A DNA stretch of 60,607 bases, counting the filler, from Candidatus Aminicenantales bacterium (GTDB lineage: Bacteria; Acidobacteriota; Aminicenantia; Aminicenantales; Saccharicenantaceae), in assembly GCA_049512315.1 (NCBI GenBank). It is 8 parts of 8 records of this genome, joined end to end, with 100 filler letters (N's around TTAATTAATTAA, not from the genome) between each part and the next. Parts side by side here need not be neighbours in the genome. Positions count along the whole stretch, not along the records: positions 9,248 to 18,235 come from JBEKXF010000061.1; positions 18,336 to 27,193 come from JBEKXF010000062.1; positions 27,294 to 36,124 come from JBEKXF010000063.1; positions 36,225 to 44,444 come from JBEKXF010000064.1; positions 44,545 to 50,419 come from JBEKXF010000066.1; positions 50,520 to 56,092 come from JBEKXF010000067.1; 2 more parts are not named here. One strand, 5' to 3'. The position numbers and the translations under genes are program-made. The notes beneath the pieces were generated by a model. That model searched no databases, had not been told where the DNA came from, and saw only the letters and a list, made by a program, of their open reading frames with translations. Below, piece by piece: positions 1 through 60,607 of the stretch (its first letter is position 1; each line of letters opens with the position of its first letter).

Positions 1-122
1 ACAATCGATTCCGCTGAGCTTCCCTGTTTCCCTGTCATTCATTCCTCCTCGTATGGTTTTGTTATTGGAAACCATAGCTTAGGAGAAATCAATCCCTGTC
101 CGAATCTCGCTGACGTCAAGCA
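1..122 (-). mobile_element. Left end of IS3-family element (type B) with start of orfA, running off the window edge
   Basis: Reverse complement begins TGCTTGACGTCAGCGAGATTCGGACAGG, near-identical to 17585 onward; ATG at 38 encodes MTGKQGSSAESI, matching orfA at 17669 (MTGKQGSSPESI). Confidence 0.9.
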
Positions 123-184
123 GACTGGACCAGTTTTCGGGTGAGGCTCACTTTTATCGCAAAATAAGGAACCGGGGCTCTTTC

Positions 185-799
185 CTAAAAGCGCAGTCCG
201 AGGCCAGCCCCGAGAATCCAACCGCCGAGTCGGAGTTCAAGTCCGTCCTCCGTTATCGAGGAAGCGTGGGTCCAGTCCAGTCCGACCTCCGCGAACACCG
301 TCCTGGAGAAGATATAGAAGCCCGAAACGCCCGCGCGGGGTCCTATGCCGGATCCCGATACTTCCAGGCCCATCGCCTTATCCTTGTAACCGATCCTCGA
401 GAACCCGACCTCCGCCCGTGCTCCCAGGCGGGGCGTGATCCTGAGGCGGAATCCCGCGCCAAAGGAAAGAATGTTCTGGAACGATTCAGCTTTCTCGTCG
501 ACGAGCGGAATCGTCCCCGTTCCGCAGAAGAAGCCCCAGGCTCCCCAGAGATACAAGTTCCGGGCGATGTCCGCTCCGACCTTGAGTTCAAAATACGGTC
601 TCCGTTCGCCGTAGAGTTTGCGGTATTCGGCATCCGCCGGAAAGAGCAGGGCGGTCCGCGCAAGAATGGTCCAGCGGCCGGCGGGAACTGTTGCTGTCGG
701 CGCATCTCCGGCGGCAGGTGAAGCGGAGAGGGACAAGCGTATCAAGATCCCCGCGAGGAGAATCACCTTCCCTATGTGTCGTATCATCTGGCACCTCAC
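185..799 (-). CDS. Small outer-membrane beta-barrel protein (OmpA/OmpW-like transmembrane fold)
   Basis: Signal-peptide-like N-terminus, alternating amphipathic beta strands, C-terminal GLGLRF beta-signal; starts just downstream of the giant surface protein stop. Start may be ATG at 787. Confidence 0.75.
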   Translation of the reverse strand: MRCQMIRHIGKVILLAGILIRLSLSASPAAGDAPTATVPAGRWTILARTALLFPADAEYRKLYGERRPYFELKVGADIARNLYLWGAWGFFCGTGTIPLVDEKAESFQNILSFGAGFRLRITPRLGARAEVGFSRIGYKDKAMGLEVSGSGIGPRAGVSGFYIFSRTVFAEVGLDWTHASSITEDGLELRLGGWILGAGLGLRF

Positions 800-814
800 T
801 TCTATTACGGTTCC

Positions 815-3800
815 TCAGATCGTCTTGTCGGCCGACCGGCCGACGACGTTTCCGGCGGCGTTCATGGCCTCGATTCTATAGGTGTAGACGGCCGACTTAT
901 CCAGCCATTTATCCTGGTAGGCGAATCCCGATACGGCCGGCCCGGACGCCTGGATCTCGGCCAGGACCTGGAAGTTTCCGTTCCCGGTCTTCCTCAGGAT
1001 GAAGAACCGCGACACCTGGATCTGACCCGGGTTCTCCACTGTCACCGACAGGCTCCCCATGTACCGGAGAATCGCCCAGCCGCGCACTTGGACCCTTGCG
1101 GCCTCGACGGCCAGGAGGATGTTTGTAACGCTGACGGTGGTTTCATCGGAGGCCGTCTGGCCGGAGGAATCTGTGGCCACAACCTTGACCCGGAAGGTTC
1201 CGTTGGGCGAGAGCGTCGTGTCCCAATTGAAGGTGTAGTCCTCTTCCACGCGCCCATTGGCGGCTGCAGCGACGGGGTTCAGTCCCGGCCCCCGAACGCC
1301 CGACGGCAAGGACGCGAGTTCGGGCGATGCGCCGGACTCGGTTGCTGCCGCGGGAGCTTTCGCGGTCCGGCAAAGAGACAGTCCCCGAGGCTCGGCATTC
1401 AGGACGACCGTTTCCCTCCATGATATGCCGGTTTCCATCCGCTCCACGAGTCCCACGACGTAGGCCCGCCGCGCCGGCGAATACGCCACGGCCTGGATCG
1501 TCCCGTCATCGAGAACAACGAAATCCCCGATCCTCGTGCCGCGGAGGTCCACGACCGATGCGACACCGGTCGCGAGATCGTAAACGACGAAACGGTTGCC
1601 GATTTCCGATCCGCCGGCCAGGCAAAGGATGCCATCTGTGATCTTGAGCTGGTCCACGCGGTCGAGATTGGGAACTCGGATTAGCCGCGCAACCGGATAG
1701 AGTTCGAGAATGAGGTCGGTCCCATCCGGACCCCGGACCGCGCCGGCCGCATCGTTTCCGGCCGAAGAGCCGAGAGCCGTCCATTCGAGACCCGGCTCCC
1801 AGGATTGCCCCGTTCCGTCCCCGGGTGCGAACCGCGGGACGTAGCGGTGATCGGCCTTACCGATGAGCGGATGCCGGGCCTCGTCTTCGCCGAGAAAACC
1901 CGAATCGCCGGGAAGCTCGTATACTCCGGCATAGACACTCTGCGTCTTGTCGGCCAGGCTGGCAAGGACCGTCCCGTCAGCCATTTCGATGAACCAGTCG
2001 GTTTTCACGGGCTGGAAGGTCAGCTCGTGGACCGCGCCGTTCGGGGAGATGCTCCGGAGCCATCGTTCGCCCGAACCGAAGGATTTGCCGGCCAGGAGTA
2101 CGGTTCCGTTACGCCGAACAAGCCATTCCTCAATATTGGCCGCATCACTGTAGATTTCCTGCCCCGGGCTACCGTTGCCAAGCTTGCAGAGCGAGAAGAG
2201 GGCGCCGTTCTGAACGATGCCATACAACTGGCCCTCTCCGTCGGCCTGGACGGCGGGACTGAACTTGTAACCGTGTTCGAGGGAGCCTGGCTCCATGTGG
2301 AGTCCGGTCCGAGCTCCATCACCGGGGTCAACCAGGACCAGGAGATACGCGTATCCGTCATCACAGAACTGGGGGGTCCGGAAGAGGACGACGAGGCCAT
2401 CGCCGGGCCCGGACTGGACGAATGCCACCTCGGGGTCATCATCCATCACTCTTGACGGAAGGCCCCGCCTGTCCAGCTTCCTCAGGCGGCTGCCGTCGAT
2501 GGACACCGCTATCGACTCGGCGGCGGAAGCCGTTGCGGCCGAAGAATCCGGACCGCTTCCGGGTTCCCCTGTCCTGAGCCTTTCGGCCGAGGAGCGGCCG
2601 AGGCGGATATCTTTGGAGGCCGGAGCCGACGGGCGAGTTGCTTTCGGCCCCTTGAACGCCGCCGTATCCCCCGCGCTTTCGCCGAGCTTCACATCATTGA
2701 TGAAGAACTCCACTTTGGCAATCCGGTCGTCGTCCGAGGCTTTTGCGTGTATTGTCGTCAGGCCGAAGACGGAGTCGCCGTGTGAGGGAGAGACGATCCT
2801 GATCTCGGGCGGATTATCCGCGTTGTTGGTTACCGCCCGGTCCGTGAAGCTCTCCAGCACCCCGCCGTCTGCGGCTACGACGGTGCCTTTCGTGTAGCTG
2901 ACCTTAACAACATCACCGTGCGCGATAGCCGCGCCGTCAACCGTCAGGTTGATCTTCTTGGCATCTTGCCCATCCAGCGCCGCCGCCGAGAACGCCCGTA
3001 CCGTTCCAGCAATCTTGAAGCTGAACTCACCGTGCTTGTCGGCGGGTGACGCCATCGCTTTGTCGAAGGTGATGGTGATGACCATACCTGCCACGTCGGT
3101 CGTTGCTGATACAAAGGTCGGAGCTACCGTCACGTTAAAGCCTGCCGAGGCTTCAACAGACCCACCGATAGGTATGTCAGCCAGCACCTGGTAAACTCCG
3201 GCTGCCACCGCTGGTACTGTCAGAGTGATTCCAGCGGGGATAGCACCGGCTGCCGTGGTCGTCACCAGTACCCGAGGCTCACCAGGGTCTATGGCACCAC
3301 TGCCATTGCTGTCAAAACCGACTGCACCGGCAGTATTCGGCGCAAAGCCGCCGCCGGTAATTGTTATTACGGCACCGGCTACGCCCGAGGTGGGACTTAA
3401 GGTTATGCCTCTGACGAGTACCGTGAAATTTGCCGAGGCTTCAACAGACCCACCCAGAGGTATGTCAGCCAGCACCTGGTAAGCTCCGGCTGCCACCGCT
3501 GGCACAGTCAAGATGATTCCGACGGGGATGGCACCGTCACCCGTGGTCGTCACTGACACCTGAGGCTCACCAGGGTCTATGGCACCATTACCATTGCTGT
3601 CAAAACCGACGGCACCGGTAGTATTCGGCGCAAAGCCGCTGCCGGTAATTGTTATTGCGGCACCGGCTACGCCCGAGGCGGGACTTAAGGCTACACTGGA
3701 CGAAGATACGGTGAAGCTCGCCGCAGCTTCAACAGACCCACCCAGAGGTATGTCAGCCCGTACCCCATAGGTGCCAGATGCCACGGCTGGCACAGTCAAG

Positions 3801-6800
3801 ATGATTCCAGCGGGGATAGCACCGGCAGCCGTGGTCGTCACCGCCACCTGAGGCTCTCCAGGGTCTATGGCACCATTACCATTGCTGTCAAAACCGACGG
3901 CACCGGTAGTATTCGGCGCAAAGCCGCTGCCGGTAATTGTTATTGCGGCACCGGCTACGCCCGAGGTGGGAGTTAAGGCTACACTGGACGAAGATACGGT
4001 GAAGCTCGCCGCAGCTTCAACAGACCCACCCAGAGGTATGTCAGCCCGTACCCCATAGGTGCCAGGTGCCACGGCTGGCACAGTCAAGATGATTCCAGCG
4101 GGGATAGCGCCGGCCGCCGTGGTCGTCACCAGTACCCGAGGCTCACCAGGGTTTATGACACCATCGCCATTACTGTCAAAACCGACGGCACCGGCAGTAT
4201 TCGGCGCAAAGCCGCTGCCGGTAATTGTTATTGCAGCACCGGGTACCCCCGAGTTGGGACTTAAGACTACGCTGGGCGAAGGTATGGTGAAGCTTGCCAC
4301 AGCTTCAAAAGACCCACCGACAGGTATGTCAGCCAGCACCTGGTAAGCTCCGGTTGCTACGGCTGGTACTGTCAGAGTGATTCCAGCAGCGATAGCACCG
4401 GCAACCGTGGTCGTCACCGCCACCTGAGGCTCACCAGGGTCTATGGCACCATTACCGTTGCTGTCAAAACCGACCACACCAGCAGTATTCAGGGCGAAAT
4501 TACTGCCGGCAACGGATATCACTGTACCTGCCACCCCCGTATTGGGGCTCAAGGAGAGACTCGGAGTCGATACAGTAAAGTTTGCCGAGGCTTCAACAGA
4601 CCCACCCAAAGGTATGTCAGCCCGTACCCCATAGGTGCCAGGTGTCACGGCTGGCACAGTCAAGATGATTCCAGCGGGGATAGCGCCGGCCGCCGTGGTC
4701 GTCACCGCCACCTGAGGCTCACCAGGGTTTATGACACCATCGCCATTGCTGTCAAAACCGGCCACACCGACAGTATTCGGCGCAAAGCCACTGCCGGTAA
4801 TTGTAATGACCTTGCCGGGTACGCCCGAGTTGGGAGTTAAGGTTACACTGGGCGAAGGTATGGTGAAGCTTGCCACAGCTTCAACAGACCCGCCCGAAGG
4901 TATGTCAGCCAGCACCCCATAGGTGCCAGGTGCCACCGCCGGCACAGTCAAGATGATTCCAGAGGGGATTGCACCGGCAGCCGTGGTCGTCACCGCCACC
5001 TGGGGCTCACCAGGGTCTATGGCGCCATTACCATTGCTGTCAAAACCGACCACACCAGCAGTATTTATCGCAAAGCCGCTGCCGGTAATTGTTATTGCGG
5101 TACCGGATACCCCCGAGTTGGGAGTTAAGGTTGCACTGGGCGAAGGTACGGTGAAGCTTACCACAGCATCAATAGACCCACCCGAAGGTATGTCAGTCAG
5201 CACCTGGTAAACTCCGGCTACCACCGTCGGCACAGTCAAGATGATTCCAGTGGGGATCGCACCGGCTGCCGTGGTCGTCACCGCCACCTGAGGCTCGCCA
5301 GGGTCTATGGCACCATTGCCATTGCTGTCAAAACCGACCACACCAGCAGTATTCGGCCTAAAGCCGCTGCCGGTAATTGTTATCGCGGTACCGGGTACGC
5401 CCGAGTTGGGAGTTAAGGTTACACTGGGCGAAGGTATGGTGAGGCTTGCCACGGCATCAACAAACCCACCCGAAGGTATGTCAGCCAGCACCTGGTAAGC
5501 TCCGGCTGCCACCGCCGGCACAGTCAGGAAGACCCCGCCGGGGATAGCACCGGCAGCCGTGGTCGTCACCGCCACCTGAGGCTCACCAGGGTCTATGGCA
5601 CCATTGCCATTGCTGTCAAAACCGACCACACCAGCAGTATTCAGGGCGAAATTACTTCCGGTGACGGAGATCACTGTGCCTGCCACCGCCGTATTGGGGC
5701 TCAAGGTGAGACTCGGAGTCGACACAGTAAAGTTTGTCGAGGCTTCAACAGACCCCCCCAAAGGTATGTCAGCCCGTACCGAGTAAATCGCTGGTGTCAC
5801 CCCTGGGACTGTCAGAGTGATGCCAGCGGGGATAGCACCGGCAACCGTGGTCGTCACCGCCACCTGAGGCTCACCGGGGTCGATGACACCATCGCGATTG
5901 GTATCAAACCAGACCTTACCGGCAGTATTCGGCGTAAAGCCGCTCCCGGTAATTGTTATTACGGTGCCGGGGACCCCCAAGACGGGGTTCAAGGTTACAC
6001 TGGGTGAAGATAAGGTGAAGCTTGCCGAAGCTTCAACAGGCCCACCCAGAGGTATGTCAGCCCGTACCGAGTAAATCGCTGGTGTCACTCCTGGGACTGT
6101 CAGAGTGATGCCAGCGGGGATTGCCCCGGCCGCCGTGGTCGTCACCGCCACCTGAGGTTCGCCAGGGTCTATGGCACCATTACCATTACTATCAAACCAG
6201 ACCACACCAGCAGTGTTCAAGGCGAAATTACTGCCGGTAATTGTTATGACAGCACCGGGTACGCCCGAGTTGGGAGTTAAGGTTACACTGGGCGAAGGTA
6301 CGGTGAAGCTTGCCGAAGCTTCAACAGGCCCACCCGAAGGTATGTCAGCCAGCACCTGGTAAGCTCCGGCTGCCACCGCCGGCACAGTCAGGAAGATCCC
6401 GCCGGGGATAGCACCGGCAGCCGTGGTCGTCACCGCCACCTGGGGCTCGCCAGGGTCTATGGCACCATTGCCATTGCTGTCAAAACCGACCACACCGGCA
6501 GTATTCAGGGCGAAATTACTGCCGGTAACGGAGATCACTGTGCCTGTCACCCCCGCATTGGGGCTCAAGGTGAGACTCGGAGTCGATACAGTAAAGTTTG
6601 TCGAGGCTTCAACAGACCCACCCGAAGGTATGTCAGCCCGGACCGAGTAAATAGCTGGTGTCACTCCTGGTACAGTCAAGGTGATTCCAGCAGGGATAGC
6701 ACCGGCAGCCGTGGTCGTCACCGCCACCTGAGGCTCGCCAGGGTCTATGGCACCATTACCATTACTGTCAAACCAGATCACACCAGCAGTGTTCAGGGCG

Positions 6801-8701
6801 AAATTACCGCCGGTAATTGTAATGACCCTGCCGGGTACGCCCGAGGTGGGACTTAAGGTTACACTGGGCGAAGGTATGGTGAAGCTTGCCGAAGCTTCAA
6901 CAGACCCACCCGAAGGTATGTCAGCCCGTACCGAGTAAACAGCTGGTGTCACTCCTGGGACTGTCAGAGTGATGCCAGCGGGGATCGCACCGGCCGCCGT
7001 GGTCGTCACCGCCACCTGAGGCTCACCAGGATCTATAGCACCATTGCCATTGCTGTCAAACCAGACCACACCAGCCGTATTCAGGGCGAAATTACTGCCG
7101 GTAACGGAGATCACTGTGCCCGCCACCCCCGTATTGGGGCTCAAGGAGAGACTCGGAGTCGATACAGTAAAGTTTGCCGAGGCTTCAACAGACCCACCCG
7201 AAGGTATGTCAGCCAGCACCTGGTAAACTCCGGCGGCTACCGTTGGGACTGTCAGAGTGATGCCAGCGGGGATAGCACCGGCCGCCGTGGTCGTCACCGC
7301 CACCTGAGGTTCGCCAGGGTCTATGGCGCCGTTGCCGTTGCTATCAAAACCGACCACGCCAACAGTATTTAGCGCAAAGCCGCTGCCGGTAATTGTAATG
7401 ACCTTGCCGGGTACGCCCGAGTTGGGACTTAAGGTTATACTGGGCGAAGATACGGTGAAGCTTGCCGCAGCTTCGACAGGCACGCCCAGGGGTATGTCAG
7501 CCCGTACCGCATAGGTACCGGCTGCCACCGCCGGCACAGTCAAGTTGATTCCAGCGGGGATCGCACCGGCAGCCGTGGTCGTCACCGCCACCTGAGGCTC
7601 CCCAGGGTCTATGGCGCCATTACCATTGCTGTCAAAACCGACCACACCGGCAGTATTCGGCGCAAAGCCGCTGCCGGTAATTGTTATTGCGGTACCGGGG
7701 ACGCCCGAGTTGGGAGTTAAGGTTACACTGGGCGAAGATACGGTGAAGCTTGCCGCAGCTTCAACAGACCCACCCGAAGGTATGTCAGCCCGCACCGCAT
7801 AGGTACCGGCTGCCACCGCCGGCACAGTCAAGATGATTCCAGTGGGGATCGCACCGGCTGCCGTGGTCGTCACCGCCACCTGAGGCTCGCCAGGGTCTAT
7901 GGCACCATTGCCATTGCTGTCAAAACCGACGACACCGGCAGTATTCGGCGCAAAGCTGCTGCCGGTAATTGTTATTGCGGTACCGGGGACGCCCGAGTTG
8001 GGAGTTAAGGTTACACTGGGCGAAGGTATGGTGAAGCTTGCCACAGCTTCAACAGACCCGCCCGAAGGTATGTCAGCCAGCACCTGGTAAGCTCCGGCTG
8101 CCACCGCCGGCACAGTCAGGAAGATCCCGCCGGGGATAGCGCCGGCCGCCGTGGTCGTCACCGCCACCTGAGGCTCACCAGGGTCTATGACACCATTGCC
8201 ATTGCTGTCAAAACCGACCACACCGGCAGTATTCAGGGCGAAATTACTGCCGGTAACGGAGATCACTGTGCCTGCCACCCCCGTATTGGGGCTCAAGGTG
8301 AGACTCGGAGTCGATACAGTAAAGTTTGTCGAGGCTTCAACAGACCCCCCCAAAGGTATGTCAGCCCGTACCGAGTAAATCGCTGGTGTCACTCCTGGGA
8401 CTGTCAGAGTGATTCCAGTGGGGATAGCACCGGTCGCCGTGGTCGTCACCGCCACCTGAGGTTCGCCAGGGTCCATGACACCATCACGATTGGTATCAAA
8501 CCAGACCCTGCCAGCAGTATTTATGGCAAAGCCGCTGCCGGTAATTGTTATGACGGTACCGGGTACCCCCGAGGTGGGGTTCAAGGTTAACGTCTGGCCT
8601 TGGGCAAATGATGGAGCGATTAAAACCAGGCTCATCATTAGCATCACGACTGCGAGAGCCGGAAAGAACGTGTGAATCTTTCTTTTCATGATGAACCTCA
8701 C
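815..8701 (-). CDS. Giant secreted/surface protein: 19 Ig-like repeats, SwmB-like domain, interrupted Big_7-like Ig domain, C-terminal Fn3-like domain
   Basis: 2628-aa ORF with signal peptide (…IAPSFA-QGQ), tandem 96-aa repeats each containing D-x-N-x-[ND]-G-x-x-[DN]-P-G-E, then APTFVSATTD…ITITFDKAM and a C-terminal YTYRIEA motif. Confidence 0.9.
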   Translation of the reverse strand: MRFIMKRKIHTFFPALAVVMLMMSLVLIAPSFAQGQTLTLNPTSGVPGTVITITGSGFAINTAGRVWFDTNRDGVMDPGEPQVAVTTTATGAIPTGITLTVPGVTPAIYSVRADIPLGGSVEASTNFTVSTPSLTLSPNTGVAGTVISVTGSNFALNTAGVVGFDSNGNGVIDPGEPQVAVTTTAAGAIPGGIFLTVPAVAAGAYQVLADIPSGGSVEAVASFTIPSPSVTLTPNSGVPGTAITITGSSFAPNTAGVVGFDSNGNGAIDPGEPQVAVTTTAAGAIPTGIILTVPAVAAGTYAVRADIPSGGSVEAAASFTVSSPSVTLTPNSGVPGTAITITGSGFAPNTAGVVGFDSNGNGAIDPGEPQVAVTTTAAGAIPAGINLTVPAVAAGTYAVRADIPLGVPVEAAASFTVSSPSITLSPNSGVPGKVITITGSGFALNTVGVVGFDSNGNGAIDPGEPQVAVTTTAAGAIPAGITLTVPTVAAGVYQVLADIPSGGSVEASANFTVSTPSLSLSPNTGVAGTVISVTGSNFALNTAGVVWFDSNGNGAIDPGEPQVAVTTTAAGAIPAGITLTVPGVTPAVYSVRADIPSGGSVEASASFTIPSPSVTLSPTSGVPGRVITITGGNFALNTAGVIWFDSNGNGAIDPGEPQVAVTTTAAGAIPAGITLTVPGVTPAIYSVRADIPSGGSVEASTNFTVSTPSLTLSPNAGVTGTVISVTGSNFALNTAGVVGFDSNGNGAIDPGEPQVAVTTTAAGAIPGGIFLTVPAVAAGAYQVLADIPSGGPVEASASFTVPSPSVTLTPNSGVPGAVITITGSNFALNTAGVVWFDSNGNGAIDPGEPQVAVTTTAAGAIPAGITLTVPGVTPAIYSVRADIPLGGPVEASASFTLSSPSVTLNPVLGVPGTVITITGSGFTPNTAGKVWFDTNRDGVIDPGEPQVAVTTTVAGAIPAGITLTVPGVTPAIYSVRADIPLGGSVEASTNFTVSTPSLTLSPNTAVAGTVISVTGSNFALNTAGVVGFDSNGNGAIDPGEPQVAVTTTAAGAIPGGVFLTVPAVAAGAYQVLADIPSGGFVDAVASLTIPSPSVTLTPNSGVPGTAITITGSGFRPNTAGVVGFDSNGNGAIDPGEPQVAVTTTAAGAIPTGIILTVPTVVAGVYQVLTDIPSGGSIDAVVSFTVPSPSATLTPNSGVSGTAITITGSGFAINTAGVVGFDSNGNGAIDPGEPQVAVTTTAAGAIPSGIILTVPAVAPGTYGVLADIPSGGSVEAVASFTIPSPSVTLTPNSGVPGKVITITGSGFAPNTVGVAGFDSNGDGVINPGEPQVAVTTTAAGAIPAGIILTVPAVTPGTYGVRADIPLGGSVEASANFTVSTPSLSLSPNTGVAGTVISVAGSNFALNTAGVVGFDSNGNGAIDPGEPQVAVTTTVAGAIAAGITLTVPAVATGAYQVLADIPVGGSFEAVASFTIPSPSVVLSPNSGVPGAAITITGSGFAPNTAGAVGFDSNGDGVINPGEPRVLVTTTAAGAIPAGIILTVPAVAPGTYGVRADIPLGGSVEAAASFTVSSSSVALTPTSGVAGAAITITGSGFAPNTTGAVGFDSNGNGAIDPGEPQVAVTTTAAGAIPAGIILTVPAVASGTYGVRADIPLGGSVEAAASFTVSSSSVALSPASGVAGAAITITGSGFAPNTTGAVGFDSNGNGAIDPGEPQVSVTTTGDGAIPVGIILTVPAVAAGAYQVLADIPLGGSVEASANFTVLVRGITLSPTSGVAGAVITITGGGFAPNTAGAVGFDSNGSGAIDPGEPRVLVTTTAAGAIPAGITLTVPAVAAGVYQVLADIPIGGSVEASAGFNVTVAPTFVSATTDVAGMVITITFDKAMASPADKHGEFSFKIAGTVRAFSAAALDGQDAKKINLTVDGAAIAHGDVVKVSYTKGTVVAADGGVLESFTDRAVTNNADNPPEIRIVSPSHGDSVFGLTTIHAKASDDDRIAKVEFFINDVKLGESAGDTAAFKGPKATRPSAPASKDIRLGRSSAERLRTGEPGSGPDSSAATASAAESIAVSIDGSRLRKLDRRGLPSRVMDDDPEVAFVQSGPGDGLVVLFRTPQFCDDGYAYLLVLVDPGDGARTGLHMEPGSLEHGYKFSPAVQADGEGQLYGIVQNGALFSLCKLGNGSPGQEIYSDAANIEEWLVRRNGTVLLAGKSFGSGERWLRSISPNGAVHELTFQPVKTDWFIEMADGTVLASLADKTQSVYAGVYELPGDSGFLGEDEARHPLIGKADHRYVPRFAPGDGTGQSWEPGLEWTALGSSAGNDAAGAVRGPDGTDLILELYPVARLIRVPNLDRVDQLKITDGILCLAGGSEIGNRFVVYDLATGVASVVDLRGTRIGDFVVLDDGTIQAVAYSPARRAYVVGLVERMETGISWRETVVLNAEPRGLSLCRTAKAPAAATESGASPELASLPSGVRGPGLNPVAAAANGRVEEDYTFNWDTTLSPNGTFRVKVVATDSSGQTASDETTVSVTNILLAVEAARVQVRGWAILRYMGSLSVTVENPGQIQVSRFFILRKTGNGNFQVLAEIQASGPAVSGFAYQDKWLDKSAVYTYRIEAMNAAGNVVGRSADKTI
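3125..8595 (-). repeat. 19 tandem 288-bp (96-aa) coding repeats
   Basis: The FD(S/T)N motif and the shadow ORFs on the opposite strand recur at exact 288-bp spacing from 3291 to 8475. Confidence 0.95.
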
Positions 8702-9147
8702 AAATTACTCTATTCAGATTAACTCCCCTGAACGTGACAAAATATAAAATTGGTCCTTTCCGCTGTAAATAACCTGTGCGGGCGATTCCCGAGGGTATAT
8801 TTGCGGCTCCGGCCTAGCCGGTGCGGGCTAAGCGGGAAGGGGAGGGCCGCTTCACCCTCAACGGCGAGACCCGTCAGGACGGCGCCTGTTCAGCCGTCTT
8901 CCTGTGGCTCAATTTGAGTTCGGTGAGGATTTCCGTCCGGAAAAGTCAGCCGGCGCATTTCCGGGAGGCGTGGGGGGAAAAATGAGTGGGGTGAGTCAAC
9001 AAACCAACTCATAGCTTTCCTGCGCCATATGATACGGCTTCAGCGTCCAGGCCGAACCGATCGACTAGGGCGATTACGATCCGCGCTGGACCGCGCTGGA
9101 AGTTCTTAGAATTGCCTGGAGAACTCAGCCGCTATACTTGCTCCCGA

Positions 9148-9247
9148 NNNNNNNNNNNNNNNNNNNNNNNNNNNNNNNNNNNNNNNNNNNNTTAATTAAT
9201 TAANNNNNNNNNNNNNNNNNNNNNNNNNNNNNNNNNNNNNNNNNNNN
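9148..9247. other. Artificial contig spacer (N-run, TTAATTAATTAA, N-run); same at 18236-18335, 27194-27293, 36125-36224, 44445-44544, 50420-50519, 56093-56192
   Basis: Identical 100-nt structure with a six-frame-stop linker; genes are broken at each one. Confidence 0.99.
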
Positions 9248-9889
9248 ATGGGCCTGATGAAGGCCGTCGAGAAGTTCGAGTACCGGCGGGGCTACAAGTT
9301 CTCGACCTACGCCACCTGGTGGATCCGCCAGGCCATCACCCGGGCCATCGCCGACCAGGCCCGGACGATTCGCATCCCGGTCCACATGATCGAGACGATC
9401 AACAAGCTCACCCGGGTGTCGCGGGCCCTCGTCCAGGAGGTCGGGAGGGAGCCGTCGAGTGAAGAGATCGGCAAGAAAATGGACTTGCCCGTCAGCAAGG
9501 TCCGCAAGATCATCAAGATCGCCCAGCAGCCGCTCTCGCTCGAGACCCCGATCGGCGAGGAAGAGGACAGCCACCTGGGCGACTTCATCGAGGACACGCT
9601 CATCCCCTCGCCGCCCGACACGGTCATCCATATCAACCTCAAGGAGCAGATCGAGGAGGCGTTGAAGTCGCTCACGGAGCGCGAGGGGCGGGTCCTCAAG
9701 ATGCGGTTCGGCCTGGGTGACGGGAACGAGCACACCTTGGAAGAGGTGGGCCAGCAGTTCAAGGTCACGCGGGAGCGCATCCGCCAGATCGAGGCCAAGG
9801 CCCTGCGCAAGCTCAAGCACCCGAGCCGCGGCCGAAAGCTCAAGTCCTTCACTGACCTGCCCCCGCTTGCTACATCACCTCTAAAGTGA
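9248..9889 (+). CDS. rpoD: RNA polymerase primary sigma-70 factor, 3' part (5' end lost at contig edge)
   Basis: [46 protein letters not shown] (regions 2.3-2.4) and [31 protein letters not shown] (region 4). Confidence 0.95.
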
Positions 9890-9900
9890 GATTTTCAAGC
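9853..9900 (-). repeat. Solo IS3/IS407-type end (family A repeat)
   Basis: TGACCTGCCCCCGCTTGCTACATCACCTCTAAAGTGAGATTTTCAAGC; related copies at 15504-15538, 18410-18456, 46463-46540, 47395-47436, 48253-48329, 52351-52399, 54794-54839. Confidence 0.85.
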
Positions 9901-10156
9901 TTTATAGCTTATGGCGCCGTTGGTTGATATCCCCAGAAAGGCCCTCAGAGGGTTCAGATTTGGGCATACCGTCCTGGTGCTGAAGGAAGCGCAGAAAATG
10001 CGCTAGAGGGCGCGAGAGGGGCCTTCTGCGGGCGTGGGAGATATAAACCGCCAGATGGGACCTTAGAAGAAATGGACCTTCTGCCACAGGGACTGGGCTA
10101 TGATATACTCCCAGTTGATGATAAATGAAGGTGGCCGGAGGCCGGTTTCTTCCCGG

Positions 10157-10235
10157 CCTCCTAGCTTGGTTTGGTTATTGGAAACCATAGCTTAGGAGAA
10201 ATCAATCCCTGTCCGAATCTCGCTGACGTCAAGCA
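10157..10235 (-). repeat. Solo left end of type-B IS3-family element (no transposase)
   Basis: Near-identical to 55-122 and 17585-17663 up to the AGGAGG ribosome-binding site, then unrelated sequence. Confidence 0.9.
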
Positions 10236-10565
10236 CAACGCGAAAAGGAGCTGGCGGCAAAGGAAGAGTTGGGGAACTGCGAAAAAGAGATGATGGACTA
10301 CATCAACGAAAACGACGGCGGCCTTGGCATCCCGCTCAAGCCTGGGCGCTAAAATTTCCTAGTAAAACGCACCTAAACCCTCTCCCCAAAATTATGATAG
10401 CCTACGGTCTCAGTAGCGGGAGTGCAAGGGAAACTGTGTAAACCTCCTTGGATGAGTAAAACGAATCGAGAAGGTTCTGCTGGCTCGTGACCCAGAAGAA
10501 CCGAAAAACTCCCTCATTCTGTGCCGCCTGGGGATGGGGGGGGATACGTCCTGAGCTTCAGCCTT

Positions 10566-13016
10566 CTACTGTTTTTCGCTTCCGAAGCTGTATCGCAGGT
10601 GCACGGCAAATGTGCGAGGCGGGATCACGTGTGTGCCCCCGAAGACGGACTCGATATTGTATAATCCTCGCTTGTTGAAAGCGTTAAGTAGGTCGGCTTG
10701 GATGGACAAGGGGATGCCATGTTGGGACAGCTTGACGCCCACTGAAAAGTTCGCCACCGTCCGCGCCGCGATGCGATTCGGGTCGAGACCGGTCCCGCTG
10801 TGCACGACAATGTAGGGGACGGCGAATGAGTTGTTGGGGTCCGAAGCAATGTCCGCCGGTCCGACACCACAGACGAGGCCCGAGTCGTAGCGTACGTTGC
10901 TGCCCATCCAGAAGCCGCTCCTACCGATGTCATAGAGCACTCCCAGCTGTGCTTGGATCGCCTGGTCGTGATCGATGAGAAACGGGCCGGCCGTGATGGT
11001 ATCGACGGCGGCCTGGTCGAGAAAGAGCCCTCCGACGTTCGGCGGCACGTAGATGGCGTGAGTGTGGCCCAGAGACAGGAAGCCCTGGAAACCGTGCGTC
11101 TGCGCCAAGTCAAGCCGGACGTCCCATCCATCGTATCGGCCAGAGGCAAACGCAAGCGGAAAGACGATCCCGGTGTTCTCGAACTGGTCCTGGTCGCCCG
11201 CTCCCTTTGATCGACGCCACCAGTAGTCAACATCGAGACGAGCGTGACCGCCGAGCGCCTGTTGCACACCCACCGTGTAGGCATTCTGCCGCTCACCGGG
11301 CACGAGCAACAGTCCCCCTCCGAGTGCCCGGGACTGCTGCACGATCGGAGGAACGAGACTCGCAGCTTCGGGGGAGGAGCTGAGCAGGATGTTTTCGTAC
11401 TCAGGCGTATAGAAGACGCGGTTGTACGAAGCGCGCAAGACCGTTCCCGTTTTCCGAATGAAGTAGGCGGCACCAAGGCGGGGCTCCAAGGCAGACTCGC
11501 TCTTCGGAAGATTGTTGTGGTCGTATCGGAACCCCACGTTGAGAGTGAGATCCTGAAGCTTGATGTTGTCCTGAACGTAGGCGGCATAGTAGGTCCCGGT
11601 GCGGTGACCGTTGAAATCGAACAGGGACCCGCCCCGGGTCAAGTCATACGCCGCGAGATTCGGGTTGTAATCCGGTGAAGCGGGATCGTTCAAGGCGGGA
11701 TCCGTGATCCCGAAGCTGAAGTGTTCGTCGATCGGGAACCTCTTGAAGACGCCACCCACCTTGACCTCATGAGCTCCGTGGACCCAGGTGAAGGAGGGCG
11801 CGAGGCCGTAGTTGTCGAGCGACCGGTCGGACTCGGCCAGGACCGGAGTGTCATTCGGCGACGGGAAAAGGTGGAACTTCGAAAATCGCGCGAAGGCGTT
11901 CAGGTCGAACGTCGCGGCGGAGGATAGCACGTGCGTCCAGCCGAGGTTGAGGTTTTCGTCCTGGCTCTTCACGGACTCGTTCTGACCCGCTGCTTCCTGC
12001 GTGTAGGTATTCGGCACGTCTCGATCCGTACGCCCGGCGAGGAAAGTCAACCGAAGCATATCCGTCATTTTGGGCGTGGCATAGTCCAATCGCAAGAACG
12101 CTCGTTCGGTATTACCCACATTGTGGAGATTGTCCGGGTTGACCGGGTCGAGGAATCGGTCCGACCACGAACCTGTCACAGACGCGAAGACGCCCCACGT
12201 CTGTGCCCCTCCCATCACGGACGCGCCCTCTTCGAAGGTTCCAAAACTGCCCATGCCGCTCTGGATATCCGCTTTGAAAGGGCTGCCGAGCCCCGATTTC
12301 GTCGCGAGGTTTACGACGGCCCCGACCTTTTCGCCGTATTCAGCCGGCACGTTCCCGTAGATGACCTCCATCGACTGCGCGATCCCGGGGTCGATAGAGT
12401 TCGAGAAAGTGACGCCCGTTTGATCGGAGATCGTCTGGCCATCGATCACATACTCGCTCTGACTGTGCGCCCCCTGGAAATGGAAGCGCCCGTTTTCGTC
12501 CTTTGCGAATCCGGGAGTCGCCGTGATCAACTCCTCCATCGCTCTCGACGAGACGGCAGCAGGTGCACGCACGATGTAGGATTTGTCGATGTCCACGTGC
12601 GAAGTGGATGTGTCTGCTTCGAGCTGGCCGGCTGCGGGCTCGCCGCCCGTAACGACCACCGTCACCGAGATTACGGCGAGCTTGAGTTTTACCGTTACCT
12701 CCGTGGGGGCCACAGAGCGGACGTTTACCGTGACAAGGAAGGGCGCGAATCCGTCAAGGTCCGCGTGCAAATGGTATGGGTTGAATGGGACGTTATAGAA
12801 TCGAAAGGAGCCATCCGGCCCGCTCGCGACTTCGGACTTGTATCCGGTGATATCATTGTGCAAGAGGAGCCGCACGCCCGGTATGGCCGCTCCATCAGGG
12901 CCAATGACGTGACCGAGGATCGTTCCCGAGGACTCAGCCAAAGCGGCTCTGGACATGAAAAGAATCAGTACCAGGATCGTGAACGCGAAACGTATGGATG
13001 ACACAAACTTGGACAT
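10566..13016 (-). CDS. TonB-dependent receptor with N-terminal carboxypeptidase-regulatory-like domain
   Basis: Signal peptide, GTILGHVIGPDGAAIPG domain, plug motif PAEYGEKVGAVVN, C-terminal PRTFAVHLRYSF; AGGAG RBS before ATG at 13016. Confidence 0.9.
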   Translation of the reverse strand: MSKFVSSIRFAFTILVLILFMSRAALAESSGTILGHVIGPDGAAIPGVRLLLHNDITGYKSEVASGPDGSFRFYNVPFNPYHLHADLDGFAPFLVTVNVRSVAPTEVTVKLKLAVISVTVVVTGGEPAAGQLEADTSTSHVDIDKSYIVRAPAAVSSRAMEELITATPGFAKDENGRFHFQGAHSQSEYVIDGQTISDQTGVTFSNSIDPGIAQSMEVIYGNVPAEYGEKVGAVVNLATKSGLGSPFKADIQSGMGSFGTFEEGASVMGGAQTWGVFASVTGSWSDRFLDPVNPDNLHNVGNTERAFLRLDYATPKMTDMLRLTFLAGRTDRDVPNTYTQEAAGQNESVKSQDENLNLGWTHVLSSAATFDLNAFARFSKFHLFPSPNDTPVLAESDRSLDNYGLAPSFTWVHGAHEVKVGGVFKRFPIDEHFSFGITDPALNDPASPDYNPNLAAYDLTRGGSLFDFNGHRTGTYYAAYVQDNIKLQDLTLNVGFRYDHNNLPKSESALEPRLGAAYFIRKTGTVLRASYNRVFYTPEYENILLSSSPEAASLVPPIVQQSRALGGGLLLVPGERQNAYTVGVQQALGGHARLDVDYWWRRSKGAGDQDQFENTGIVFPLAFASGRYDGWDVRLDLAQTHGFQGFLSLGHTHAIYVPPNVGGLFLDQAAVDTITAGPFLIDHDQAIQAQLGVLYDIGRSGFWMGSNVRYDSGLVCGVGPADIASDPNNSFAVPYIVVHSGTGLDPNRIAARTVANFSVGVKLSQHGIPLSIQADLLNAFNKRGLYNIESVFGGTHVIPPRTFAVHLRYSFGSEKQ

Positions 13017-13349
13017 CTTTAGACTTCTCCTATGAAAAAAAGCCGATGAGTACATTCTGGCCGGGACCGGCGGGCGCGCAAAGGATGAAGGTGGGGTCAA
13101 CGGGAACGGAAAAGGCCCTCTCGGCTTCTCTCAGGTTGAACCCTCGGACAAATTCTCTCTCCACCCCAGTCACGTAACCAGGAATGGTGATGTCCTCGAG
13201 CTCTGCCTTGGATAAATTCTAATTATAGGCGTCGGCATCGACCATACGAGAACTGACATTTTGGCTTTCATGACGGGTCCTCCCTCCTGTCCACGAGATT
13301 TAACAGTCGCGTCCAGAGCTTTCCCGACGAGAAATGGTGGGAGAGCCGA

Positions 13350-13616
13350 TTATGACAGGGGTGGGGCCCGGTCGGAATGAGGGCCGCGATAGGAATTCGA
13401 AATGTCCGCCGCAGTCTCAAGAGGAATTGGCGCGAGGTTCAACGTGGGCGCTGACACGTGATAGAGAGAAGGCAGGATCAGACCTGAATGAAGAGAGAGA
13501 CAGAGGCAAAGACCGCACCCGTCGTGCGCGGCATTATCCTCATGGTGGTGATAGGCGAGCGCCGTGACGTAGAGAGGAAGACAGAAGATCAGCACGGCGG
13601 CAATTTTCTTATTCAT
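13350..13616 (-). CDS. DUF2946-like small protein / RAPP-motif leader
   Basis: N-terminal hydrophobic segment, HHHE…H-D-G-CxxC, C-terminal RAPP; upstream of the TonB-dependent receptor on the same strand. Confidence 0.8.
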   Translation of the reverse strand: MNKKIAAVLIFCLPLYVTALAYHHHEDNAAHDGCGLCLCLSLHSGLILPSLYHVSAPTLNLAPIPLETAADISNSYRGPHSDRAPPLS

Positions 13617-13833
13617 CTTGCGAACGACCCTTCTTTTGAACCTGTACCATAATAAGCCATACGTTGAAGATGTTCAAGTTTGGGGGGAAGCCCCCTCCCC
13701 GAAATTCCAATAGCCTACGGACTCAGTAGGTTTAGTAATTTTCCTAATCCGGCCGTTATCTGCGACTTGCTGACGGACATTCTTGTGTGCTTTTCGGAAC
13801 CGGTCTGAGACTATAGACCTGGAAGGAGAAAAG

Positions 13834-14196
13834 ATGACCAAGAAAAAAACGGCGAAAGTCGTCGAAGCCGTCCGCGCGGCGGTCCCGGCAGGGACGGAAA
13901 CCAAGACGAAGACGGCGGAGACCAAGGTGAAGGTCGACAAGGAGGCCAAAATCCAAGGCCAGGTCGACGCCAACGCGGCCGCCATCCTCAAGGCCCACGA
14001 CGAGGGCAAGTCGGTCAAGGAGCTCTACAAGATGTTCGGCATCGAAAAGGGCCTCTTCTGCGACCTCGTCTACATAGTCCTCTGGAAGGCCGGCCGCCTG
14101 CCCAAGAGCAAGTACGCCGAGCGCGTCGCCGCCAAGCACCCCGTGACGCTCGACCGCCGCTTCATCCACCCCAGGCCGGAGCGGAAGGAGGAGTAA
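13834..14196 (+). CDS. Small basic protein with predicted HTH (multicopy, copy 1)
   Basis: GAAGGAG RBS; Lys/Ala/Thr-rich N-terminus, AILKAHDEGKSVKELYKMFGI HTH-like segment; near-identical paralog at 53581-53979. Confidence 0.85.
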   Translation: MTKKKTAKVVEAVRAAVPAGTETKTKTAETKVKVDKEAKIQGQVDANAAAILKAHDEGKSVKELYKMFGIEKGLFCDLVYIVLWKAGRLPKSKYAERVAAKHPVTLDRRFIHPRPERKEE

Positions 14197-14218
14197 TTAA
14201 CTCGGTTCCGTCGACCCC

Positions 14219-14249
14219 AAGCCCCGCTGCCCAGGCGGGGCTTTCTTTA
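14219..14249 (+). terminator. Intrinsic terminator
   Basis: AAGCCCCGC…GCGGGGCTT hairpin followed by a T-rich tract. Confidence 0.8.
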
Positions 14250-14335
14250 TCCCCAAAAACCAGGGTTGGTCCATATCGTTCCCTGTCTCGGCCCAAGAAC
14301 GGCCAGCAGAAGAGCAGAGAGACGGCGGAAAGGGA

Positions 14336-14364
14336 TTGAAAGGGGGCATGGTCACGAGTATGAT
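14336..14364 (+). promoter_or_regulatory. Sigma-70-type promoter, repeated at 16496-16525
   Basis: TTGAAA-17nt-TATGAT here; TTGAAA-18nt-TATGAT in homologous context at 16496. Confidence 0.65.
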
Positions 14365-14392
14365 CAGTAAGAAGTCAGAAAGGAACGGTGAG

Positions 14393-14767
14393 ATGGATTC
14401 TTCTGAACGAGCATCGCATTGGATCATTAATTCTTTAGCGCCTGTTTTTGATTTCCTAGTTAAAGATCTCAGGGAGAAAGGGTATCAGGCGTCACTATCT
14501 AAGCAGACCGATAAGGCGCTGACGCTCAGTTTTTCTAAAGAAGGAAACAGGTTCGAATATACGATAGATTGTATGATAAGGCCCACGCCAATCCCGAACT
14601 GGCCTGAGAGTCATGTAGATCTTGATTGCTCTTGCCGTGTCAACAATACGAAAAGTCCCGTTCAGTTTCGAAGCATCAATGCCAAGTACGACATAGAAGA
14701 CATCAGTGAGAAAGAGATCATCGAACATTTCCGTACGACGTTCCGACGCTGGCTAAGTCATGGATAA
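14393..14767 (+). CDS. Hypothetical protein
   Basis: Lower-GC ORF directly after the promoter; start uncertain. Confidence 0.6.
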   Translation: MDSSERASHWIINSLAPVFDFLVKDLREKGYQASLSKQTDKALTLSFSKEGNRFEYTIDCMIRPTPIPNWPESHVDLDCSCRVNNTKSPVQFRSINAKYDIEDISEKEIIEHFRTTFRRWLSHG

Positions 14768-14913
14768 CGAGGCTCCGAGGGGAGCCATGGGCCTGGTGAG
14801 AGGCATAGCTCCCTCCGGTCATCAAAAGGATACTCATCGCGGTTTGGACGGCAAAAAGACAGGACCGTTTAATGGGTAAGACCACGTGGACTATAATATT
14901 AAGGGCGGCCGTG

Positions 14914-15492
14914 ATGAAAACAAGAGTGCTCATTACCTTAGGTGTTTTTCTCGGCCTATCCGGGGGAATCATCCTCGGGGCCAGGCCGTTCTGTTACGGG
15001 CACGGCCAGGAAAAGGAGGAAAGGCCGAAATTCTATGCCCTCCGGGTTGTCTCCGAAAAGAGCGTCCAAAACGCGAAGGACTCCCTGGGCGCGTCGGACG
15101 GCCGCTATGCGGAAATCCTGCCGGGCGGGCAGCTCGTCCTGCAAATGGAGAAAGGGTTTTGTCTCTTCGTTCTCGGCTCGAACCAAGAGGAAGGGGTGGA
15201 AATGATCAGCGGCTCAGTAGTCGGCAAAGGAGGGGCAGACACTAGTCTCGAACTCTGGTCTCCGTGGCAGGCCAGGGAGGGCAAATACTATTGCGGCTGG
15301 GTGGCTGTGGGACTGTCGGCGAAGGGTTTTAGCATCCCGATCGACCTTGGCCTTTACTATGACTCGAAAGGCATCACCCCTCCCTTTATAGGCAACACGG
15401 GCGTGAACACGGTCAGGATCACTAACCTCGGCACTAAATCCCTGTTTGTGGACGCCGTAATCGGATTAGATATGGAAGTGGAAAGAAAATAG
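14914..15492 (+). CDS. Hypothetical secreted protein
   Basis: Signal-like MKTRVLITLGVFLGLSGGIILG; TATAAT just upstream. Confidence 0.65.
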   Translation: MKTRVLITLGVFLGLSGGIILGARPFCYGHGQEKEERPKFYALRVVSEKSVQNAKDSLGASDGRYAEILPGGQLVLQMEKGFCLFVLGSNQEEGVEMISGSVVGKGGADTSLELWSPWQAREGKYYCGWVAVGLSAKGFSIPIDLGLYYDSKGITPPFIGNTGVNTVRITNLGTKSLFVDAVIGLDMEVERK

Positions 15493-15601
15493 GAGGCAGC
15501 CGTTTTTAGAGGCGGTATAGTGAGGGGGGGGCAGGTCATGGTAGGCACAAAACGTAACCTAGTTCCGTATCGTACGTAGCGCAACTGCATGGAGGACGGA
15601 A

Positions 15602-16183
15602 ATGAAGATCACAACCGTTATTGGCAGTCCGAGACCGCAAGGGCATGGCGCGACGATCGCAAGAGCGCTTCTGGATCTCCTGGGAGAGCACGGCACATAC
15701 GCCACGACCTACGACCTCAATCGACTCTCGTATCGTGGATGTCAAGCGTGTCTGTCATGTAAGACCACATCAGATGTCTGCGTCGCCCAGGACGACCTGA
15801 GCGCGGTCCTGAAAGACATCCGACTCTCCGACTTGGTCATCATTTCCGCGCCCGTCTTCATGGGCGAAATCAGCGCCCAGGCCAAAGGGCTCTTGGATCG
15901 ATTCTACTCGTACCTTGCGCCAGATTTTCGAACCAACCCGGGGGCGACACGGCTCCCCGCGGGAAAGAAGCTTGTCTTCATTCTGACGCAGGGGAACCCC
16001 GATGAGCAGTCGTTCGGCAGTGTCCTTTCGCGACAGCTGCGAATGTTTAGCATGTGCGGATTCACGGAGGTCTATCCCATCCATGCCTGCGGGGCAGGGC
16101 CGGGGAACGACGCCCGCGTAAATGAGAAGACAATGACGCGGGTTGCTGAGACTGCAAAGGCAATACTCGCACATCTATCATAG
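15602..16183 (+). CDS. Flavodoxin-family / iron-sulfur flavoprotein (NADPH-dependent FMN reductase family)
   Basis: GSPR motif, CxxCxxC…C cluster, APVFMG; GGAGG RBS. Confidence 0.9.
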   Translation: MKITTVIGSPRPQGHGATIARALLDLLGEHGTYATTYDLNRLSYRGCQACLSCKTTSDVCVAQDDLSAVLKDIRLSDLVIISAPVFMGEISAQAKGLLDRFYSYLAPDFRTNPGATRLPAGKKLVFILTQGNPDEQSFGSVLSRQLRMFSMCGFTEVYPIHACGAGPGNDARVNEKTMTRVAETAKAILAHLS

Positions 16184-16289
16184 AAACGGCGCGGGACTTC
16201 CTTAACAGCCGAACCCCGCCGGTCGCTCTTAGGGCCAAAACTTCAGTGCGAGGACGGAACAGCAGTGAGTATGTTGGCGTCGTGGATGA

Positions 16290-16368
16290 CGAGCGCGTCG
16301 CCGCGAAGCACCCCGCGACGCTCGATCGCCGCTTCATCCACCCCAGGCCGGAGCGGAAAGAGGACTAG
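16290..16368 (+). pseudogene. 3' fragment of the multicopy small HTH-like gene, followed by terminator (16380-16406)
   Basis: Encodes ERVAAKHPATLDRRFIHPRPERKED*, matching the C-terminus of 13834-14196. Confidence 0.85.
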
Positions 16369-16601
16369 GCCGGCCGGGACCCGCCGGCCAGGCGGGGCTT
16401 TTTTTCATCTCAAAAAGAACCTGCCTTGATCCTTACCAGTCCCTCGCCCCGTCCGAGATTGGCCAGCAGAGGCGCGGAGAGGTGGCGGGAAAGGATTGAA
16501 AAAGGAGTCTTGGCGGGGGTATGATCGAATAAAGTCAGTCGGAAGGTATTAGTCACGGCTAAGAAGAAAAGGCCGCGTGTTATCTCTAGGGACAACCAAG
16601 C

Positions 16602-17147
16602 ATGAAAGAACAAGAAAAACTGGGTGAAGCCGAATACTTCTATCCGCGGATGATCGCGGAACAGTACGACCAACTCCATTTCAAGTACAACCTAAGTGCC
16701 TTCATTCACGCTGCCCGTTCTGTGCTTGAGTATGCCGGTAAAGAACTTAACTCCAGAAAGAATCGCTCTGTTAGGCAGGTAGCGAGGGCCTGGTATGATC
16801 AGAAGGTAATCCCAGGTGGTATCCTTTATTTTTTCGGCGGCGAACGGATCAACAATTTTCATCATTCACCAGTAACCCCTGGCGTTAACATCACCCTACA
16901 GCCGGACGAGTGTTTTCAGGAGCAGACTAGTGATCACCTCTCACTGAACGGACCGTCTCCGGTTGAGATACCTCCTCCACCAGTGGTGGTGCGAGAAAAG
17001 GAATTTAAACCCCCTCCGTCACCTCCCGAATACAAGTTTACTGACTGGCCCGGTATGGAGGATATACCGACGCTATGCAGAAAGTATCTAGGTGAACTTG
17101 AGCAGTTTATCAAGGAGGGAGTGTCGCTAGGTTACATATCGGGATAG
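16602..17147 (+). CDS. Hypothetical protein, HEPN-like
   Basis: Helical N-terminus (EAEYF…NLSAFIHAARSV) and an R-x4-H motif (RINNFH). Confidence 0.6.
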   Translation: MKEQEKLGEAEYFYPRMIAEQYDQLHFKYNLSAFIHAARSVLEYAGKELNSRKNRSVRQVARAWYDQKVIPGGILYFFGGERINNFHHSPVTPGVNITLQPDECFQEQTSDHLSLNGPSPVEIPPPPVVVREKEFKPPPSPPEYKFTDWPGMEDIPTLCRKYLGELEQFIKEGVSLGYISG

Positions 17148-17159
17148 AGGAGGGTGGAG

Positions 17160-17591
17160 ATGTGGCCATTTTCAAAGAAGAAAAAGCAACCCGAGGTGAA
17201 AATCGACGAAGAGAACCCCAAGCAACCTATTACGCTACAGTGGAAATTCGACCCTGTGGCAACCCAACTGATGTTAAAGTCCAAGGAATCAAAATTCCCA
17301 AGGAAGGAACCTGAGGCAACACTCGAGGTAAAGTTGGATTGCCCGACCTGCAAACAGGTACTTGAGAAGTACTCGAAGAACAGATTCAAGTGTCCGCACT
17401 GCCGGAATTGGATATACTTCCTGGATAATCGCCTTGTGACTGAGGAAGACTATGGGCGGCTTCGGGAAGGTTATTACCGACGCCGTTATGAGGAACGGCT
17501 CAAACGGTCAATGGCAGAAGACTTGGCGAAGCTCGGGTTGAGCGAAGAGATGCTCCAGCAAAGAGAACAGGAGCTGGCCAGGAGTGCTTGA
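17160..17591 (+). pseudogene. Zinc-ribbon-containing hypothetical protein truncated by IS insertion
   Basis: CPTC…CPHC motifs; its stop codon lies inside the IS end starting at 17585. Confidence 0.7.
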
Positions 17592-17668
17592 CGTCAACGA
17601 AATTCGGACAGGAATTGATTTCTCCTAAGCTATGGTTTCCAATAACAAAACCAAGCTAGGAGGAATGA

Positions 17669-18040
17669 ATGACAGGGAAACAGGGAAGCTCACCGGAATC
17701 GATCGTCCGGGAGATCAAGCGCCAGACCCGCCGGAAGTTCACGGCCGAGGAAAAGATCCGGATCGTCCTGGAGGGCCTGCGGGGCGAGGCCGGCATTACC
17801 GACCTCTGCCGGAAGGAAGGCATCCATCCCACGATGTACTACAAGTGGAGCAAGGCGTTCCTCGAGGCCGGCAAGAGACAGCTCAACGGGGACACCATCC
17901 GGGAGGCGGGCTCCGATGAAGTCAAGGAGCTCCGTTTGGAGAACGATGCTCTGAAGATGCTGGTGGCGGAGCTGACGCTCCGGAACCGGACGTTAAAAAA
18001 AACATCTCAGGGTTTGGAATCCGGATCCATCGATATATGA
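17669..18040 (+). CDS. IS3-family transposase OrfA
   Basis: RRKFTAEEKIRIVLEG HTH plus leucine-zipper-like ELRLENDALKMLVAEL. Confidence 0.9.
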   Translation: MTGKQGSSPESIVREIKRQTRRKFTAEEKIRIVLEGLRGEAGITDLCRKEGIHPTMYYKWSKAFLEAGKRQLNGDTIREAGSDEVKELRLENDALKMLVAELTLRNRTLKKTSQGLESGSIDI

Positions 18041-18235
18041 GGTATACGCAGTCGGAGAAGATGGAGATCATCCGGATGGTCGAGGAGTCCTCGCTGAGTG
18101 TCCAACGGACATTGCGAGAGATGGACGTTCCCCACAGTTCTTTTTACGAGTGGTACGGGAGATACAACGAAGAGGGCTATGATGGATTGGCCTCTCAGCC
18201 TAAGGATCTGCGGCAGGTGTGGAACAAGATCCCGG
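18037..18235 (+). CDS. IS3-family transposase OrfB, N-terminal part (contig edge)
   Basis: MRYTQSEKMEIIRMVEES…SSFYEWY; ATGA overlap with orfA. Confidence 0.85.
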
Positions 18236-18456
18236 NNNNNNNNNNNNNNNNNNNNNNNNNNNNNNNNNNNNNNNNNNNNTTAATTAATTAANNNNNNNNN
18301 NNNNNNNNNNNNNNNNNNNNNNNNNNNNNNNNNNNGGCGAAGGGAATACAATCGCTTTAGGCCGCATAGCTCGTTAGGCTATAGGCCGCCGGCCCCGGAG
18401 GCATATTTGGCTGGAAAATTCACTCAAGGGCTGGTACATTGATCGGGGGCGGGTCA

Positions 18457-18688
18457 GGAAGAGGCGACAAAGCCCATGCACACAGAGGCCTTCACCGCCG
18501 GATTCTTCGAGTCAAAGACGTGGGGCCGGAAGTACCCAAAGATTCAACTGTTGACGATCGCCGATCTCCTATCGGGGAAGAAGATCGACATGCCGCCGGT
18601 CAAACAGGTCGGCGCGACCTTCAAGAAGGCGGAGAAGTTCGTTAAGGACAAGGCTGTCCAATACGAATTAACGGAGAAAGAAAAGTGA
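18457..18688 (+). pseudogene. C-terminal remnant of a DNA methyltransferase/restriction-endonuclease-type protein
   Basis: EEATKPM…AGFF…YPKIQLLTIADLL…IDMPP resembles C-termini of methylase-Mrr-type fusions; the frame starts exactly at the family A IS end (18456). Confidence 0.65.
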
Positions 18689-19362
18689 GCTGGGCGTCTC
18701 AGGCGATTAACTTCCTAAATCAAAACAGCGGCGCAATATTGGCCCTCACTACCATCATCTATGCATTGATCACAAGCCGGATGCTTTACGAAACCAAGAA
18801 GATGCGGCAATCACAGACTGAGCCCGACGTGTTCATTACTGTCCAGCCCCAGGAAGGGGCAAGGGTCATATTGAACCTGGTTATCCAAAATATCGGCCTG
18901 GGTGCCGCCTATGATCTAAGGTTCAAAGTGGAGCCGGACATTAAGTTGCGATCCGGAAAGAACCTTTCAGACATTAACTTCATGAAACACGGCTTCAGAT
19001 ATCTTGCCCCAAAGCAAAAGCTAGAATGTTTCATAGCCAGTTCCATGGAAGAGGCGCAAAAAAAAGAAAACATCCTGCGCGAGATCACGGTCTACTACCG
19101 GAACAAAAACGAGAAATCCTACGAAGCCACTTTTGTGCTGGACTTCATGGAATACTTTGGAATGATGCACGTCGATGCCGACCCGTTCAAGGGCATTGTC
19201 GATAAGCTGGAAACCATTCACAGGGACTTTGACAGTGTCAGCAAGTCCAGCGACTCAAAGCTCTGGGTAGTCGCCTATACCAAGCAAGAGTATGAAGAAG
19301 AGGTCAGAAAACAACTTGAAGAGTTTGAGGAGATGGAAAACCGGCAGAAGGAAAAAAATTGA
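18685..19362 (+). CDS. Hypothetical membrane-anchored protein
   Basis: N-terminal TM helix, IQNIGLGAAYDL motif; GTGA overlap with the upstream remnant. Confidence 0.75.
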   Translation: MSWASQAINFLNQNSGAILALTTIIYALITSRMLYETKKMRQSQTEPDVFITVQPQEGARVILNLVIQNIGLGAAYDLRFKVEPDIKLRSGKNLSDINFMKHGFRYLAPKQKLECFIASSMEEAQKKENILREITVYYRNKNEKSYEATFVLDFMEYFGMMHVDADPFKGIVDKLETIHRDFDSVSKSSDSKLWVVAYTKQEYEEEVRKQLEEFEEMENRQKEKN

Positions 19363-19380
19363 GGTGCTGAGGCAACAACA

Positions 19381-19695
19381 ATGCGACAGAACGTCGGTCT
19401 CCTTTTCTTAACCCTAGGGTCAGTGATTCTCAGTATTTGTGTGTTCCCGAGGAGGCTCATAGGAAGTTGGAAGGACTATACCTGGGAACAGCGGCTGTTT
19501 CTAAAACTGATTGGAGAGAGGGAATTTTTCGAGGCTAAGCGTAACGCCGAGGAACATGTACTGCGGATGCAGAGGGATAAGAAATATGCAAGACGTGTGG
19601 AGTGCCGTGCGAGAATTCGAGCAGACCTACCCATCATAGCGATCGTAATGATGTTGTTTGGTTTTTTCCTGTGCTTCAACTACTCAGCGTTTTGA
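19381..19695 (+). CDS. Small two-TM hypothetical protein
   Basis: Hydrophobic segments at both termini; co-oriented in the gene array. Confidence 0.55.
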   Translation: MRQNVGLLFLTLGSVILSICVFPRRLIGSWKDYTWEQRLFLKLIGEREFFEAKRNAEEHVLRMQRDKKYARRVECRARIRADLPIIAIVMMLFGFFLCFNYSAF

Positions 19696-19732
19696 GGCGC
19701 AGAGGGGAGTCAGAGGCCAAAAGGGAGGTAAC

Positions 19733-20293
19733 ATGTGGCCGTTTAAGAAAAGCGCGGATTCACCCGAACTCAACAAAGACGAGCCGGAGTTGTCCGTATT
19801 GCCAACAGACGCATCTATGTTGCCAGGCTTCAAGAAGGACTCCGAGGGGAGGATCTCCGTCGAGTTCACGGAAGAAGAAAAATATGAAATAGATAAATGC
19901 CTAAAGCAATTATCGAAGCCGGGTGGAGTTTATATCCACCCAGAAGTCTACAACGGAATGGTTGCTCATGCCCTCTCGGACTATTCACAAAAACAATTCA
20001 GTTGGGTGACGACGATGCTCAGCGCAGGTGAAGAAGTAGATAAAGAGGGAGCCGCAAATCTTGCTATCAACGCGATTATGAAAGCCTACGCGATTTACCC
20101 ATTGCCGATTTTTCTTTTTCATCTTGCTGAGTATTTTGAGTTGATCGGAAAACGGCGAGCCGCAAAAGAGGTCTTTAGGTTCTTCCTGAGCAAGGAGACA
20201 GAGTACGTACCTACCCCCCTATCTGAGATGCTTCTAAGAGCGGAGTTGATAAGTCCAGCTGAGGCCATTGATAGGGCGAGACGGGAGTTATAG
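19733..20293 (+). CDS. Hypothetical protein (helical, TPR-like C-terminus)
   Basis: GGGAGG RBS before ATG; MWPFKK N-terminus. Confidence 0.7.
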   Translation: MWPFKKSADSPELNKDEPELSVLPTDASMLPGFKKDSEGRISVEFTEEEKYEIDKCLKQLSKPGGVYIHPEVYNGMVAHALSDYSQKQFSWVTTMLSAGEEVDKEGAANLAINAIMKAYAIYPLPIFLFHLAEYFELIGKRRAAKEVFRFFLSKETEYVPTPLSEMLLRAELISPAEAIDRARREL

Positions 20294-20443
20294 CGGACCT
20301 ATGGGAGAGGCGCTGAGGGGAGCCAGAGGCCCCAGAGGGCATGGCCCCCGAATGATCAATAGGACGCCGGTAAAGGCGGATGATCGTGCATTCTAAAGGA
20401 TAGACGACCAGACGCGGGGGAAATTCTCATTGGGAGGAATAAC

Positions 20444-21475
20444 ATGACCATTGAAGAACGCTTGGAGAACATGGAACGAGAGCTGGGGCATGTCAAGCGG
20501 CGCAACCGCTGGTTGTTGGGTGCAGTCCTACTTGTCGCTGGGGGGCTGGTCGTCCCCACAGTTTTGGAAATGACGGCCCTCCGGGCAGGGGCACGAGTGA
20601 CTGGAACGGCCAAGGAAATCCGGGCCAATATTTTCGTCCTTGAGGACGAAAGCGGCAAGGTTCGCGCCGAGCTGATCGCGGACAAAGATGGCCCGCGGCT
20701 CTCGATGTTTGACGAAGGTAGGTTGCCTCGTGCCAACTTGGTCGTTTCCAAAGATGGTCCGGGTTTTTCGCTGGTCGGTGAAAATGGCAAGTTTGGTGCC
20801 GCTCTGGTCGTGCGTAACGGTGGCCCGGTGTTGATTATGGCAGACAAAAATGGTAAGCCTCGCGCCAGCGTGGCCGTGTCCAAAGATGGTCCGGGGCTTT
20901 CGCTGTTTGACGAAAATGGCAAGTTACGCGCCGACCTGGTCGCGCGAAATGATGGTCCGGGTCTGATTATGAACGACGAAAACGGCAAGTTACGTGTCCA
21001 GCTGACCGTGCCTGACGACGTTCCGGGGCTTTCGCTGTTTAAAGAAAATGGCGATGTTCGCGTCCGGCTGGCCGCGGACAAGGATGGCGCGGAGCTTTCG
21101 CTGTTTGACAAGAATGGCAAGTTACGCACCGGCCTGGACGTGCATATCGAGGGCCCGGGTCTGATCATGACCGACGAAAACGGCAAACTTCGTGCCAGCG
21201 TGGCCGTGCTCAAAGATAGTCCGGGGATTTTGCTATTTAAAGAAAACGGCGATGTTCGCGTCCAGCTGGCCGCGGACAAAGATGACGCGGGGCTTTCGCT
21301 GTTTGATAAGAATGGCAAGTTACGCACCGGCCTGGAGGTGCGCAAGGATGGCCCATGTCTGATTATGACTGACGAAAATGGTATTGGCCGCGCTGCATTG
21401 GTCGTGTCCAGGGATAACTTCGGGTTTTCGCTGATTGACAAAAACGGGAAGGTTATATGGAGCGCCATAAAATAG
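20444..21475 (+). CDS. Membrane-anchored beta-repeat protein (about 12 x 22-aa repeats)
   Basis: Short coiled coil, TM helix, then repeats of D-E/K-N-G-K-x-R-x-x-L-x-V-x-x-D-G-P-G-L-x-L/M. Confidence 0.85.
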   Translation: MTIEERLENMERELGHVKRRNRWLLGAVLLVAGGLVVPTVLEMTALRAGARVTGTAKEIRANIFVLEDESGKVRAELIADKDGPRLSMFDEGRLPRANLVVSKDGPGFSLVGENGKFGAALVVRNGGPVLIMADKNGKPRASVAVSKDGPGLSLFDENGKLRADLVARNDGPGLIMNDENGKLRVQLTVPDDVPGLSLFKENGDVRVRLAADKDGAELSLFDKNGKLRTGLDVHIEGPGLIMTDENGKLRASVAVLKDSPGILLFKENGDVRVQLAADKDDAGLSLFDKNGKLRTGLEVRKDGPCLIMTDENGIGRAALVVSRDNFGFSLIDKNGKVIWSAIK

Positions 21476-21592
21476 AGGCAGGCGCCGCTAAGATGAAATC
21501 AATCCTCATTATGAAGGACGTCCGGAGGCGGGCAGGCCTTCTTATGGTGCTAATTAATTGGGAATAAGGGAATCCTCGTTAGTTTCAAAAAG

Positions 21593-22453
21593 ATGTTTAT
21601 TCATTCTGTTTTTATTTCAAGCCTCTGTGTTGCTTCTATTAAGCAAAACCTACAGCGTCAGGTGCGTCTCCGATACCAGCTCCGTAATGAACGCTGGCCC
21701 TGGTCGGACGATACTCTGATGGTGGATTGGGGATGGCACGGAACCTTCATCTCCTCCGTTGCGGCCTGTTTTGCGCCTGAAGCCCAGCTGACGATTTATA
21801 AAGTCCTCGACGCTGACACTCCAAATGATCTTGCTTACCAGCTCCTTCTAGAGTGTTTTCTAGCGGCTGGGATTTTACGTGCTGTCCATGACGAAAATGA
21901 TATCGTCAGCATCAGCGCCTCGGGCCTCACCCTGGACTCCGATTACCCCAGAGAAGCATGCCAGTATGCATACGATCAGAACCGGGCCCTCGTCTCTGGT
22001 GCCCTCTACAGCCGTTGGTTCAAGCAAGGCAACACGCGTAACTTCCCGGCTCAATATAAGACGGTTGTCGCCGTGATGGCCGTCCAGAAAAAGCCTGACG
22101 GCACATATGGATATTGGGATGTCTGCGCCGCCCAGGACACGAATACCGTCGCCGCTCCCAACGATATTTTCGGCGCCCTTCCGACCTACGTGGGAGAAAA
22201 GGACCGGTACATCCCGAGCATCTCGGCCGCAATCGCGGTCGTTTCTTCCCTTCTCGCCCTCGCCGTCTCCGTCTATCCCAGGCGCGGGGACGACCCACCT
22301 GGACAATACGCTCAGTTCCTGATGGATCTTGTCATCAAGACTGCCAGCCCGCAGAGGGTTGGTTTTACCGGATTTTCACCGGAGTGCGGCTATGGGCTTA
22401 TCGACGCAGAAGAAGCCGTCAAAGCTGCCCTAGAGTTAAACTCTAAACGCTAG
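21593..22453 (+). pseudogene. S8 (subtilisin-like) peptidase, apparently 5'-truncated
   Basis: GWHGTFISS His motif, FPA, AAP, PSISAAIAVVSSLLAL and GYGLIDA motifs; no Asp catalytic region or signal peptide; AT-rich N-terminal part looks non-coding. Confidence 0.6.
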
Positions 22454-22567
22454 ATGAGTTCAAGGACTCCATTAGAGTTTGAGGGAGGCTCAATTTCTTG
22501 GAGGTATTTCCGTTATTCTAACATCTCCTATTCTTGTCGGATGGCTCATTTTTGCAAGGAGGGGTGT

Positions 22568-24349
22568 ATGAAAAGTTCGATAACGTCAAGGAGAGCGGCA
22601 ATAATTCTGGCAGCTCTCTTCATCGTGATCGGGGGGAGCGCGTGCCAGTCACACACAAATTACGAAGGTAGAGAAACGGGATTGCAAATCGGCGTTTTGT
22701 ACCCGAAAGAGCTCGGCCCCGGACCCTTCGACGGGCGGATGCTTCTCATGCTCTCCGATAACGACAGCCGGGAGCCGAGGTTTCAGATCAGCTCTCGCAA
22801 CGAGGACGCCCAGCCCATTTTTGGCATTGATGTCGAACGTTTAAAACCCGGCGAGGAGGCGATTTTTGATTCCGGAGTTCTTGGCTTTCCCGTGGATAGC
22901 CTCGGCAAAATCCCTGCCGGCGAGTATGTCATCCAGGCCCTGCTTCATAAGTACGAGACATTCCACCGGGCAGACGGTCACACCCTCAAACTCCCCAAGG
23001 ACCGGGGAGAGGGCCAAATGTGGAGTATCGCTCCCGGAAACCTCCTCAGTACCCCGCGGAAAGTCCGGATCGATCCCCGGAAGGGCGGAATGATCCACAT
23101 CACACTCGACAAGATCATCCCCCCTTTCGCTGAGGAACAAGACACGAAATTCATAAAGCATATCAAGATCCAGAGCCAGCGGTTGACCGAGTTTTGGGGC
23201 TGCCCCATGTTTCTGGGGGCCGTCATCCTTTTGCCTACGGGTTATGAGGAGCATCCGGAAGCCCGCTATCCCCTGATGATTTATCATGGACATTTTTCGA
23301 GCGAGTTCGATGCGCTCGTTGGATTTCGGGAGAAGCCGCCGGCTCCAGAAGAAACATCAGAAAATGCCACTAGACCCGGCGTATGGGGCGAATACTACAG
23401 GGATTACGAAGAATACAGCTACAAATTCTACAAGGATTGGACCGGCCCCGCCTTCCCCCGGATGATCCTCGTGACTATCCAGCACGCCAATCCTTATTTC
23501 GACGATTCCTACGCCGTGAACTCAGCCAACCTTGGGCCCTACGGAGACGCGATCACCTATGAACTCATTCCCTACATCGAACAACATTATAGGGGCATTG
23601 GCCAGGGGTGGGCGCGGACGCTTTACGGCGGGTCTACGGGAGGTTGGGAATCACTGGCCGTCCAAATCTTTTATCCCGACGAGTATAACGGCACCTGGAC
23701 GTTTTGTCCTGACCCGATTGATTTCCGAGCCTATTCGCTTGTCGATATATACACTCAAAAGAATGCTTATTATCGGGACAGCTGCTGGAAGCGTACCCCG
23801 CGACCGGCCTTCCGGAATGAAATCGGCGAGGTTCTTTCGACAAACGAGGAAACAAACCATCTCGAACTCGTGTTGGGAACCCACGGCCGCTCCGGGTATC
23901 AGTATGACATATGGCAAGCCGTCTTCGGTCCCGTAGGCGACGACGGCTATCCGAAGCCCATCTGGGACAAACGGACTGGGGTGATCGATCCCTCCGTTGC
24001 TGCCTACTGGCAAGAACACTACGACCTGCGACACATCCTGGAGCGCAACTGGAAGTCGCTCGGACCAAGACTCAAAGGAAAGATTCATATCTATGTGGGA
24101 GAGATGGACAATTGGTATCTGAACAACGCGGTCTACCTGATGGAGGCCTTTCTCAAAAGCACCAAAGACCCCTATTATGACGGGACAGTGGCATATGGGG
24201 ACCGTCAGCCCCATTGTTGGTGCGGCGGGGCGGGACTTTCGCTCCCGGTTTCGATGTTAACTATTAACCAGCGTTTCGCTCCCGAGATGGCCGCCCACAT
24301 CGTCAAAACGGCCCCTCCGGGCGCGGACGTCGTGAGTTGGCGTTATTAA
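22568..24349 (+). CDS. Secreted alpha/beta-hydrolase (putative esterase), probable lipoprotein
   Basis: AAGGAGG RBS, GSAC lipobox-like motif, nucleophile elbow GGSTGG. Confidence 0.85.
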   Translation: MKSSITSRRAAIILAALFIVIGGSACQSHTNYEGRETGLQIGVLYPKELGPGPFDGRMLLMLSDNDSREPRFQISSRNEDAQPIFGIDVERLKPGEEAIFDSGVLGFPVDSLGKIPAGEYVIQALLHKYETFHRADGHTLKLPKDRGEGQMWSIAPGNLLSTPRKVRIDPRKGGMIHITLDKIIPPFAEEQDTKFIKHIKIQSQRLTEFWGCPMFLGAVILLPTGYEEHPEARYPLMIYHGHFSSEFDALVGFREKPPAPEETSENATRPGVWGEYYRDYEEYSYKFYKDWTGPAFPRMILVTIQHANPYFDDSYAVNSANLGPYGDAITYELIPYIEQHYRGIGQGWARTLYGGSTGGWESLAVQIFYPDEYNGTWTFCPDPIDFRAYSLVDIYTQKNAYYRDSCWKRTPRPAFRNEIGEVLSTNEETNHLELVLGTHGRSGYQYDIWQAVFGPVGDDGYPKPIWDKRTGVIDPSVAAYWQEHYDLRHILERNWKSLGPRLKGKIHIYVGEMDNWYLNNAVYLMEAFLKSTKDPYYDGTVAYGDRQPHCWCGGAGLSLPVSMLTINQRFAPEMAAHIVKTAPPGADVVSWRY

Positions 24350-24460
24350 AAACCATCGGCTTTCCCGCTCGCCTGCCCGAAAGGGGGAGCAATAATGTGG
24401 GTGTACAGGTTCAGCTCCTTGACGTGGCGATATGAAAAAAGGAGGCTTCCTAACCCTGGA

Positions 24461-25402
24461 TTAATGACCCTTATTGATGATCTCGAATAATCTGGACGCC
24501 TCTTTCCCGTTGGTGTTCTCGAGACAAACTAGGATATAGCTCTTCACATTACGGATGCTCACGAATTTCCCGCGGTCATCGAGCATTTGGAAATAGAGAG
24601 GCCCCCTCGATTTGAATTCCCTAGATTTCGGATTGGCCATGATGGCCTTCTCAACGGCAGAAAAACTCCTTCGGGATTCGCCTTCGCCCACATACTTGAG
24701 AATAAAAAGGGACGCACCCGAGGAATACTCGCCCTTGACGGCTTCCTGGAACCGAAATTCTTCTCCGCCTAGAGAAAGATAGTTGTTCATGAAGCCAAGA
24801 TATCCCCGGAAATAACGGATGCTGGTCTTGATAAGATCGGCTTGTGGAAGCTCCGCCACGAGAAAGGGAGGCGCCGAATAATCTCGGATCTTTTTCGATA
24901 CGACGTGCGCAAGACCAAGCAACCCCTGACGGCCTTTCCGATCTTTATCATAACCCGTGATAGTGACGACGAAATTCCCTTTCCAAAAATTCAGGTAGTA
25001 ATCCTCTAATTGACCTTCGGTCCCGGCTGCGATCGGTGTGCCCCGCGCACTTCTCTTAAAGGTATACATGCCGTACGCACCCTCCGGGTTCGTCATCTGA
25101 AAGATCTCGAGCGAGAGCCCCTCCCCTTCGCGATTCTTGTATTCCTGGACAAGGGCTTGCGCAAATCCATACTCCCGGTAGATCTCCGCCCCGCCGTCGA
25201 TGTAGAGATATAGATCTTCTCCCTTGAATTCCTGCGGCGGGCCATCTGCTTTCCACTCTCCCGCTTCCTTTTCGGAAGGAAGATAAGAACGGAGGTCAGA
25301 AATACCGGGTGAGGATTGTTCCAGTGAGAACAGATTGAATGAGATGGAGATGATGATCAGCAGGCAGAACCGGCCAATTACGTTCCTCGTCTCCATGTAC
25401 AT
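24461..25402 (-). CDS. DUF6599-like secreted protein
   Basis: Signal peptide; LYLYIDGGAEIYREYGF motif. Confidence 0.7.
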   Translation of the reverse strand: MYMETRNVIGRFCLLIIISISFNLFSLEQSSPGISDLRSYLPSEKEAGEWKADGPPQEFKGEDLYLYIDGGAEIYREYGFAQALVQEYKNREGEGLSLEIFQMTNPEGAYGMYTFKRSARGTPIAAGTEGQLEDYYLNFWKGNFVVTITGYDKDRKGRQGLLGLAHVVSKKIRDYSAPPFLVAELPQADLIKTSIRYFRGYLGFMNNYLSLGGEEFRFQEAVKGEYSSGASLFILKYVGEGESRRSFSAVEKAIMANPKSREFKSRGPLYFQMLDDRGKFVSIRNVKSYILVCLENTNGKEASRLFEIINKGH

Positions 25403-25407
25403 TTCAT

Positions 25408-26361
25408 TTAAGCGGCGACTTCCTGGATTCTGACTTTCTTGAGGTTGATTTCGCCCAGGCCGTGTTCATGGCCTTTCTTGATCATGAGGATCTCTTCGCC
25501 TTTGAGACCCCGCAACGAGGCGCAGTAGCTGTCAACCGCGATCCGGTCCACGCCCGCCACTATCTTCCGCGGCGTGGCCAGTTCGCCAGGCCCAAAAGGA
25601 CCGTTGGTTGTGATGAATTCCGTTGCGTCAACAATACAAAGGGTGGGCTTGACCGCCAGGTTGAGGTCGGCGATGCACTGGTCGAGACGGTCGATATCAT
25701 CAGGCTTGGTCTTGAAGTCGCCGCTGTGGAACGTCCGGTTGACTTGAGCGAAGTTCAGGGCCATCAGGTTCTTCATGGCACCGGTGAATCTGTTTCCGGC
25801 GTGGTCCTTGGTGATGGGCAGGTTGATGAAGCAATCGTTGTTGAAGAATTCCTTCATGATCTTGGCTTCATGAAGGATCTTGCCTTTGGGCAGGGCAACC
25901 GGTTTGAAAAGGTCTTCGGCCTTGAAATCGATAAGCTTGAGTTCGGCCCCTTCCTCCTTCAGGACGGCATCGAGACCCGTGGCCGTCCACATTTTTTCAG
26001 GGAGCCAGCTCAGGCAATTGACTTCCTTGGCCCCGGCTTTCTTGCACATCCGGACGACGGCCCTGACGATTTCCGGCTTGGTGAACGTTCCGGGGTGATG
26101 GCTCTGGGTGTTGGGCAGAATTGCCACCCGGGCGTTCTTCGGCACAAACCGTTCGATCCCGCCGAGAAGGTCCACGGCTTTCCGCGTGCTCGCCAGGTAG
26201 TCTCCACCCTGAACAACTGCGATATCCGGGTACACCGGATTCAACGAAGGGGAAAGGCCGGCCCCGGAACGAGGCCAAACGAGCCCGCCACCGATGAGCG
26301 CCGCCGCTCCCGTCCCCACGCTTTTTTTGATAAAGTCCCTACGCTTGAGTTTTCCGTTCAT
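25408..26361 (-). CDS. DUF362 domain protein with Tat signal
   Basis: KRRDFIK twin-arginine motif; INLPITKDH, GAMKNLM and DRIAVD motifs. Confidence 0.85.
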   Translation of the reverse strand: MNGKLKRRDFIKKSVGTGAAALIGGGLVWPRSGAGLSPSLNPVYPDIAVVQGGDYLASTRKAVDLLGGIERFVPKNARVAILPNTQSHHPGTFTKPEIVRAVVRMCKKAGAKEVNCLSWLPEKMWTATGLDAVLKEEGAELKLIDFKAEDLFKPVALPKGKILHEAKIMKEFFNNDCFINLPITKDHAGNRFTGAMKNLMALNFAQVNRTFHSGDFKTKPDDIDRLDQCIADLNLAVKPTLCIVDATEFITTNGPFGPGELATPRKIVAGVDRIAVDSYCASLRGLKGEEILMIKKGHEHGLGEINLKKVRIQEVAA

Positions 26362-26470
26362 GATTCCCTCCTGCGGTGGCGTTCGCGAAGGCCGAGGCCT
26401 TTTTCAGCGTTTTCCTTGGAGCAGATTCTTTATCATTGGGGGCGAGCCGTAGCGGCCGGTCAGTTGATCG

Positions 26471-27193
26471 TCAGCGATTCGCTCCCCGCGGATCCAAGGC
26501 CAAATCGACGAGGTCAGCCAAGTCCGCCAAGTGGTTCTTGGTCACCTCATCAGACGCAACGGCCGATTTCTCAAGAAAGAGCCGGCGAAGGGCTTTCAGC
26601 TCCGCCCGGATGGCCGCCCGGCTGTCGTCGTTCCGTATCATGAACGCGGGGCCCGACGCTCCGGGCATCGCAATCCCGCCCTGGGCTCCGGCCTGGGGCG
26701 GCGCCAGCCGGCCGTTCAGGATTTCAATGTAAGCCCTCTGCAGGTTGCGACGATAGGGGTCGATCACGACTTGGGGTCCGCTCAGTTCCGTGAAGATGCC
26801 CGACCGCAAGTCCGCGAGAAGCTCTATGATGGTATAAGCCTGATCGCCGAGGATGGCCGCATGGTCCTGGAGACGGCAGATTCGGTTTTGCCCGAGAAGA
26901 TCGTTCAATATGCCCTGCTGGAGGCTCACGAGCCTGGCCTGGCCGCTCGAGGGTTCGATCTTGCGGACGATGTCCGCGGGCTCGAGCCAGGTGGGCGTCT
27001 TGAAAACGTTCTCGTTGAGGAATCTCACGGCCTCCTGCTGACGGGCCTTGGAGACGGGCTGAAAGCGGACTCCGGGCGCCAGCCCGACCTTGGGCTCGCT
27101 ATCGTAACCGCCGATGATGTTGGCCACGTGCCCGGCTTCGAGGCGCAGCTGGTCCCAGATCGCCGAGTACATGTGGCCGAACTCGTCGTAATT
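26471..27193 (-). CDS. Zinc-dependent metalloprotease (DUF4953/EcxA-like), C-terminal part
   Basis: HVANIIGG, QQEAVRFL…TPTWL and RRNLQRAY motifs; broken at the contig edge. Confidence 0.75.
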   Translation of the reverse strand, partial: NYDEFGHMYSAIWDQLRLEAGHVANIIGGYDSEPKVGLAPGVRFQPVSKARQQEAVRFLNENVFKTPTWLEPADIVRKIEPSSGQARLVSLQQGILNDLLGQNRICRLQDHAAILGDQAYTIIELLADLRSGIFTELSGPQVVIDPYRRNLQRAYIEILNGRLAPPQAGAQGGIAMPGASGPAFMIRNDDSRAAIRAELKALRRLFLEKSAVASDEVTKNHLADLADLVDLALDPRGANR

Positions 27194-27293
27194 NNNNNNN
27201 NNNNNNNNNNNNNNNNNNNNNNNNNNNNNNNNNNNNNTTAATTAATTAANNNNNNNNNNNNNNNNNNNNNNNNNNNNNNNNNNNNNNNNNNNN

Positions 27294-27414
27294 CCGCCTC
27301 CCGGAGCAGGGTGATGATCTGCTCCGGATTAAACCGTTTCCTGGCCATGTCCACCTCCCTCGATCCAGCAGAATCTTAGCACACGGGCTGGATCCCTTTG
27401 AGGGGGGCAGGTCA
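27294..27414 (-). mobile_element. IS3-family (IS407 group) left end with orfA start
   Basis: TGACCTGCCCCCCTCAAAGGGATCCAG… and MARKRFNPEQIITLLREA; identical to 50301-50419. Confidence 0.9.
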
Positions 27415-27421
27415 GAGGATC

Positions 27422-28921
27422 ATGAAGCCCCTATTATCCGCAACCAGTTTTGGTGGAACCGATGCCGATAATGACGACATTTTGCTCCAAGCATTTGAAG
27501 ATCATGAAGCCTTCTTGGATGTGTTAGCTCTTCGTAAACATATGGTCATTGGCAAGAAAGGAAGCGGGAAAACTGCAATTTTTAAGAGAATAGTTACAAC
27601 TAAGGATCCTGAGTTCTTCTCATTCGGCCATACGTTCTTGGATTATCCATGGCATTACCATCAGGCGCAAGCCAGAATAGGAATACCAGATTTCGATAAG
27701 TACACGCACAGCTGGAAGTATCTAATTCTCTTGTCTGGGGCCAAGATTGCACTCAATCAAGACCAGTCGTTGCCATATGACAAAGATACAATGGAAGACC
27801 TGCTCCGAATTGAATCGTTCGTGGTCGATACATATGGGTCAAGAGACCCAGACCTTTCGCAGATCTTCAGCCCCACCAAGCACCTTAAGCTAAAACCCTA
27901 TTTTGAACTCGATTGGAAAATGCTCAAGGCGGGCGTCTCGCCGGAATCCGTGCCGGTGTCCGACCTTCCGACTATTGTTCAGGATGTTAACGCGGCTTTG
28001 ATGCAAACTTTGTTCCGATGCCTTAACCCCGACCACAGGTATTTTATAGCCTTCGACCAACTAGACCTGGGGTTTGATCTCCGAACCGAAGACTACGCCA
28101 ACCGCCTTATCGGTCTCTTATTGGCCAGCCGGGATATCAACCTGGCTGCTAAGGCGGCAGGGAAGGCACTCTTCGCAGTCATTTTCCTTCGTGACGATAT
28201 TTACGATTACCTGCATTTCGAAGACAAGAATAAGATGACAGAGAACTATGTCTCCGCAATTGAATGGGACACCCCCAGGACTTCGAAAACGCTAAAGGGT
28301 TTGATGGAACGTCGGTTCTCTATCGTATTGGGCGAAAGCCCCAGCGAATCCGTTACGTGGGGTATGGTATTTCACGAGGAACGGGAGATGCCGGGCCATC
28401 AATCAAAGTACGAGCATATGGTTGATCGGACATATCTGAGACCTCGGGACATGATCAAGTTCACTAACTGCGCCCTATCCAAGTATAGAGAACGTTCGGA
28501 GAAACCCCAAACGGGGCAGGATCGAGCAGATAAGATGGATAATGTCGATATCCACAATGCGCGCATCGAATACAGCGAGTACTTCTTGCGGGAGATTGAT
28601 GACGAGGTCCACCGACACCTCCCCGAGTATGACAGGTATCTTGATGTACTTAGGGTAATCGGAAAATGGCAGTTTGAGCGATCTGAATTCGATGAGGCAT
28701 ACGAATCTCATACCCCAGATGACAAGGTCGGTCCCCTCGAAGCGCTAGAGAAGCTCTACGATTTTTCCTTTGTGGGATTCTATCGGGCAGGTGGTCGAGG
28801 ATATGGGGGGTCCGAGTATATATTCAAGTATAGGGAGGGGAAGATCAGATTTGATCCAACGGCGGCGAGATTCAGAATACATCCAGGCCTGATAGAGTGT
28901 CTGGGATTGAAGAGAATCTGA
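27422..28921 (+). CDS. P-loop ATPase (Sll1717-like family)
   Basis: Walker A GKKGSGKT, Walker B FIAFDQLD, IFLRDDIY and RPRDMI motifs. Confidence 0.85.
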   Translation: MKPLLSATSFGGTDADNDDILLQAFEDHEAFLDVLALRKHMVIGKKGSGKTAIFKRIVTTKDPEFFSFGHTFLDYPWHYHQAQARIGIPDFDKYTHSWKYLILLSGAKIALNQDQSLPYDKDTMEDLLRIESFVVDTYGSRDPDLSQIFSPTKHLKLKPYFELDWKMLKAGVSPESVPVSDLPTIVQDVNAALMQTLFRCLNPDHRYFIAFDQLDLGFDLRTEDYANRLIGLLLASRDINLAAKAAGKALFAVIFLRDDIYDYLHFEDKNKMTENYVSAIEWDTPRTSKTLKGLMERRFSIVLGESPSESVTWGMVFHEEREMPGHQSKYEHMVDRTYLRPRDMIKFTNCALSKYRERSEKPQTGQDRADKMDNVDIHNARIEYSEYFLREIDDEVHRHLPEYDRYLDVLRVIGKWQFERSEFDEAYESHTPDDKVGPLEALEKLYDFSFVGFYRAGGRGYGGSEYIFKYREGKIRFDPTAARFRIHPGLIECLGLKRI

Positions 28922-29155
28922 TCACTATCAAAAAGGCCCAATTTGACTTGAGGGGCCAGAGGCCCCACGAGAGGACATGGCCCCGATGATCAAATAGACG
29001 CCGGTGAAGGCGGAGATCGTGCCTCGTTGGGAGAGATGGGTTGTGGGTGGGGCGTGGACGTCTCATTCGGGGTGGGACCTCGATTGACAAGCCATACTGA
29101 TCTTGCTTATCATTACGTCCAGTCAGTTGACAACTAGGTTGCTTTAGGGGAAGCA

Positions 29156-29830
29156 TTGCCCACTATAATTTCCCAGATTGACCGCGAAGAAGCGCGATTG
29201 ACGGCAAGCCTTCCCGCTCCAGTACTTCCCACGGTTTGTCTGTACTTCGAAGGCCTGCGAAGCAAGTTTAAGGAGGCTGATTACGCTCTAAGGAGAATCA
29301 AGGATCTGGGCGTAATTAATGTTCAATTCATGACTAGTTCAGAACAGGTTTATTATTTAACTGAGGATAAACTTCGCTTTTATGTTGATGCTTTTTTTGC
29401 GTTCAGTTATTCCGCACTGGACGTCATGTCACAAATTATTAACCAAAAATTCAATTTCTTTGCCGATGAAAAAGATGTCAAGTTTAAACAGGTCGTAGGG
29501 ACTCTGGCAACCAGCACTCAAAATGGCACCACTCTTCAACAACTTTGTGCGGGATTTCGCAGCACGCCAGAATTTACTGATCTGGAAGCCTATCGAAATT
29601 GTTCGACTCATCGTAGACACATTTATATATCACTCTATCAGGGACCTCGTGAGCACGGATCACGAGCATACCCGACTACTACGACGATCCCTACAGGATA
29701 CTGGCTGATTTGGGACGACCCAAACGTTTTGAATCCCACAACCAGAAAGCGAAGAAAACTAATCAGCTATTGTGATAAGACACATAAGCTGGTAAGGCGA
29801 AAAGTTTTGGAAATTCTTAGGTCACTATAG
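29156..29830 (+). CDS. HEPN-like (Cthe_2314-like) protein
   Basis: FYVDAFFAFSYSALD helix and YRNCSTH R-x4-H motif; low GC; TTG start. Confidence 0.7.
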   Translation: MPTIISQIDREEARLTASLPAPVLPTVCLYFEGLRSKFKEADYALRRIKDLGVINVQFMTSSEQVYYLTEDKLRFYVDAFFAFSYSALDVMSQIINQKFNFFADEKDVKFKQVVGTLATSTQNGTTLQQLCAGFRSTPEFTDLEAYRNCSTHRRHIYISLYQGPREHGSRAYPTTTTIPTGYWLIWDDPNVLNPTTRKRRKLISYCDKTHKLVRRKVLEILRSL

Positions 29831-29833
29831 GAG

Positions 29834-30145
29834 ATGACAATGAAAAGACCAAGTGCCAATAAAGAAACCGAGAACAAGCCCCTCCAAATCACACGAGTGA
29901 TAACTCTTCCAGAGACCGCAAAGGGAGCGTATGCAAACCTCGCCGTAATAAGACATACTCCACGAGAGTTCCTTTTTGACTTTATCCTGAAAATCGATGA
30001 GGAAGCGCAACTCGTATCAAGGGTAATTATGAGCCCCCCACATGCTCATGCCTTCCTTGAGGCATTTGGAAAAAACCTGCAAGTCTATGACTCAACATAT
30101 GAAAAAGAGAAAAAGGGCCATAAAACAGGTCAAGCCGCAAGCTAG
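29834..30145 (+). CDS. DUF3467 domain protein
   Basis: GAYANLAVIRHTPREFLFDF…SRVIMSPPHA motif. Confidence 0.8.
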   Translation: MTMKRPSANKETENKPLQITRVITLPETAKGAYANLAVIRHTPREFLFDFILKIDEEAQLVSRVIMSPPHAHAFLEAFGKNLQVYDSTYEKEKKGHKTGQAAS

Positions 30146-30395
30146 AACCCCGAATAATCTTCATAGCCGCCGATCATGATAGTTACCGAAACTCCCTGAC
30201 TCCTCCTCCCTCGGAGACGCTTTCGGGGTGAGCTTTCACCTTGGCCGTCACCGTCAAGTGAGCCCGCCGTGTGACGGTGGCGTGACAGAATAGGCTGAAA
30301 GCGCAGTAAAATTACGGTTTCGGACGGAAGACGATGAGAGGGTCAGGGCTCATCGAAAGTCGTTTGAATCTCGGGGGATATGAGGGAAAGAGATA

Positions 30396-30469
30396 TGGCT
30401 GGGAAGCAAGGATTCGAACCTTGATTGCATGATCCAGAGTCATGAGTCCTGCCGTTGGACGACTTCCCA
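30396..30469 (-). tRNA. tRNA-Gln (anticodon CTG)
   Basis: TGGGAAG acceptor stem, CATGA-CT-CTG-GA-TCATG anticodon arm, GGTTCGAATCC T-loop, encoded CCA. Confidence 0.95.
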
Positions 30470-30620
30470 GCGCAGGGACCACTATATTAAAGAAATTCCA
30501 GCCAATTTTCAAGCTTTAACGCTCAGCTTATATCTTAGGGCCGCCGTGGCCTATCCCGATGCGTCCCCTTGCGGCCCGGTTGAGCAGGCCTTCCGTTCAT
30601 GATAAGATGGGCGGAAACCG

Positions 30621-31649
30621 ATGAAAAAGAACGTCCTGAAGATCCTGGCCGTTGTCGCCCTGACGGCCGTTTTCTTCTACTTTTTCGCCCGGAGCGTCAA
30701 GTGGAGCGAGGTCGCCGGGTACGTCCGGGGCGTCAACCTGCCTCTCTTTCTCCTTCTCTTTCCCTTCGCGGCCCTCCATTTCTTCACCCGGGCCCTCCGC
30801 TGGCGCTATCTCCTCATCCACGAGAAGAAGGGTGTCCGATTTTCGAACATGGTCAAGGCGAATATCGTCGGGTTCACGATCACCTTCGTCTTCCCGGGGC
30901 GTGTCGGCGAGGTGGCCAAGCCGCTCTACCTGGCCCAGAAGGAGGGGATCCGGAAAGGCTTCGCCGTCGGTACGGTGGTCGTCGAACGCATCTTCGACAT
31001 CTTCACGATGTGCCTCTTCGTGGGGCTCTTTCTCCTCTCCAGGCCCCTTTTCCCGGGGCTCTTCGAAGTCGCCCCGGAGGCCTACAGCCGGCTGACCTTC
31101 TGGGGCATCGTCGGGGTCGCCTTCGCTTCGAGCGTCCTTGCGCTCATCGTGCTCCTCTATTTTTTCCGGGAGAAGGCCCTGGGCGTCATCGGCTTCCTCC
31201 TGAAACCGCTCCCCGAGCGGTTCCGGCGCCGGGCCCTCGAGCTCGTCCACGAATTCATCGACGGCCTGAAGTTCTTTCATTCCCCCGCGAACTTGTTGAT
31301 GTACACCTTCCTCTCTTTCGTGGTCTGGCTGGGCGTCATCCTCTACTACTGGATCCTGATGTTCGCCTTCCATGTCCACGTCCCTTATTTTCTCCTCGTC
31401 CCCTTCGTCTTCATGACCATGGTCGGGGCGTCCATTCCGACGCCGGGCATGGCCGGGGGCTACGACTACTTCAGCAAGCTGGGGATGACCTCCCTCCTCC
31501 ACGTGGACGCCAACCTGGCGGTCGGCATGACCCTGGTCATGCACGCCATCCAGGTCCTGGTGACATGCGTCCTGGGTTATGTTATATTAGGCAAAGAGGG
31601 CCTATCCCTCTTTGAGATCAGGAGGATGGGAGAGAGCGAGAAGTTATGA
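30621..31649 (+). CDS. Lysylphosphatidylglycerol synthase TM-domain (flippase-like) membrane protein
   Basis: RALRWRYLL, PGRVGEVAK, ERIFD and PTPGMAG motifs; multiple TM helices. Confidence 0.85.
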   Translation: MKKNVLKILAVVALTAVFFYFFARSVKWSEVAGYVRGVNLPLFLLLFPFAALHFFTRALRWRYLLIHEKKGVRFSNMVKANIVGFTITFVFPGRVGEVAKPLYLAQKEGIRKGFAVGTVVVERIFDIFTMCLFVGLFLLSRPLFPGLFEVAPEAYSRLTFWGIVGVAFASSVLALIVLLYFFREKALGVIGFLLKPLPERFRRRALELVHEFIDGLKFFHSPANLLMYTFLSFVVWLGVILYYWILMFAFHVHVPYFLLVPFVFMTMVGASIPTPGMAGGYDYFSKLGMTSLLHVDANLAVGMTLVMHAIQVLVTCVLGYVILGKEGLSLFEIRRMGESEKL

Positions 31650-32101
31650 GGTGCCCTTATTGCGGCTTTCTCGAAAGCAAGGTCATCGACTCCCGGGAGA
31701 GCAAAAAAGGCCTCTCCATCCGCCGGCGCCGGGAATGTCTCTCCTGCAAGCGCCGGTTCACGACCTACGAAAAGATTGAAGAGATCCCCTATATGGTGGT
31801 CAAAAAGGACGGCACCCGCCAGCCCTATGACAGCCAGAAGCTCCTCCGGGGGATGATGAAGGCCTGCGAGAAGCGGCCCATCCAGATCAATCAGCTCGAG
31901 GAGATCGTGGAGGAGATCGAATCCCTCCTCCAGGAGCGGCCGGACAAGGAGATCGGCGTCTCCGAAGTCGGTCAGCTTGTCATGGACAGGCTCAAGGCCC
32001 TGGACAAGGTCGCCTATGTGAGGTTCGCCTCGGTTTACCGGGAGTTCAAGGACGTGGCCGAGTTCAAACTGGAGCTCGAGAACCTCATGAAGGAAAAGTA
32101 G
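31646..32101 (+). CDS. nrdR: Transcriptional repressor NrdR
   Basis: MRCPYC…IRRRRECLSCKRRFTTYE zinc ribbon, ATP cone, VAYVRFASVY. Confidence 0.97.
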   Translation: MRCPYCGFLESKVIDSRESKKGLSIRRRRECLSCKRRFTTYEKIEEIPYMVVKKDGTRQPYDSQKLLRGMMKACEKRPIQINQLEEIVEEIESLLQERPDKEIGVSEVGQLVMDRLKALDKVAYVRFASVYREFKDVAEFKLELENLMKEK

Positions 32102-32113
32102 CCCGGCGCTCCG

Positions 32114-32563
32114 ATGATCCGCCGCATCAAGCCCGTTTCCCGCATCCGGAAAACGGAAACCGAGGTCCGGAAGCCGTCCTCCGCCGCCCCTCCGCCGAGG
32201 CGTTCCCTCCCGGGACTCGGCGAGCTGCTGTCTCCGGCCGTGGACATCTACGAGAAGGAAGGAGAGATCGTCGTCGAGATGGAGCTCCCCGGCGTCCACG
32301 AGAAGGACGTCAAGATCCTCCTCTATCCGGGGCGGGTGGAAGTGAGGGGATTGAAGCGGGAAATCCCCAGCCACCAGGGGGTTCGGTACCTCAGGCTGGA
32401 GAGGGGGTTCGGCGCCTTCCAGCGGGACGTCCCGGTGCCGGGGGCCGTGGACCCGGATAAGGCTTACGCTTCGTTCGAGAACGGGATCCTGACCATCGTT
32501 CTCGGGAAGCCGCCGCGAAAAACCAGGGACGTGGACATCAGGAACCGCCGGAACGAAGGATAG
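32114..32563 (+). CDS. Hsp20/alpha-crystallin family protein
   Basis: PAVDIYE…ELPGV…ERGFGAFQR…ASFENGILTI. Confidence 0.9.
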   Translation: MIRRIKPVSRIRKTETEVRKPSSAAPPPRRSLPGLGELLSPAVDIYEKEGEIVVEMELPGVHEKDVKILLYPGRVEVRGLKREIPSHQGVRYLRLERGFGAFQRDVPVPGAVDPDKAYASFENGILTIVLGKPPRKTRDVDIRNRRNEG

Positions 32564-32578
32564 GAATGGAGACATCTC

Positions 32579-34993
<2,415 letters not shown>

Positions 34994-35006
34994 CCGCGGC
35001 CCGCGC

Positions 35007-35981
35007 ATACGGCTGAAAGACCTCGGCGAACGGCGCGTTATCGCGGAAATCCGGCGCCGGCTGGGCGGTGGCGGGGGGACAGGCGTCCGGCTGGGGATCG
35101 GTGACGACGCCGCTGTCGTCCGCAGCCCCAAAGAACTGCTCCTCACCAAGGACCTCCTGGTCGAAGGGGTTGATTTCCGCAGGTCGCTCCACCCCCCGCG
35201 GCTCCTCGGCCGGAAATCCCTCAATGTCAACCTGAGCGACATCGCGGCCATGGGCGGCCGGCCCCTGCACGCCGTCCTAGGCCTGGCGCTGCCGGGAGAA
35301 ACGGAGCGGGAATGGCTCAGCGAGTTCCTGGCGGGTTTCCGAGAGGCTTCCCGCGAGGCGGGCGTCGCTCTGGTCGGGGGAGACATCTCGGAGGCCCGGG
35401 AAATCCTGATCTCTGTGACCGTCACCGGCGAGGCGGGGCCGTTCGTCCCGAGGAGCGGGGCGAGGCCGGGAGATCTGGTTTTTGTCTCCGGCAGCCTCGG
35501 CGACGCGGCCGCCGGCCTGCGGCTGCTCAAGAAGGGCACCCGTCAGGGAAAAAACAGGGCCGCCAATCCTCTGATCAAAGCCTTCTTGGACCCGGCGCCC
35601 CGGCTAGAGCTGGGCTCTCTCCTGGCCCGGAGAAAACTCGCCTCCGCCATGATCGACGTCTCGGACGGCCTGTCCGTGGACCTGGCCCATATCTGCGAGG
35701 AAAGCGGGGTAGGGGCCGAGGTCGAGCTCGGCCGGGTCCCGATCTCCGGGGCCCTGCGCCGCTTCATGAAAAACCCCTTGCTGTTGGCCCTCGATGGAGG
35801 AGAGGACTTCGAGCTCCTCTTTACCGTGCGGCCGCGAAACGTCCCGCGCCTCCGCCGCCTCGGGCCGCTTTTCAAGATCACGGAGATCGGCCGGATCACG
35901 GCAGAAAAGAGGATTGTGATTGTCGACTCCGCAGGCCGCAAAAAGCCCCTGGCGATCCGGGGCTACGAACATTTCAAATAG
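35007..35981 (+). CDS. thiL: Thiamine-monophosphate kinase (non-canonical start)
   Basis: The frame upstream of the ORF-track start at 35250 reads ATA-RLKDLGE…GIGDDAAV…NLSDIAAMGG; DVSDGL and GGEDFELLFT motifs follow. Confidence 0.9.
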   Translation: MRLKDLGERRVIAEIRRRLGGGGGTGVRLGIGDDAAVVRSPKELLLTKDLLVEGVDFRRSLHPPRLLGRKSLNVNLSDIAAMGGRPLHAVLGLALPGETEREWLSEFLAGFREASREAGVALVGGDISEAREILISVTVTGEAGPFVPRSGARPGDLVFVSGSLGDAAAGLRLLKKGTRQGKNRAANPLIKAFLDPAPRLELGSLLARRKLASAMIDVSDGLSVDLAHICEESGVGAEVELGRVPISGALRRFMKNPLLLALDGGEDFELLFTVRPRNVPRLRRLGPLFKITEIGRITAEKRIVIVDSAGRKKPLAIRGYEHFK

Positions 35982-36224
35982 AGCTGTTCTTCTTAATAAA
36001 TTAGCGGACGCAGGGGGGATGTCCCGGAGAAAACATTGAGCGCGACGCGGGCACGGATGGAAAAGAGGGACAGTCCCAGGAGCAATACGCAAAGACTCGT
36101 TTCAGATATTTACCAGAAGTGCGGNNNNNNNNNNNNNNNNNNNNNNNNNNNNNNNNNNNNNNNNNNNNTTAATTAATTAANNNNNNNNNNNNNNNNNNNN
36201 NNNNNNNNNNNNNNNNNNNNNNNN

Positions 36225-36502
36225 CGTATTAACTGTTCGGACTCATGAAGCGTCAGGATAAGCACCTCGGTTCTAGGGAGGGCTTTCAGGATTTGTCGCG
36301 TGGCTTCCAAGCCATTCAATTCCGGCATGCTGATATCCATCACCACCACGTCAGGCTTCGTCTGTTTTGCCCGTTCAACAGCCTCCCGCCCATTGGCCGC
36401 CTCCGCGCAAACTTCCCATTCGGGACGGACTTCCAGAAGGGCTCGCATTCCCTGCCGCACGACCTCGTGATCATCCGCCACCAGAATACGAAGCGTTTTC
36501 AC
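36225..36502 (-). CDS. NarL-type response regulator, N-terminal part
   Basis: ILVADDHEVVRQG…MDISMPELNG; GTGA coupling to the kinase; contig edge. Confidence 0.85.
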
Positions 36503-38316
36503 AGAACGACCTCGGGATGCGGGATCACCACTCGGACGGTCGTGCCCCGCCGGCTTGAATCGATTTCCAGCCGACCCCCGAGTTGTCTGGCTCGCTCGCT
36601 CATGCCCATAATGCCCACTCCAAGCTGTCCGCTATTCTGATTGCCCGAGTGGAGTGCCTTCGTGGGCATCCCCTGGCCTTTGTCCGTTATTTCTAATTTC
36701 ACCTCAGTCCCGCGCCGCGCAAGCCGTACCCTGGCTGTGGGACTTTTGGAGTGACGGTGGACGTTCGTCAGGCTTTCCTGCACGACGCGAAAAAGGGTCG
36801 TCTCGACGTCCTGGGGCAGCCGGCCAAAACTGGGAGATACTTTGAGATCGATCTTGATTTCGCTTCGCTCGGCGAACCCCTTAACGTACCAAGCCAAGGC
36901 TGAAGCCAAGCCATCTTCATCAAGCAGCGGCGGGTGTAACAAGTAGGAGAGGGTACGCATCTCCTTCAAGGACCGCTCTGCCACCTTGAGACTTCCAGAT
37001 AGGGCTTGGCGTGCTTTCGGGTTAAGCTTATCAGCCGACCTTTGCGCCACGGTAAGGTTCGTCACCAAAGCGGCGAGGTTCTGGCCTATGGCGTCGTGGA
37101 GTTCCCGGGCAATGCGTCGCCGCTCCTCATCCTGCAACTGCAGCAGACGTGTAGAAAGCCCGCGGAGAGACTTCTCAGCATGCTTGCGTTCGGTGAGGTC
37201 TCGCATGACGGCCAACATGCAAATTGATCCCGTCTCATCAGCAATGGGGGCCGCATAAGACTCCACCCACCTCCGCGTACCTTTGAGCCCGACAATCTCG
37301 AACTCTAAATTGGTCTTATTGCCGCTGCACACTCCCTGCAAGAAAGCTTGGAACGCCGCCCGGTGCTCAGGAACAATCAAGGGAAGGACTGACTTTCGAG
37401 GAACTTCGGCAAAGCTGCCAGCCTCGATCATGGCCAGGCCCGCCGGGTTCAATTGGAGGAGGTTGCCGTTGGACGCGACGATCGCGACACATTCCGGCTC
37501 GGTTTCAACGATGGCGCGCAAGCGATTTTCACTTTGCTGTAGCGCCTCCTCCGCCCGCTTGCGCCGGGTAATATCGACGAAGGTCCCCAGGATGATCGGT
37601 GGGCTGCCTGCCTCCCATTCGACCAGACTCTCGTTAGCCAGGACCCAAACTTGGCTGCCATCTTTTCGCTTCAGGCACAATTCTATGTTTGACAGAGCAC
37701 GTTCCGCCCCCAGGCGGACCATGAGTGCTTCCCGCTCACGGGGATCAAAGTAAAGGTCGCGCATGGGACGAGCTATGATCTCTTCCCCAGAGGCATATCC
37801 GAAGACCTTGGCGAAAGCTTCATTACAGTCCATAATGTGGCCGTCCAAGGAAGCCCGGTATACCCCAGCATGGTTTTTTTCAACGAGCAGGCGATACCGC
37901 TGCTCACTTCTCAGCAGCTCTTCCCTTACTTGCATCCGCTCAACGGCATAGAAGATGGCGCGGCAAATCCACTCGCCATTCACCTTTCCTATGACGAGGT
38001 AATCTTGCGCCCCTTCCCGGACTGCTTGGAGGCCCAGCTTTTCATCGGTAAGACCCGTTAGCACGATGATGGGAGCGCCGGGGAATTGCTTGTGTAGCTC
38101 CACAAAAGTGCTGATGCCCTGGCTGTCTGGGAGCCCGAGATCCAATAACACCGCGTCGATTCCCCCCTTCGCCAGCCGCTCGGCCGCCGCCAGCAAGCTT
38201 GGGGCATCCTCCAGGTCAGCCAAGGCGGGCTTCGCTTCCTTCAACATTTCCCTGACTAGGCGGATATTCCCCGGATTATCCTCCACCAGCAAGACTTTAA
38301 TCGGCTCGGATATCAT
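36499..38316 (-). CDS. REC-PAS-PAS HisKA_3 sensor histidine kinase
   Basis: Receiver N-terminus, two PAS domains, ERRRIARELHD H-box, GIMGMSERA. Confidence 0.9.
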   Translation of the reverse strand: MISEPIKVLLVEDNPGNIRLVREMLKEAKPALADLEDAPSLLAAAERLAKGGIDAVLLDLGLPDSQGISTFVELHKQFPGAPIIVLTGLTDEKLGLQAVREGAQDYLVIGKVNGEWICRAIFYAVERMQVREELLRSEQRYRLLVEKNHAGVYRASLDGHIMDCNEAFAKVFGYASGEEIIARPMRDLYFDPREREALMVRLGAERALSNIELCLKRKDGSQVWVLANESLVEWEAGSPPIILGTFVDITRRKRAEEALQQSENRLRAIVETEPECVAIVASNGNLLQLNPAGLAMIEAGSFAEVPRKSVLPLIVPEHRAAFQAFLQGVCSGNKTNLEFEIVGLKGTRRWVESYAAPIADETGSICMLAVMRDLTERKHAEKSLRGLSTRLLQLQDEERRRIARELHDAIGQNLAALVTNLTVAQRSADKLNPKARQALSGSLKVAERSLKEMRTLSYLLHPPLLDEDGLASALAWYVKGFAERSEIKIDLKVSPSFGRLPQDVETTLFRVVQESLTNVHRHSKSPTARVRLARRGTEVKLEITDKGQGMPTKALHSGNQNSGQLGVGIMGMSERARQLGGRLEIDSSRRGTTVRVVIPHPEVVL

Positions 38317-38830
38317 GGCGTTCTTCCTTCATCTTTGAGAAGTCTCCTATCCTTACAACCAGGATCGATGATGCCTAAGCCTCACCCCTTGCCCAAGAGA
38401 GGGCACTCGGACTCTGTAAGAAACCGAGTGTGAAGGATTCTCTAATACCGGGCAGCGGAGCCCATCTTGACGCACTTCTTAACGAGAATCAAGCTACAGC
38501 TTGGATGAACCCACTGCCCTTTGTCTCTATTGTAGATTATGTAGAGACGCCCAGAGGTTCAGGCGCTCAACGTACTGTCGTATACTCAATCCGCAGTATT
38601 GTGCCTGTTCCTCCTAGAGGATATGCTCGCTCCTCAAGGAGGAGTGTTTCTCGGGAAAGGTCCTGATTGTCGATGGCGGAGCATTGAAGGGATAAGTCTG
38701 AGGAAGCAGCCCGTTCGCACTGTGAAACTGCCCTGGAGCGAGCCCCGACGCGCAAGGCGGTGTCAGGACGGCGCCAAGAACTGGTTCCTTTTGATCGCCC
38801 TGGCTCGCTTTCAGCACGGAGATGGAGATC

Positions 38831-39238
38831 ATGTTTGCGCGTAGTATTTCCATGCGGCTCAAGCCGAATAGCGTCACAGAATTTATTCAGACGCTTCAGA
38901 ACGAAATTGACCCGCTGCTTCGAAAAGAGCAAGGCTTTCGGGGCCACATTGCATTCCTTGTCCCCGATGGAAGTGAAGCAGTCGCAATCAGTTTCTGGGA
39001 TAGGAAACAGGGCCGGATCAGCCATAGCGGCCGAAGATGCAAAGTGCTGGTGACCCTGGAAAAACTAGTCAAGGGGCCTCCCGACGCTAGGGTGTGTGAG
39101 ATTCCCAACTCGACCTCCGACGACGGCGGATTGCTTCGCTCCTTCGTCCACGTTGAAGGAGTTCGTCACATTGAAATCTATGAGGTTTCCAGGTCGATCT
39201 TTCGAGCCATTGCTGCTGAGGGGCTGGCGAGTGACTAG
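38831..39238 (+). CDS. Small dimeric alpha/beta-barrel (ABM-like) protein, possibly degenerate
   Basis: MFARSISMRLKP…LLRKEQGF…AISFWD; the C-terminal segment looks internally duplicated. Confidence 0.55.
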   Translation: MFARSISMRLKPNSVTEFIQTLQNEIDPLLRKEQGFRGHIAFLVPDGSEAVAISFWDRKQGRISHSGRRCKVLVTLEKLVKGPPDARVCEIPNSTSDDGGLLRSFVHVEGVRHIEIYEVSRSIFRAIAAEGLASD

Positions 39239-39345
39239 CAAAAGGAAGTTCCGTAAACAATTGGACCGTATTGTGGCAAGGCGGTGTCAGATCTTCGCCT
39301 GAAACCGATTACTTTTGATACCACGGGAAGCAGACGGGGAGTGTT

Positions 39346-40041
39346 ATGGCGCGTAATAGAAGCCAGCCTGAGGTTATTACGGCAAACCAGAAGACCCAGC
39401 CTGTCGATTGGGAAGCCCTCCTCGCTGGAATCCCCGGCGGGAAGACCGTTATAGAATACACCGCGAACCGCATCATCTACCGGCAAGGAGACCCTGCGGA
39501 TTCCATCTTCTACCTCCGGCGAGGCAAGGTGAAGCTCACGGTGACCTCCCAGCAAGGCAAGGAAGCGATCGTCGCCATTCTGGGCGCCGGTGAGTTCTTC
39601 GGCGAGGGATGCCTGGCAGGTCAGCTGTTGCGCGTGTCGACGGCTGTCGCGATGACCGATTGCACTTTTGCCAGGATTGAGAAGCCGCGCATGGCGCGCA
39701 TGCTGCACGAGCAGCACGACATCTCGGAATTGTTCGTCACGCACCTGCTTTCACGCAATATCCGATATGAAGAGGATCTCGTCGACCAGCTTTTCAACTC
39801 CAGCGAGAAGCGCTTGGCCCGGATTCTCTTGCTACTGGCTCATTTTGGCAAGGACGGTCGATCCGAACCTGTCCTTCCCAGAATCAATCAGGAAAACCTG
39901 GCGCAAATGGTGGGCACCACCCGGTCGCGGGTCAGTCATTTCATGAACAAGTTCAGAAAGCTGGGCTTTGTCGATTACGACAGCTCCAGCGGCGGGTTGA
40001 TGGTCCATAGTGGCCTCCTCAGCGTGATGCTGCACGAATAA
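39346..40041 (+). CDS. Crp/Fnr-family transcriptional regulator (copy 1)
   Basis: cNMP-binding FFGEGCL; HTH QENLAQMVGTTRSRVS. Confidence 0.93.
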   Translation: MARNRSQPEVITANQKTQPVDWEALLAGIPGGKTVIEYTANRIIYRQGDPADSIFYLRRGKVKLTVTSQQGKEAIVAILGAGEFFGEGCLAGQLLRVSTAVAMTDCTFARIEKPRMARMLHEQHDISELFVTHLLSRNIRYEEDLVDQLFNSSEKRLARILLLLAHFGKDGRSEPVLPRINQENLAQMVGTTRSRVSHFMNKFRKLGFVDYDSSSGGLMVHSGLLSVMLHE

Positions 40042-40381
40042 CCACCTAGGTGATCCAGGCGTGCCCAGCCTGCCCTGCAGAGCGAAGCAGCCCGTTTGGA
40101 TGGTGTGCTCTGAAAGGGAAAACCTTCTCCCCCTCTGCGGGATCACGATGACAGTCCCCGCGTTGTTGCACTTCCCTCGGACACGCGACGGTAGCCTTGC
40201 TGTCAAACCCTCGGTAATTCCACCGGCTTGGCACGATATTTCCTCCCATTAACTGGCCTGAGCAATTTTGAACACATGCGTGAGCAGTTCGGGGCTGACA
40301 CTCGAATTACCCTCAGCGTATAAACATTGTGCGTCTAGCTTCCGGCCAGGAACTACCTGGAGGCAGATGTCAGCGAGGAGG

Positions 40382-40612
40382 ATCTACACGCTAACCGAGG
40401 ACGTCAACCACCTCGGAGCCCTGACGGTCGGCGCCACGTTCACCGGAATCTATTCCGTGTCCGCGAACGGTCGGGTAACGGCCACCGTGACGCCTTCGGG
40501 CGGCAGGACAGCGGCCAACGTCGTCTTTTACACCGTTCTTGGCTCGAAGTTGTTCCTTATCGAGGTGGATCCCGGGCGTGTCGGCTCGGGAGTCGTCGAG
40601 AAGCAGTTCTAG
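40382..40612 (+). pseudogene. C-terminal fragment of a beta-strand-rich exported protein
   Basis: TGIYSVSANGRVT…VFY…EKQF* has coding-like composition but no credible start. Confidence 0.45.
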
Positions 40613-40656
40613 CTCTGTTTTGCCTCAGTATCTTCAGCGAGTAGAGGGAGGTTGTT

Positions 40657-41352
40657 ATGGCAAATATGAAAAGCCATCCTGAGGTCGGTATGGCAAATAA
40701 AAAAAACCAGCCTGTTGATTGGGAAGCCTTCCTCGCTGGATTCGCCGGCGGGAAAACCGACGCTGAATACGGCGCGAACCGCAACATCTTCTGCCAAGGA
40801 CAACCTGCGGATTCCGTGTTCTACATCCGACAAGGCAAGGTGAAGCTCGCGGTGACATCCGACCAAGGCAAGGAAGCGATCGTCGCCATCCTGGGCGCCG
40901 GTGACTTCTTCGGCGAGGGTTGCCTGGCAGGTCAGCCGTTGCGCATCGCCACGGCTACCACGATGGCCGATTGCAGTCTGGTCAGGATTGCGAAGCCGCT
41001 GATGGCGCGCATGCTGCACGAGCAGCACGACATTTCGGAATTGTTCGTCACGCATCTGCTTTCACGCAACATCCGATTCGAAGGGGATCTCGTCGATCAG
41101 CTTTTCAACTCCAGCGAGAAACGTCTGGCCCGGATTCTCTTGCTGCTGGCTCATTTTGGCAAAGAAGGTCGATCCGAAGCTGTCGTTCCCAGAATCAATC
41201 AGGAAAACCTGGCGCAAATGGTGGGCACCACCCGGTCGCGGGTCAGTCATTTCATGAACAGGTTCAAGGAGCTGGGCTTTGTCGATTACGACGGCTCCAG
41301 CGGCGGGTTGATGGTCCACAGTGGCCTCCTCACCGTGGTCCTGCGCGACTAG
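40657..41352 (+). CDS. Crp/Fnr-family transcriptional regulator (copy 2)
   Basis: Close paralog of 39346-40041 with the same length. Confidence 0.93.
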   Translation: MANMKSHPEVGMANKKNQPVDWEAFLAGFAGGKTDAEYGANRNIFCQGQPADSVFYIRQGKVKLAVTSDQGKEAIVAILGAGDFFGEGCLAGQPLRIATATTMADCSLVRIAKPLMARMLHEQHDISELFVTHLLSRNIRFEGDLVDQLFNSSEKRLARILLLLAHFGKEGRSEAVVPRINQENLAQMVGTTRSRVSHFMNRFKELGFVDYDGSSGGLMVHSGLLTVVLRD

Positions 41353-41546
41353 CCTCGCTGTCAAACCCTCGGTAATTCCCACCGGCCCCACACCGTAGTT
41401 CCCCCTCCTCAACTGGGATGAGCAATTCTGACCAGACGTGCGAGCAATGCTGAACTGACACGCGAATTACCCCAGAGTAGAAGAGATGTACCCCGCGCTG
41501 TCAGCCAGGATCTGTGCGAAGCCGGTGGCGCGGGGGGAGGGGCGAT

Positions 41547-41702
41547 ATGCTCGCAACTGCTTTGATCGTCGTCGTGGTTTTGATGCTGTTGGGTGCACTG
41601 CCCAGATGGCCGCACAGCCGAGAGTGGGGCTATTACCCAAGCGGCGGGCTGGGCTTGGTCCTGGTGATTCTGGTCATCCTGCTGCTATTGGGTCGGCTTT
41701 AA
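41547..41702 (+). CDS. DUF3309 family small membrane protein
   Basis: LLGALPRWPHSREWGYYPSGGLG motif; GGAGG RBS. Confidence 0.85.
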   Translation: MLATALIVVVVLMLLGALPRWPHSREWGYYPSGGLGLVLVILVILLLLGRL

Positions 41703-42095
41703 AGGCCGCGCGCCCGACGTTCTCTCACACTTCAGATCGAAAGCAACTCGATCTGTAAAAAGGACAAGCGCGCTCACCCTAAGTGTAGTTGCATGGCTGC
41801 CCACGATAACAAGTATCCGAAGGCGAATTCGAGGAGGGAACATGACTCCTGACTATGACTTGACGAACCTGCAGACCGATCAGGCCGACCTGTGGATTTA
41901 CCTCCAGGTCGATGTCATCCTCGCCCGGATTCTCGCTGACCAGCCCGAGCGCCGGGCATCCCTTCTCACTTTAGGGGACTGCACTCAACGTTGCAGCCCT
42001 TACTACGACTGCGAAGCTGCAGGCGATACTCAACAGCACATAACCGGGAGCAGACTTATAGGCGTCGGCCTCGGAAACAAGGAGGTGAATTAGAC

Positions 42096-42287
42096 ATGCC
42101 TTTACTTCACATATTCCTGGTCCTGATCGTGGTTGGGGTTCTCCTCTGGGTGGTCAATCACTTCATACCAATGGCAGGGTCCATTAAGTCGATCTTGAAT
42201 GCTGTCGTGGTCATTCTCGTGGTTTTGTGGCTCCTGAATGTTTTTGGGGTTCTTCATTCCCTTTCCAGGATCCACATGAGGACGTGA
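42096..42287 (+). CDS. Thivi_2564-like small membrane protein
   Basis: LIVVGVLLWVVNHFIPMAGSIKSILNAVVV; AAGGAGGT RBS. Confidence 0.8.
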   Translation: MPLLHIFLVLIVVGVLLWVVNHFIPMAGSIKSILNAVVVILVVLWLLNVFGVLHSLSRIHMRT

Positions 42288-42690
42288 CTGTCTTGGCTCA
42301 GCGAGGGTGGCACATAAGCGGGCGCAGCCGCTGCGGCGCGTGGCAAGGTGAGCTTTCGTGAATAGGTTACGATACGGCCCGCGAATGGAAAAAGCCGGTC
42401 GCTGCTGGCGGCGCAGTTCCTCTTTACGCCTCACCTGGTCGCCCCTGCCAGGTCGAATGGGATCGGGTCAACCACTTCTCGCGATTCATTTGCGCCGACC
42501 AGGCTGCGCTACTTCCCTTTTGACGGCGCCCTGTATTCTTCTCCGCCGTCGTCAGGCCACGCCCAAATTCTATCCGACTTGCATCTCCGGAATTTGCTAC
42601 ACTCGCTGATCGATGTCGCGGAGCTGAGCCATCCTGCACGCATGAAGATTCACCATTGCGTCGCCGAGCGGATCCGCAACCAAACGTTGA

Positions 42691-44444
42691 ATGACGATGA
42701 CGCCGCCTGCAGCCAAGAAGCCTAAAGGTCTCAGCATCATCGGCCTTTTGCGGCCCCACTGGAAAGCCCTATCACTGGCCTTGCTGGCGGTGGCGGGCGA
42801 AGCCGCAACCGACCTACTCGACCCTTGGCCTCTAAAGATTGTTCTCGATTACCTGCTTCAGTCCAAACATCCGCCCGGCTGGATGGGCGCAATCATCGGC
42901 TGGATCGGGCAGGACAAGCTGGCCGTCCTTAACTTCGCGGTGCTGGCGGTGGCGGTCATCGCCGTCGTCGGCGCACTCAGCTCCTACCTGGAGAAATACC
43001 TCACCACCAGCGTCGGCCAGTGGGTCATGCACGACCTACGGCGCACGCTCTATCACCACATCCACCGCCTGTCGCTGGCCGAGCACGACGAGAAGAGGAC
43101 CGGCGACCTCATCGGCCGGGTGACGAGCGACATTGAAGCGATTCAGGACTTTATCACCACGGCGCTGCTGGGCATTTTAACCAGTGTCCTCACCCTGCTG
43201 GGGATCATCGGGGTCATGTTTTACCTGAACTGGCGTTTCTCGCTCATCTCGCTCTCTGTTGCGCCCGTGCTCTTCCTGGTAGTTTACTTATTCACCCGAC
43301 GCATCAAAAAAGCCTCGCGCGACGTAAGAAAGAAAGAGAGCGAGCTGCTTTCGATTGTCGAAGAAGTTTTCTCCTCGATCCGCGTGGTCAAGGCCTTTGC
43401 CCGCGAGGACTACGAGGAGCGCCGCTTCGAGCGCCAGAGCCTGGAGAATGTCGAGATGACCCTGCTGGCGCGAAGCATCAAGATGAAGCTCGCACCTATC
43501 GTCGATATTATCGTAGCGACCGGGACCTGCTTGGTGCTTGGCTATGGCGCGCGGCTGGTATTGGCGGGCCAACTCACCGCTGGCGCGCTGGTCGTTTTTT
43601 TGCTTTACCTGGGCAAGATGTATAAGCCCATGCGTGACCTTTCCAAAATGACGGACACGATCTCCAAGGCCGCGGTGGGGTTCGAGCGGATCCGGGAAGT
43701 TCTGGAGACCGAGAGCGGGATGCGTGACCTGCCGGGCGCGAGCCGTGCCGGTCGCTTCAAGGGCAAAATCGAATTTGATAAAGTCTCGTTCGGGTACAAC
43801 CCAGACCAATTGATCCTGAAAGATATGAGCTTCGAGATCGAGCCGGGCCAGGTCGCGGCATTCGTCGGCCCGACGGGGGGCGGTAAGACGACCATCATCA
43901 GCCTGGTTGCGCGCTTCTACGATCCCCTCTCCGGGGAAGTCAAAGTCGACGGGACGAACATCCGCAAGTACACGATGAAATCGCTTCGCCAGCAGGTTAG
44001 TTTTGTTTTGCAGGAGACGCTCCTGTTTCACGCACCGATCTGGCAGAACATCGCCTATGGCCGCCCGGAAGCCAACCGCGCGGAGATTATCCGCGCCGCA
44101 AAACTAGCCAACGCCCACGAGTTCATCGACGAGATGCCCGAGGGGTACGACACGATGGTCGGCGAACGCGGCGTGACGCTTTCCGGGGGCCAGCGCCAGC
44201 GCATTGCCATCGCGCGGGCCGTTATCCGCAATACTCCCATTCTCGTTCTGGACGAGCCCACATCAGGACTGGACGCCGCGTCTGAGCAAGCCGTGTTCGA
44301 AGCCCTGGACCGTTTGATGAAAGGCAAAACTTGCATCGTCATCGCGCACCACCTGGGGACGATCCGGCGTGCCAACATCATTTTTGTGGTGAAAGACAAT
44401 ACTCTCGTCGAGCGTGGCACCCACGACGAGCTGCTGGCGGCAGG
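42691..44444 (+). CDS. ABC transporter, fused permease/ATP-binding (MsbA-like), 3' end at contig edge
   Basis: TM domain, GPTGGGKT, LSGGQRQR and LVLDEPT motifs. Confidence 0.93.
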
Positions 44445-44627
44445 NNNNNNNNNNNNNNNNNNNNNNNNNNNNNNNNNNNNNNNNNNNNTTAATTAATTAA
44501 NNNNNNNNNNNNNNNNNNNNNNNNNNNNNNNNNNNNNNNNNNNNGCCGTTCATGATCTGTTTGAGAATTTCGGGCTTCGCTAGAATCATTTTGAACGCTC
44601 TTTTAAGATCATTTCTGTGACTCCCGG

Positions 44628-44728
44628 TGTTCGTCGTCAGGCGGTTTCGGACTCGCGTGCTGATTTCTTAAACTACGGGTTCCGTTTCTCATGATAATTT
44701 TACTGAGGCCGTTTGGCAAGGCTTCAAG
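44628..44728 (-). repeat. Solo right end of type-B IS3-family element
   Basis: TGTTCGTCGTCAGGCGGTTTCGG… matches 60303-60404 and, inverted, 56609-56716. Confidence 0.85.
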
Positions 44729-44739
44729 CCTTGATTGCA

Positions 44740-44830
44740 TGGTCCGGGGTGAACCGTAGCCTGCCCATCGAGACTCCTTTCCCCTATGTTTTCCCCTTAT
44801 ATCTGGACCGATTTAAGAGGGGGCAGGTCA
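44740..44830 (-). repeat. Solo left end of an IS407-type element with first codons of orfA
   Basis: Reverse complement TGACCTGCCCCCTCTTAAATCGGTCCAG…AAGGAG…ATG encodes MGRLRFTPD. Confidence 0.7.
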
Positions 44831-44980
44831 CAGGCTCATTTCTGCTTTTAAGAATACGCGTATACCTTTGCCAATAAAATCGACGGGCTTCAGTGTTTGT
44901 TGGGATGGCTGAGAAAGAACACTGAAGTTTAAGCAAAAGAATGCCGCTAGCACGGTCACTAGAGCAAAGCCCTTTTTCAT
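44828..44980 (-). pseudogene. N-terminal fragment of a secreted protein truncated by an IS end
   Basis: MKKGFALVTVLAAFFC signal peptide with AAGGAGG RBS; the stop is the TGA of TGACCTGCCC. Confidence 0.65.
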
Positions 44981-44999
44981 GCCAAGCCTCCTTGCGAGG

Positions 45000-46370
45000 T
45001 TATTTCGGTATGAAGTCCTTATACCGATAGCCCTCCGGCGAGGACTCCTCTTTCGACGCCTGACCTGCCAGCCGGGATAATTCAAAAGCAACTCTGGGGA
45101 AAGCTCTTATCTGGCCCTTGCAGCTGCGTCTGGAAGCCATATTGCTAGCCACGTGCAATAAGGGATGCGCCCAATGAAATGGGAGTCTTTTGACCACCGC
45201 TGAAATCTTCGTAAACTCGCTTCTGGCCCAGATCCGTCCCGCGAGAAGTTCCAGCGGCGTGACATTTCTCGGCCTGAAAACGACGCTATTATGATTGTAA
45301 TATTTCCAGTCCTCTGTAAATATTCTACCCTCTTCCTTGAATTGCCGGTAGATCTGGGTGCCCGGATAAGGGGTCAGGATATTGACGCTCGCCGAGCCGA
45401 CGTGATTCTTATGCAAGAATTCAAGAGTTTCCGGGAATGTTTGCTGCGTGTCCTCGTCAAAGCCGAATACCACAGAGGCATAAGGGTAAATCCCCGTCTT
45501 CCTCAGTTTTCGAATCGCCGCTTTGACCTCTTCGATCTTGTGAATGGACTTCCGCATTTTTCCCAATCGATATTCCGAGACGCTTTCCAGCCCGAAGAAC
45601 AGGGCTCCGCAGCCGCTTTCCCGAGCCAGCCTCAACAATTCCGTATCATGGACAAAAGATAAGGAGGCCTGTCCCCCCCACTTGATTTTGAGCGGCTTTA
45701 TGGCCTCAAGCAACTCTTTGGCGTACCGGCGATCCCCCATGATATTGTCATCGAGGAACATGAAAATTCTCCCGCCTGATTCGACCATGTAGCGGACGAT
45801 GTTTTCAACCGGGACGTGGCGCACCGTCGCGCCATAGATATCGTGCACACAGCAAAAATCGCAGTTGTAGGGACACCCGCGCGTGGCCATCACGGGGACG
45901 ACGCGAAAAACTCCCTTTCTCAGTCCTTTTCTAGGCCTCACAGGAATGTACTTTTCCAAAGGAGGGCACGGGTCATGATATTTTTTTTGCAGCCTGCCGT
46001 TTTGAAGATCGTCCAGCAGCAGCGGCCAGGCACCTTCCGCCTCCCCGATGACGACGGAATCGGCATAGCCAAGGGCTTCGTCCGGCAATATCGTGGGATG
46101 GACGCCTCCCATGACCACAGTTTTCCCTCTTTTTTTGAATTCCTGGGACAGCCAATAAGCTCGGGGAGCATTTGAGGTCATACAACTTAAGCCTACGAGA
46201 TCACAATCTGTATCCAGATCAATATCGTCGTATTCTTCCTCGATAATGATGACTTCATGTTCAGGCGGGGTAAGGCCGGCGATTAAGTCGAGGGCCAATT
46301 GGGGAAACATGACGCTTTTCTTTTGCTTGATGTTTGGGCCTCTGCATGGCGAAATCAACAGGATTTTCAT
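45000..46370 (-). CDS. B12-binding domain radical SAM protein
   Basis: GGVHPT cobalamin-domain motif; RGCPYNCDFC CxxxCxxC. Confidence 0.93.
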   Translation of the reverse strand: MKILLISPCRGPNIKQKKSVMFPQLALDLIAGLTPPEHEVIIIEEEYDDIDLDTDCDLVGLSCMTSNAPRAYWLSQEFKKRGKTVVMGGVHPTILPDEALGYADSVVIGEAEGAWPLLLDDLQNGRLQKKYHDPCPPLEKYIPVRPRKGLRKGVFRVVPVMATRGCPYNCDFCCVHDIYGATVRHVPVENIVRYMVESGGRIFMFLDDNIMGDRRYAKELLEAIKPLKIKWGGQASLSFVHDTELLRLARESGCGALFFGLESVSEYRLGKMRKSIHKIEEVKAAIRKLRKTGIYPYASVVFGFDEDTQQTFPETLEFLHKNHVGSASVNILTPYPGTQIYRQFKEEGRIFTEDWKYYNHNSVVFRPRNVTPLELLAGRIWARSEFTKISAVVKRLPFHWAHPLLHVASNMASRRSCKGQIRAFPRVAFELSRLAGQASKEESSPEGYRYKDFIPK

Positions 46371-46542
46371 GGCTTTTCTTTTTCCGCGGCGCGGGGAATG
46401 GCCGCTTCGTGCAATGAACCGTTCCTCCTGATTATTATGGAATACTAAGACCGCCAGGGCGGTGACCTGCCCTCCGTCAATGTAACACCTCTAAAGTGAG
46501 ATTTTCAAGCATTTGGACTTGCCCCCTGATCAGGTCCATGAA

Positions 46543-46681
46543 GCCCGGAGGGATTTGAACCCCCGGACCTAATCCCTGAAAAATGGCCCAGACATAATGT
46601 GAGCTTTCTGGAGGTCTGACGCCAAGATTGTCCGCGCACTGGATCCACAGTCCGATACTCTAACCGTTAAGTTACGGGCGC
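46543..46681 (-). pseudogene. Split tRNA-like pseudogene (anticodon GTG) interrupted by an IS-end-like repeat
   Basis: 5' half GCGCCCG-TA-ACTT-AACGGTTA-GAGT-A-TCGGA-CT-GTG-GA-TCCAG (46681-46639); T-arm GGGGG-TTCAAAT-CCCTC-CGGGC (46564-46543). Confidence 0.55.
46565..46611 (+). repeat. Family C repeat (IS3-like terminal inverted repeat)
   Basis: GGACCT(C/A)ATCCCTGAAAAATGG…CATAATGTGAG…TTCTGG; copies at 48236-48256, 52183-52240 and inverted at 57487-57536. Confidence 0.75.
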
Positions 46682-47114
46682 ACCAAATCAAGGGGGGATA
46701 TCCACATAAGCGGCGGCTTGGTAGAAGGTAGACGAATCCCCGTGTCCCGCCGGCGTCACAGAGAGTGCTTAAGACCCGCTAAAATGGACTAGGGGTGCCT
46801 AATCGAAAGACGATTAAAAAATGCCTATTTCCAGGGGAAACGCCAACCAACGGGGGACGCCTGACCAAGTGGGCGAAAACGCGAAATAGGATTTTGAGTC
46901 CCGTGCGTATGTTCACACCTGCACGAACCCCCCCTCCCTGTCGGAAGTGAGAAATTCGCCCGCATGTTTACGTTTATCCTATCGAGGTCACTTTCCGTCT
47001 GAAATAATGACTGTCAAGATTTGTGACGTGTTGGGGGCTAAAAAGAGCTTAAAACGACTAACTCGGGCTTAATCCGTTTCCCCTGATTTCCCCTGTTTCT
47101 CGGGGAGTTGTCGT

Positions 47115-47161
47115 CCGATTCGTAATCAGTAGGTCGGAGGCTCAATTCCTCTCGCTGGCTC
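47115..47161 (+). pseudogene. 3' half of tRNA-Thr(CGT), att-site-like remnant
   Basis: GATT-CGT-AATC anticodon arm, AGGTC, GGAGG-CTCAATT-CCTCT T-arm; no 5' half. Confidence 0.65.
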
Positions 47162-47300
47162 TCCCATATTCCCAGAGAAATCAACCATTTAGTCATCATC
47201 CCCAGCGCTCTAAAATTGTCGCAATTTTGTACAACTTTACACCGTTTTAGGCCTCTGCTGAGCACAATTTCAGCACAGCAAGAGCCCCCTCTGCATCCCA

Positions 47301-47373
47301 GACCCATCATCCCCCAATCGAGGCCAAGGCGGAAATAGCCTGCTCTGAAATTCGCGATACTCGGCAGGCATAT
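47301..47373 (-). repeat. Family D repeat (about 75 bp; probable right end of another IS3-family element)
   Basis: Copies at 49654-49726 and 56510-56581; the minus strand encodes MPAEYREFQSRLFP, reminiscent of OrfB C-terminal PAEY motifs. Confidence 0.7.
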
Positions 47374-47577
47374 CGCCTTGCCGGGGGTTCGAACCTTGAA
47401 AATTTCAGTTCACAGCTGGTACATTGAGCGGGGGGCCTCCGTTTTTAAGTGACGCTCCATACCACAATCGGGTTATGATAGGGTCGGCATCGCTACCGCC
47501 TGCGATTTGAGCAGTGGCTCATATCATGTGATATAATGAGCAGGATTTTAAGGCACTGAACCGGGAGACTTTTCACC

Positions 47578-48198
47578 GTGAAGAAATGGGCCGTTTATTT
47601 CTTTTGCCTTCTCACTTTCGCCTGCGGTGCCGCAGCTACCTATTTTGTCATGGTCTATCTGCAGGCCGGCAATCATGGTCAGGCATATTTATCAAAGAGT
47701 TTTTCGTCTAAGGGAGCGGAGGCGCCGGTTTATGGCGAAGGTGCCCTCGCACAAAAGGATTTAATCCCTTTTCCGAAGATCAACAATCTCAATTTTAGGG
47801 CAAAATTTTTCGAGCCTGCGGGGGCTGCCGAAAACTCGTTGTCGCTCAGCTATATCGCGGAAATATCCGTAGAGAAACTGGATAAGAAAGACCTCCCTGA
47901 GAAGTTCTTCAAGATGTTCGAAGAAGCGAGTACCAAATGGATGTATGTCCCGCCTGACGACGTCTTGTATGAGATATCCTTCAAAGTTGCATTATTGGAC
48001 AAGGACGGCTTTCAGATTTTCAGCACCGATTCGCCGACGGAAACTATCCGCTCCGGAGAGCTCAACCATGTCCAAAATATCGTGACTGACAAGATTCCTT
48101 GGGATATCGCTAAAAGGACGAGGGCCATCAAACCTGGCGTTGTGCTGAAGAGATGCGTCAGGCCTCTCTATCGCGAGAAAAGCCCCATCACTGGCTGA
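47578..48198 (+). CDS. Hypothetical membrane-anchored/secreted protein
   Basis: N-terminal hydrophobic helix; LLDKDGF motif; TGATATAAT extended -10 upstream. Confidence 0.7.
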   Translation: MKKWAVYFFCLLTFACGAAATYFVMVYLQAGNHGQAYLSKSFSSKGAEAPVYGEGALAQKDLIPFPKINNLNFRAKFFEPAGAAENSLSLSYIAEISVEKLDKKDLPEKFFKMFEEASTKWMYVPPDDVLYEISFKVALLDKDGFQIFSTDSPTETIRSGELNHVQNIVTDKIPWDIAKRTRAIKPGVVLKRCVRPLYREKSPITG

Positions 48199-48345
48199 AA
48201 TCGCCCGCTGGGATTGGTATCGTGCCTGAATCGAAGGACTTCATCCCTGAAAAATGAACCTGATCAGGGGGAAGTCCAGACGCTTGAAAATCTCACTTCT
48301 GGGGTGGGACATTGAGCGGGGGCAGGTCACCTGAACGTGCGCAGC

Positions 48346-48374
48346 TTGACTTACGATTCCCAGTATCATATAAA
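48346..48374 (+). promoter_or_regulatory. Sigma-70-type promoter
   Basis: TTGACT-17nt-TATAAA upstream of the OmpA-family gene. Confidence 0.6.
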
Positions 48375-48399
48375 GGTTGGCGAAAAGGAGGGTGTTAGC

Positions 48400-49494
48400 A
48401 TGAGAATGCCCCGAGCCTGCTTTAGATTGGTATTGCTGCTGGCCGCGATCGCCGCTCTGACTGCCGCGGCCACATCAGCGCTTCAGGTGGCCTCGACTCC
48501 GCCTCAGGCATCCGCGCAGCCCGACCTCACCGCGGTGAAGGCTGATTTCGTTCCCGGCGATAAGATCATTTTTTACGACGACTTCAGCGATATGGTCGGC
48601 GATGAGCCTCCGCCCCACTGGAAGGTCCGCGGCGGGGCGGTGGAGCTGAGGGTCGGATCCGGGGTCCGCCAGCTCACGGTCATGAGTGAGAACCCCAGAC
48701 TGACCCCGATGCTCAAGGGGCTTCCCAAGAATTTCACCCTCGAGACCGAATTGAAATTCGACGACCCCGTCGATGTGCGCTCCATCTGGTATCTCTACGA
48801 CCAGACCTGGGACGGGCCCACCGGACCCGACGCGGCGCTGCGCGTATTTTTGCAATCCCAGACGGGGGCCCTCTCCGTTCAGGTCAGGCACAGCGGAAAG
48901 GATGGGGTCGAGGACCTTGCCAACACCTCGGTCCAAGTGGACTTCAGCCAGCCGGTGAAGGAAGCCGTCTGGGTGCAAAACGGGCGGCTGCGGGTCTATA
49001 TCAACGGGGAACGGGCCGTCGACGTGAACCAGGTCGAGCTCCCCCCGCTGACGGGCGCGGAACTGGGGCCGGAATACGGAGAGGGCAAGCTCGGCTATCG
49101 CATGGTGCGCTTCGCCGAATCGACGCCGGATTTCAGCCAGGTGATCTCGTCGTCGGGCCGCTATGTCACCCACGGCATTCAGTTCGACACGGACAGCGAT
49201 CGGCTGAAACCCGAATCGGCACCGATCATCAAGTCCGTCGCGCGGGGTCTGGAGACGAATCCCAACCTCAAGCTCCAGATCGAAGGGCACACCGACTCGA
49301 CAGGGAACGCGGACCACAACCTCGACCTTTCGAAGCGCCGCGCGGAGGCCGTGAAGGCCGTGCTGGTGTCGCAATTCAAAGTGGACGCCGCCCGGCTGAC
49401 GACCGTCGGCCTTGGTGCCACGAAGCCGATCGATTCGAACGACACGCCGCAGGGTCGTGCTCAAAACCGACGCGTGGAGTTCGTGAGGCAGTAG
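48400..49494 (+). CDS. OmpA-family peptidoglycan-binding protein
   Basis: Signal peptide, DFVPGDKIIFYDDF, IEGHTD…LSKRRA…NRRVEF. Confidence 0.9.
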   Translation: MRMPRACFRLVLLLAAIAALTAAATSALQVASTPPQASAQPDLTAVKADFVPGDKIIFYDDFSDMVGDEPPPHWKVRGGAVELRVGSGVRQLTVMSENPRLTPMLKGLPKNFTLETELKFDDPVDVRSIWYLYDQTWDGPTGPDAALRVFLQSQTGALSVQVRHSGKDGVEDLANTSVQVDFSQPVKEAVWVQNGRLRVYINGERAVDVNQVELPPLTGAELGPEYGEGKLGYRMVRFAESTPDFSQVISSSGRYVTHGIQFDTDSDRLKPESAPIIKSVARGLETNPNLKLQIEGHTDSTGNADHNLDLSKRRAEAVKAVLVSQFKVDAARLTTVGLGATKPIDSNDTPQGRAQNRRVEFVRQ

Positions 49495-49855
49495 GCGGGC
49501 AGCAAGGCTGCTAGAATATTCTCAGTAGACTTTTGACCTGCCTCCCGCGCTAATTAGTATTTAATACTTTAGTATTTAATACTTCTTTAATACTAATTTA
49601 TAAGCTTCTTCACCTATCCTCTCGCCTCGACATTCTTTCGGAAAGCATACCAGAACCCGTCATCCCCCATCCGAGATCAAGACGGAAATAGCCTACTCTG
49701 AAATTCGCAATACTCGGAAAGGATATGGCCTTATCGGGCGGGAGTTCGGAGTGACCTGCCTCCCCCTTGATCACCATTGTAATCAACGATAGATGGGAAA
49801 GGAGTGTGCCCGGCAGGGGAGCATACTGACCAGCATGTGACTAATCAGGGTCTTG

Positions 49856-49918
49856 GTTAGATAGAGCGTTGGACTCCGGATCCAAAGGTCGGAGGTTCGA
49901 ATCCTCTCAGGCACGCCA
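49856..49918 (+). pseudogene. tRNA-Arg(CCG) lacking its 5' acceptor/D strand (att-site-like)
   Basis: GATAGAGC-G-TTGGA-CT-CCG-GA-TCCAA-AGGTC-GGAGG-TTCGAAT-CCTCT-CAGGCAC-GCCA; no complementary GTGCCTG at the expected position. Confidence 0.75.
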
Positions 49919-49921
49919 TTT

Positions 49922-50300
49922 CTAATTCGTTGAAATTCCTGAAGTTACAGGATTTTTCGGCTTCCCCGTCAGGCTCGATTTTCTCGCCGTGTCACAACCG
50001 TGTAACAGATTTGCCCTATTTGGGGCCCCAATGGGTGTTTTTTCAGCCAGCCTGTCTACGGCAGTCCGGCGTCTTTCGTCGGTCGAATGGACGTACCGCT
50101 GGGTCACCGCAATACTCGCATGGCCAAGGAGGGAGCGGACGGTTTCGATGTCAACCCCCCTCTCAACGAGCCTCGATCCGAACGTATGCCTTAAGTCATG
50201 GAAGCGTAGTCCCGCTATCCCGACTCGCCGGCAGGTAGCCACGAAGGCAGTCTTCACCGTCGTGAGTGGCTTCCCGGTCTTGGGGTTGGGGAACACATAG
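49922..50300 (-). pseudogene. Tyrosine recombinase/integrase C-terminal part, interrupted by IS
   Basis: FHDLRHTF…LLGHASIAVTQRY catalytic motifs; the stop lies 3 bp from the tRNA CCA; IS end at 50301. Confidence 0.9.
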
Positions 50301-50419
50301 TGACCTGCCCCCCTCAAAGGGATCCAGCCCGTGTGCTAAGATTCTGCTGGATCGAGGGAGGTGGACATGGCCAGGAAACGGTTTAATCCGGAGCAGATCA
50401 TCACCCTGCTCCGGGAGGC
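50301..50419 (+). mobile_element. IS3-family (IS407 group) left end with orfA start
   Basis: Identical to the reverse complement of 27296-27414; ATG at 50367. Confidence 0.9.
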
Positions 50420-50519
50420 NNNNNNNNNNNNNNNNNNNNNNNNNNNNNNNNNNNNNNNNNNNNTTAATTAATTAANNNNNNNNNNNNNNNNNNNNNNNNN
50501 NNNNNNNNNNNNNNNNNNN

Positions 50520-50935
50520 GCCATCTCCTCGGTCGCTCCCAAAGTGTAGATGAAGCCGGTCGAGATCTTTCTCGGAAAAAGCGTCGCTGGCGGGTCGACA
50601 TACGGGGAGAAGGGGAAAAGCAGGCGTTCCATGAATGATTTCATTTGTCCTGTAACCGTTCCAAAATAGACCGGTGACCCGAAGATGAGGGACTGAGCAT
50701 CCAGGACCCTCTTCAGGATAGGTGTCAGGTCATCCTTGACGGCGCACCTGCCGTAGCTTTTCCCGTTTTTCGTCTTGCAGGCAAAACAGCTGACGCACCC
50801 CTTGTAGTCCAGGTCATACAGATGGATGAGATCGGTTTCAGCCCCCTGCGACGAGGCTCCTTCCAAGACTTTTTCAAGAAGTGTCGCCGTGTTCCAATTC
50901 TTTCTTGGGCTTCCGTTGAATGCATTGACTTTCAT
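50520..50935 (-). CDS. Flavodoxin-family / iron-sulfur flavoprotein, partial
   Basis: NGSPRKNWNT, CVSCFAC and GSPVYFG motifs. Confidence 0.88.
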
Positions 50936-51071
50936 CTTCGATCCCTCCCATGAACCTGATAAATAGCTCTTTCCATTGCCAGAGTCATCATCACCGAATC
51001 TGCTATCAGCGATAACAATCTATCAATTGAATGATCATCACTTGCCGAGATCCAAGGCGTGCCGCCATTCC

Positions 51072-52109
51072 CTAATGTGACTTGTTTGAGTTTTCCGCCT
51101 TGTGCTGTTCGTAGAGGTCGTAATGGACTTTGAGGATATCCGGAATGGGCAGCTCATAGGGGCAGCGGGCGACACATTCCCTGCATTCCGTGCACAATGA
51201 AACGCTCTCCATGGGGATCTTAGAAAATTCGACCGAGACCTTGGGCGACATCCTGGCTGCCAGCACCTTGTAGCCCATGGCCGCGGTGATCATGACTCCT
51301 TGAGGACACGGCTGGCAGTACTCACACCTCCGGCAGAACTGCTTGCCCAGCTCCAGGCGATATTTTTCCATCAGTTTGAGATCTTCTTCTGTGACCTTGT
51401 TCGGCCGCTGATATAATGATACAACTTCATCCACCCGTTCCGGGGAATCAAAACCCGGAATGGCGATCACATCGGGGTGCTCCCGCAGGAACTTGAAAGC
51501 GACCCGGGCATTGTCGATCATGCCCCCGGCAAATGGCTTCATGGCAAGGATCCCCATGCCGTGTTCGCGGGCTGTAATGTGGAGTTCGTCTTTTGCCGCA
51601 TCCTCGATGAAATTGAAGGGAAACTGCACCGTGCTGAACAAGCCGGTCTTAACCAGCTTGATCGCCATGGCAAGGTTGTGGGAAGTGACCCCGATATATC
51701 CGATCTTGCCCTGTTCCTTTGCCTTGACGACGGCCTCCATCACACCTCCCGGCCCGGTCACGATATCCATGTCTTTTTCCTGGGCGATCTGATGCAGCTG
51801 GTAGATATCTATATGATCCGTCTTCATCATGCGGAGAGAGTTCTCCAGTTGTTCGACAGCACCCGGGGCGTCTCTGCGAGTCGTCTTGGTGGCAAGGATG
51901 ACCTTGTTCCGCACGTCCCCCAAGGCACGCCCGATCTTCTTTTCACTGTCACGGTAGGCATTGGCCGTGTCGTAGAGGGTTATCCCCGACTCATACGCCC
52001 TGCGCAGGACATCCACAGCTGCGTCTTCGTCAAGGCGGATGATTGGAATGGCCCCAAAGCCCACCTCGGAAACGGTCAACCCTGTCTTTCCTAAGGGGAT
52101 GTAACGCAA
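51072..52109 (-). CDS. Aldo/keto reductase with C-terminal 4Fe-4S dicluster
   Basis: LGKTGLTVSEVGFG, YDTANAY, CRRCEYCQPCP, CTECRECVARCP. Confidence 0.93.
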   Translation of the reverse strand: MRYIPLGKTGLTVSEVGFGAIPIIRLDEDAAVDVLRRAYESGITLYDTANAYRDSEKKIGRALGDVRNKVILATKTTRRDAPGAVEQLENSLRMMKTDHIDIYQLHQIAQEKDMDIVTGPGGVMEAVVKAKEQGKIGYIGVTSHNLAMAIKLVKTGLFSTVQFPFNFIEDAAKDELHITAREHGMGILAMKPFAGGMIDNARVAFKFLREHPDVIAIPGFDSPERVDEVVSLYQRPNKVTEEDLKLMEKYRLELGKQFCRRCEYCQPCPQGVMITAAMGYKVLAARMSPKVSVEFSKIPMESVSLCTECRECVARCPYELPIPDILKVHYDLYEQHKAENSNKSH

Positions 52110-52263
52110 TGTTCAACCTCTTATGATCATGTCGGATTCTTAATGTTAAGCATTCCCATGATCATTTGCAAGGCTTCGGGACGGGCCTCATTCCTGAAAA
52201 ATGGTCCACCCATAATGTGAGTTTTCTGGCAAAATCTCAAAGAGGACGTTAGAAATAACCGGC

Positions 52264-52399
52264 CTAGTCCTCCTTCCGCTCCGGCCTTGGGCGGACGAAG
52301 CGGCGGTCGAGGGCCGCGGGGCGCTTGGCGGCGACGCGCCCGGCGTACTTGCTTGAAAATCTCAATTCAGGGGTAGTACATTGAGCGGGGGGTAGATCA
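52264..52399 (-). repeat. Chimeric repeat: 3' fragment of the small HTH-like gene fused to a family A IS end
   Basis: Minus strand SKYAGRVAAKRPAALDRRFVRPRPERKED*; junction GCGTACTTG-CTTGAAAATCTC recurs at 54770-54839. Confidence 0.8.
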
Positions 52400-52514
52400 G
52401 TGTGAATGTCCCGAAATAGGAGGAGCAGGCCAGCGCAGCATGAAAGCCGCCGTCTATAGTCTTCAAGCTGACCTGTAAGTTGTCAAGCAAAAACAGGCAC
52501 AAAAGGATATCAAT

Positions 52515-53492
52515 ATGAAAGCAATCGTCTATTACAACTACGGTTCGCCCGATGTTCTCAAGTGTGAAGAGATTGAAAAGCCGACGGCTGGGGACGATGA
52601 AGTTTTGATAAAAGTTCGCGCGGCTTCCGTCAATCCAGCAGACCGGCTCTTCCGAGGTACGTCGTACATTGTTCGCATACTGACTGGACTGCGCAAACCA
52701 AAGGACGCACGACTAGGCCGTGATGTGGCCGGCCAGGTTGAAGCGGTTGGCAGGAACGTAACCCAGTTCAAACCAGGTGACGAGGTTTTCGGCGCGTGCC
52801 GTGGGGCCTTCGCGGAGTATGCGTGTACTTCCGAGTCGGCATTGGTCATGAAGCCAGAGAACGTGACGTTTGAGCAAGCGGCTTCTGTACCTGTGGCGGC
52901 ACTCACCGCATTGCAGGGTCTTCGCGACAAGGGACAGATTCAGCCGGGGCAGAAGGTCTTGATTAACGGTGCGGCAGGAGGCGTGGGTACGTTCGCTGTG
53001 CAGATCGCTAAGTCGTTCGGTGCAAATGTGACCGGCGTATGCAGTACGAGGAATGTGGACATGGTGCGATCCATCGGTGCAGATCACGTCATTGATTATA
53101 CTCGAGAGGATTTCACCAAACGTGGGCAACGTTATGACCTGATTTTCGACTGCGTTGGCAACCATCCTTTGTCAGCATGCAGGCACGTCTTAAATCCCAA
53201 GGGCATATGCGTCCTCGTCGGAGCACCCCACAAAGTCTGGATTGTTCTGATTCGTGCACTCAAAGCGCTTGCGTTGTCACGGTTTGTGAGCCAGAAGTTC
53301 GTCATGTTTATCGCGAGACGGAGCAAAGAGGACTTAACCATCATGTGCGATCTCATGAAGACCGGAAAGGTAACACCGGTCATCGACAAGCTTTACAAGT
53401 TGAGTGAGGTCCCTGACGCTATCCGGTATCTGGAAGAAGGGCATGCTCGAGGAAAAGTAGTAATAACTTTGGAATATAACAGCAAAATGTGA
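52515..53492 (+). CDS. NAD(P)-dependent alcohol dehydrogenase / quinone oxidoreductase (MDR family)
   Basis: AASVNPAD, INGAAGGVG and GHARGKVV motifs. Confidence 0.92.
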   Translation: MKAIVYYNYGSPDVLKCEEIEKPTAGDDEVLIKVRAASVNPADRLFRGTSYIVRILTGLRKPKDARLGRDVAGQVEAVGRNVTQFKPGDEVFGACRGAFAEYACTSESALVMKPENVTFEQAASVPVAALTALQGLRDKGQIQPGQKVLINGAAGGVGTFAVQIAKSFGANVTGVCSTRNVDMVRSIGADHVIDYTREDFTKRGQRYDLIFDCVGNHPLSACRHVLNPKGICVLVGAPHKVWIVLIRALKALALSRFVSQKFVMFIARRSKEDLTIMCDLMKTGKVTPVIDKLYKLSEVPDAIRYLEEGHARGKVVITLEYNSKM

Positions 53493-53580
53493 TGACCTGC
53501 CCTCCTTAAAACGAGCTGAGAACATACATAAAAAGCTCCGCCGGCCAGGTTGGGCTTTTCGTCCGGCGGCACGGGCCGCC

Positions 53581-53979
53581 TTACTCCTCCTTCCGCTCCG
53601 GTCTTGCATGGACGAAGCGCTTGTCGAGCATAACGGAGTGCTTGGCGGCGACGCGCTCGGCGTACTTGCTTTTGGGCAGGCGGCCGGCCTTCCAGAGGAC
53701 GATGTAGACGAGGTCGCAGAAGAGGCCCTTGTCGATCCCGAACATCTTGTAGAGCTCCTTGACCGATTTGCCCTCGTCGTGGGCCTTGAGAATGGCGGCC
53801 GCGTTGGCGTCGACCTGACCCTGGATCTTGGCCTCCTTGTCTTCTGCCGCCTTGGCTGGCTTGGCGGCTTTCGCCTCCGCCTTCGCCTTGGTCTCCGCCG
53901 TCTTCGTCTTGGTTTCCGTCCCTGCCGGGGCCGCCGTGCGTACGGCCTCGACGGCCTTCGCCGTTTTTTTCTTGGTCAT
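53581..53979 (-). CDS. Small basic protein with predicted HTH (multicopy, copy 2)
   Basis: Paralog of 13834-14196 with a 12-aa longer Ala/Lys linker; shares about 145 bp of upstream sequence. Confidence 0.85.
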   Translation of the reverse strand: MTKKKTAKAVEAVRTAAPAGTETKTKTAETKAKAEAKAAKPAKAAEDKEAKIQGQVDANAAAILKAHDEGKSVKELYKMFGIDKGLFCDLVYIVLWKAGRLPKSKYAERVAAKHSVMLDKRFVHARPERKEE

Positions 53980-54216
53980 CTTTTCTCCTTCCAGGCCTAT
54001 AGTCTCAGACCGGTTCCGGAAAGCACACAAGAATGTCCGCCGGCAAATCGCAGATAACGGCCGATATGCGGAAAACACTATTCCTACTGGGACCGTAGGT
54101 TATCGGGATTTCGGGGAGGGAACTTTAAGTTGCGCGGTGAAGTGGAGACTGCCCTCGCACTTTTTGACAAGCCGAGGCCAGCGATTCATAATAAATAACT
54201 ACAAAAAGGAGATTCT

Positions 54217-54762
54217 ATGACCCCCAATAAATTCACCGCCCTGGATGTCATTCACTCCCGCAAGAGCGTCCGCGAATTCACCGGAGAGGCCGTGGCCCGC
54301 AAAGACTTAAACACTATCCTCAGAGCGGCCATGGCCGCGCCGTCCGCCGTCAATTGCCAGCCCTGGGCGTTCGTCGTGGTCACGGAACACGCGATGCTGA
54401 ATACGCTGGCCGACGGGTTGCCCTATGCCCAGATGCTGCGGCGGGCCGGGGCTGGGATCGTCGTCTGCGCCGTTGTGGAGAAGGCGTTCAACAAGATAGC
54501 CGAGTTTGCCATCATCGACAGCGCCCTGGCCGCCCAGAATATCCTTCTGGCCGCCGAAGCGCTGGGGCTGGGCGCGGTCTGGACCGCCGCCTATCCCGAC
54601 CCAGGGAAGGCGGCTTTCGTCCGGGAGACGCTCGGTATTCCCAAGGACGTGATCCCGCTGGCCGTCATTCCCGTCGGATACCCGTCCGGCGCCGAAGAGC
54701 CGAAGGACAAATTCAAGGAAGAAAACATCCATTGGGAACGCTGGAATTATAGCGGGCTATAA
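54217..54762 (+). CDS. Nitroreductase family protein
   Basis: SRKSVREF, AAPSAVNCQPW and LGLGAVW motifs. Confidence 0.93.
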   Translation: MTPNKFTALDVIHSRKSVREFTGEAVARKDLNTILRAAMAAPSAVNCQPWAFVVVTEHAMLNTLADGLPYAQMLRRAGAGIVVCAVVEKAFNKIAEFAIIDSALAAQNILLAAEALGLGAVWTAAYPDPGKAAFVRETLGIPKDVIPLAVIPVGYPSGAEEPKDKFKEENIHWERWNYSGL

Positions 54763-54852
54763 CAGAGTCGCGGCGACGCGCTCGGCGTACTTGATTGAAG
54801 ATTTCGCTTCTAAGATGGTATCTTCGGAGGGGCAGGTCACCGAATCAAGCGT

Positions 54853-56092
54853 CTATTTAAATGGTGCCTCCACATCTTTCGTTTGCCTCTTCGGCAAAAT
54901 AAGCTTTACGACACGTTCATAGAAGAAATAATCCCATGCCCAATTAATGAGCACGAGAAGACGGTTGCGAAATCCTATTAGTTTATATATATGCACTGTC
55001 AGCCATAAAACCCAGGCGGGGAAACCCGTAAATGATTTATTTTTTAATCGGGCAATCGCAGTATTCCGCCCTATGACCACCATTACGCCGGGGTCCCGGT
55101 AATGAAAAGGCTCTGGGCTTTTTCCCCTTGTCTGCCGTGCGATATTACGCGCGGCCGTGGTTGCCTGTTGGATTGCAACCGGCGCTATCATCGGTAAAGA
55201 TTTGCCACCATCCTCAAAATAAGCCAAATCGCCTATGACATAAATTTCGGGATGATCCCTCACTTGAAGAGTTACCAGCACTTTTACGCGCCCATTTTGA
55301 GTCAGTTCCAAGTCCGCGTTTTGCGCCAACGAAGCTCCACGAATCCCTGCTGTCCAGACGACCGTCTGTGTTGGTATAACTTGTCCGTTTTTCAATCGTA
55401 TCGAATCTCTTGTGACTTGCGTGACGGGGGATTCTACGTACATCTCTATCCCCATCTGACGCAGTCGCGAACTAGAGTAGTTGCGGCAACATTCGGGAAA
55501 ACCGGGCAGGAGATTGTCCGAGGCTTCTATAAGAACCATGCGAATTTCCTTGGAATCTAGGTCAGGATAATCTTTCAAAAGAGGTCCCCGGATCAGCTCA
55601 GCCAGGGCACCGGCAATTTCCACGCCCGTGGGACCGCCTCCAACGATAGTGAAGGTCAACATTCTGCGTCGGTGTTCCGAATCCTCTTCCTGTATTGCCC
55701 TTTCGAAGCTATAAAGAATGTGGTTTCGCAATGTGATAGCATCTTCGAGCGTTTTCAGCGGAAACGCATATTCGGAGGCGCCTGTTATTCCGAAGAAGCT
55801 CGCTTCACTTCCATTTGCGAGTATAAGGTAATCGTATGGGATGGATCGCTTGCTAGTTCTTATCCGATGCATCGGAATATCAATCGTTTCGACATCAACC
55901 ATTTCCATACGAACATTGGGCAGCTTTCGCAGGATGTTTCGAACTGGGTAGGCGACATCCTCCGGCTCCAGTTCAGCCGCAGCCACCTGGTAAATAAGAG
56001 GCAGAAACGTGTGGTAGTTGTTGCGTTCAAGGATGAGAATCTCAACTCGTGCTCTTGCAAGAGCACGAGCCGCCCACAACCCACCGAATCCA
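54853..56092 (-). CDS. ndh: Type II NADH dehydrogenase-like FAD-dependent oxidoreductase (5' end at contig edge)
   Basis: YHTFLPLIYQVA, VGGGPTGVE, IGDLA and APVAIQQ motifs. Confidence 0.85.
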
Positions 56093-56192
56093 NNNNNNNN
56101 NNNNNNNNNNNNNNNNNNNNNNNNNNNNNNNNNNNNTTAATTAATTAANNNNNNNNNNNNNNNNNNNNNNNNNNNNNNNNNNNNNNNNNNNN

Positions 56193-56333
56193 GTCAACCC
56201 AAACGCTCGGAGCCTTGCCATTGTTGCCGGCGAATAGACTGGTAGGACCCACCACAATGTCTCTGATGCAAATCCACACAAGGCAAATCGCGATAACTGT
56301 CAGAATGAACCTGAGATATTTGTCATTTTTCAT
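56193..56333 (-). CDS. Small membrane-anchored hypothetical protein, partial
   Basis: MKNDKYLRFILTVIAICLVWICIRD with RBS; contig edge. Confidence 0.55.
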
Positions 56334-56769
56334 AATCGTCTCCCTTCATCAAGATGGCCTAATTCTACCCTCGGCCCCCAGGCGTCGCAATAGGCGCGTC
56401 TCCGAGGCAGAGGAAGAGACTGGGGAAGGCTAGGAGCCAAGGGCGGGGTAGTCTGCTTGCTTATCTGAGCCCTCTGGATGGCTGTGAACGCGTCCGTTTT
56501 GGGCCGACGGACCCGTCACCCCCCACTCGAGATTAAAGTGGAAATAGCCTGCTATGAAATTCGCGATACTCGGCAGGCATATAGACCATATCAGGAGGCA
56601 GGTCCATTGGCTATGCTTGAATCCTTGCCAAATGGCGTCAGCTAAAATATCATGAGAGACGGAATCTGTAGCTTGAGAAATCAGCTCGCCCGTCCGAAAC
56701 CGCCTGACGACAAACATCGCTCTTCATCTTGAAGCCGGGAAGGAGATGAGAAGGCGCCGACCGGCAGCG

Positions 56770-57345
56770 CTACGATTTCTTTTTCTCTGCGCTGGCCTGG
56801 AAGAGCACCTTGGGCGCTGACCCGAACTTCGTCATCTCGATCCGCCCAGTCTGAGGCTGGAGGTCGATTCCAGCATCTTGGTAAAGCCGACCGTCCCCCA
56901 TTCCTTTCTCATTCAGGTTTAGCTCGAGGACCATGAAAAGATCGGCCTGCCTCACAATCTGAGTCTCCTGGTTCCAGGCCTCCCTCAGCATGAAACACTG
57001 GAGCTTTCTCCCTTTTTTTGTGGGGATGACCTGGGCCGCGTGGACCGGGAGGTTCCAGCCCCGGCTGTCCATGATCCGGACGACGCCTTTCTTCATGTCC
57101 GTGAAAGCTTTCAGGAAGGCGTTGGTCCCGGCGTTGTTCAAGGTCTCCTGCAAGCGGATCACGTCTTCGGCGGTCGTGTACTCCTGAATCTCGACCCTGA
57201 TCCTGACCGTCGCCGGCTCAACGGGAGGCTTCCCCGTCAGCATCAGGGCCTTGTAGACATCTGTAGCGGAAAGAGGGGATGAGATGGTCACTCCCACGAC
57301 AAGCGCCAAAACCACGCGAGTTCCCCGACGGAGCCATGCTCTCAT
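56770..57345 (-). CDS. Hypothetical secreted protein
   Basis: Signal peptide (…SSPLSA); high-GC codon pattern. Confidence 0.7.
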   Translation of the reverse strand: MRAWLRRGTRVVLALVVGVTISSPLSATDVYKALMLTGKPPVEPATVRIRVEIQEYTTAEDVIRLQETLNNAGTNAFLKAFTDMKKGVVRIMDSRGWNLPVHAAQVIPTKKGRKLQCFMLREAWNQETQIVRQADLFMVLELNLNEKGMGDGRLYQDAGIDLQPQTGRIEMTKFGSAPKVLFQASAEKKKS

Positions 57346-57554
57346 ATTTTTTTTCTTTGCTTTCGCCCGCGCACTATGGATTAAAAATACGCCGGAGACC
57401 GGATGAAGTCAATCCGGCGAGGGAGATCACGATCCTCCTGAGTGATCTGCTCCCCCTATCTTGGTCCATTCGGAAGGGCAGTTTTTTTGCCAGAAAACCC
57501 ACATAATGGGTGGCCCATTTTTCAGGGATGAGGTCCGTTTTTGTTCCAAGCGTC

Positions 57555-59183
57555 TTACTTCAGCATTTCAACGGGGATGCGAAGGGGTTTGCGCGGCAGC
57601 ATCTCCTCCCGCATGGCCGTGTGATAGACAAAGGCGGCCATGACGACGGCCGATTGCACAAGGTCTTCGGGGACGCAGTGGTCGTAGACGTCCTGGTTGG
57701 TGTGATGTAGGGCCGGGAAGTAGTCGATGGGATCCTGGATGAACTGGAAGGCCGGGATGCCGATATAATCGAACGGCAGGTGGTCGGTCCCCTCGGTCGG
57801 CTGCAGGGCGATCGTCGTGACGCCGAGGTCCCGAAGGGGCTTCATCCACTCGTCGAAGATCGGCCTGACCTGGAAATTCTCCTGAATGTAGATCCCCCTG
57901 ATCCGGCCCGAGCCGTTGTCGTAGTTGAAGTAGCCGGAGATCTTGTTGTAGTCCGGCTTGGCGATGATCTTCTTGGAATCGCCGAGAGGGTTCCGCCAGT
58001 TTTTTTCGTAAGCTTCCCAATCCGGCTTTTCGAGGATCTTCTTGTCGGTATCCCCGAAATGAGTGAAGACGTACCCCCGCGAACCGTAGAATCCTTCCTC
58101 TTCTCCGGTCCAGAAAGTGGCGCGGATGGTCCGTCGCGGCTTCACGCCAAGGGCCTTAAGGACGCGCATGGCCTCCAGAACGACCATGCAGCCGGAAGCG
58201 TCATCGACAGCGCCCGTGCCGCCGGCCCAGGAATCGAAATGCCCGCCGAGCATCACGAGTTCATCCTTTTTGTCGGTTCCCGGGATCTCGGCGACAACGT
58301 TATAACCCTGGCGGTCTTTGTCATAGATCGTGCTTTTGACCTCGATCTCGAGGGTCACCGGGACTTTGAGGTCCAGGATGCGGCAGATTCGGGCGTAAGG
58401 TTCGGCGGCCATGACGATCTTGGGACTCTGACCCGGCGTCAGGTTGTCCTTCCCGTTGCCTTCATAAGCGTCGACATGGACCGTGCCGAAATCACTCATG
58501 CCCGGAGAGCTGGATTCAACGAGAACGCCGACGTCCTCCGTCCTGTAGAAGGCGACGAGGTCCTCCCATTTGACCTCCGGCTTCGGTTGTTCCTCGGCCG
58601 GCTTGATGGGGATCGGAGTGTCCGTGAGTTCTTTCAGATCCTGGTCGTTGAGGCGGCGGGCGATGGGCTTGAAGACGGGGGGAGTCGGCCTGGGCGGCTG
58701 TGTGAAAACGATGGCTCCCTTGAGCTTGCCTTTGTATTTTTCCAGGTCGGCTTTGGTATTGATGACGGCCAGGACCGGCTGACCCGTGATCTTACCTTTT
58801 GTGCCCATTGTCCAGGGGACGGGATAGGCGACGATCGGAGCATAAGAGGGCGCCGTCATATGGACCGATATATACTCGTTGGACCAGCCCAGTCCGAACT
58901 CGCCGCATGGCTCGACGGCCACATTCTCCAAACCGTATTCCCTGAACTTGGCGACCGCCCAGTCATAGGCTTTTTTCATCGCCGGAGAGCCGGGAATGCG
59001 CGGGCCGATCACGTCGGTCAGGTAGCTCAGATCCTTCATGAGATGCGACCGATTGACGGCTTCTTCCCAGATCCGGCTGACCGTTCTCGTGTCGGCTTTG
59101 TCCTGGGGTGACTGAGAGTACGAGAATGAGAACACAAGGAGCGCCAGAAGGACGCCTGCGGCCAAGAGACGATGCGGTTTCAT
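57555..59183 (-). CDS. M28-family metallopeptidase
   Basis: GGHFDSW, GAVDDASG, GEEEG, TDHLPF and HHTNQD motifs; AGGAGG RBS before ATG at 59183. Confidence 0.92.
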   Translation of the reverse strand: MKPHRLLAAGVLLALLVFSFSYSQSPQDKADTRTVSRIWEEAVNRSHLMKDLSYLTDVIGPRIPGSPAMKKAYDWAVAKFREYGLENVAVEPCGEFGLGWSNEYISVHMTAPSYAPIVAYPVPWTMGTKGKITGQPVLAVINTKADLEKYKGKLKGAIVFTQPPRPTPPVFKPIARRLNDQDLKELTDTPIPIKPAEEQPKPEVKWEDLVAFYRTEDVGVLVESSSPGMSDFGTVHVDAYEGNGKDNLTPGQSPKIVMAAEPYARICRILDLKVPVTLEIEVKSTIYDKDRQGYNVVAEIPGTDKKDELVMLGGHFDSWAGGTGAVDDASGCMVVLEAMRVLKALGVKPRRTIRATFWTGEEEGFYGSRGYVFTHFGDTDKKILEKPDWEAYEKNWRNPLGDSKKIIAKPDYNKISGYFNYDNGSGRIRGIYIQENFQVRPIFDEWMKPLRDLGVTTIALQPTEGTDHLPFDYIGIPAFQFIQDPIDYFPALHHTNQDVYDHCVPEDLVQSAVVMAAFVYHTAMREEMLPRKPLRIPVEMLK

Positions 59184-59451
59184 CAGAGTTCCCTCCTGCC
59201 TTAAGAATAGGCCATTATCATAATTTTTATTCATAGTCCGGGCAAAGGATTTTTTACAGGTTATGCCAACTGCTTTTGGACCCGGGATTTTGCCTCCTTT
59301 TTCCACTTCAAAAGGTGGCGCTCATTACGCCCTATTTCCGACCATCTTTTACCGATAGGCTCGGATGCATTTAGAGGAGCGGCTTGCCCTGATTGACTTG
59401 CCAACCGATGCTTGTTGCTATCCTTAGCCCAACAAAGAAAGGGAAACTCTG

Positions 59452-60369
59452 GTGGCCATCAAGTGCCCCAAGTGCCATTCTGAAAACACTGATACTGCCC
59501 TTTATTGCAGCAATTGTGCTACATCGCTCACCGCCGCTGGGAAGCCGAGCGTGTCCGTCACCCGGACGCTCGAAACAACAACCGACGAACTTGCCAGGGG
59601 GAGGACTGTCTTCGCCGGTCGCTATGAGATTATCGAGGAGCTGGGGACCGGAGGCATGGGGCGTGTCTACCGGGCTCACGACACCAAGCTTAACGAGGAG
59701 GTCGCCCTCAAACTCATCAAGCCAGAGATCGCGGCCGAGAAGCGGGTGATCGAGCGCTTCCGGAACGAGCTCAAGACGGCCCGCAAGATCACCCATAAGA
59801 ACGTTTGCCGGATGTACGACTTTCACGAGGAGGGGAAGACACTCTACCTGACGATGGAATACGTCCGGGGGGAGGACCTTAAGAGCCTGATCCACAGGAC
59901 GAAAGCGCTAACGGTCGGCGCTTCCCTGGCAATTGCCCGCCAGGTTGCCGAGGGCCTGGCCGAAGCCCACAAGTTGGGCATCGTGCACCGAGATCTGAAG
60001 CCCGGCAACATCATGATCGACAAGGAAGGCCAAGCCAAGATCATGGACTTCGGGATCTCCCGGTCGCTCGCCGGAGGAGGGACGACTGCCGAAGGGGCGA
60101 TCATCGGGACGCCGGAATATATGAGTCCGGAGCAAGTCGAGGGGAAGGAGGCTGACCAGCGGTCGGATATCTATGCCCTGGGGATTATTCTCTTCGAGAT
60201 GGTGACAGGGAGGCTGCCTTTCGAAGGGGAGACCCCGTTCAGCATCGCGAACAAGCAGAAAACCGAGCCTCCTCCCGACCCGCGGAAGCTCAATCCTCAG
60301 ATTGTTCTTCGTCAGGCGGTTTCGGATTCGCGAGCTGATTTCTTAAGCTACGGATTCCGTCTCTCATGA
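59452..60369 (+). pseudogene. Hanks-type Ser/Thr kinase with N-terminal zinc ribbon, interrupted by IS at 60303
   Basis: CPKC…CSNC, GTGGMG, HRDLKPGN, DFG, YMSPEQ; homology stops at KLNPQI before subdomain XI. Confidence 0.88.
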
Positions 60370-60607
60370 TATTTTAGCTGACGCCGTTTGGCAAGGGTTC
60401 AAGCATCGCCATCCGGTTCAACTCCCTCCTCATCTTCATGGTCTCCAGCCGGACCTTTTCCCTCTTTCTCAGGATCACGCGGTCCCTTCCGTAATACTTG
60501 TCCGCGGGGGTCACGTTGTCGATGGCCTCGTGATACCGCTGGTGATTGTAATATTCCACCCACTCCCGGATCCTTTCGGTCAGCTCGGCGGGGGCATAGT
60601 AATTGTC
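60303..60607 (-). mobile_element. IS3-family (type B) right end with OrfB C-terminus (60374-60607)
   Basis: EYYNHQRYHEAIDNVTPADKYYGR integrase-core tail; terminal TGTTCTTCGTCAGG resembles the left end TGCTTGACGTCA. Confidence 0.88.

Follow-up and report, generated by a model that had tools for sequence, protein, structure and literature searches.

Features of the two contigs carrying the orphan gene

The window, which is the whole stretch of DNA analysed (60,607 nucleotides), consists of eight separate contigs with N spacers between them, and it contains two full copies of a gene for an orphan protein, copy 1 on C61 (9248–18235) and copy 2 on C67 (50520–56092). The preliminary description had placed both in a 41-kb module (13689..54839); this span is an artefact of eight contigs having been joined end to end, and the span 13689–54839 is meaningless because the copies sit on different joined contigs. 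Contigs from four DNA runs contained pieces of C61 and related junctions, none of them bridging the stretch. The genome under study (G000, 96.6% complete) and its relatives G001, G002 and G003 were analysed in a comparison of 41 genomes, with ORFs called by a crude longest-ORF rule; the host is one uncultured peat-dwelling genus of Ca. Aminicenantes.

C61 begins with the 3′ part of a second rpoD (9248..9889, +), a cargo gene with Pfam Sigma70 r2–r4, the final codons of which are replaced by an IS end. The other rpoD is located on C18, and G003 has a full-length rpoD copy flanked on either side by an IS end. A 46-bp IS3-family right-end relic, designated X (9853..9898, +), was detected by HMM and is identical to an active IS3-type right end at 30/46 positions. 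Module maps placed repeated non-coding linker pieces (Z and V) at 9942..10231 (no strand assigned), together with what remains of the left end of a different IS. The solo motif described earlier at 10376–10416 is present as the start of a motif U (10376..10423, +), in what may be its ancestral place after a terminase end. Directly before it lies a C-terminal remnant of a terminase large subunit (10236..10370, +; tblastn, 62% over 45 aa, E 1e-11), which had been overlooked. TonB-dependent-receptor-like cargo (10566..13100, −; Pfam Plug, CarboxypepD_reg and OMP_b-brl_4) separates this motif from the U of copy 1 (13689..13833, +), which contains an operator-like inverted repeat, CCTAC-N7-GTAGG, at 13714–13730. 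Copy 1 itself (13834..14196, +) encodes a basic, weakly HTH-like protein of 120 aa and is followed by an intrinsic terminator (14219..14250, +) and a block P (14257..14364, +) having TTGAAA at 14336, TATGAT at 14359 and, between them, a decayed IS-type tip, GGTCA (14350–14354). The next cargo gene (14393..14767, +) is of no known family; on C20, on C43 and in G002, paralogues of it come after the same kind of block. Further downstream, all on the + strand, are cargo genes for a 192-aa protein of no known family and a flavodoxin-like reductase (14914..16183), a displaced 3′ fragment of the orphan gene with a terminator (16380–16396) and a second block P (together 16283..16543; boxes at 16496–16525), and two cargo ORFs of no known family (16602..17591).

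On C67, a 3′ gene fragment, which is followed by an IS-left-end-like piece, W2 (together 52181..52353, −), is fused to an X end (52353..52399, −), where TTGAAA-N18-TACATT on the + strand (52353–52382) faces the gene for a zinc-binding dehydrogenase (52515..53492, +). This cargo gene is convergent with the terminator of copy 2, which is followed by an IS3-left-end-like tip (53493..53580, −). Copy 2 (53581..53979, −; 132 aa), its motif U (53980..54123, −) and a nitroreductase cargo gene (54217..54762, +), which adjoins U on C43 too, are succeeded by an X end (54795–54839) fused to a 24-bp gene fragment (together 54770..54839, −). All three 3′ fragments that had been reported were found, at 16283–16368, 52264–52353 and 54770–54793. 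It was also noticed that 46-bp IS3-type ends, overlooked in the preliminary description, abut two of these three.

The orphan gene and its product

The two full ORFs of 120 and 132 aa had been said to share about 145 bp of upstream DNA. The copies were identical at 334/399 bases and their upstream DNA matched at 124/142 bp, compared with only 49/100 in the adjacent 100 bp, which confirmed this claim. The copy count across the assembly and its relatives, as had been advised, revealed 25 pieces of the gene in G000, about 20 of which lie outside the window and had been missed, and matches in 4/41 genomes. The G000 copies were mostly truncated; the gene is under purifying selection, with a dN/dS of 0.21 (17 copies).

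HMM and structure searches, also advised earlier, assigned the protein to no known family. Pfam gave only a sub-threshold DUF6115, NCBIfam and PADLOC gave no match, the best PHROGs member had an E value of 0.002 with none consistent, and a PDB sequence search returned nothing credible. Searches of viral contigs, of plasmids and of phages returned no match, and a search of 1.84 billion proteins yielded 24 matches, each being this orphan family or pieces thereof; a longer fused form was not found among 8000 candidates, which is weak evidence. The structural model (pLDDT 61.5) contained helices at residues 32–56, 61–68, 75–85 and 93–101. Foldseek detected no match to it at E 0.001, and VIA-align gave a best Z of 5.0, with 4.8 for a DeoR DNA-binding domain (rmsd 2.9, 56 aligned), 4.5 for a TrpR-like protein and 4.4 for the G20C small terminase, tied with unrelated helical proteins. 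The tentative HTH call depends on a Z of 4.8 or less; HTH leads from Atlas scored 0.78–0.80. Profile comparison with IS3 OrfA gave a probability of 0.7%, and a transposase origin was therefore dropped. The arms of CCTAC-N7-GTAGG were intact in 20/27 distinct U copies, with 13 different spacers, and we see an even chance that the protein is a dimeric DNA-binding regulator acting on this repeat before its own gene.

Linkage to a terminase, a serine recombinase and tRNA genes

The full terminase protein of the islands matched the phrog_2 terminase (E 3.7e-25). Its clade and that of a large serine recombinase were each found in 3/41 genomes, the same three that carry multiple pieces of the orphan gene. 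Motif U followed 7/11 terminase ends. In G003, 14/16 gene pieces, forming three clusters, lay at most 20 kb upstream of the recombinase and on the same strand (about 1% by chance), and 5/7 recombinase loci in the three genomes had pieces of the gene upstream. The recombinase ends adjoin tRNA-Arg, -Ser, -Leu, -His or -Glu, and a conserved ORF of 55–59 aa overlaps the recombinase start in 6/7 loci recovered. An Rfam search detected tRNAs only. Short tyrosine recombinases were present in the backbone, and a primase was found in one island copy (C50). Both window copies are linked to a terminase, copy 1 via the remnant on C61 and copy 2 via a contig join: if C50, C77 and C67 are joined as in L054, an intact terminase lies about 11.5 kb upstream of it.

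The analysis established the linkage, order, co-occurrence and polarity of the island components. The full backbone would comprise 1) a primase-polymerase in some cases, a short tyrosine recombinase, unknown ORFs, the terminase large subunit, motif U and the orphan gene, followed by 2) a terminator, the cargo stack, a 56-aa ORF, the large serine recombinase and the tRNA. With the terminase upstream and the serine recombinase and tRNA downstream, the earlier suggestion that the gene marks an integrative element not characterised before was supported. We consider it probable (about 0.6) that the orphan gene is a backbone gene of capsid-less, phage-satellite-like, tRNA-targeting islands with cargo stacks built by sequential displacement. 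The serine recombinase would integrate the island, and a helper phage would package it. According to the cited part of PMC12286644, a recombination directionality factor binds the junction of DBD2 and the coiled coil of a large serine recombinase and switches its direction; the orphan protein, or the 55–59-aa ORF product, is a candidate for such a factor.

In G000, only one stack (C2) carries the recombinase on the same contig, and at C38 and G003:C24 the recombinase is present and a piece of the orphan gene is absent. At five full-gene loci (L002, L039, L051, L053 and L058), no terminase was found within about 9–10 kb upstream. A direct repeat of the tRNA at the far end was seen at G003:C7 only (29 bp, 86%), the second tRNA piece at C2 being inverted. 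Backbone genes are frequently broken, and G000 is strewn with IS ends, tRNA pieces and kinase ends. Such debris, like the truncation of most G000 copies, would be expected if related prophage or satellite remnants, broken by heavy IS3 activity, were decaying neutrally, with linkers as scars having no role in acquisition or expression. However, random decay would not be expected to give polar fragments, an X conserved in the shape of a promoter, a bias in orientation or cassettes reused in new neighbourhoods across genomes, all of which are described below. Moreover, the portal and HK97-type capsid families (PF04860 and PF05065) were absent from G000, though divergent forms could escape, and TerS, capsid or portal families were matched by 0/48 neighbouring ORFs. 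The signs of an ordinary prophage, namely virion structural genes and phage relatives, were looked for and not found. We regard neutral decay as rather unlikely.

Polar cargo stacks and IS ends

Around 18 full genes, 17 of the 3′ fragments were downstream and 0 upstream, and 38/39 neighbouring 3′ ends were co-oriented. Among 26 fragments located after X, 21 begin at the first 1–3 bases of one site. This shared start, the strict polarity and the short tyrosine recombinases of the backbone would fit a gene 3′ end that is a true attachment site for a recombinase acting in trans (short tyrosine or serine), giving an integron-like array. Against it, the starts of the 31 X-less fragments are scattered across about 70 bp, and the X junction could be a single ancestral event copied many times. 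In addition, 0/23 matches to the IntI integrase model TIGR02249 were over the cut-off in G000, in keeping with the non-integron platform proposed earlier. An attachment site of this kind is unlikely.

Another explanation would make the orphan gene part of a mobile insertion cassette, a non-autonomous IS3-type element of 650 bp with IS-like ends as its bounds, which IS407-group transposases would move in trans; the fragments would then be its internal deletions. An IS-left-end-like tip does follow 7/24 full-type 3′ ends, several U starts carry or resemble TGACCTGC, and active IS3-family elements with matching ends are present. However, the left tip was clear in few of 29 U starts, U comes after the terminase stop, and transposition would not yield a 17:0 polarity. 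No target duplication was seen by eye among 41 listed closed units and 20 cargo segments, whereas the intact IS in L061 has one of 4 bp. The right boundary is variable as well, so that the self-contained non-autonomous mobile unit of the preliminary description is not supported, and the look for empty sites that it had advised found no clean one among the flanks tested. We judge the 650-bp element very unlikely.

X is a 46-bp IS3-type right end with an outward reading TTGAAA-N18-TAnnnT. Its copies are identical to the active right end at 30–36 of 46–48 positions, in line with an IS3-family right end with TG tip, and in G001 an X with the transposase tail still attached was found. A related intact IS element matches NF033516; we take the IS to belong to the IS407 group from its OrfA sequence and 4-bp repeat. 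A 4-bp repeat is listed for that group, and outward promoters are carried by its ends, in the cited portion of PMC3281130. Each genome has about 60 X matches, about 8 of which are active IS ends, and the copies are trimmed just past the −35 box. TTGAAA was present in 61/82 copies, with a −10 box in which T, A and the final T are conserved. ORFs start outward of X tips in 66 cases and end there in 27; the remaining linker edges gave 227 starts and 298 ends (Fisher p 9e-7; the p-values are overstated because the loci come from related strains and are not independent). In G000 alone the orientation bias of X is only 24 vs 15. Cargo at X tips comprised 43 families in 50 ORFs, consistent with the variable cargo claimed earlier.

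The two terminators (14219–14243 and 16380–16396) and the TTGAAA-17/18-TATGAT sites (14336–14364 and 16496–16525) reported before are present. The terminator-promoter block exists, but its proposed role as an expression platform is weak, both boxes being found in 8/32 distinct copies of block P (6 when two cross-genome orthologue pairs are reduced), and the next ORF downstream of 3′ ends was antisense in 42 cases and sense in 30. Judging from sequence, the commoner promoter candidate is X, which points the opposite way to block P and may drive expression of the cargo. Hairpins numbered 33 at 74 ends; two-way termination is only partly supported because 12 of them had an A-run.

Shared blocks ended within linkers in 48/83 cases (16.5% by chance), the other 35 ends being outside any modelled linker, and cassettes were reused in new neighbourhoods across genomes, although short-read joins at repeats may imitate part of the apparent reshuffling. 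Under sequential displacement, an IS3/IS407-type insertion beside a gene would leave a 46-bp right end holding an outward promoter. Incoming DNA would recombine with the resident island at the orphan gene, which would provide the homologous anchor; the far end of the incoming DNA would be joined either through short homology or illegitimately, at scattered points. This would push the 3′ end of the resident gene, with its terminator, downstream, and cargo would pile up on either side of the gene. The linker formed in this way would serve as an anchor for recombination as well as supplying a terminator and a leftward promoter, and linker–linker recombination would later reshuffle cassettes between islands.

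The stacks suggest gene collection without an integron, for which we infer both mechanism and expression. More tentatively, and with some doubt, it is possible that this is a working integrase-free system, in which X serves as portable promoter and recombination site, the 3′ end of the islands' regulator gene is the entry point, and any chromosomal gene caught beside an IS, even a whole extra rpoD or groEL, may become an expressed cassette, able to stack, to be reshuffled and to be carried along by a TerL-only satellite. If so, the outcome would resemble that of an integron (single-gene cassettes that are polar, expressed and reshuffled) but would arise from leftover IS ends and ordinary recombination within an island that has a terminase and no capsid, offering uncultured peat bacteria a route to duplicate housekeeping genes such as rpoD and to gather metabolic genes. 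The 46-bp promoter and the candidate operator with its regulator would be cheaply testable, and so would the serine recombinase clade, which would have at least five tRNAs as its targets and a candidate directionality factor encoded nearby. Literature searches found no such arrays described; cargo stacks of this kind seem to be unreported.

cf-PICIs carry a capsid, portal and terminase set. In the islands, neither this set nor the TerS or capsid of PICIs was found, TerL being the only one present; the islands also differ in that a portal and an HK97-type capsid were not found in G000, that viral contigs and phage records gave no match and that no helper phage is known. They resemble PICIs, which are outlined in the cited part of 10.1101/2020.12.28.424599, and cf-PICIs in integrase, primase (one copy, C50), terminase gene and accessory cargo. 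The same part (bioRxiv 10.1101/2020.12.28.424599) describes the Tycheposons of Prochlorococcus, elements with a tRNA-targeting integrase, variable metabolic cargo and, in some, a packaging gene; genomic islands are built from remnants of these elements and from partial tRNAs. Here too a site-specific integrase lies at tRNAs with cargo, since the serine recombinase ends abut tRNA genes. However, in most Tycheposons, as far as that part goes, the recombinase is a tyrosine recombinase specific to the lineage and is accompanied by TerS or a capsid protein, whereas the present islands have a serine recombinase and TerL, and stack cargo at the 3′ end of a protein gene through IS-end linkers.

Sequential displacement has been modelled, in the section cited of PMC5361080, for T6SS immunity gene arrays of Vibrio cholerae and orphan modules of Rhs/CDI, where a conserved anchor gene is the point of entry for new DNA and older 3′ pieces are pushed back with no known integrase; here, the anchor protein is unchanged and the cargo genes (metabolic, regulatory and defence-like) are unrelated and have a promoter of their own. 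IS3/IS407-type right ends acting as outward promoters, which may persist as remnants before a gene, appear in the excerpts cited of PMC3281130 and PMC9330008, the latter dealing with promoter fixation and transposable modules. Those excerpts report single cases, unlike the roughly 60 trimmed X matches per genome, in arrays, observed here. Repeated short DNA has been proposed or shown to aid exchange of neighbouring genes in neisserial intergenic mosaic elements (PMC1797815, in part), and so have IS-derived repeats in IS26 direct-repeat arrays (PMC7885326, in part), whereas the linkers described here are mosaics of IS end, gene end and terminator inside satellite-like islands.

Copies of the orphan gene and their product

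Rechecking on the sequence confirmed that all features listed in the preliminary description are present in the window. The two full copies of the repeated small gene (the orphan gene; copy 1, 13834-14196, plus strand; copy 2, 53581-53979, minus strand) were identical at 334 of 399 gene bases, and their shared upstream DNA matched at 124 of 142 bases, beyond which similarity fell to 49/100. The spacing of about 40 kb on one stretch did not hold, because the window consists of eight contigs with N spacers between; copy 1 belongs to contig C61 and copy 2 to C67. Protein-level searching of this genome (G000) gave 25 matches, and its copies comprised 2 intact genes, 1 gene cut by a contig end, 5 damaged or 5′-only copies and about 20 3′ fragments, with weak single-module matches on five contigs (C1, C8, C10, C30 and C46) treated as false. 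Matches were found in 4 of the 41 genomes compared (G000, 25; G003, 16; G002, 5; G009, 1).

Judged by sequence, the product forms an orphan family: it had 61 close relatives, those carrying titles being Ca. Aminicenantes, and no more distant relative among 1.84 billion representatives. Since dN/dS was 0.21 over 17 full copies, the orphan gene is a real gene. The structure model had a low-confidence N-terminus rich in Lys/Ala plus four helices, and its matches to HTH domains were weak and tied with unrelated folds. Of 27 copies of the upstream motif, 20 had intact CCTAC-N7-GTAGG arms, whereas 13 forms of the spacer occurred, the pattern expected of an operator, which makes it a candidate operator; the protein may be a self-regulating dimer.

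Linkage and order of the island backbone

The upstream motif started directly after the stop codon of a terminase large subunit gene (phrog_2, E 3.7e-25; Atlas 0.99) in 7 of 11 terminase ends, and in the window a terminase end (10236-10370) is followed by a solo upstream motif. An independent assembly, L054, links contigs C50, C77 and C67; joined in this way, an intact terminase lies about 11.5 kb upstream of copy 2, and a short tyrosine recombinase and a primase-polymerase are found farther up still. At the downstream end of the stacks was a large serine recombinase gene whose 3′ end adjoins a tRNA gene. The terminase clade and the recombinase clade each occurred in 3 of the 41 genomes, the same three that have several orphan-gene pieces, and in G003 14 of 16 pieces, in three clusters, had a recombinase on the same strand no more than 20 kb downstream. 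However, 2 recombinase loci had no orphan-gene piece, 5 full-gene loci with 9-10 kb of upstream DNA had no terminase, and most G000 stacks were on contigs without a recombinase. The G003:C7 island had a weak 29-bp direct repeat of tRNA-Ser 33 kb off, with lower GC between. Searches for a portal or an HK97-type capsid were negative both for G000 and for 48 neighbouring ORFs.

The islands work like the cargo-carrying kind of tycheposon or satellite, as described in bioRxiv 10.1101/2020.12.28.424599, whereas they differ from PICI, prophages, integrons and MITEs in those properties that could be checked.

It was also noticed that the serine recombinase, a single clade, adjoins five different tRNAs (Arg-CCG, Ser-TGA, Leu, His-GTG and Glu-CTC; G003:C27, C7, C9 and C24, G002:C25 and G000:C2), and that its ORF on G003:C7 reads through the tRNA. 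A conserved basic ORF of 55-59 aa, a candidate directionality factor, overlaps the recombinase start codon (L003, about 17595-17775; also L024, L029, L032, C2 and C38). The same islands contained matches to a tRNA-Arg(CCG) model (45 across G000, many partial and some other tRNAs) and 19 G000 pieces of a kinase-TPR gene end.

Polarity, promoter-shaped conservation and cassette reuse

HMMs for 26 repeated pieces were mapped onto G000 and 50 loci, after removal of 8 loci near-identical to G000 contigs and, for most counts, of 15 more near-duplicates. Single genes or small clusters alternated with mosaic linkers of 100-400 bp. Adjacent 3′ ends were co-oriented in 38 of 39 cases, and fragments around 18 full genes lay downstream 17 times and upstream 0 times over similar DNA lengths on each side. 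Among 57 fragments, 26 follow motif X, a 46-bp relic of an IS3-type right end, and in 21 of these the start falls on the same 1-3 bases; the start points of the remaining 31 were scattered. The fragments retain a coding signature (dN/dS 0.31, no stops in 47) and look as if repeatedly cut from working genes, although the identity filter favours this result.

Motif X had 59-60 matches in G000 and 0 in the reversed genome. It resembles the right end of an active IS3-type element, and about 8 matches are ends of that element; in G001, a genome without the orphan gene, X arrays retain a transposase tail. X-like ends in 16 of 41 genomes indicate that X is older and wider than the orphan gene. Outward it reads TTGAAA (61/82), 18 bases and a -10 box in which T, A and the final T are conserved, and conservation stops just beyond the -35 box. 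At X tips (active IS ends included) 66 ORFs start outward and 27 end, and the corresponding numbers for the other linker edges were 227 and 298; excluding active IS ends, there were 53 starts and 24 ends among 82 tips, and in G000 alone 24 and 15. To the right of 3′ ends or terminators, 24 ORFs end and 5 start. Fifty X-tip ORFs fall into 43 families. At locus L093 (G001:C16:1-11000), six X ends within 10 kb point the same way, with an outward ORF at each. The first base of IS-type tips often lies 5-6 bases in from the inner edge of X (L068:3620-4885, C20:1982, C11:4193 and C32:34512), which suggests that IS insertion is targeted there.

The terminator-promoter block, previously proposed as an expression platform for varied genes, is present in the window but is a minor route overall: both boxes occurred in 8 of 32 distinct copies (6 once orthologue pairs were removed), leading into four different genes, and four others had the -35 inside an IS-type tip and a poor -10 or none.

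Shared cassettes reappear in new neighbourhoods in different genomes, and shared-block ends fell in linkers in 48 of 83 cases (16.5% by chance), 35 lying outside. A second rpoD with an altered C-terminus, common to G000 and G003 (window 9248-9889; G003:C7, about 98150-100170; C17:1-290), is a cassette behind a promoter-like X end; the complete G003 gene is flanked by two X tips, and the window start is the 3′ part of a matching copy. The X tip before it sits in the apparent end of what we take to be dnaG. Other cargo of housekeeping type included GroEL (PHROGs; L060:3388-5004), ATP synthase subunit b (Pfam; L058:8493-8912), and ORFs presumed from their motifs to be pyruvate-kinase-like (C20 near 2035) and phosphoketolase-like (C11 near 4140). 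Several cassettes (L003, L049 and L027) of this uncultured bacterium from the environment encode predicted beta-lactamase-fold serine hydrolases (PF00144).

Possible mechanism and other window features

The serine recombinase would integrate the island, and a helper phage may take part in packaging. Gene capture would start with the insertion of an IS407-type element, whose body is lost afterwards; outward promoters at IS407-group ends are documented (PMC3281130), as are individual cases in which an IS-end promoter became fixed (PMC9330008). For polar stacks with IS-end promoters, no publication was found in the open-access literature. New DNA may enter by recombination at the orphan gene and displace the 3′ end already there, a route suggested for T6SS arrays (PMC5361080), and linker-to-linker recombination would reshuffle cassettes. 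ComEC is present; being common, it has no value as proof. No target duplications were seen around the listed units or cargo segments, whereas a 4-bp duplication flanked an intact IS3-family element that had inserted into a linker.

Ends of two multicopy IS elements break the assembly at window positions 17589-18235, 1-118 and 60303-60410, and at 18337-18456, 27296-27414 and 50276-50419. Contig C60 is filled by an ORF of 2628 aa (815-8701, minus strand).
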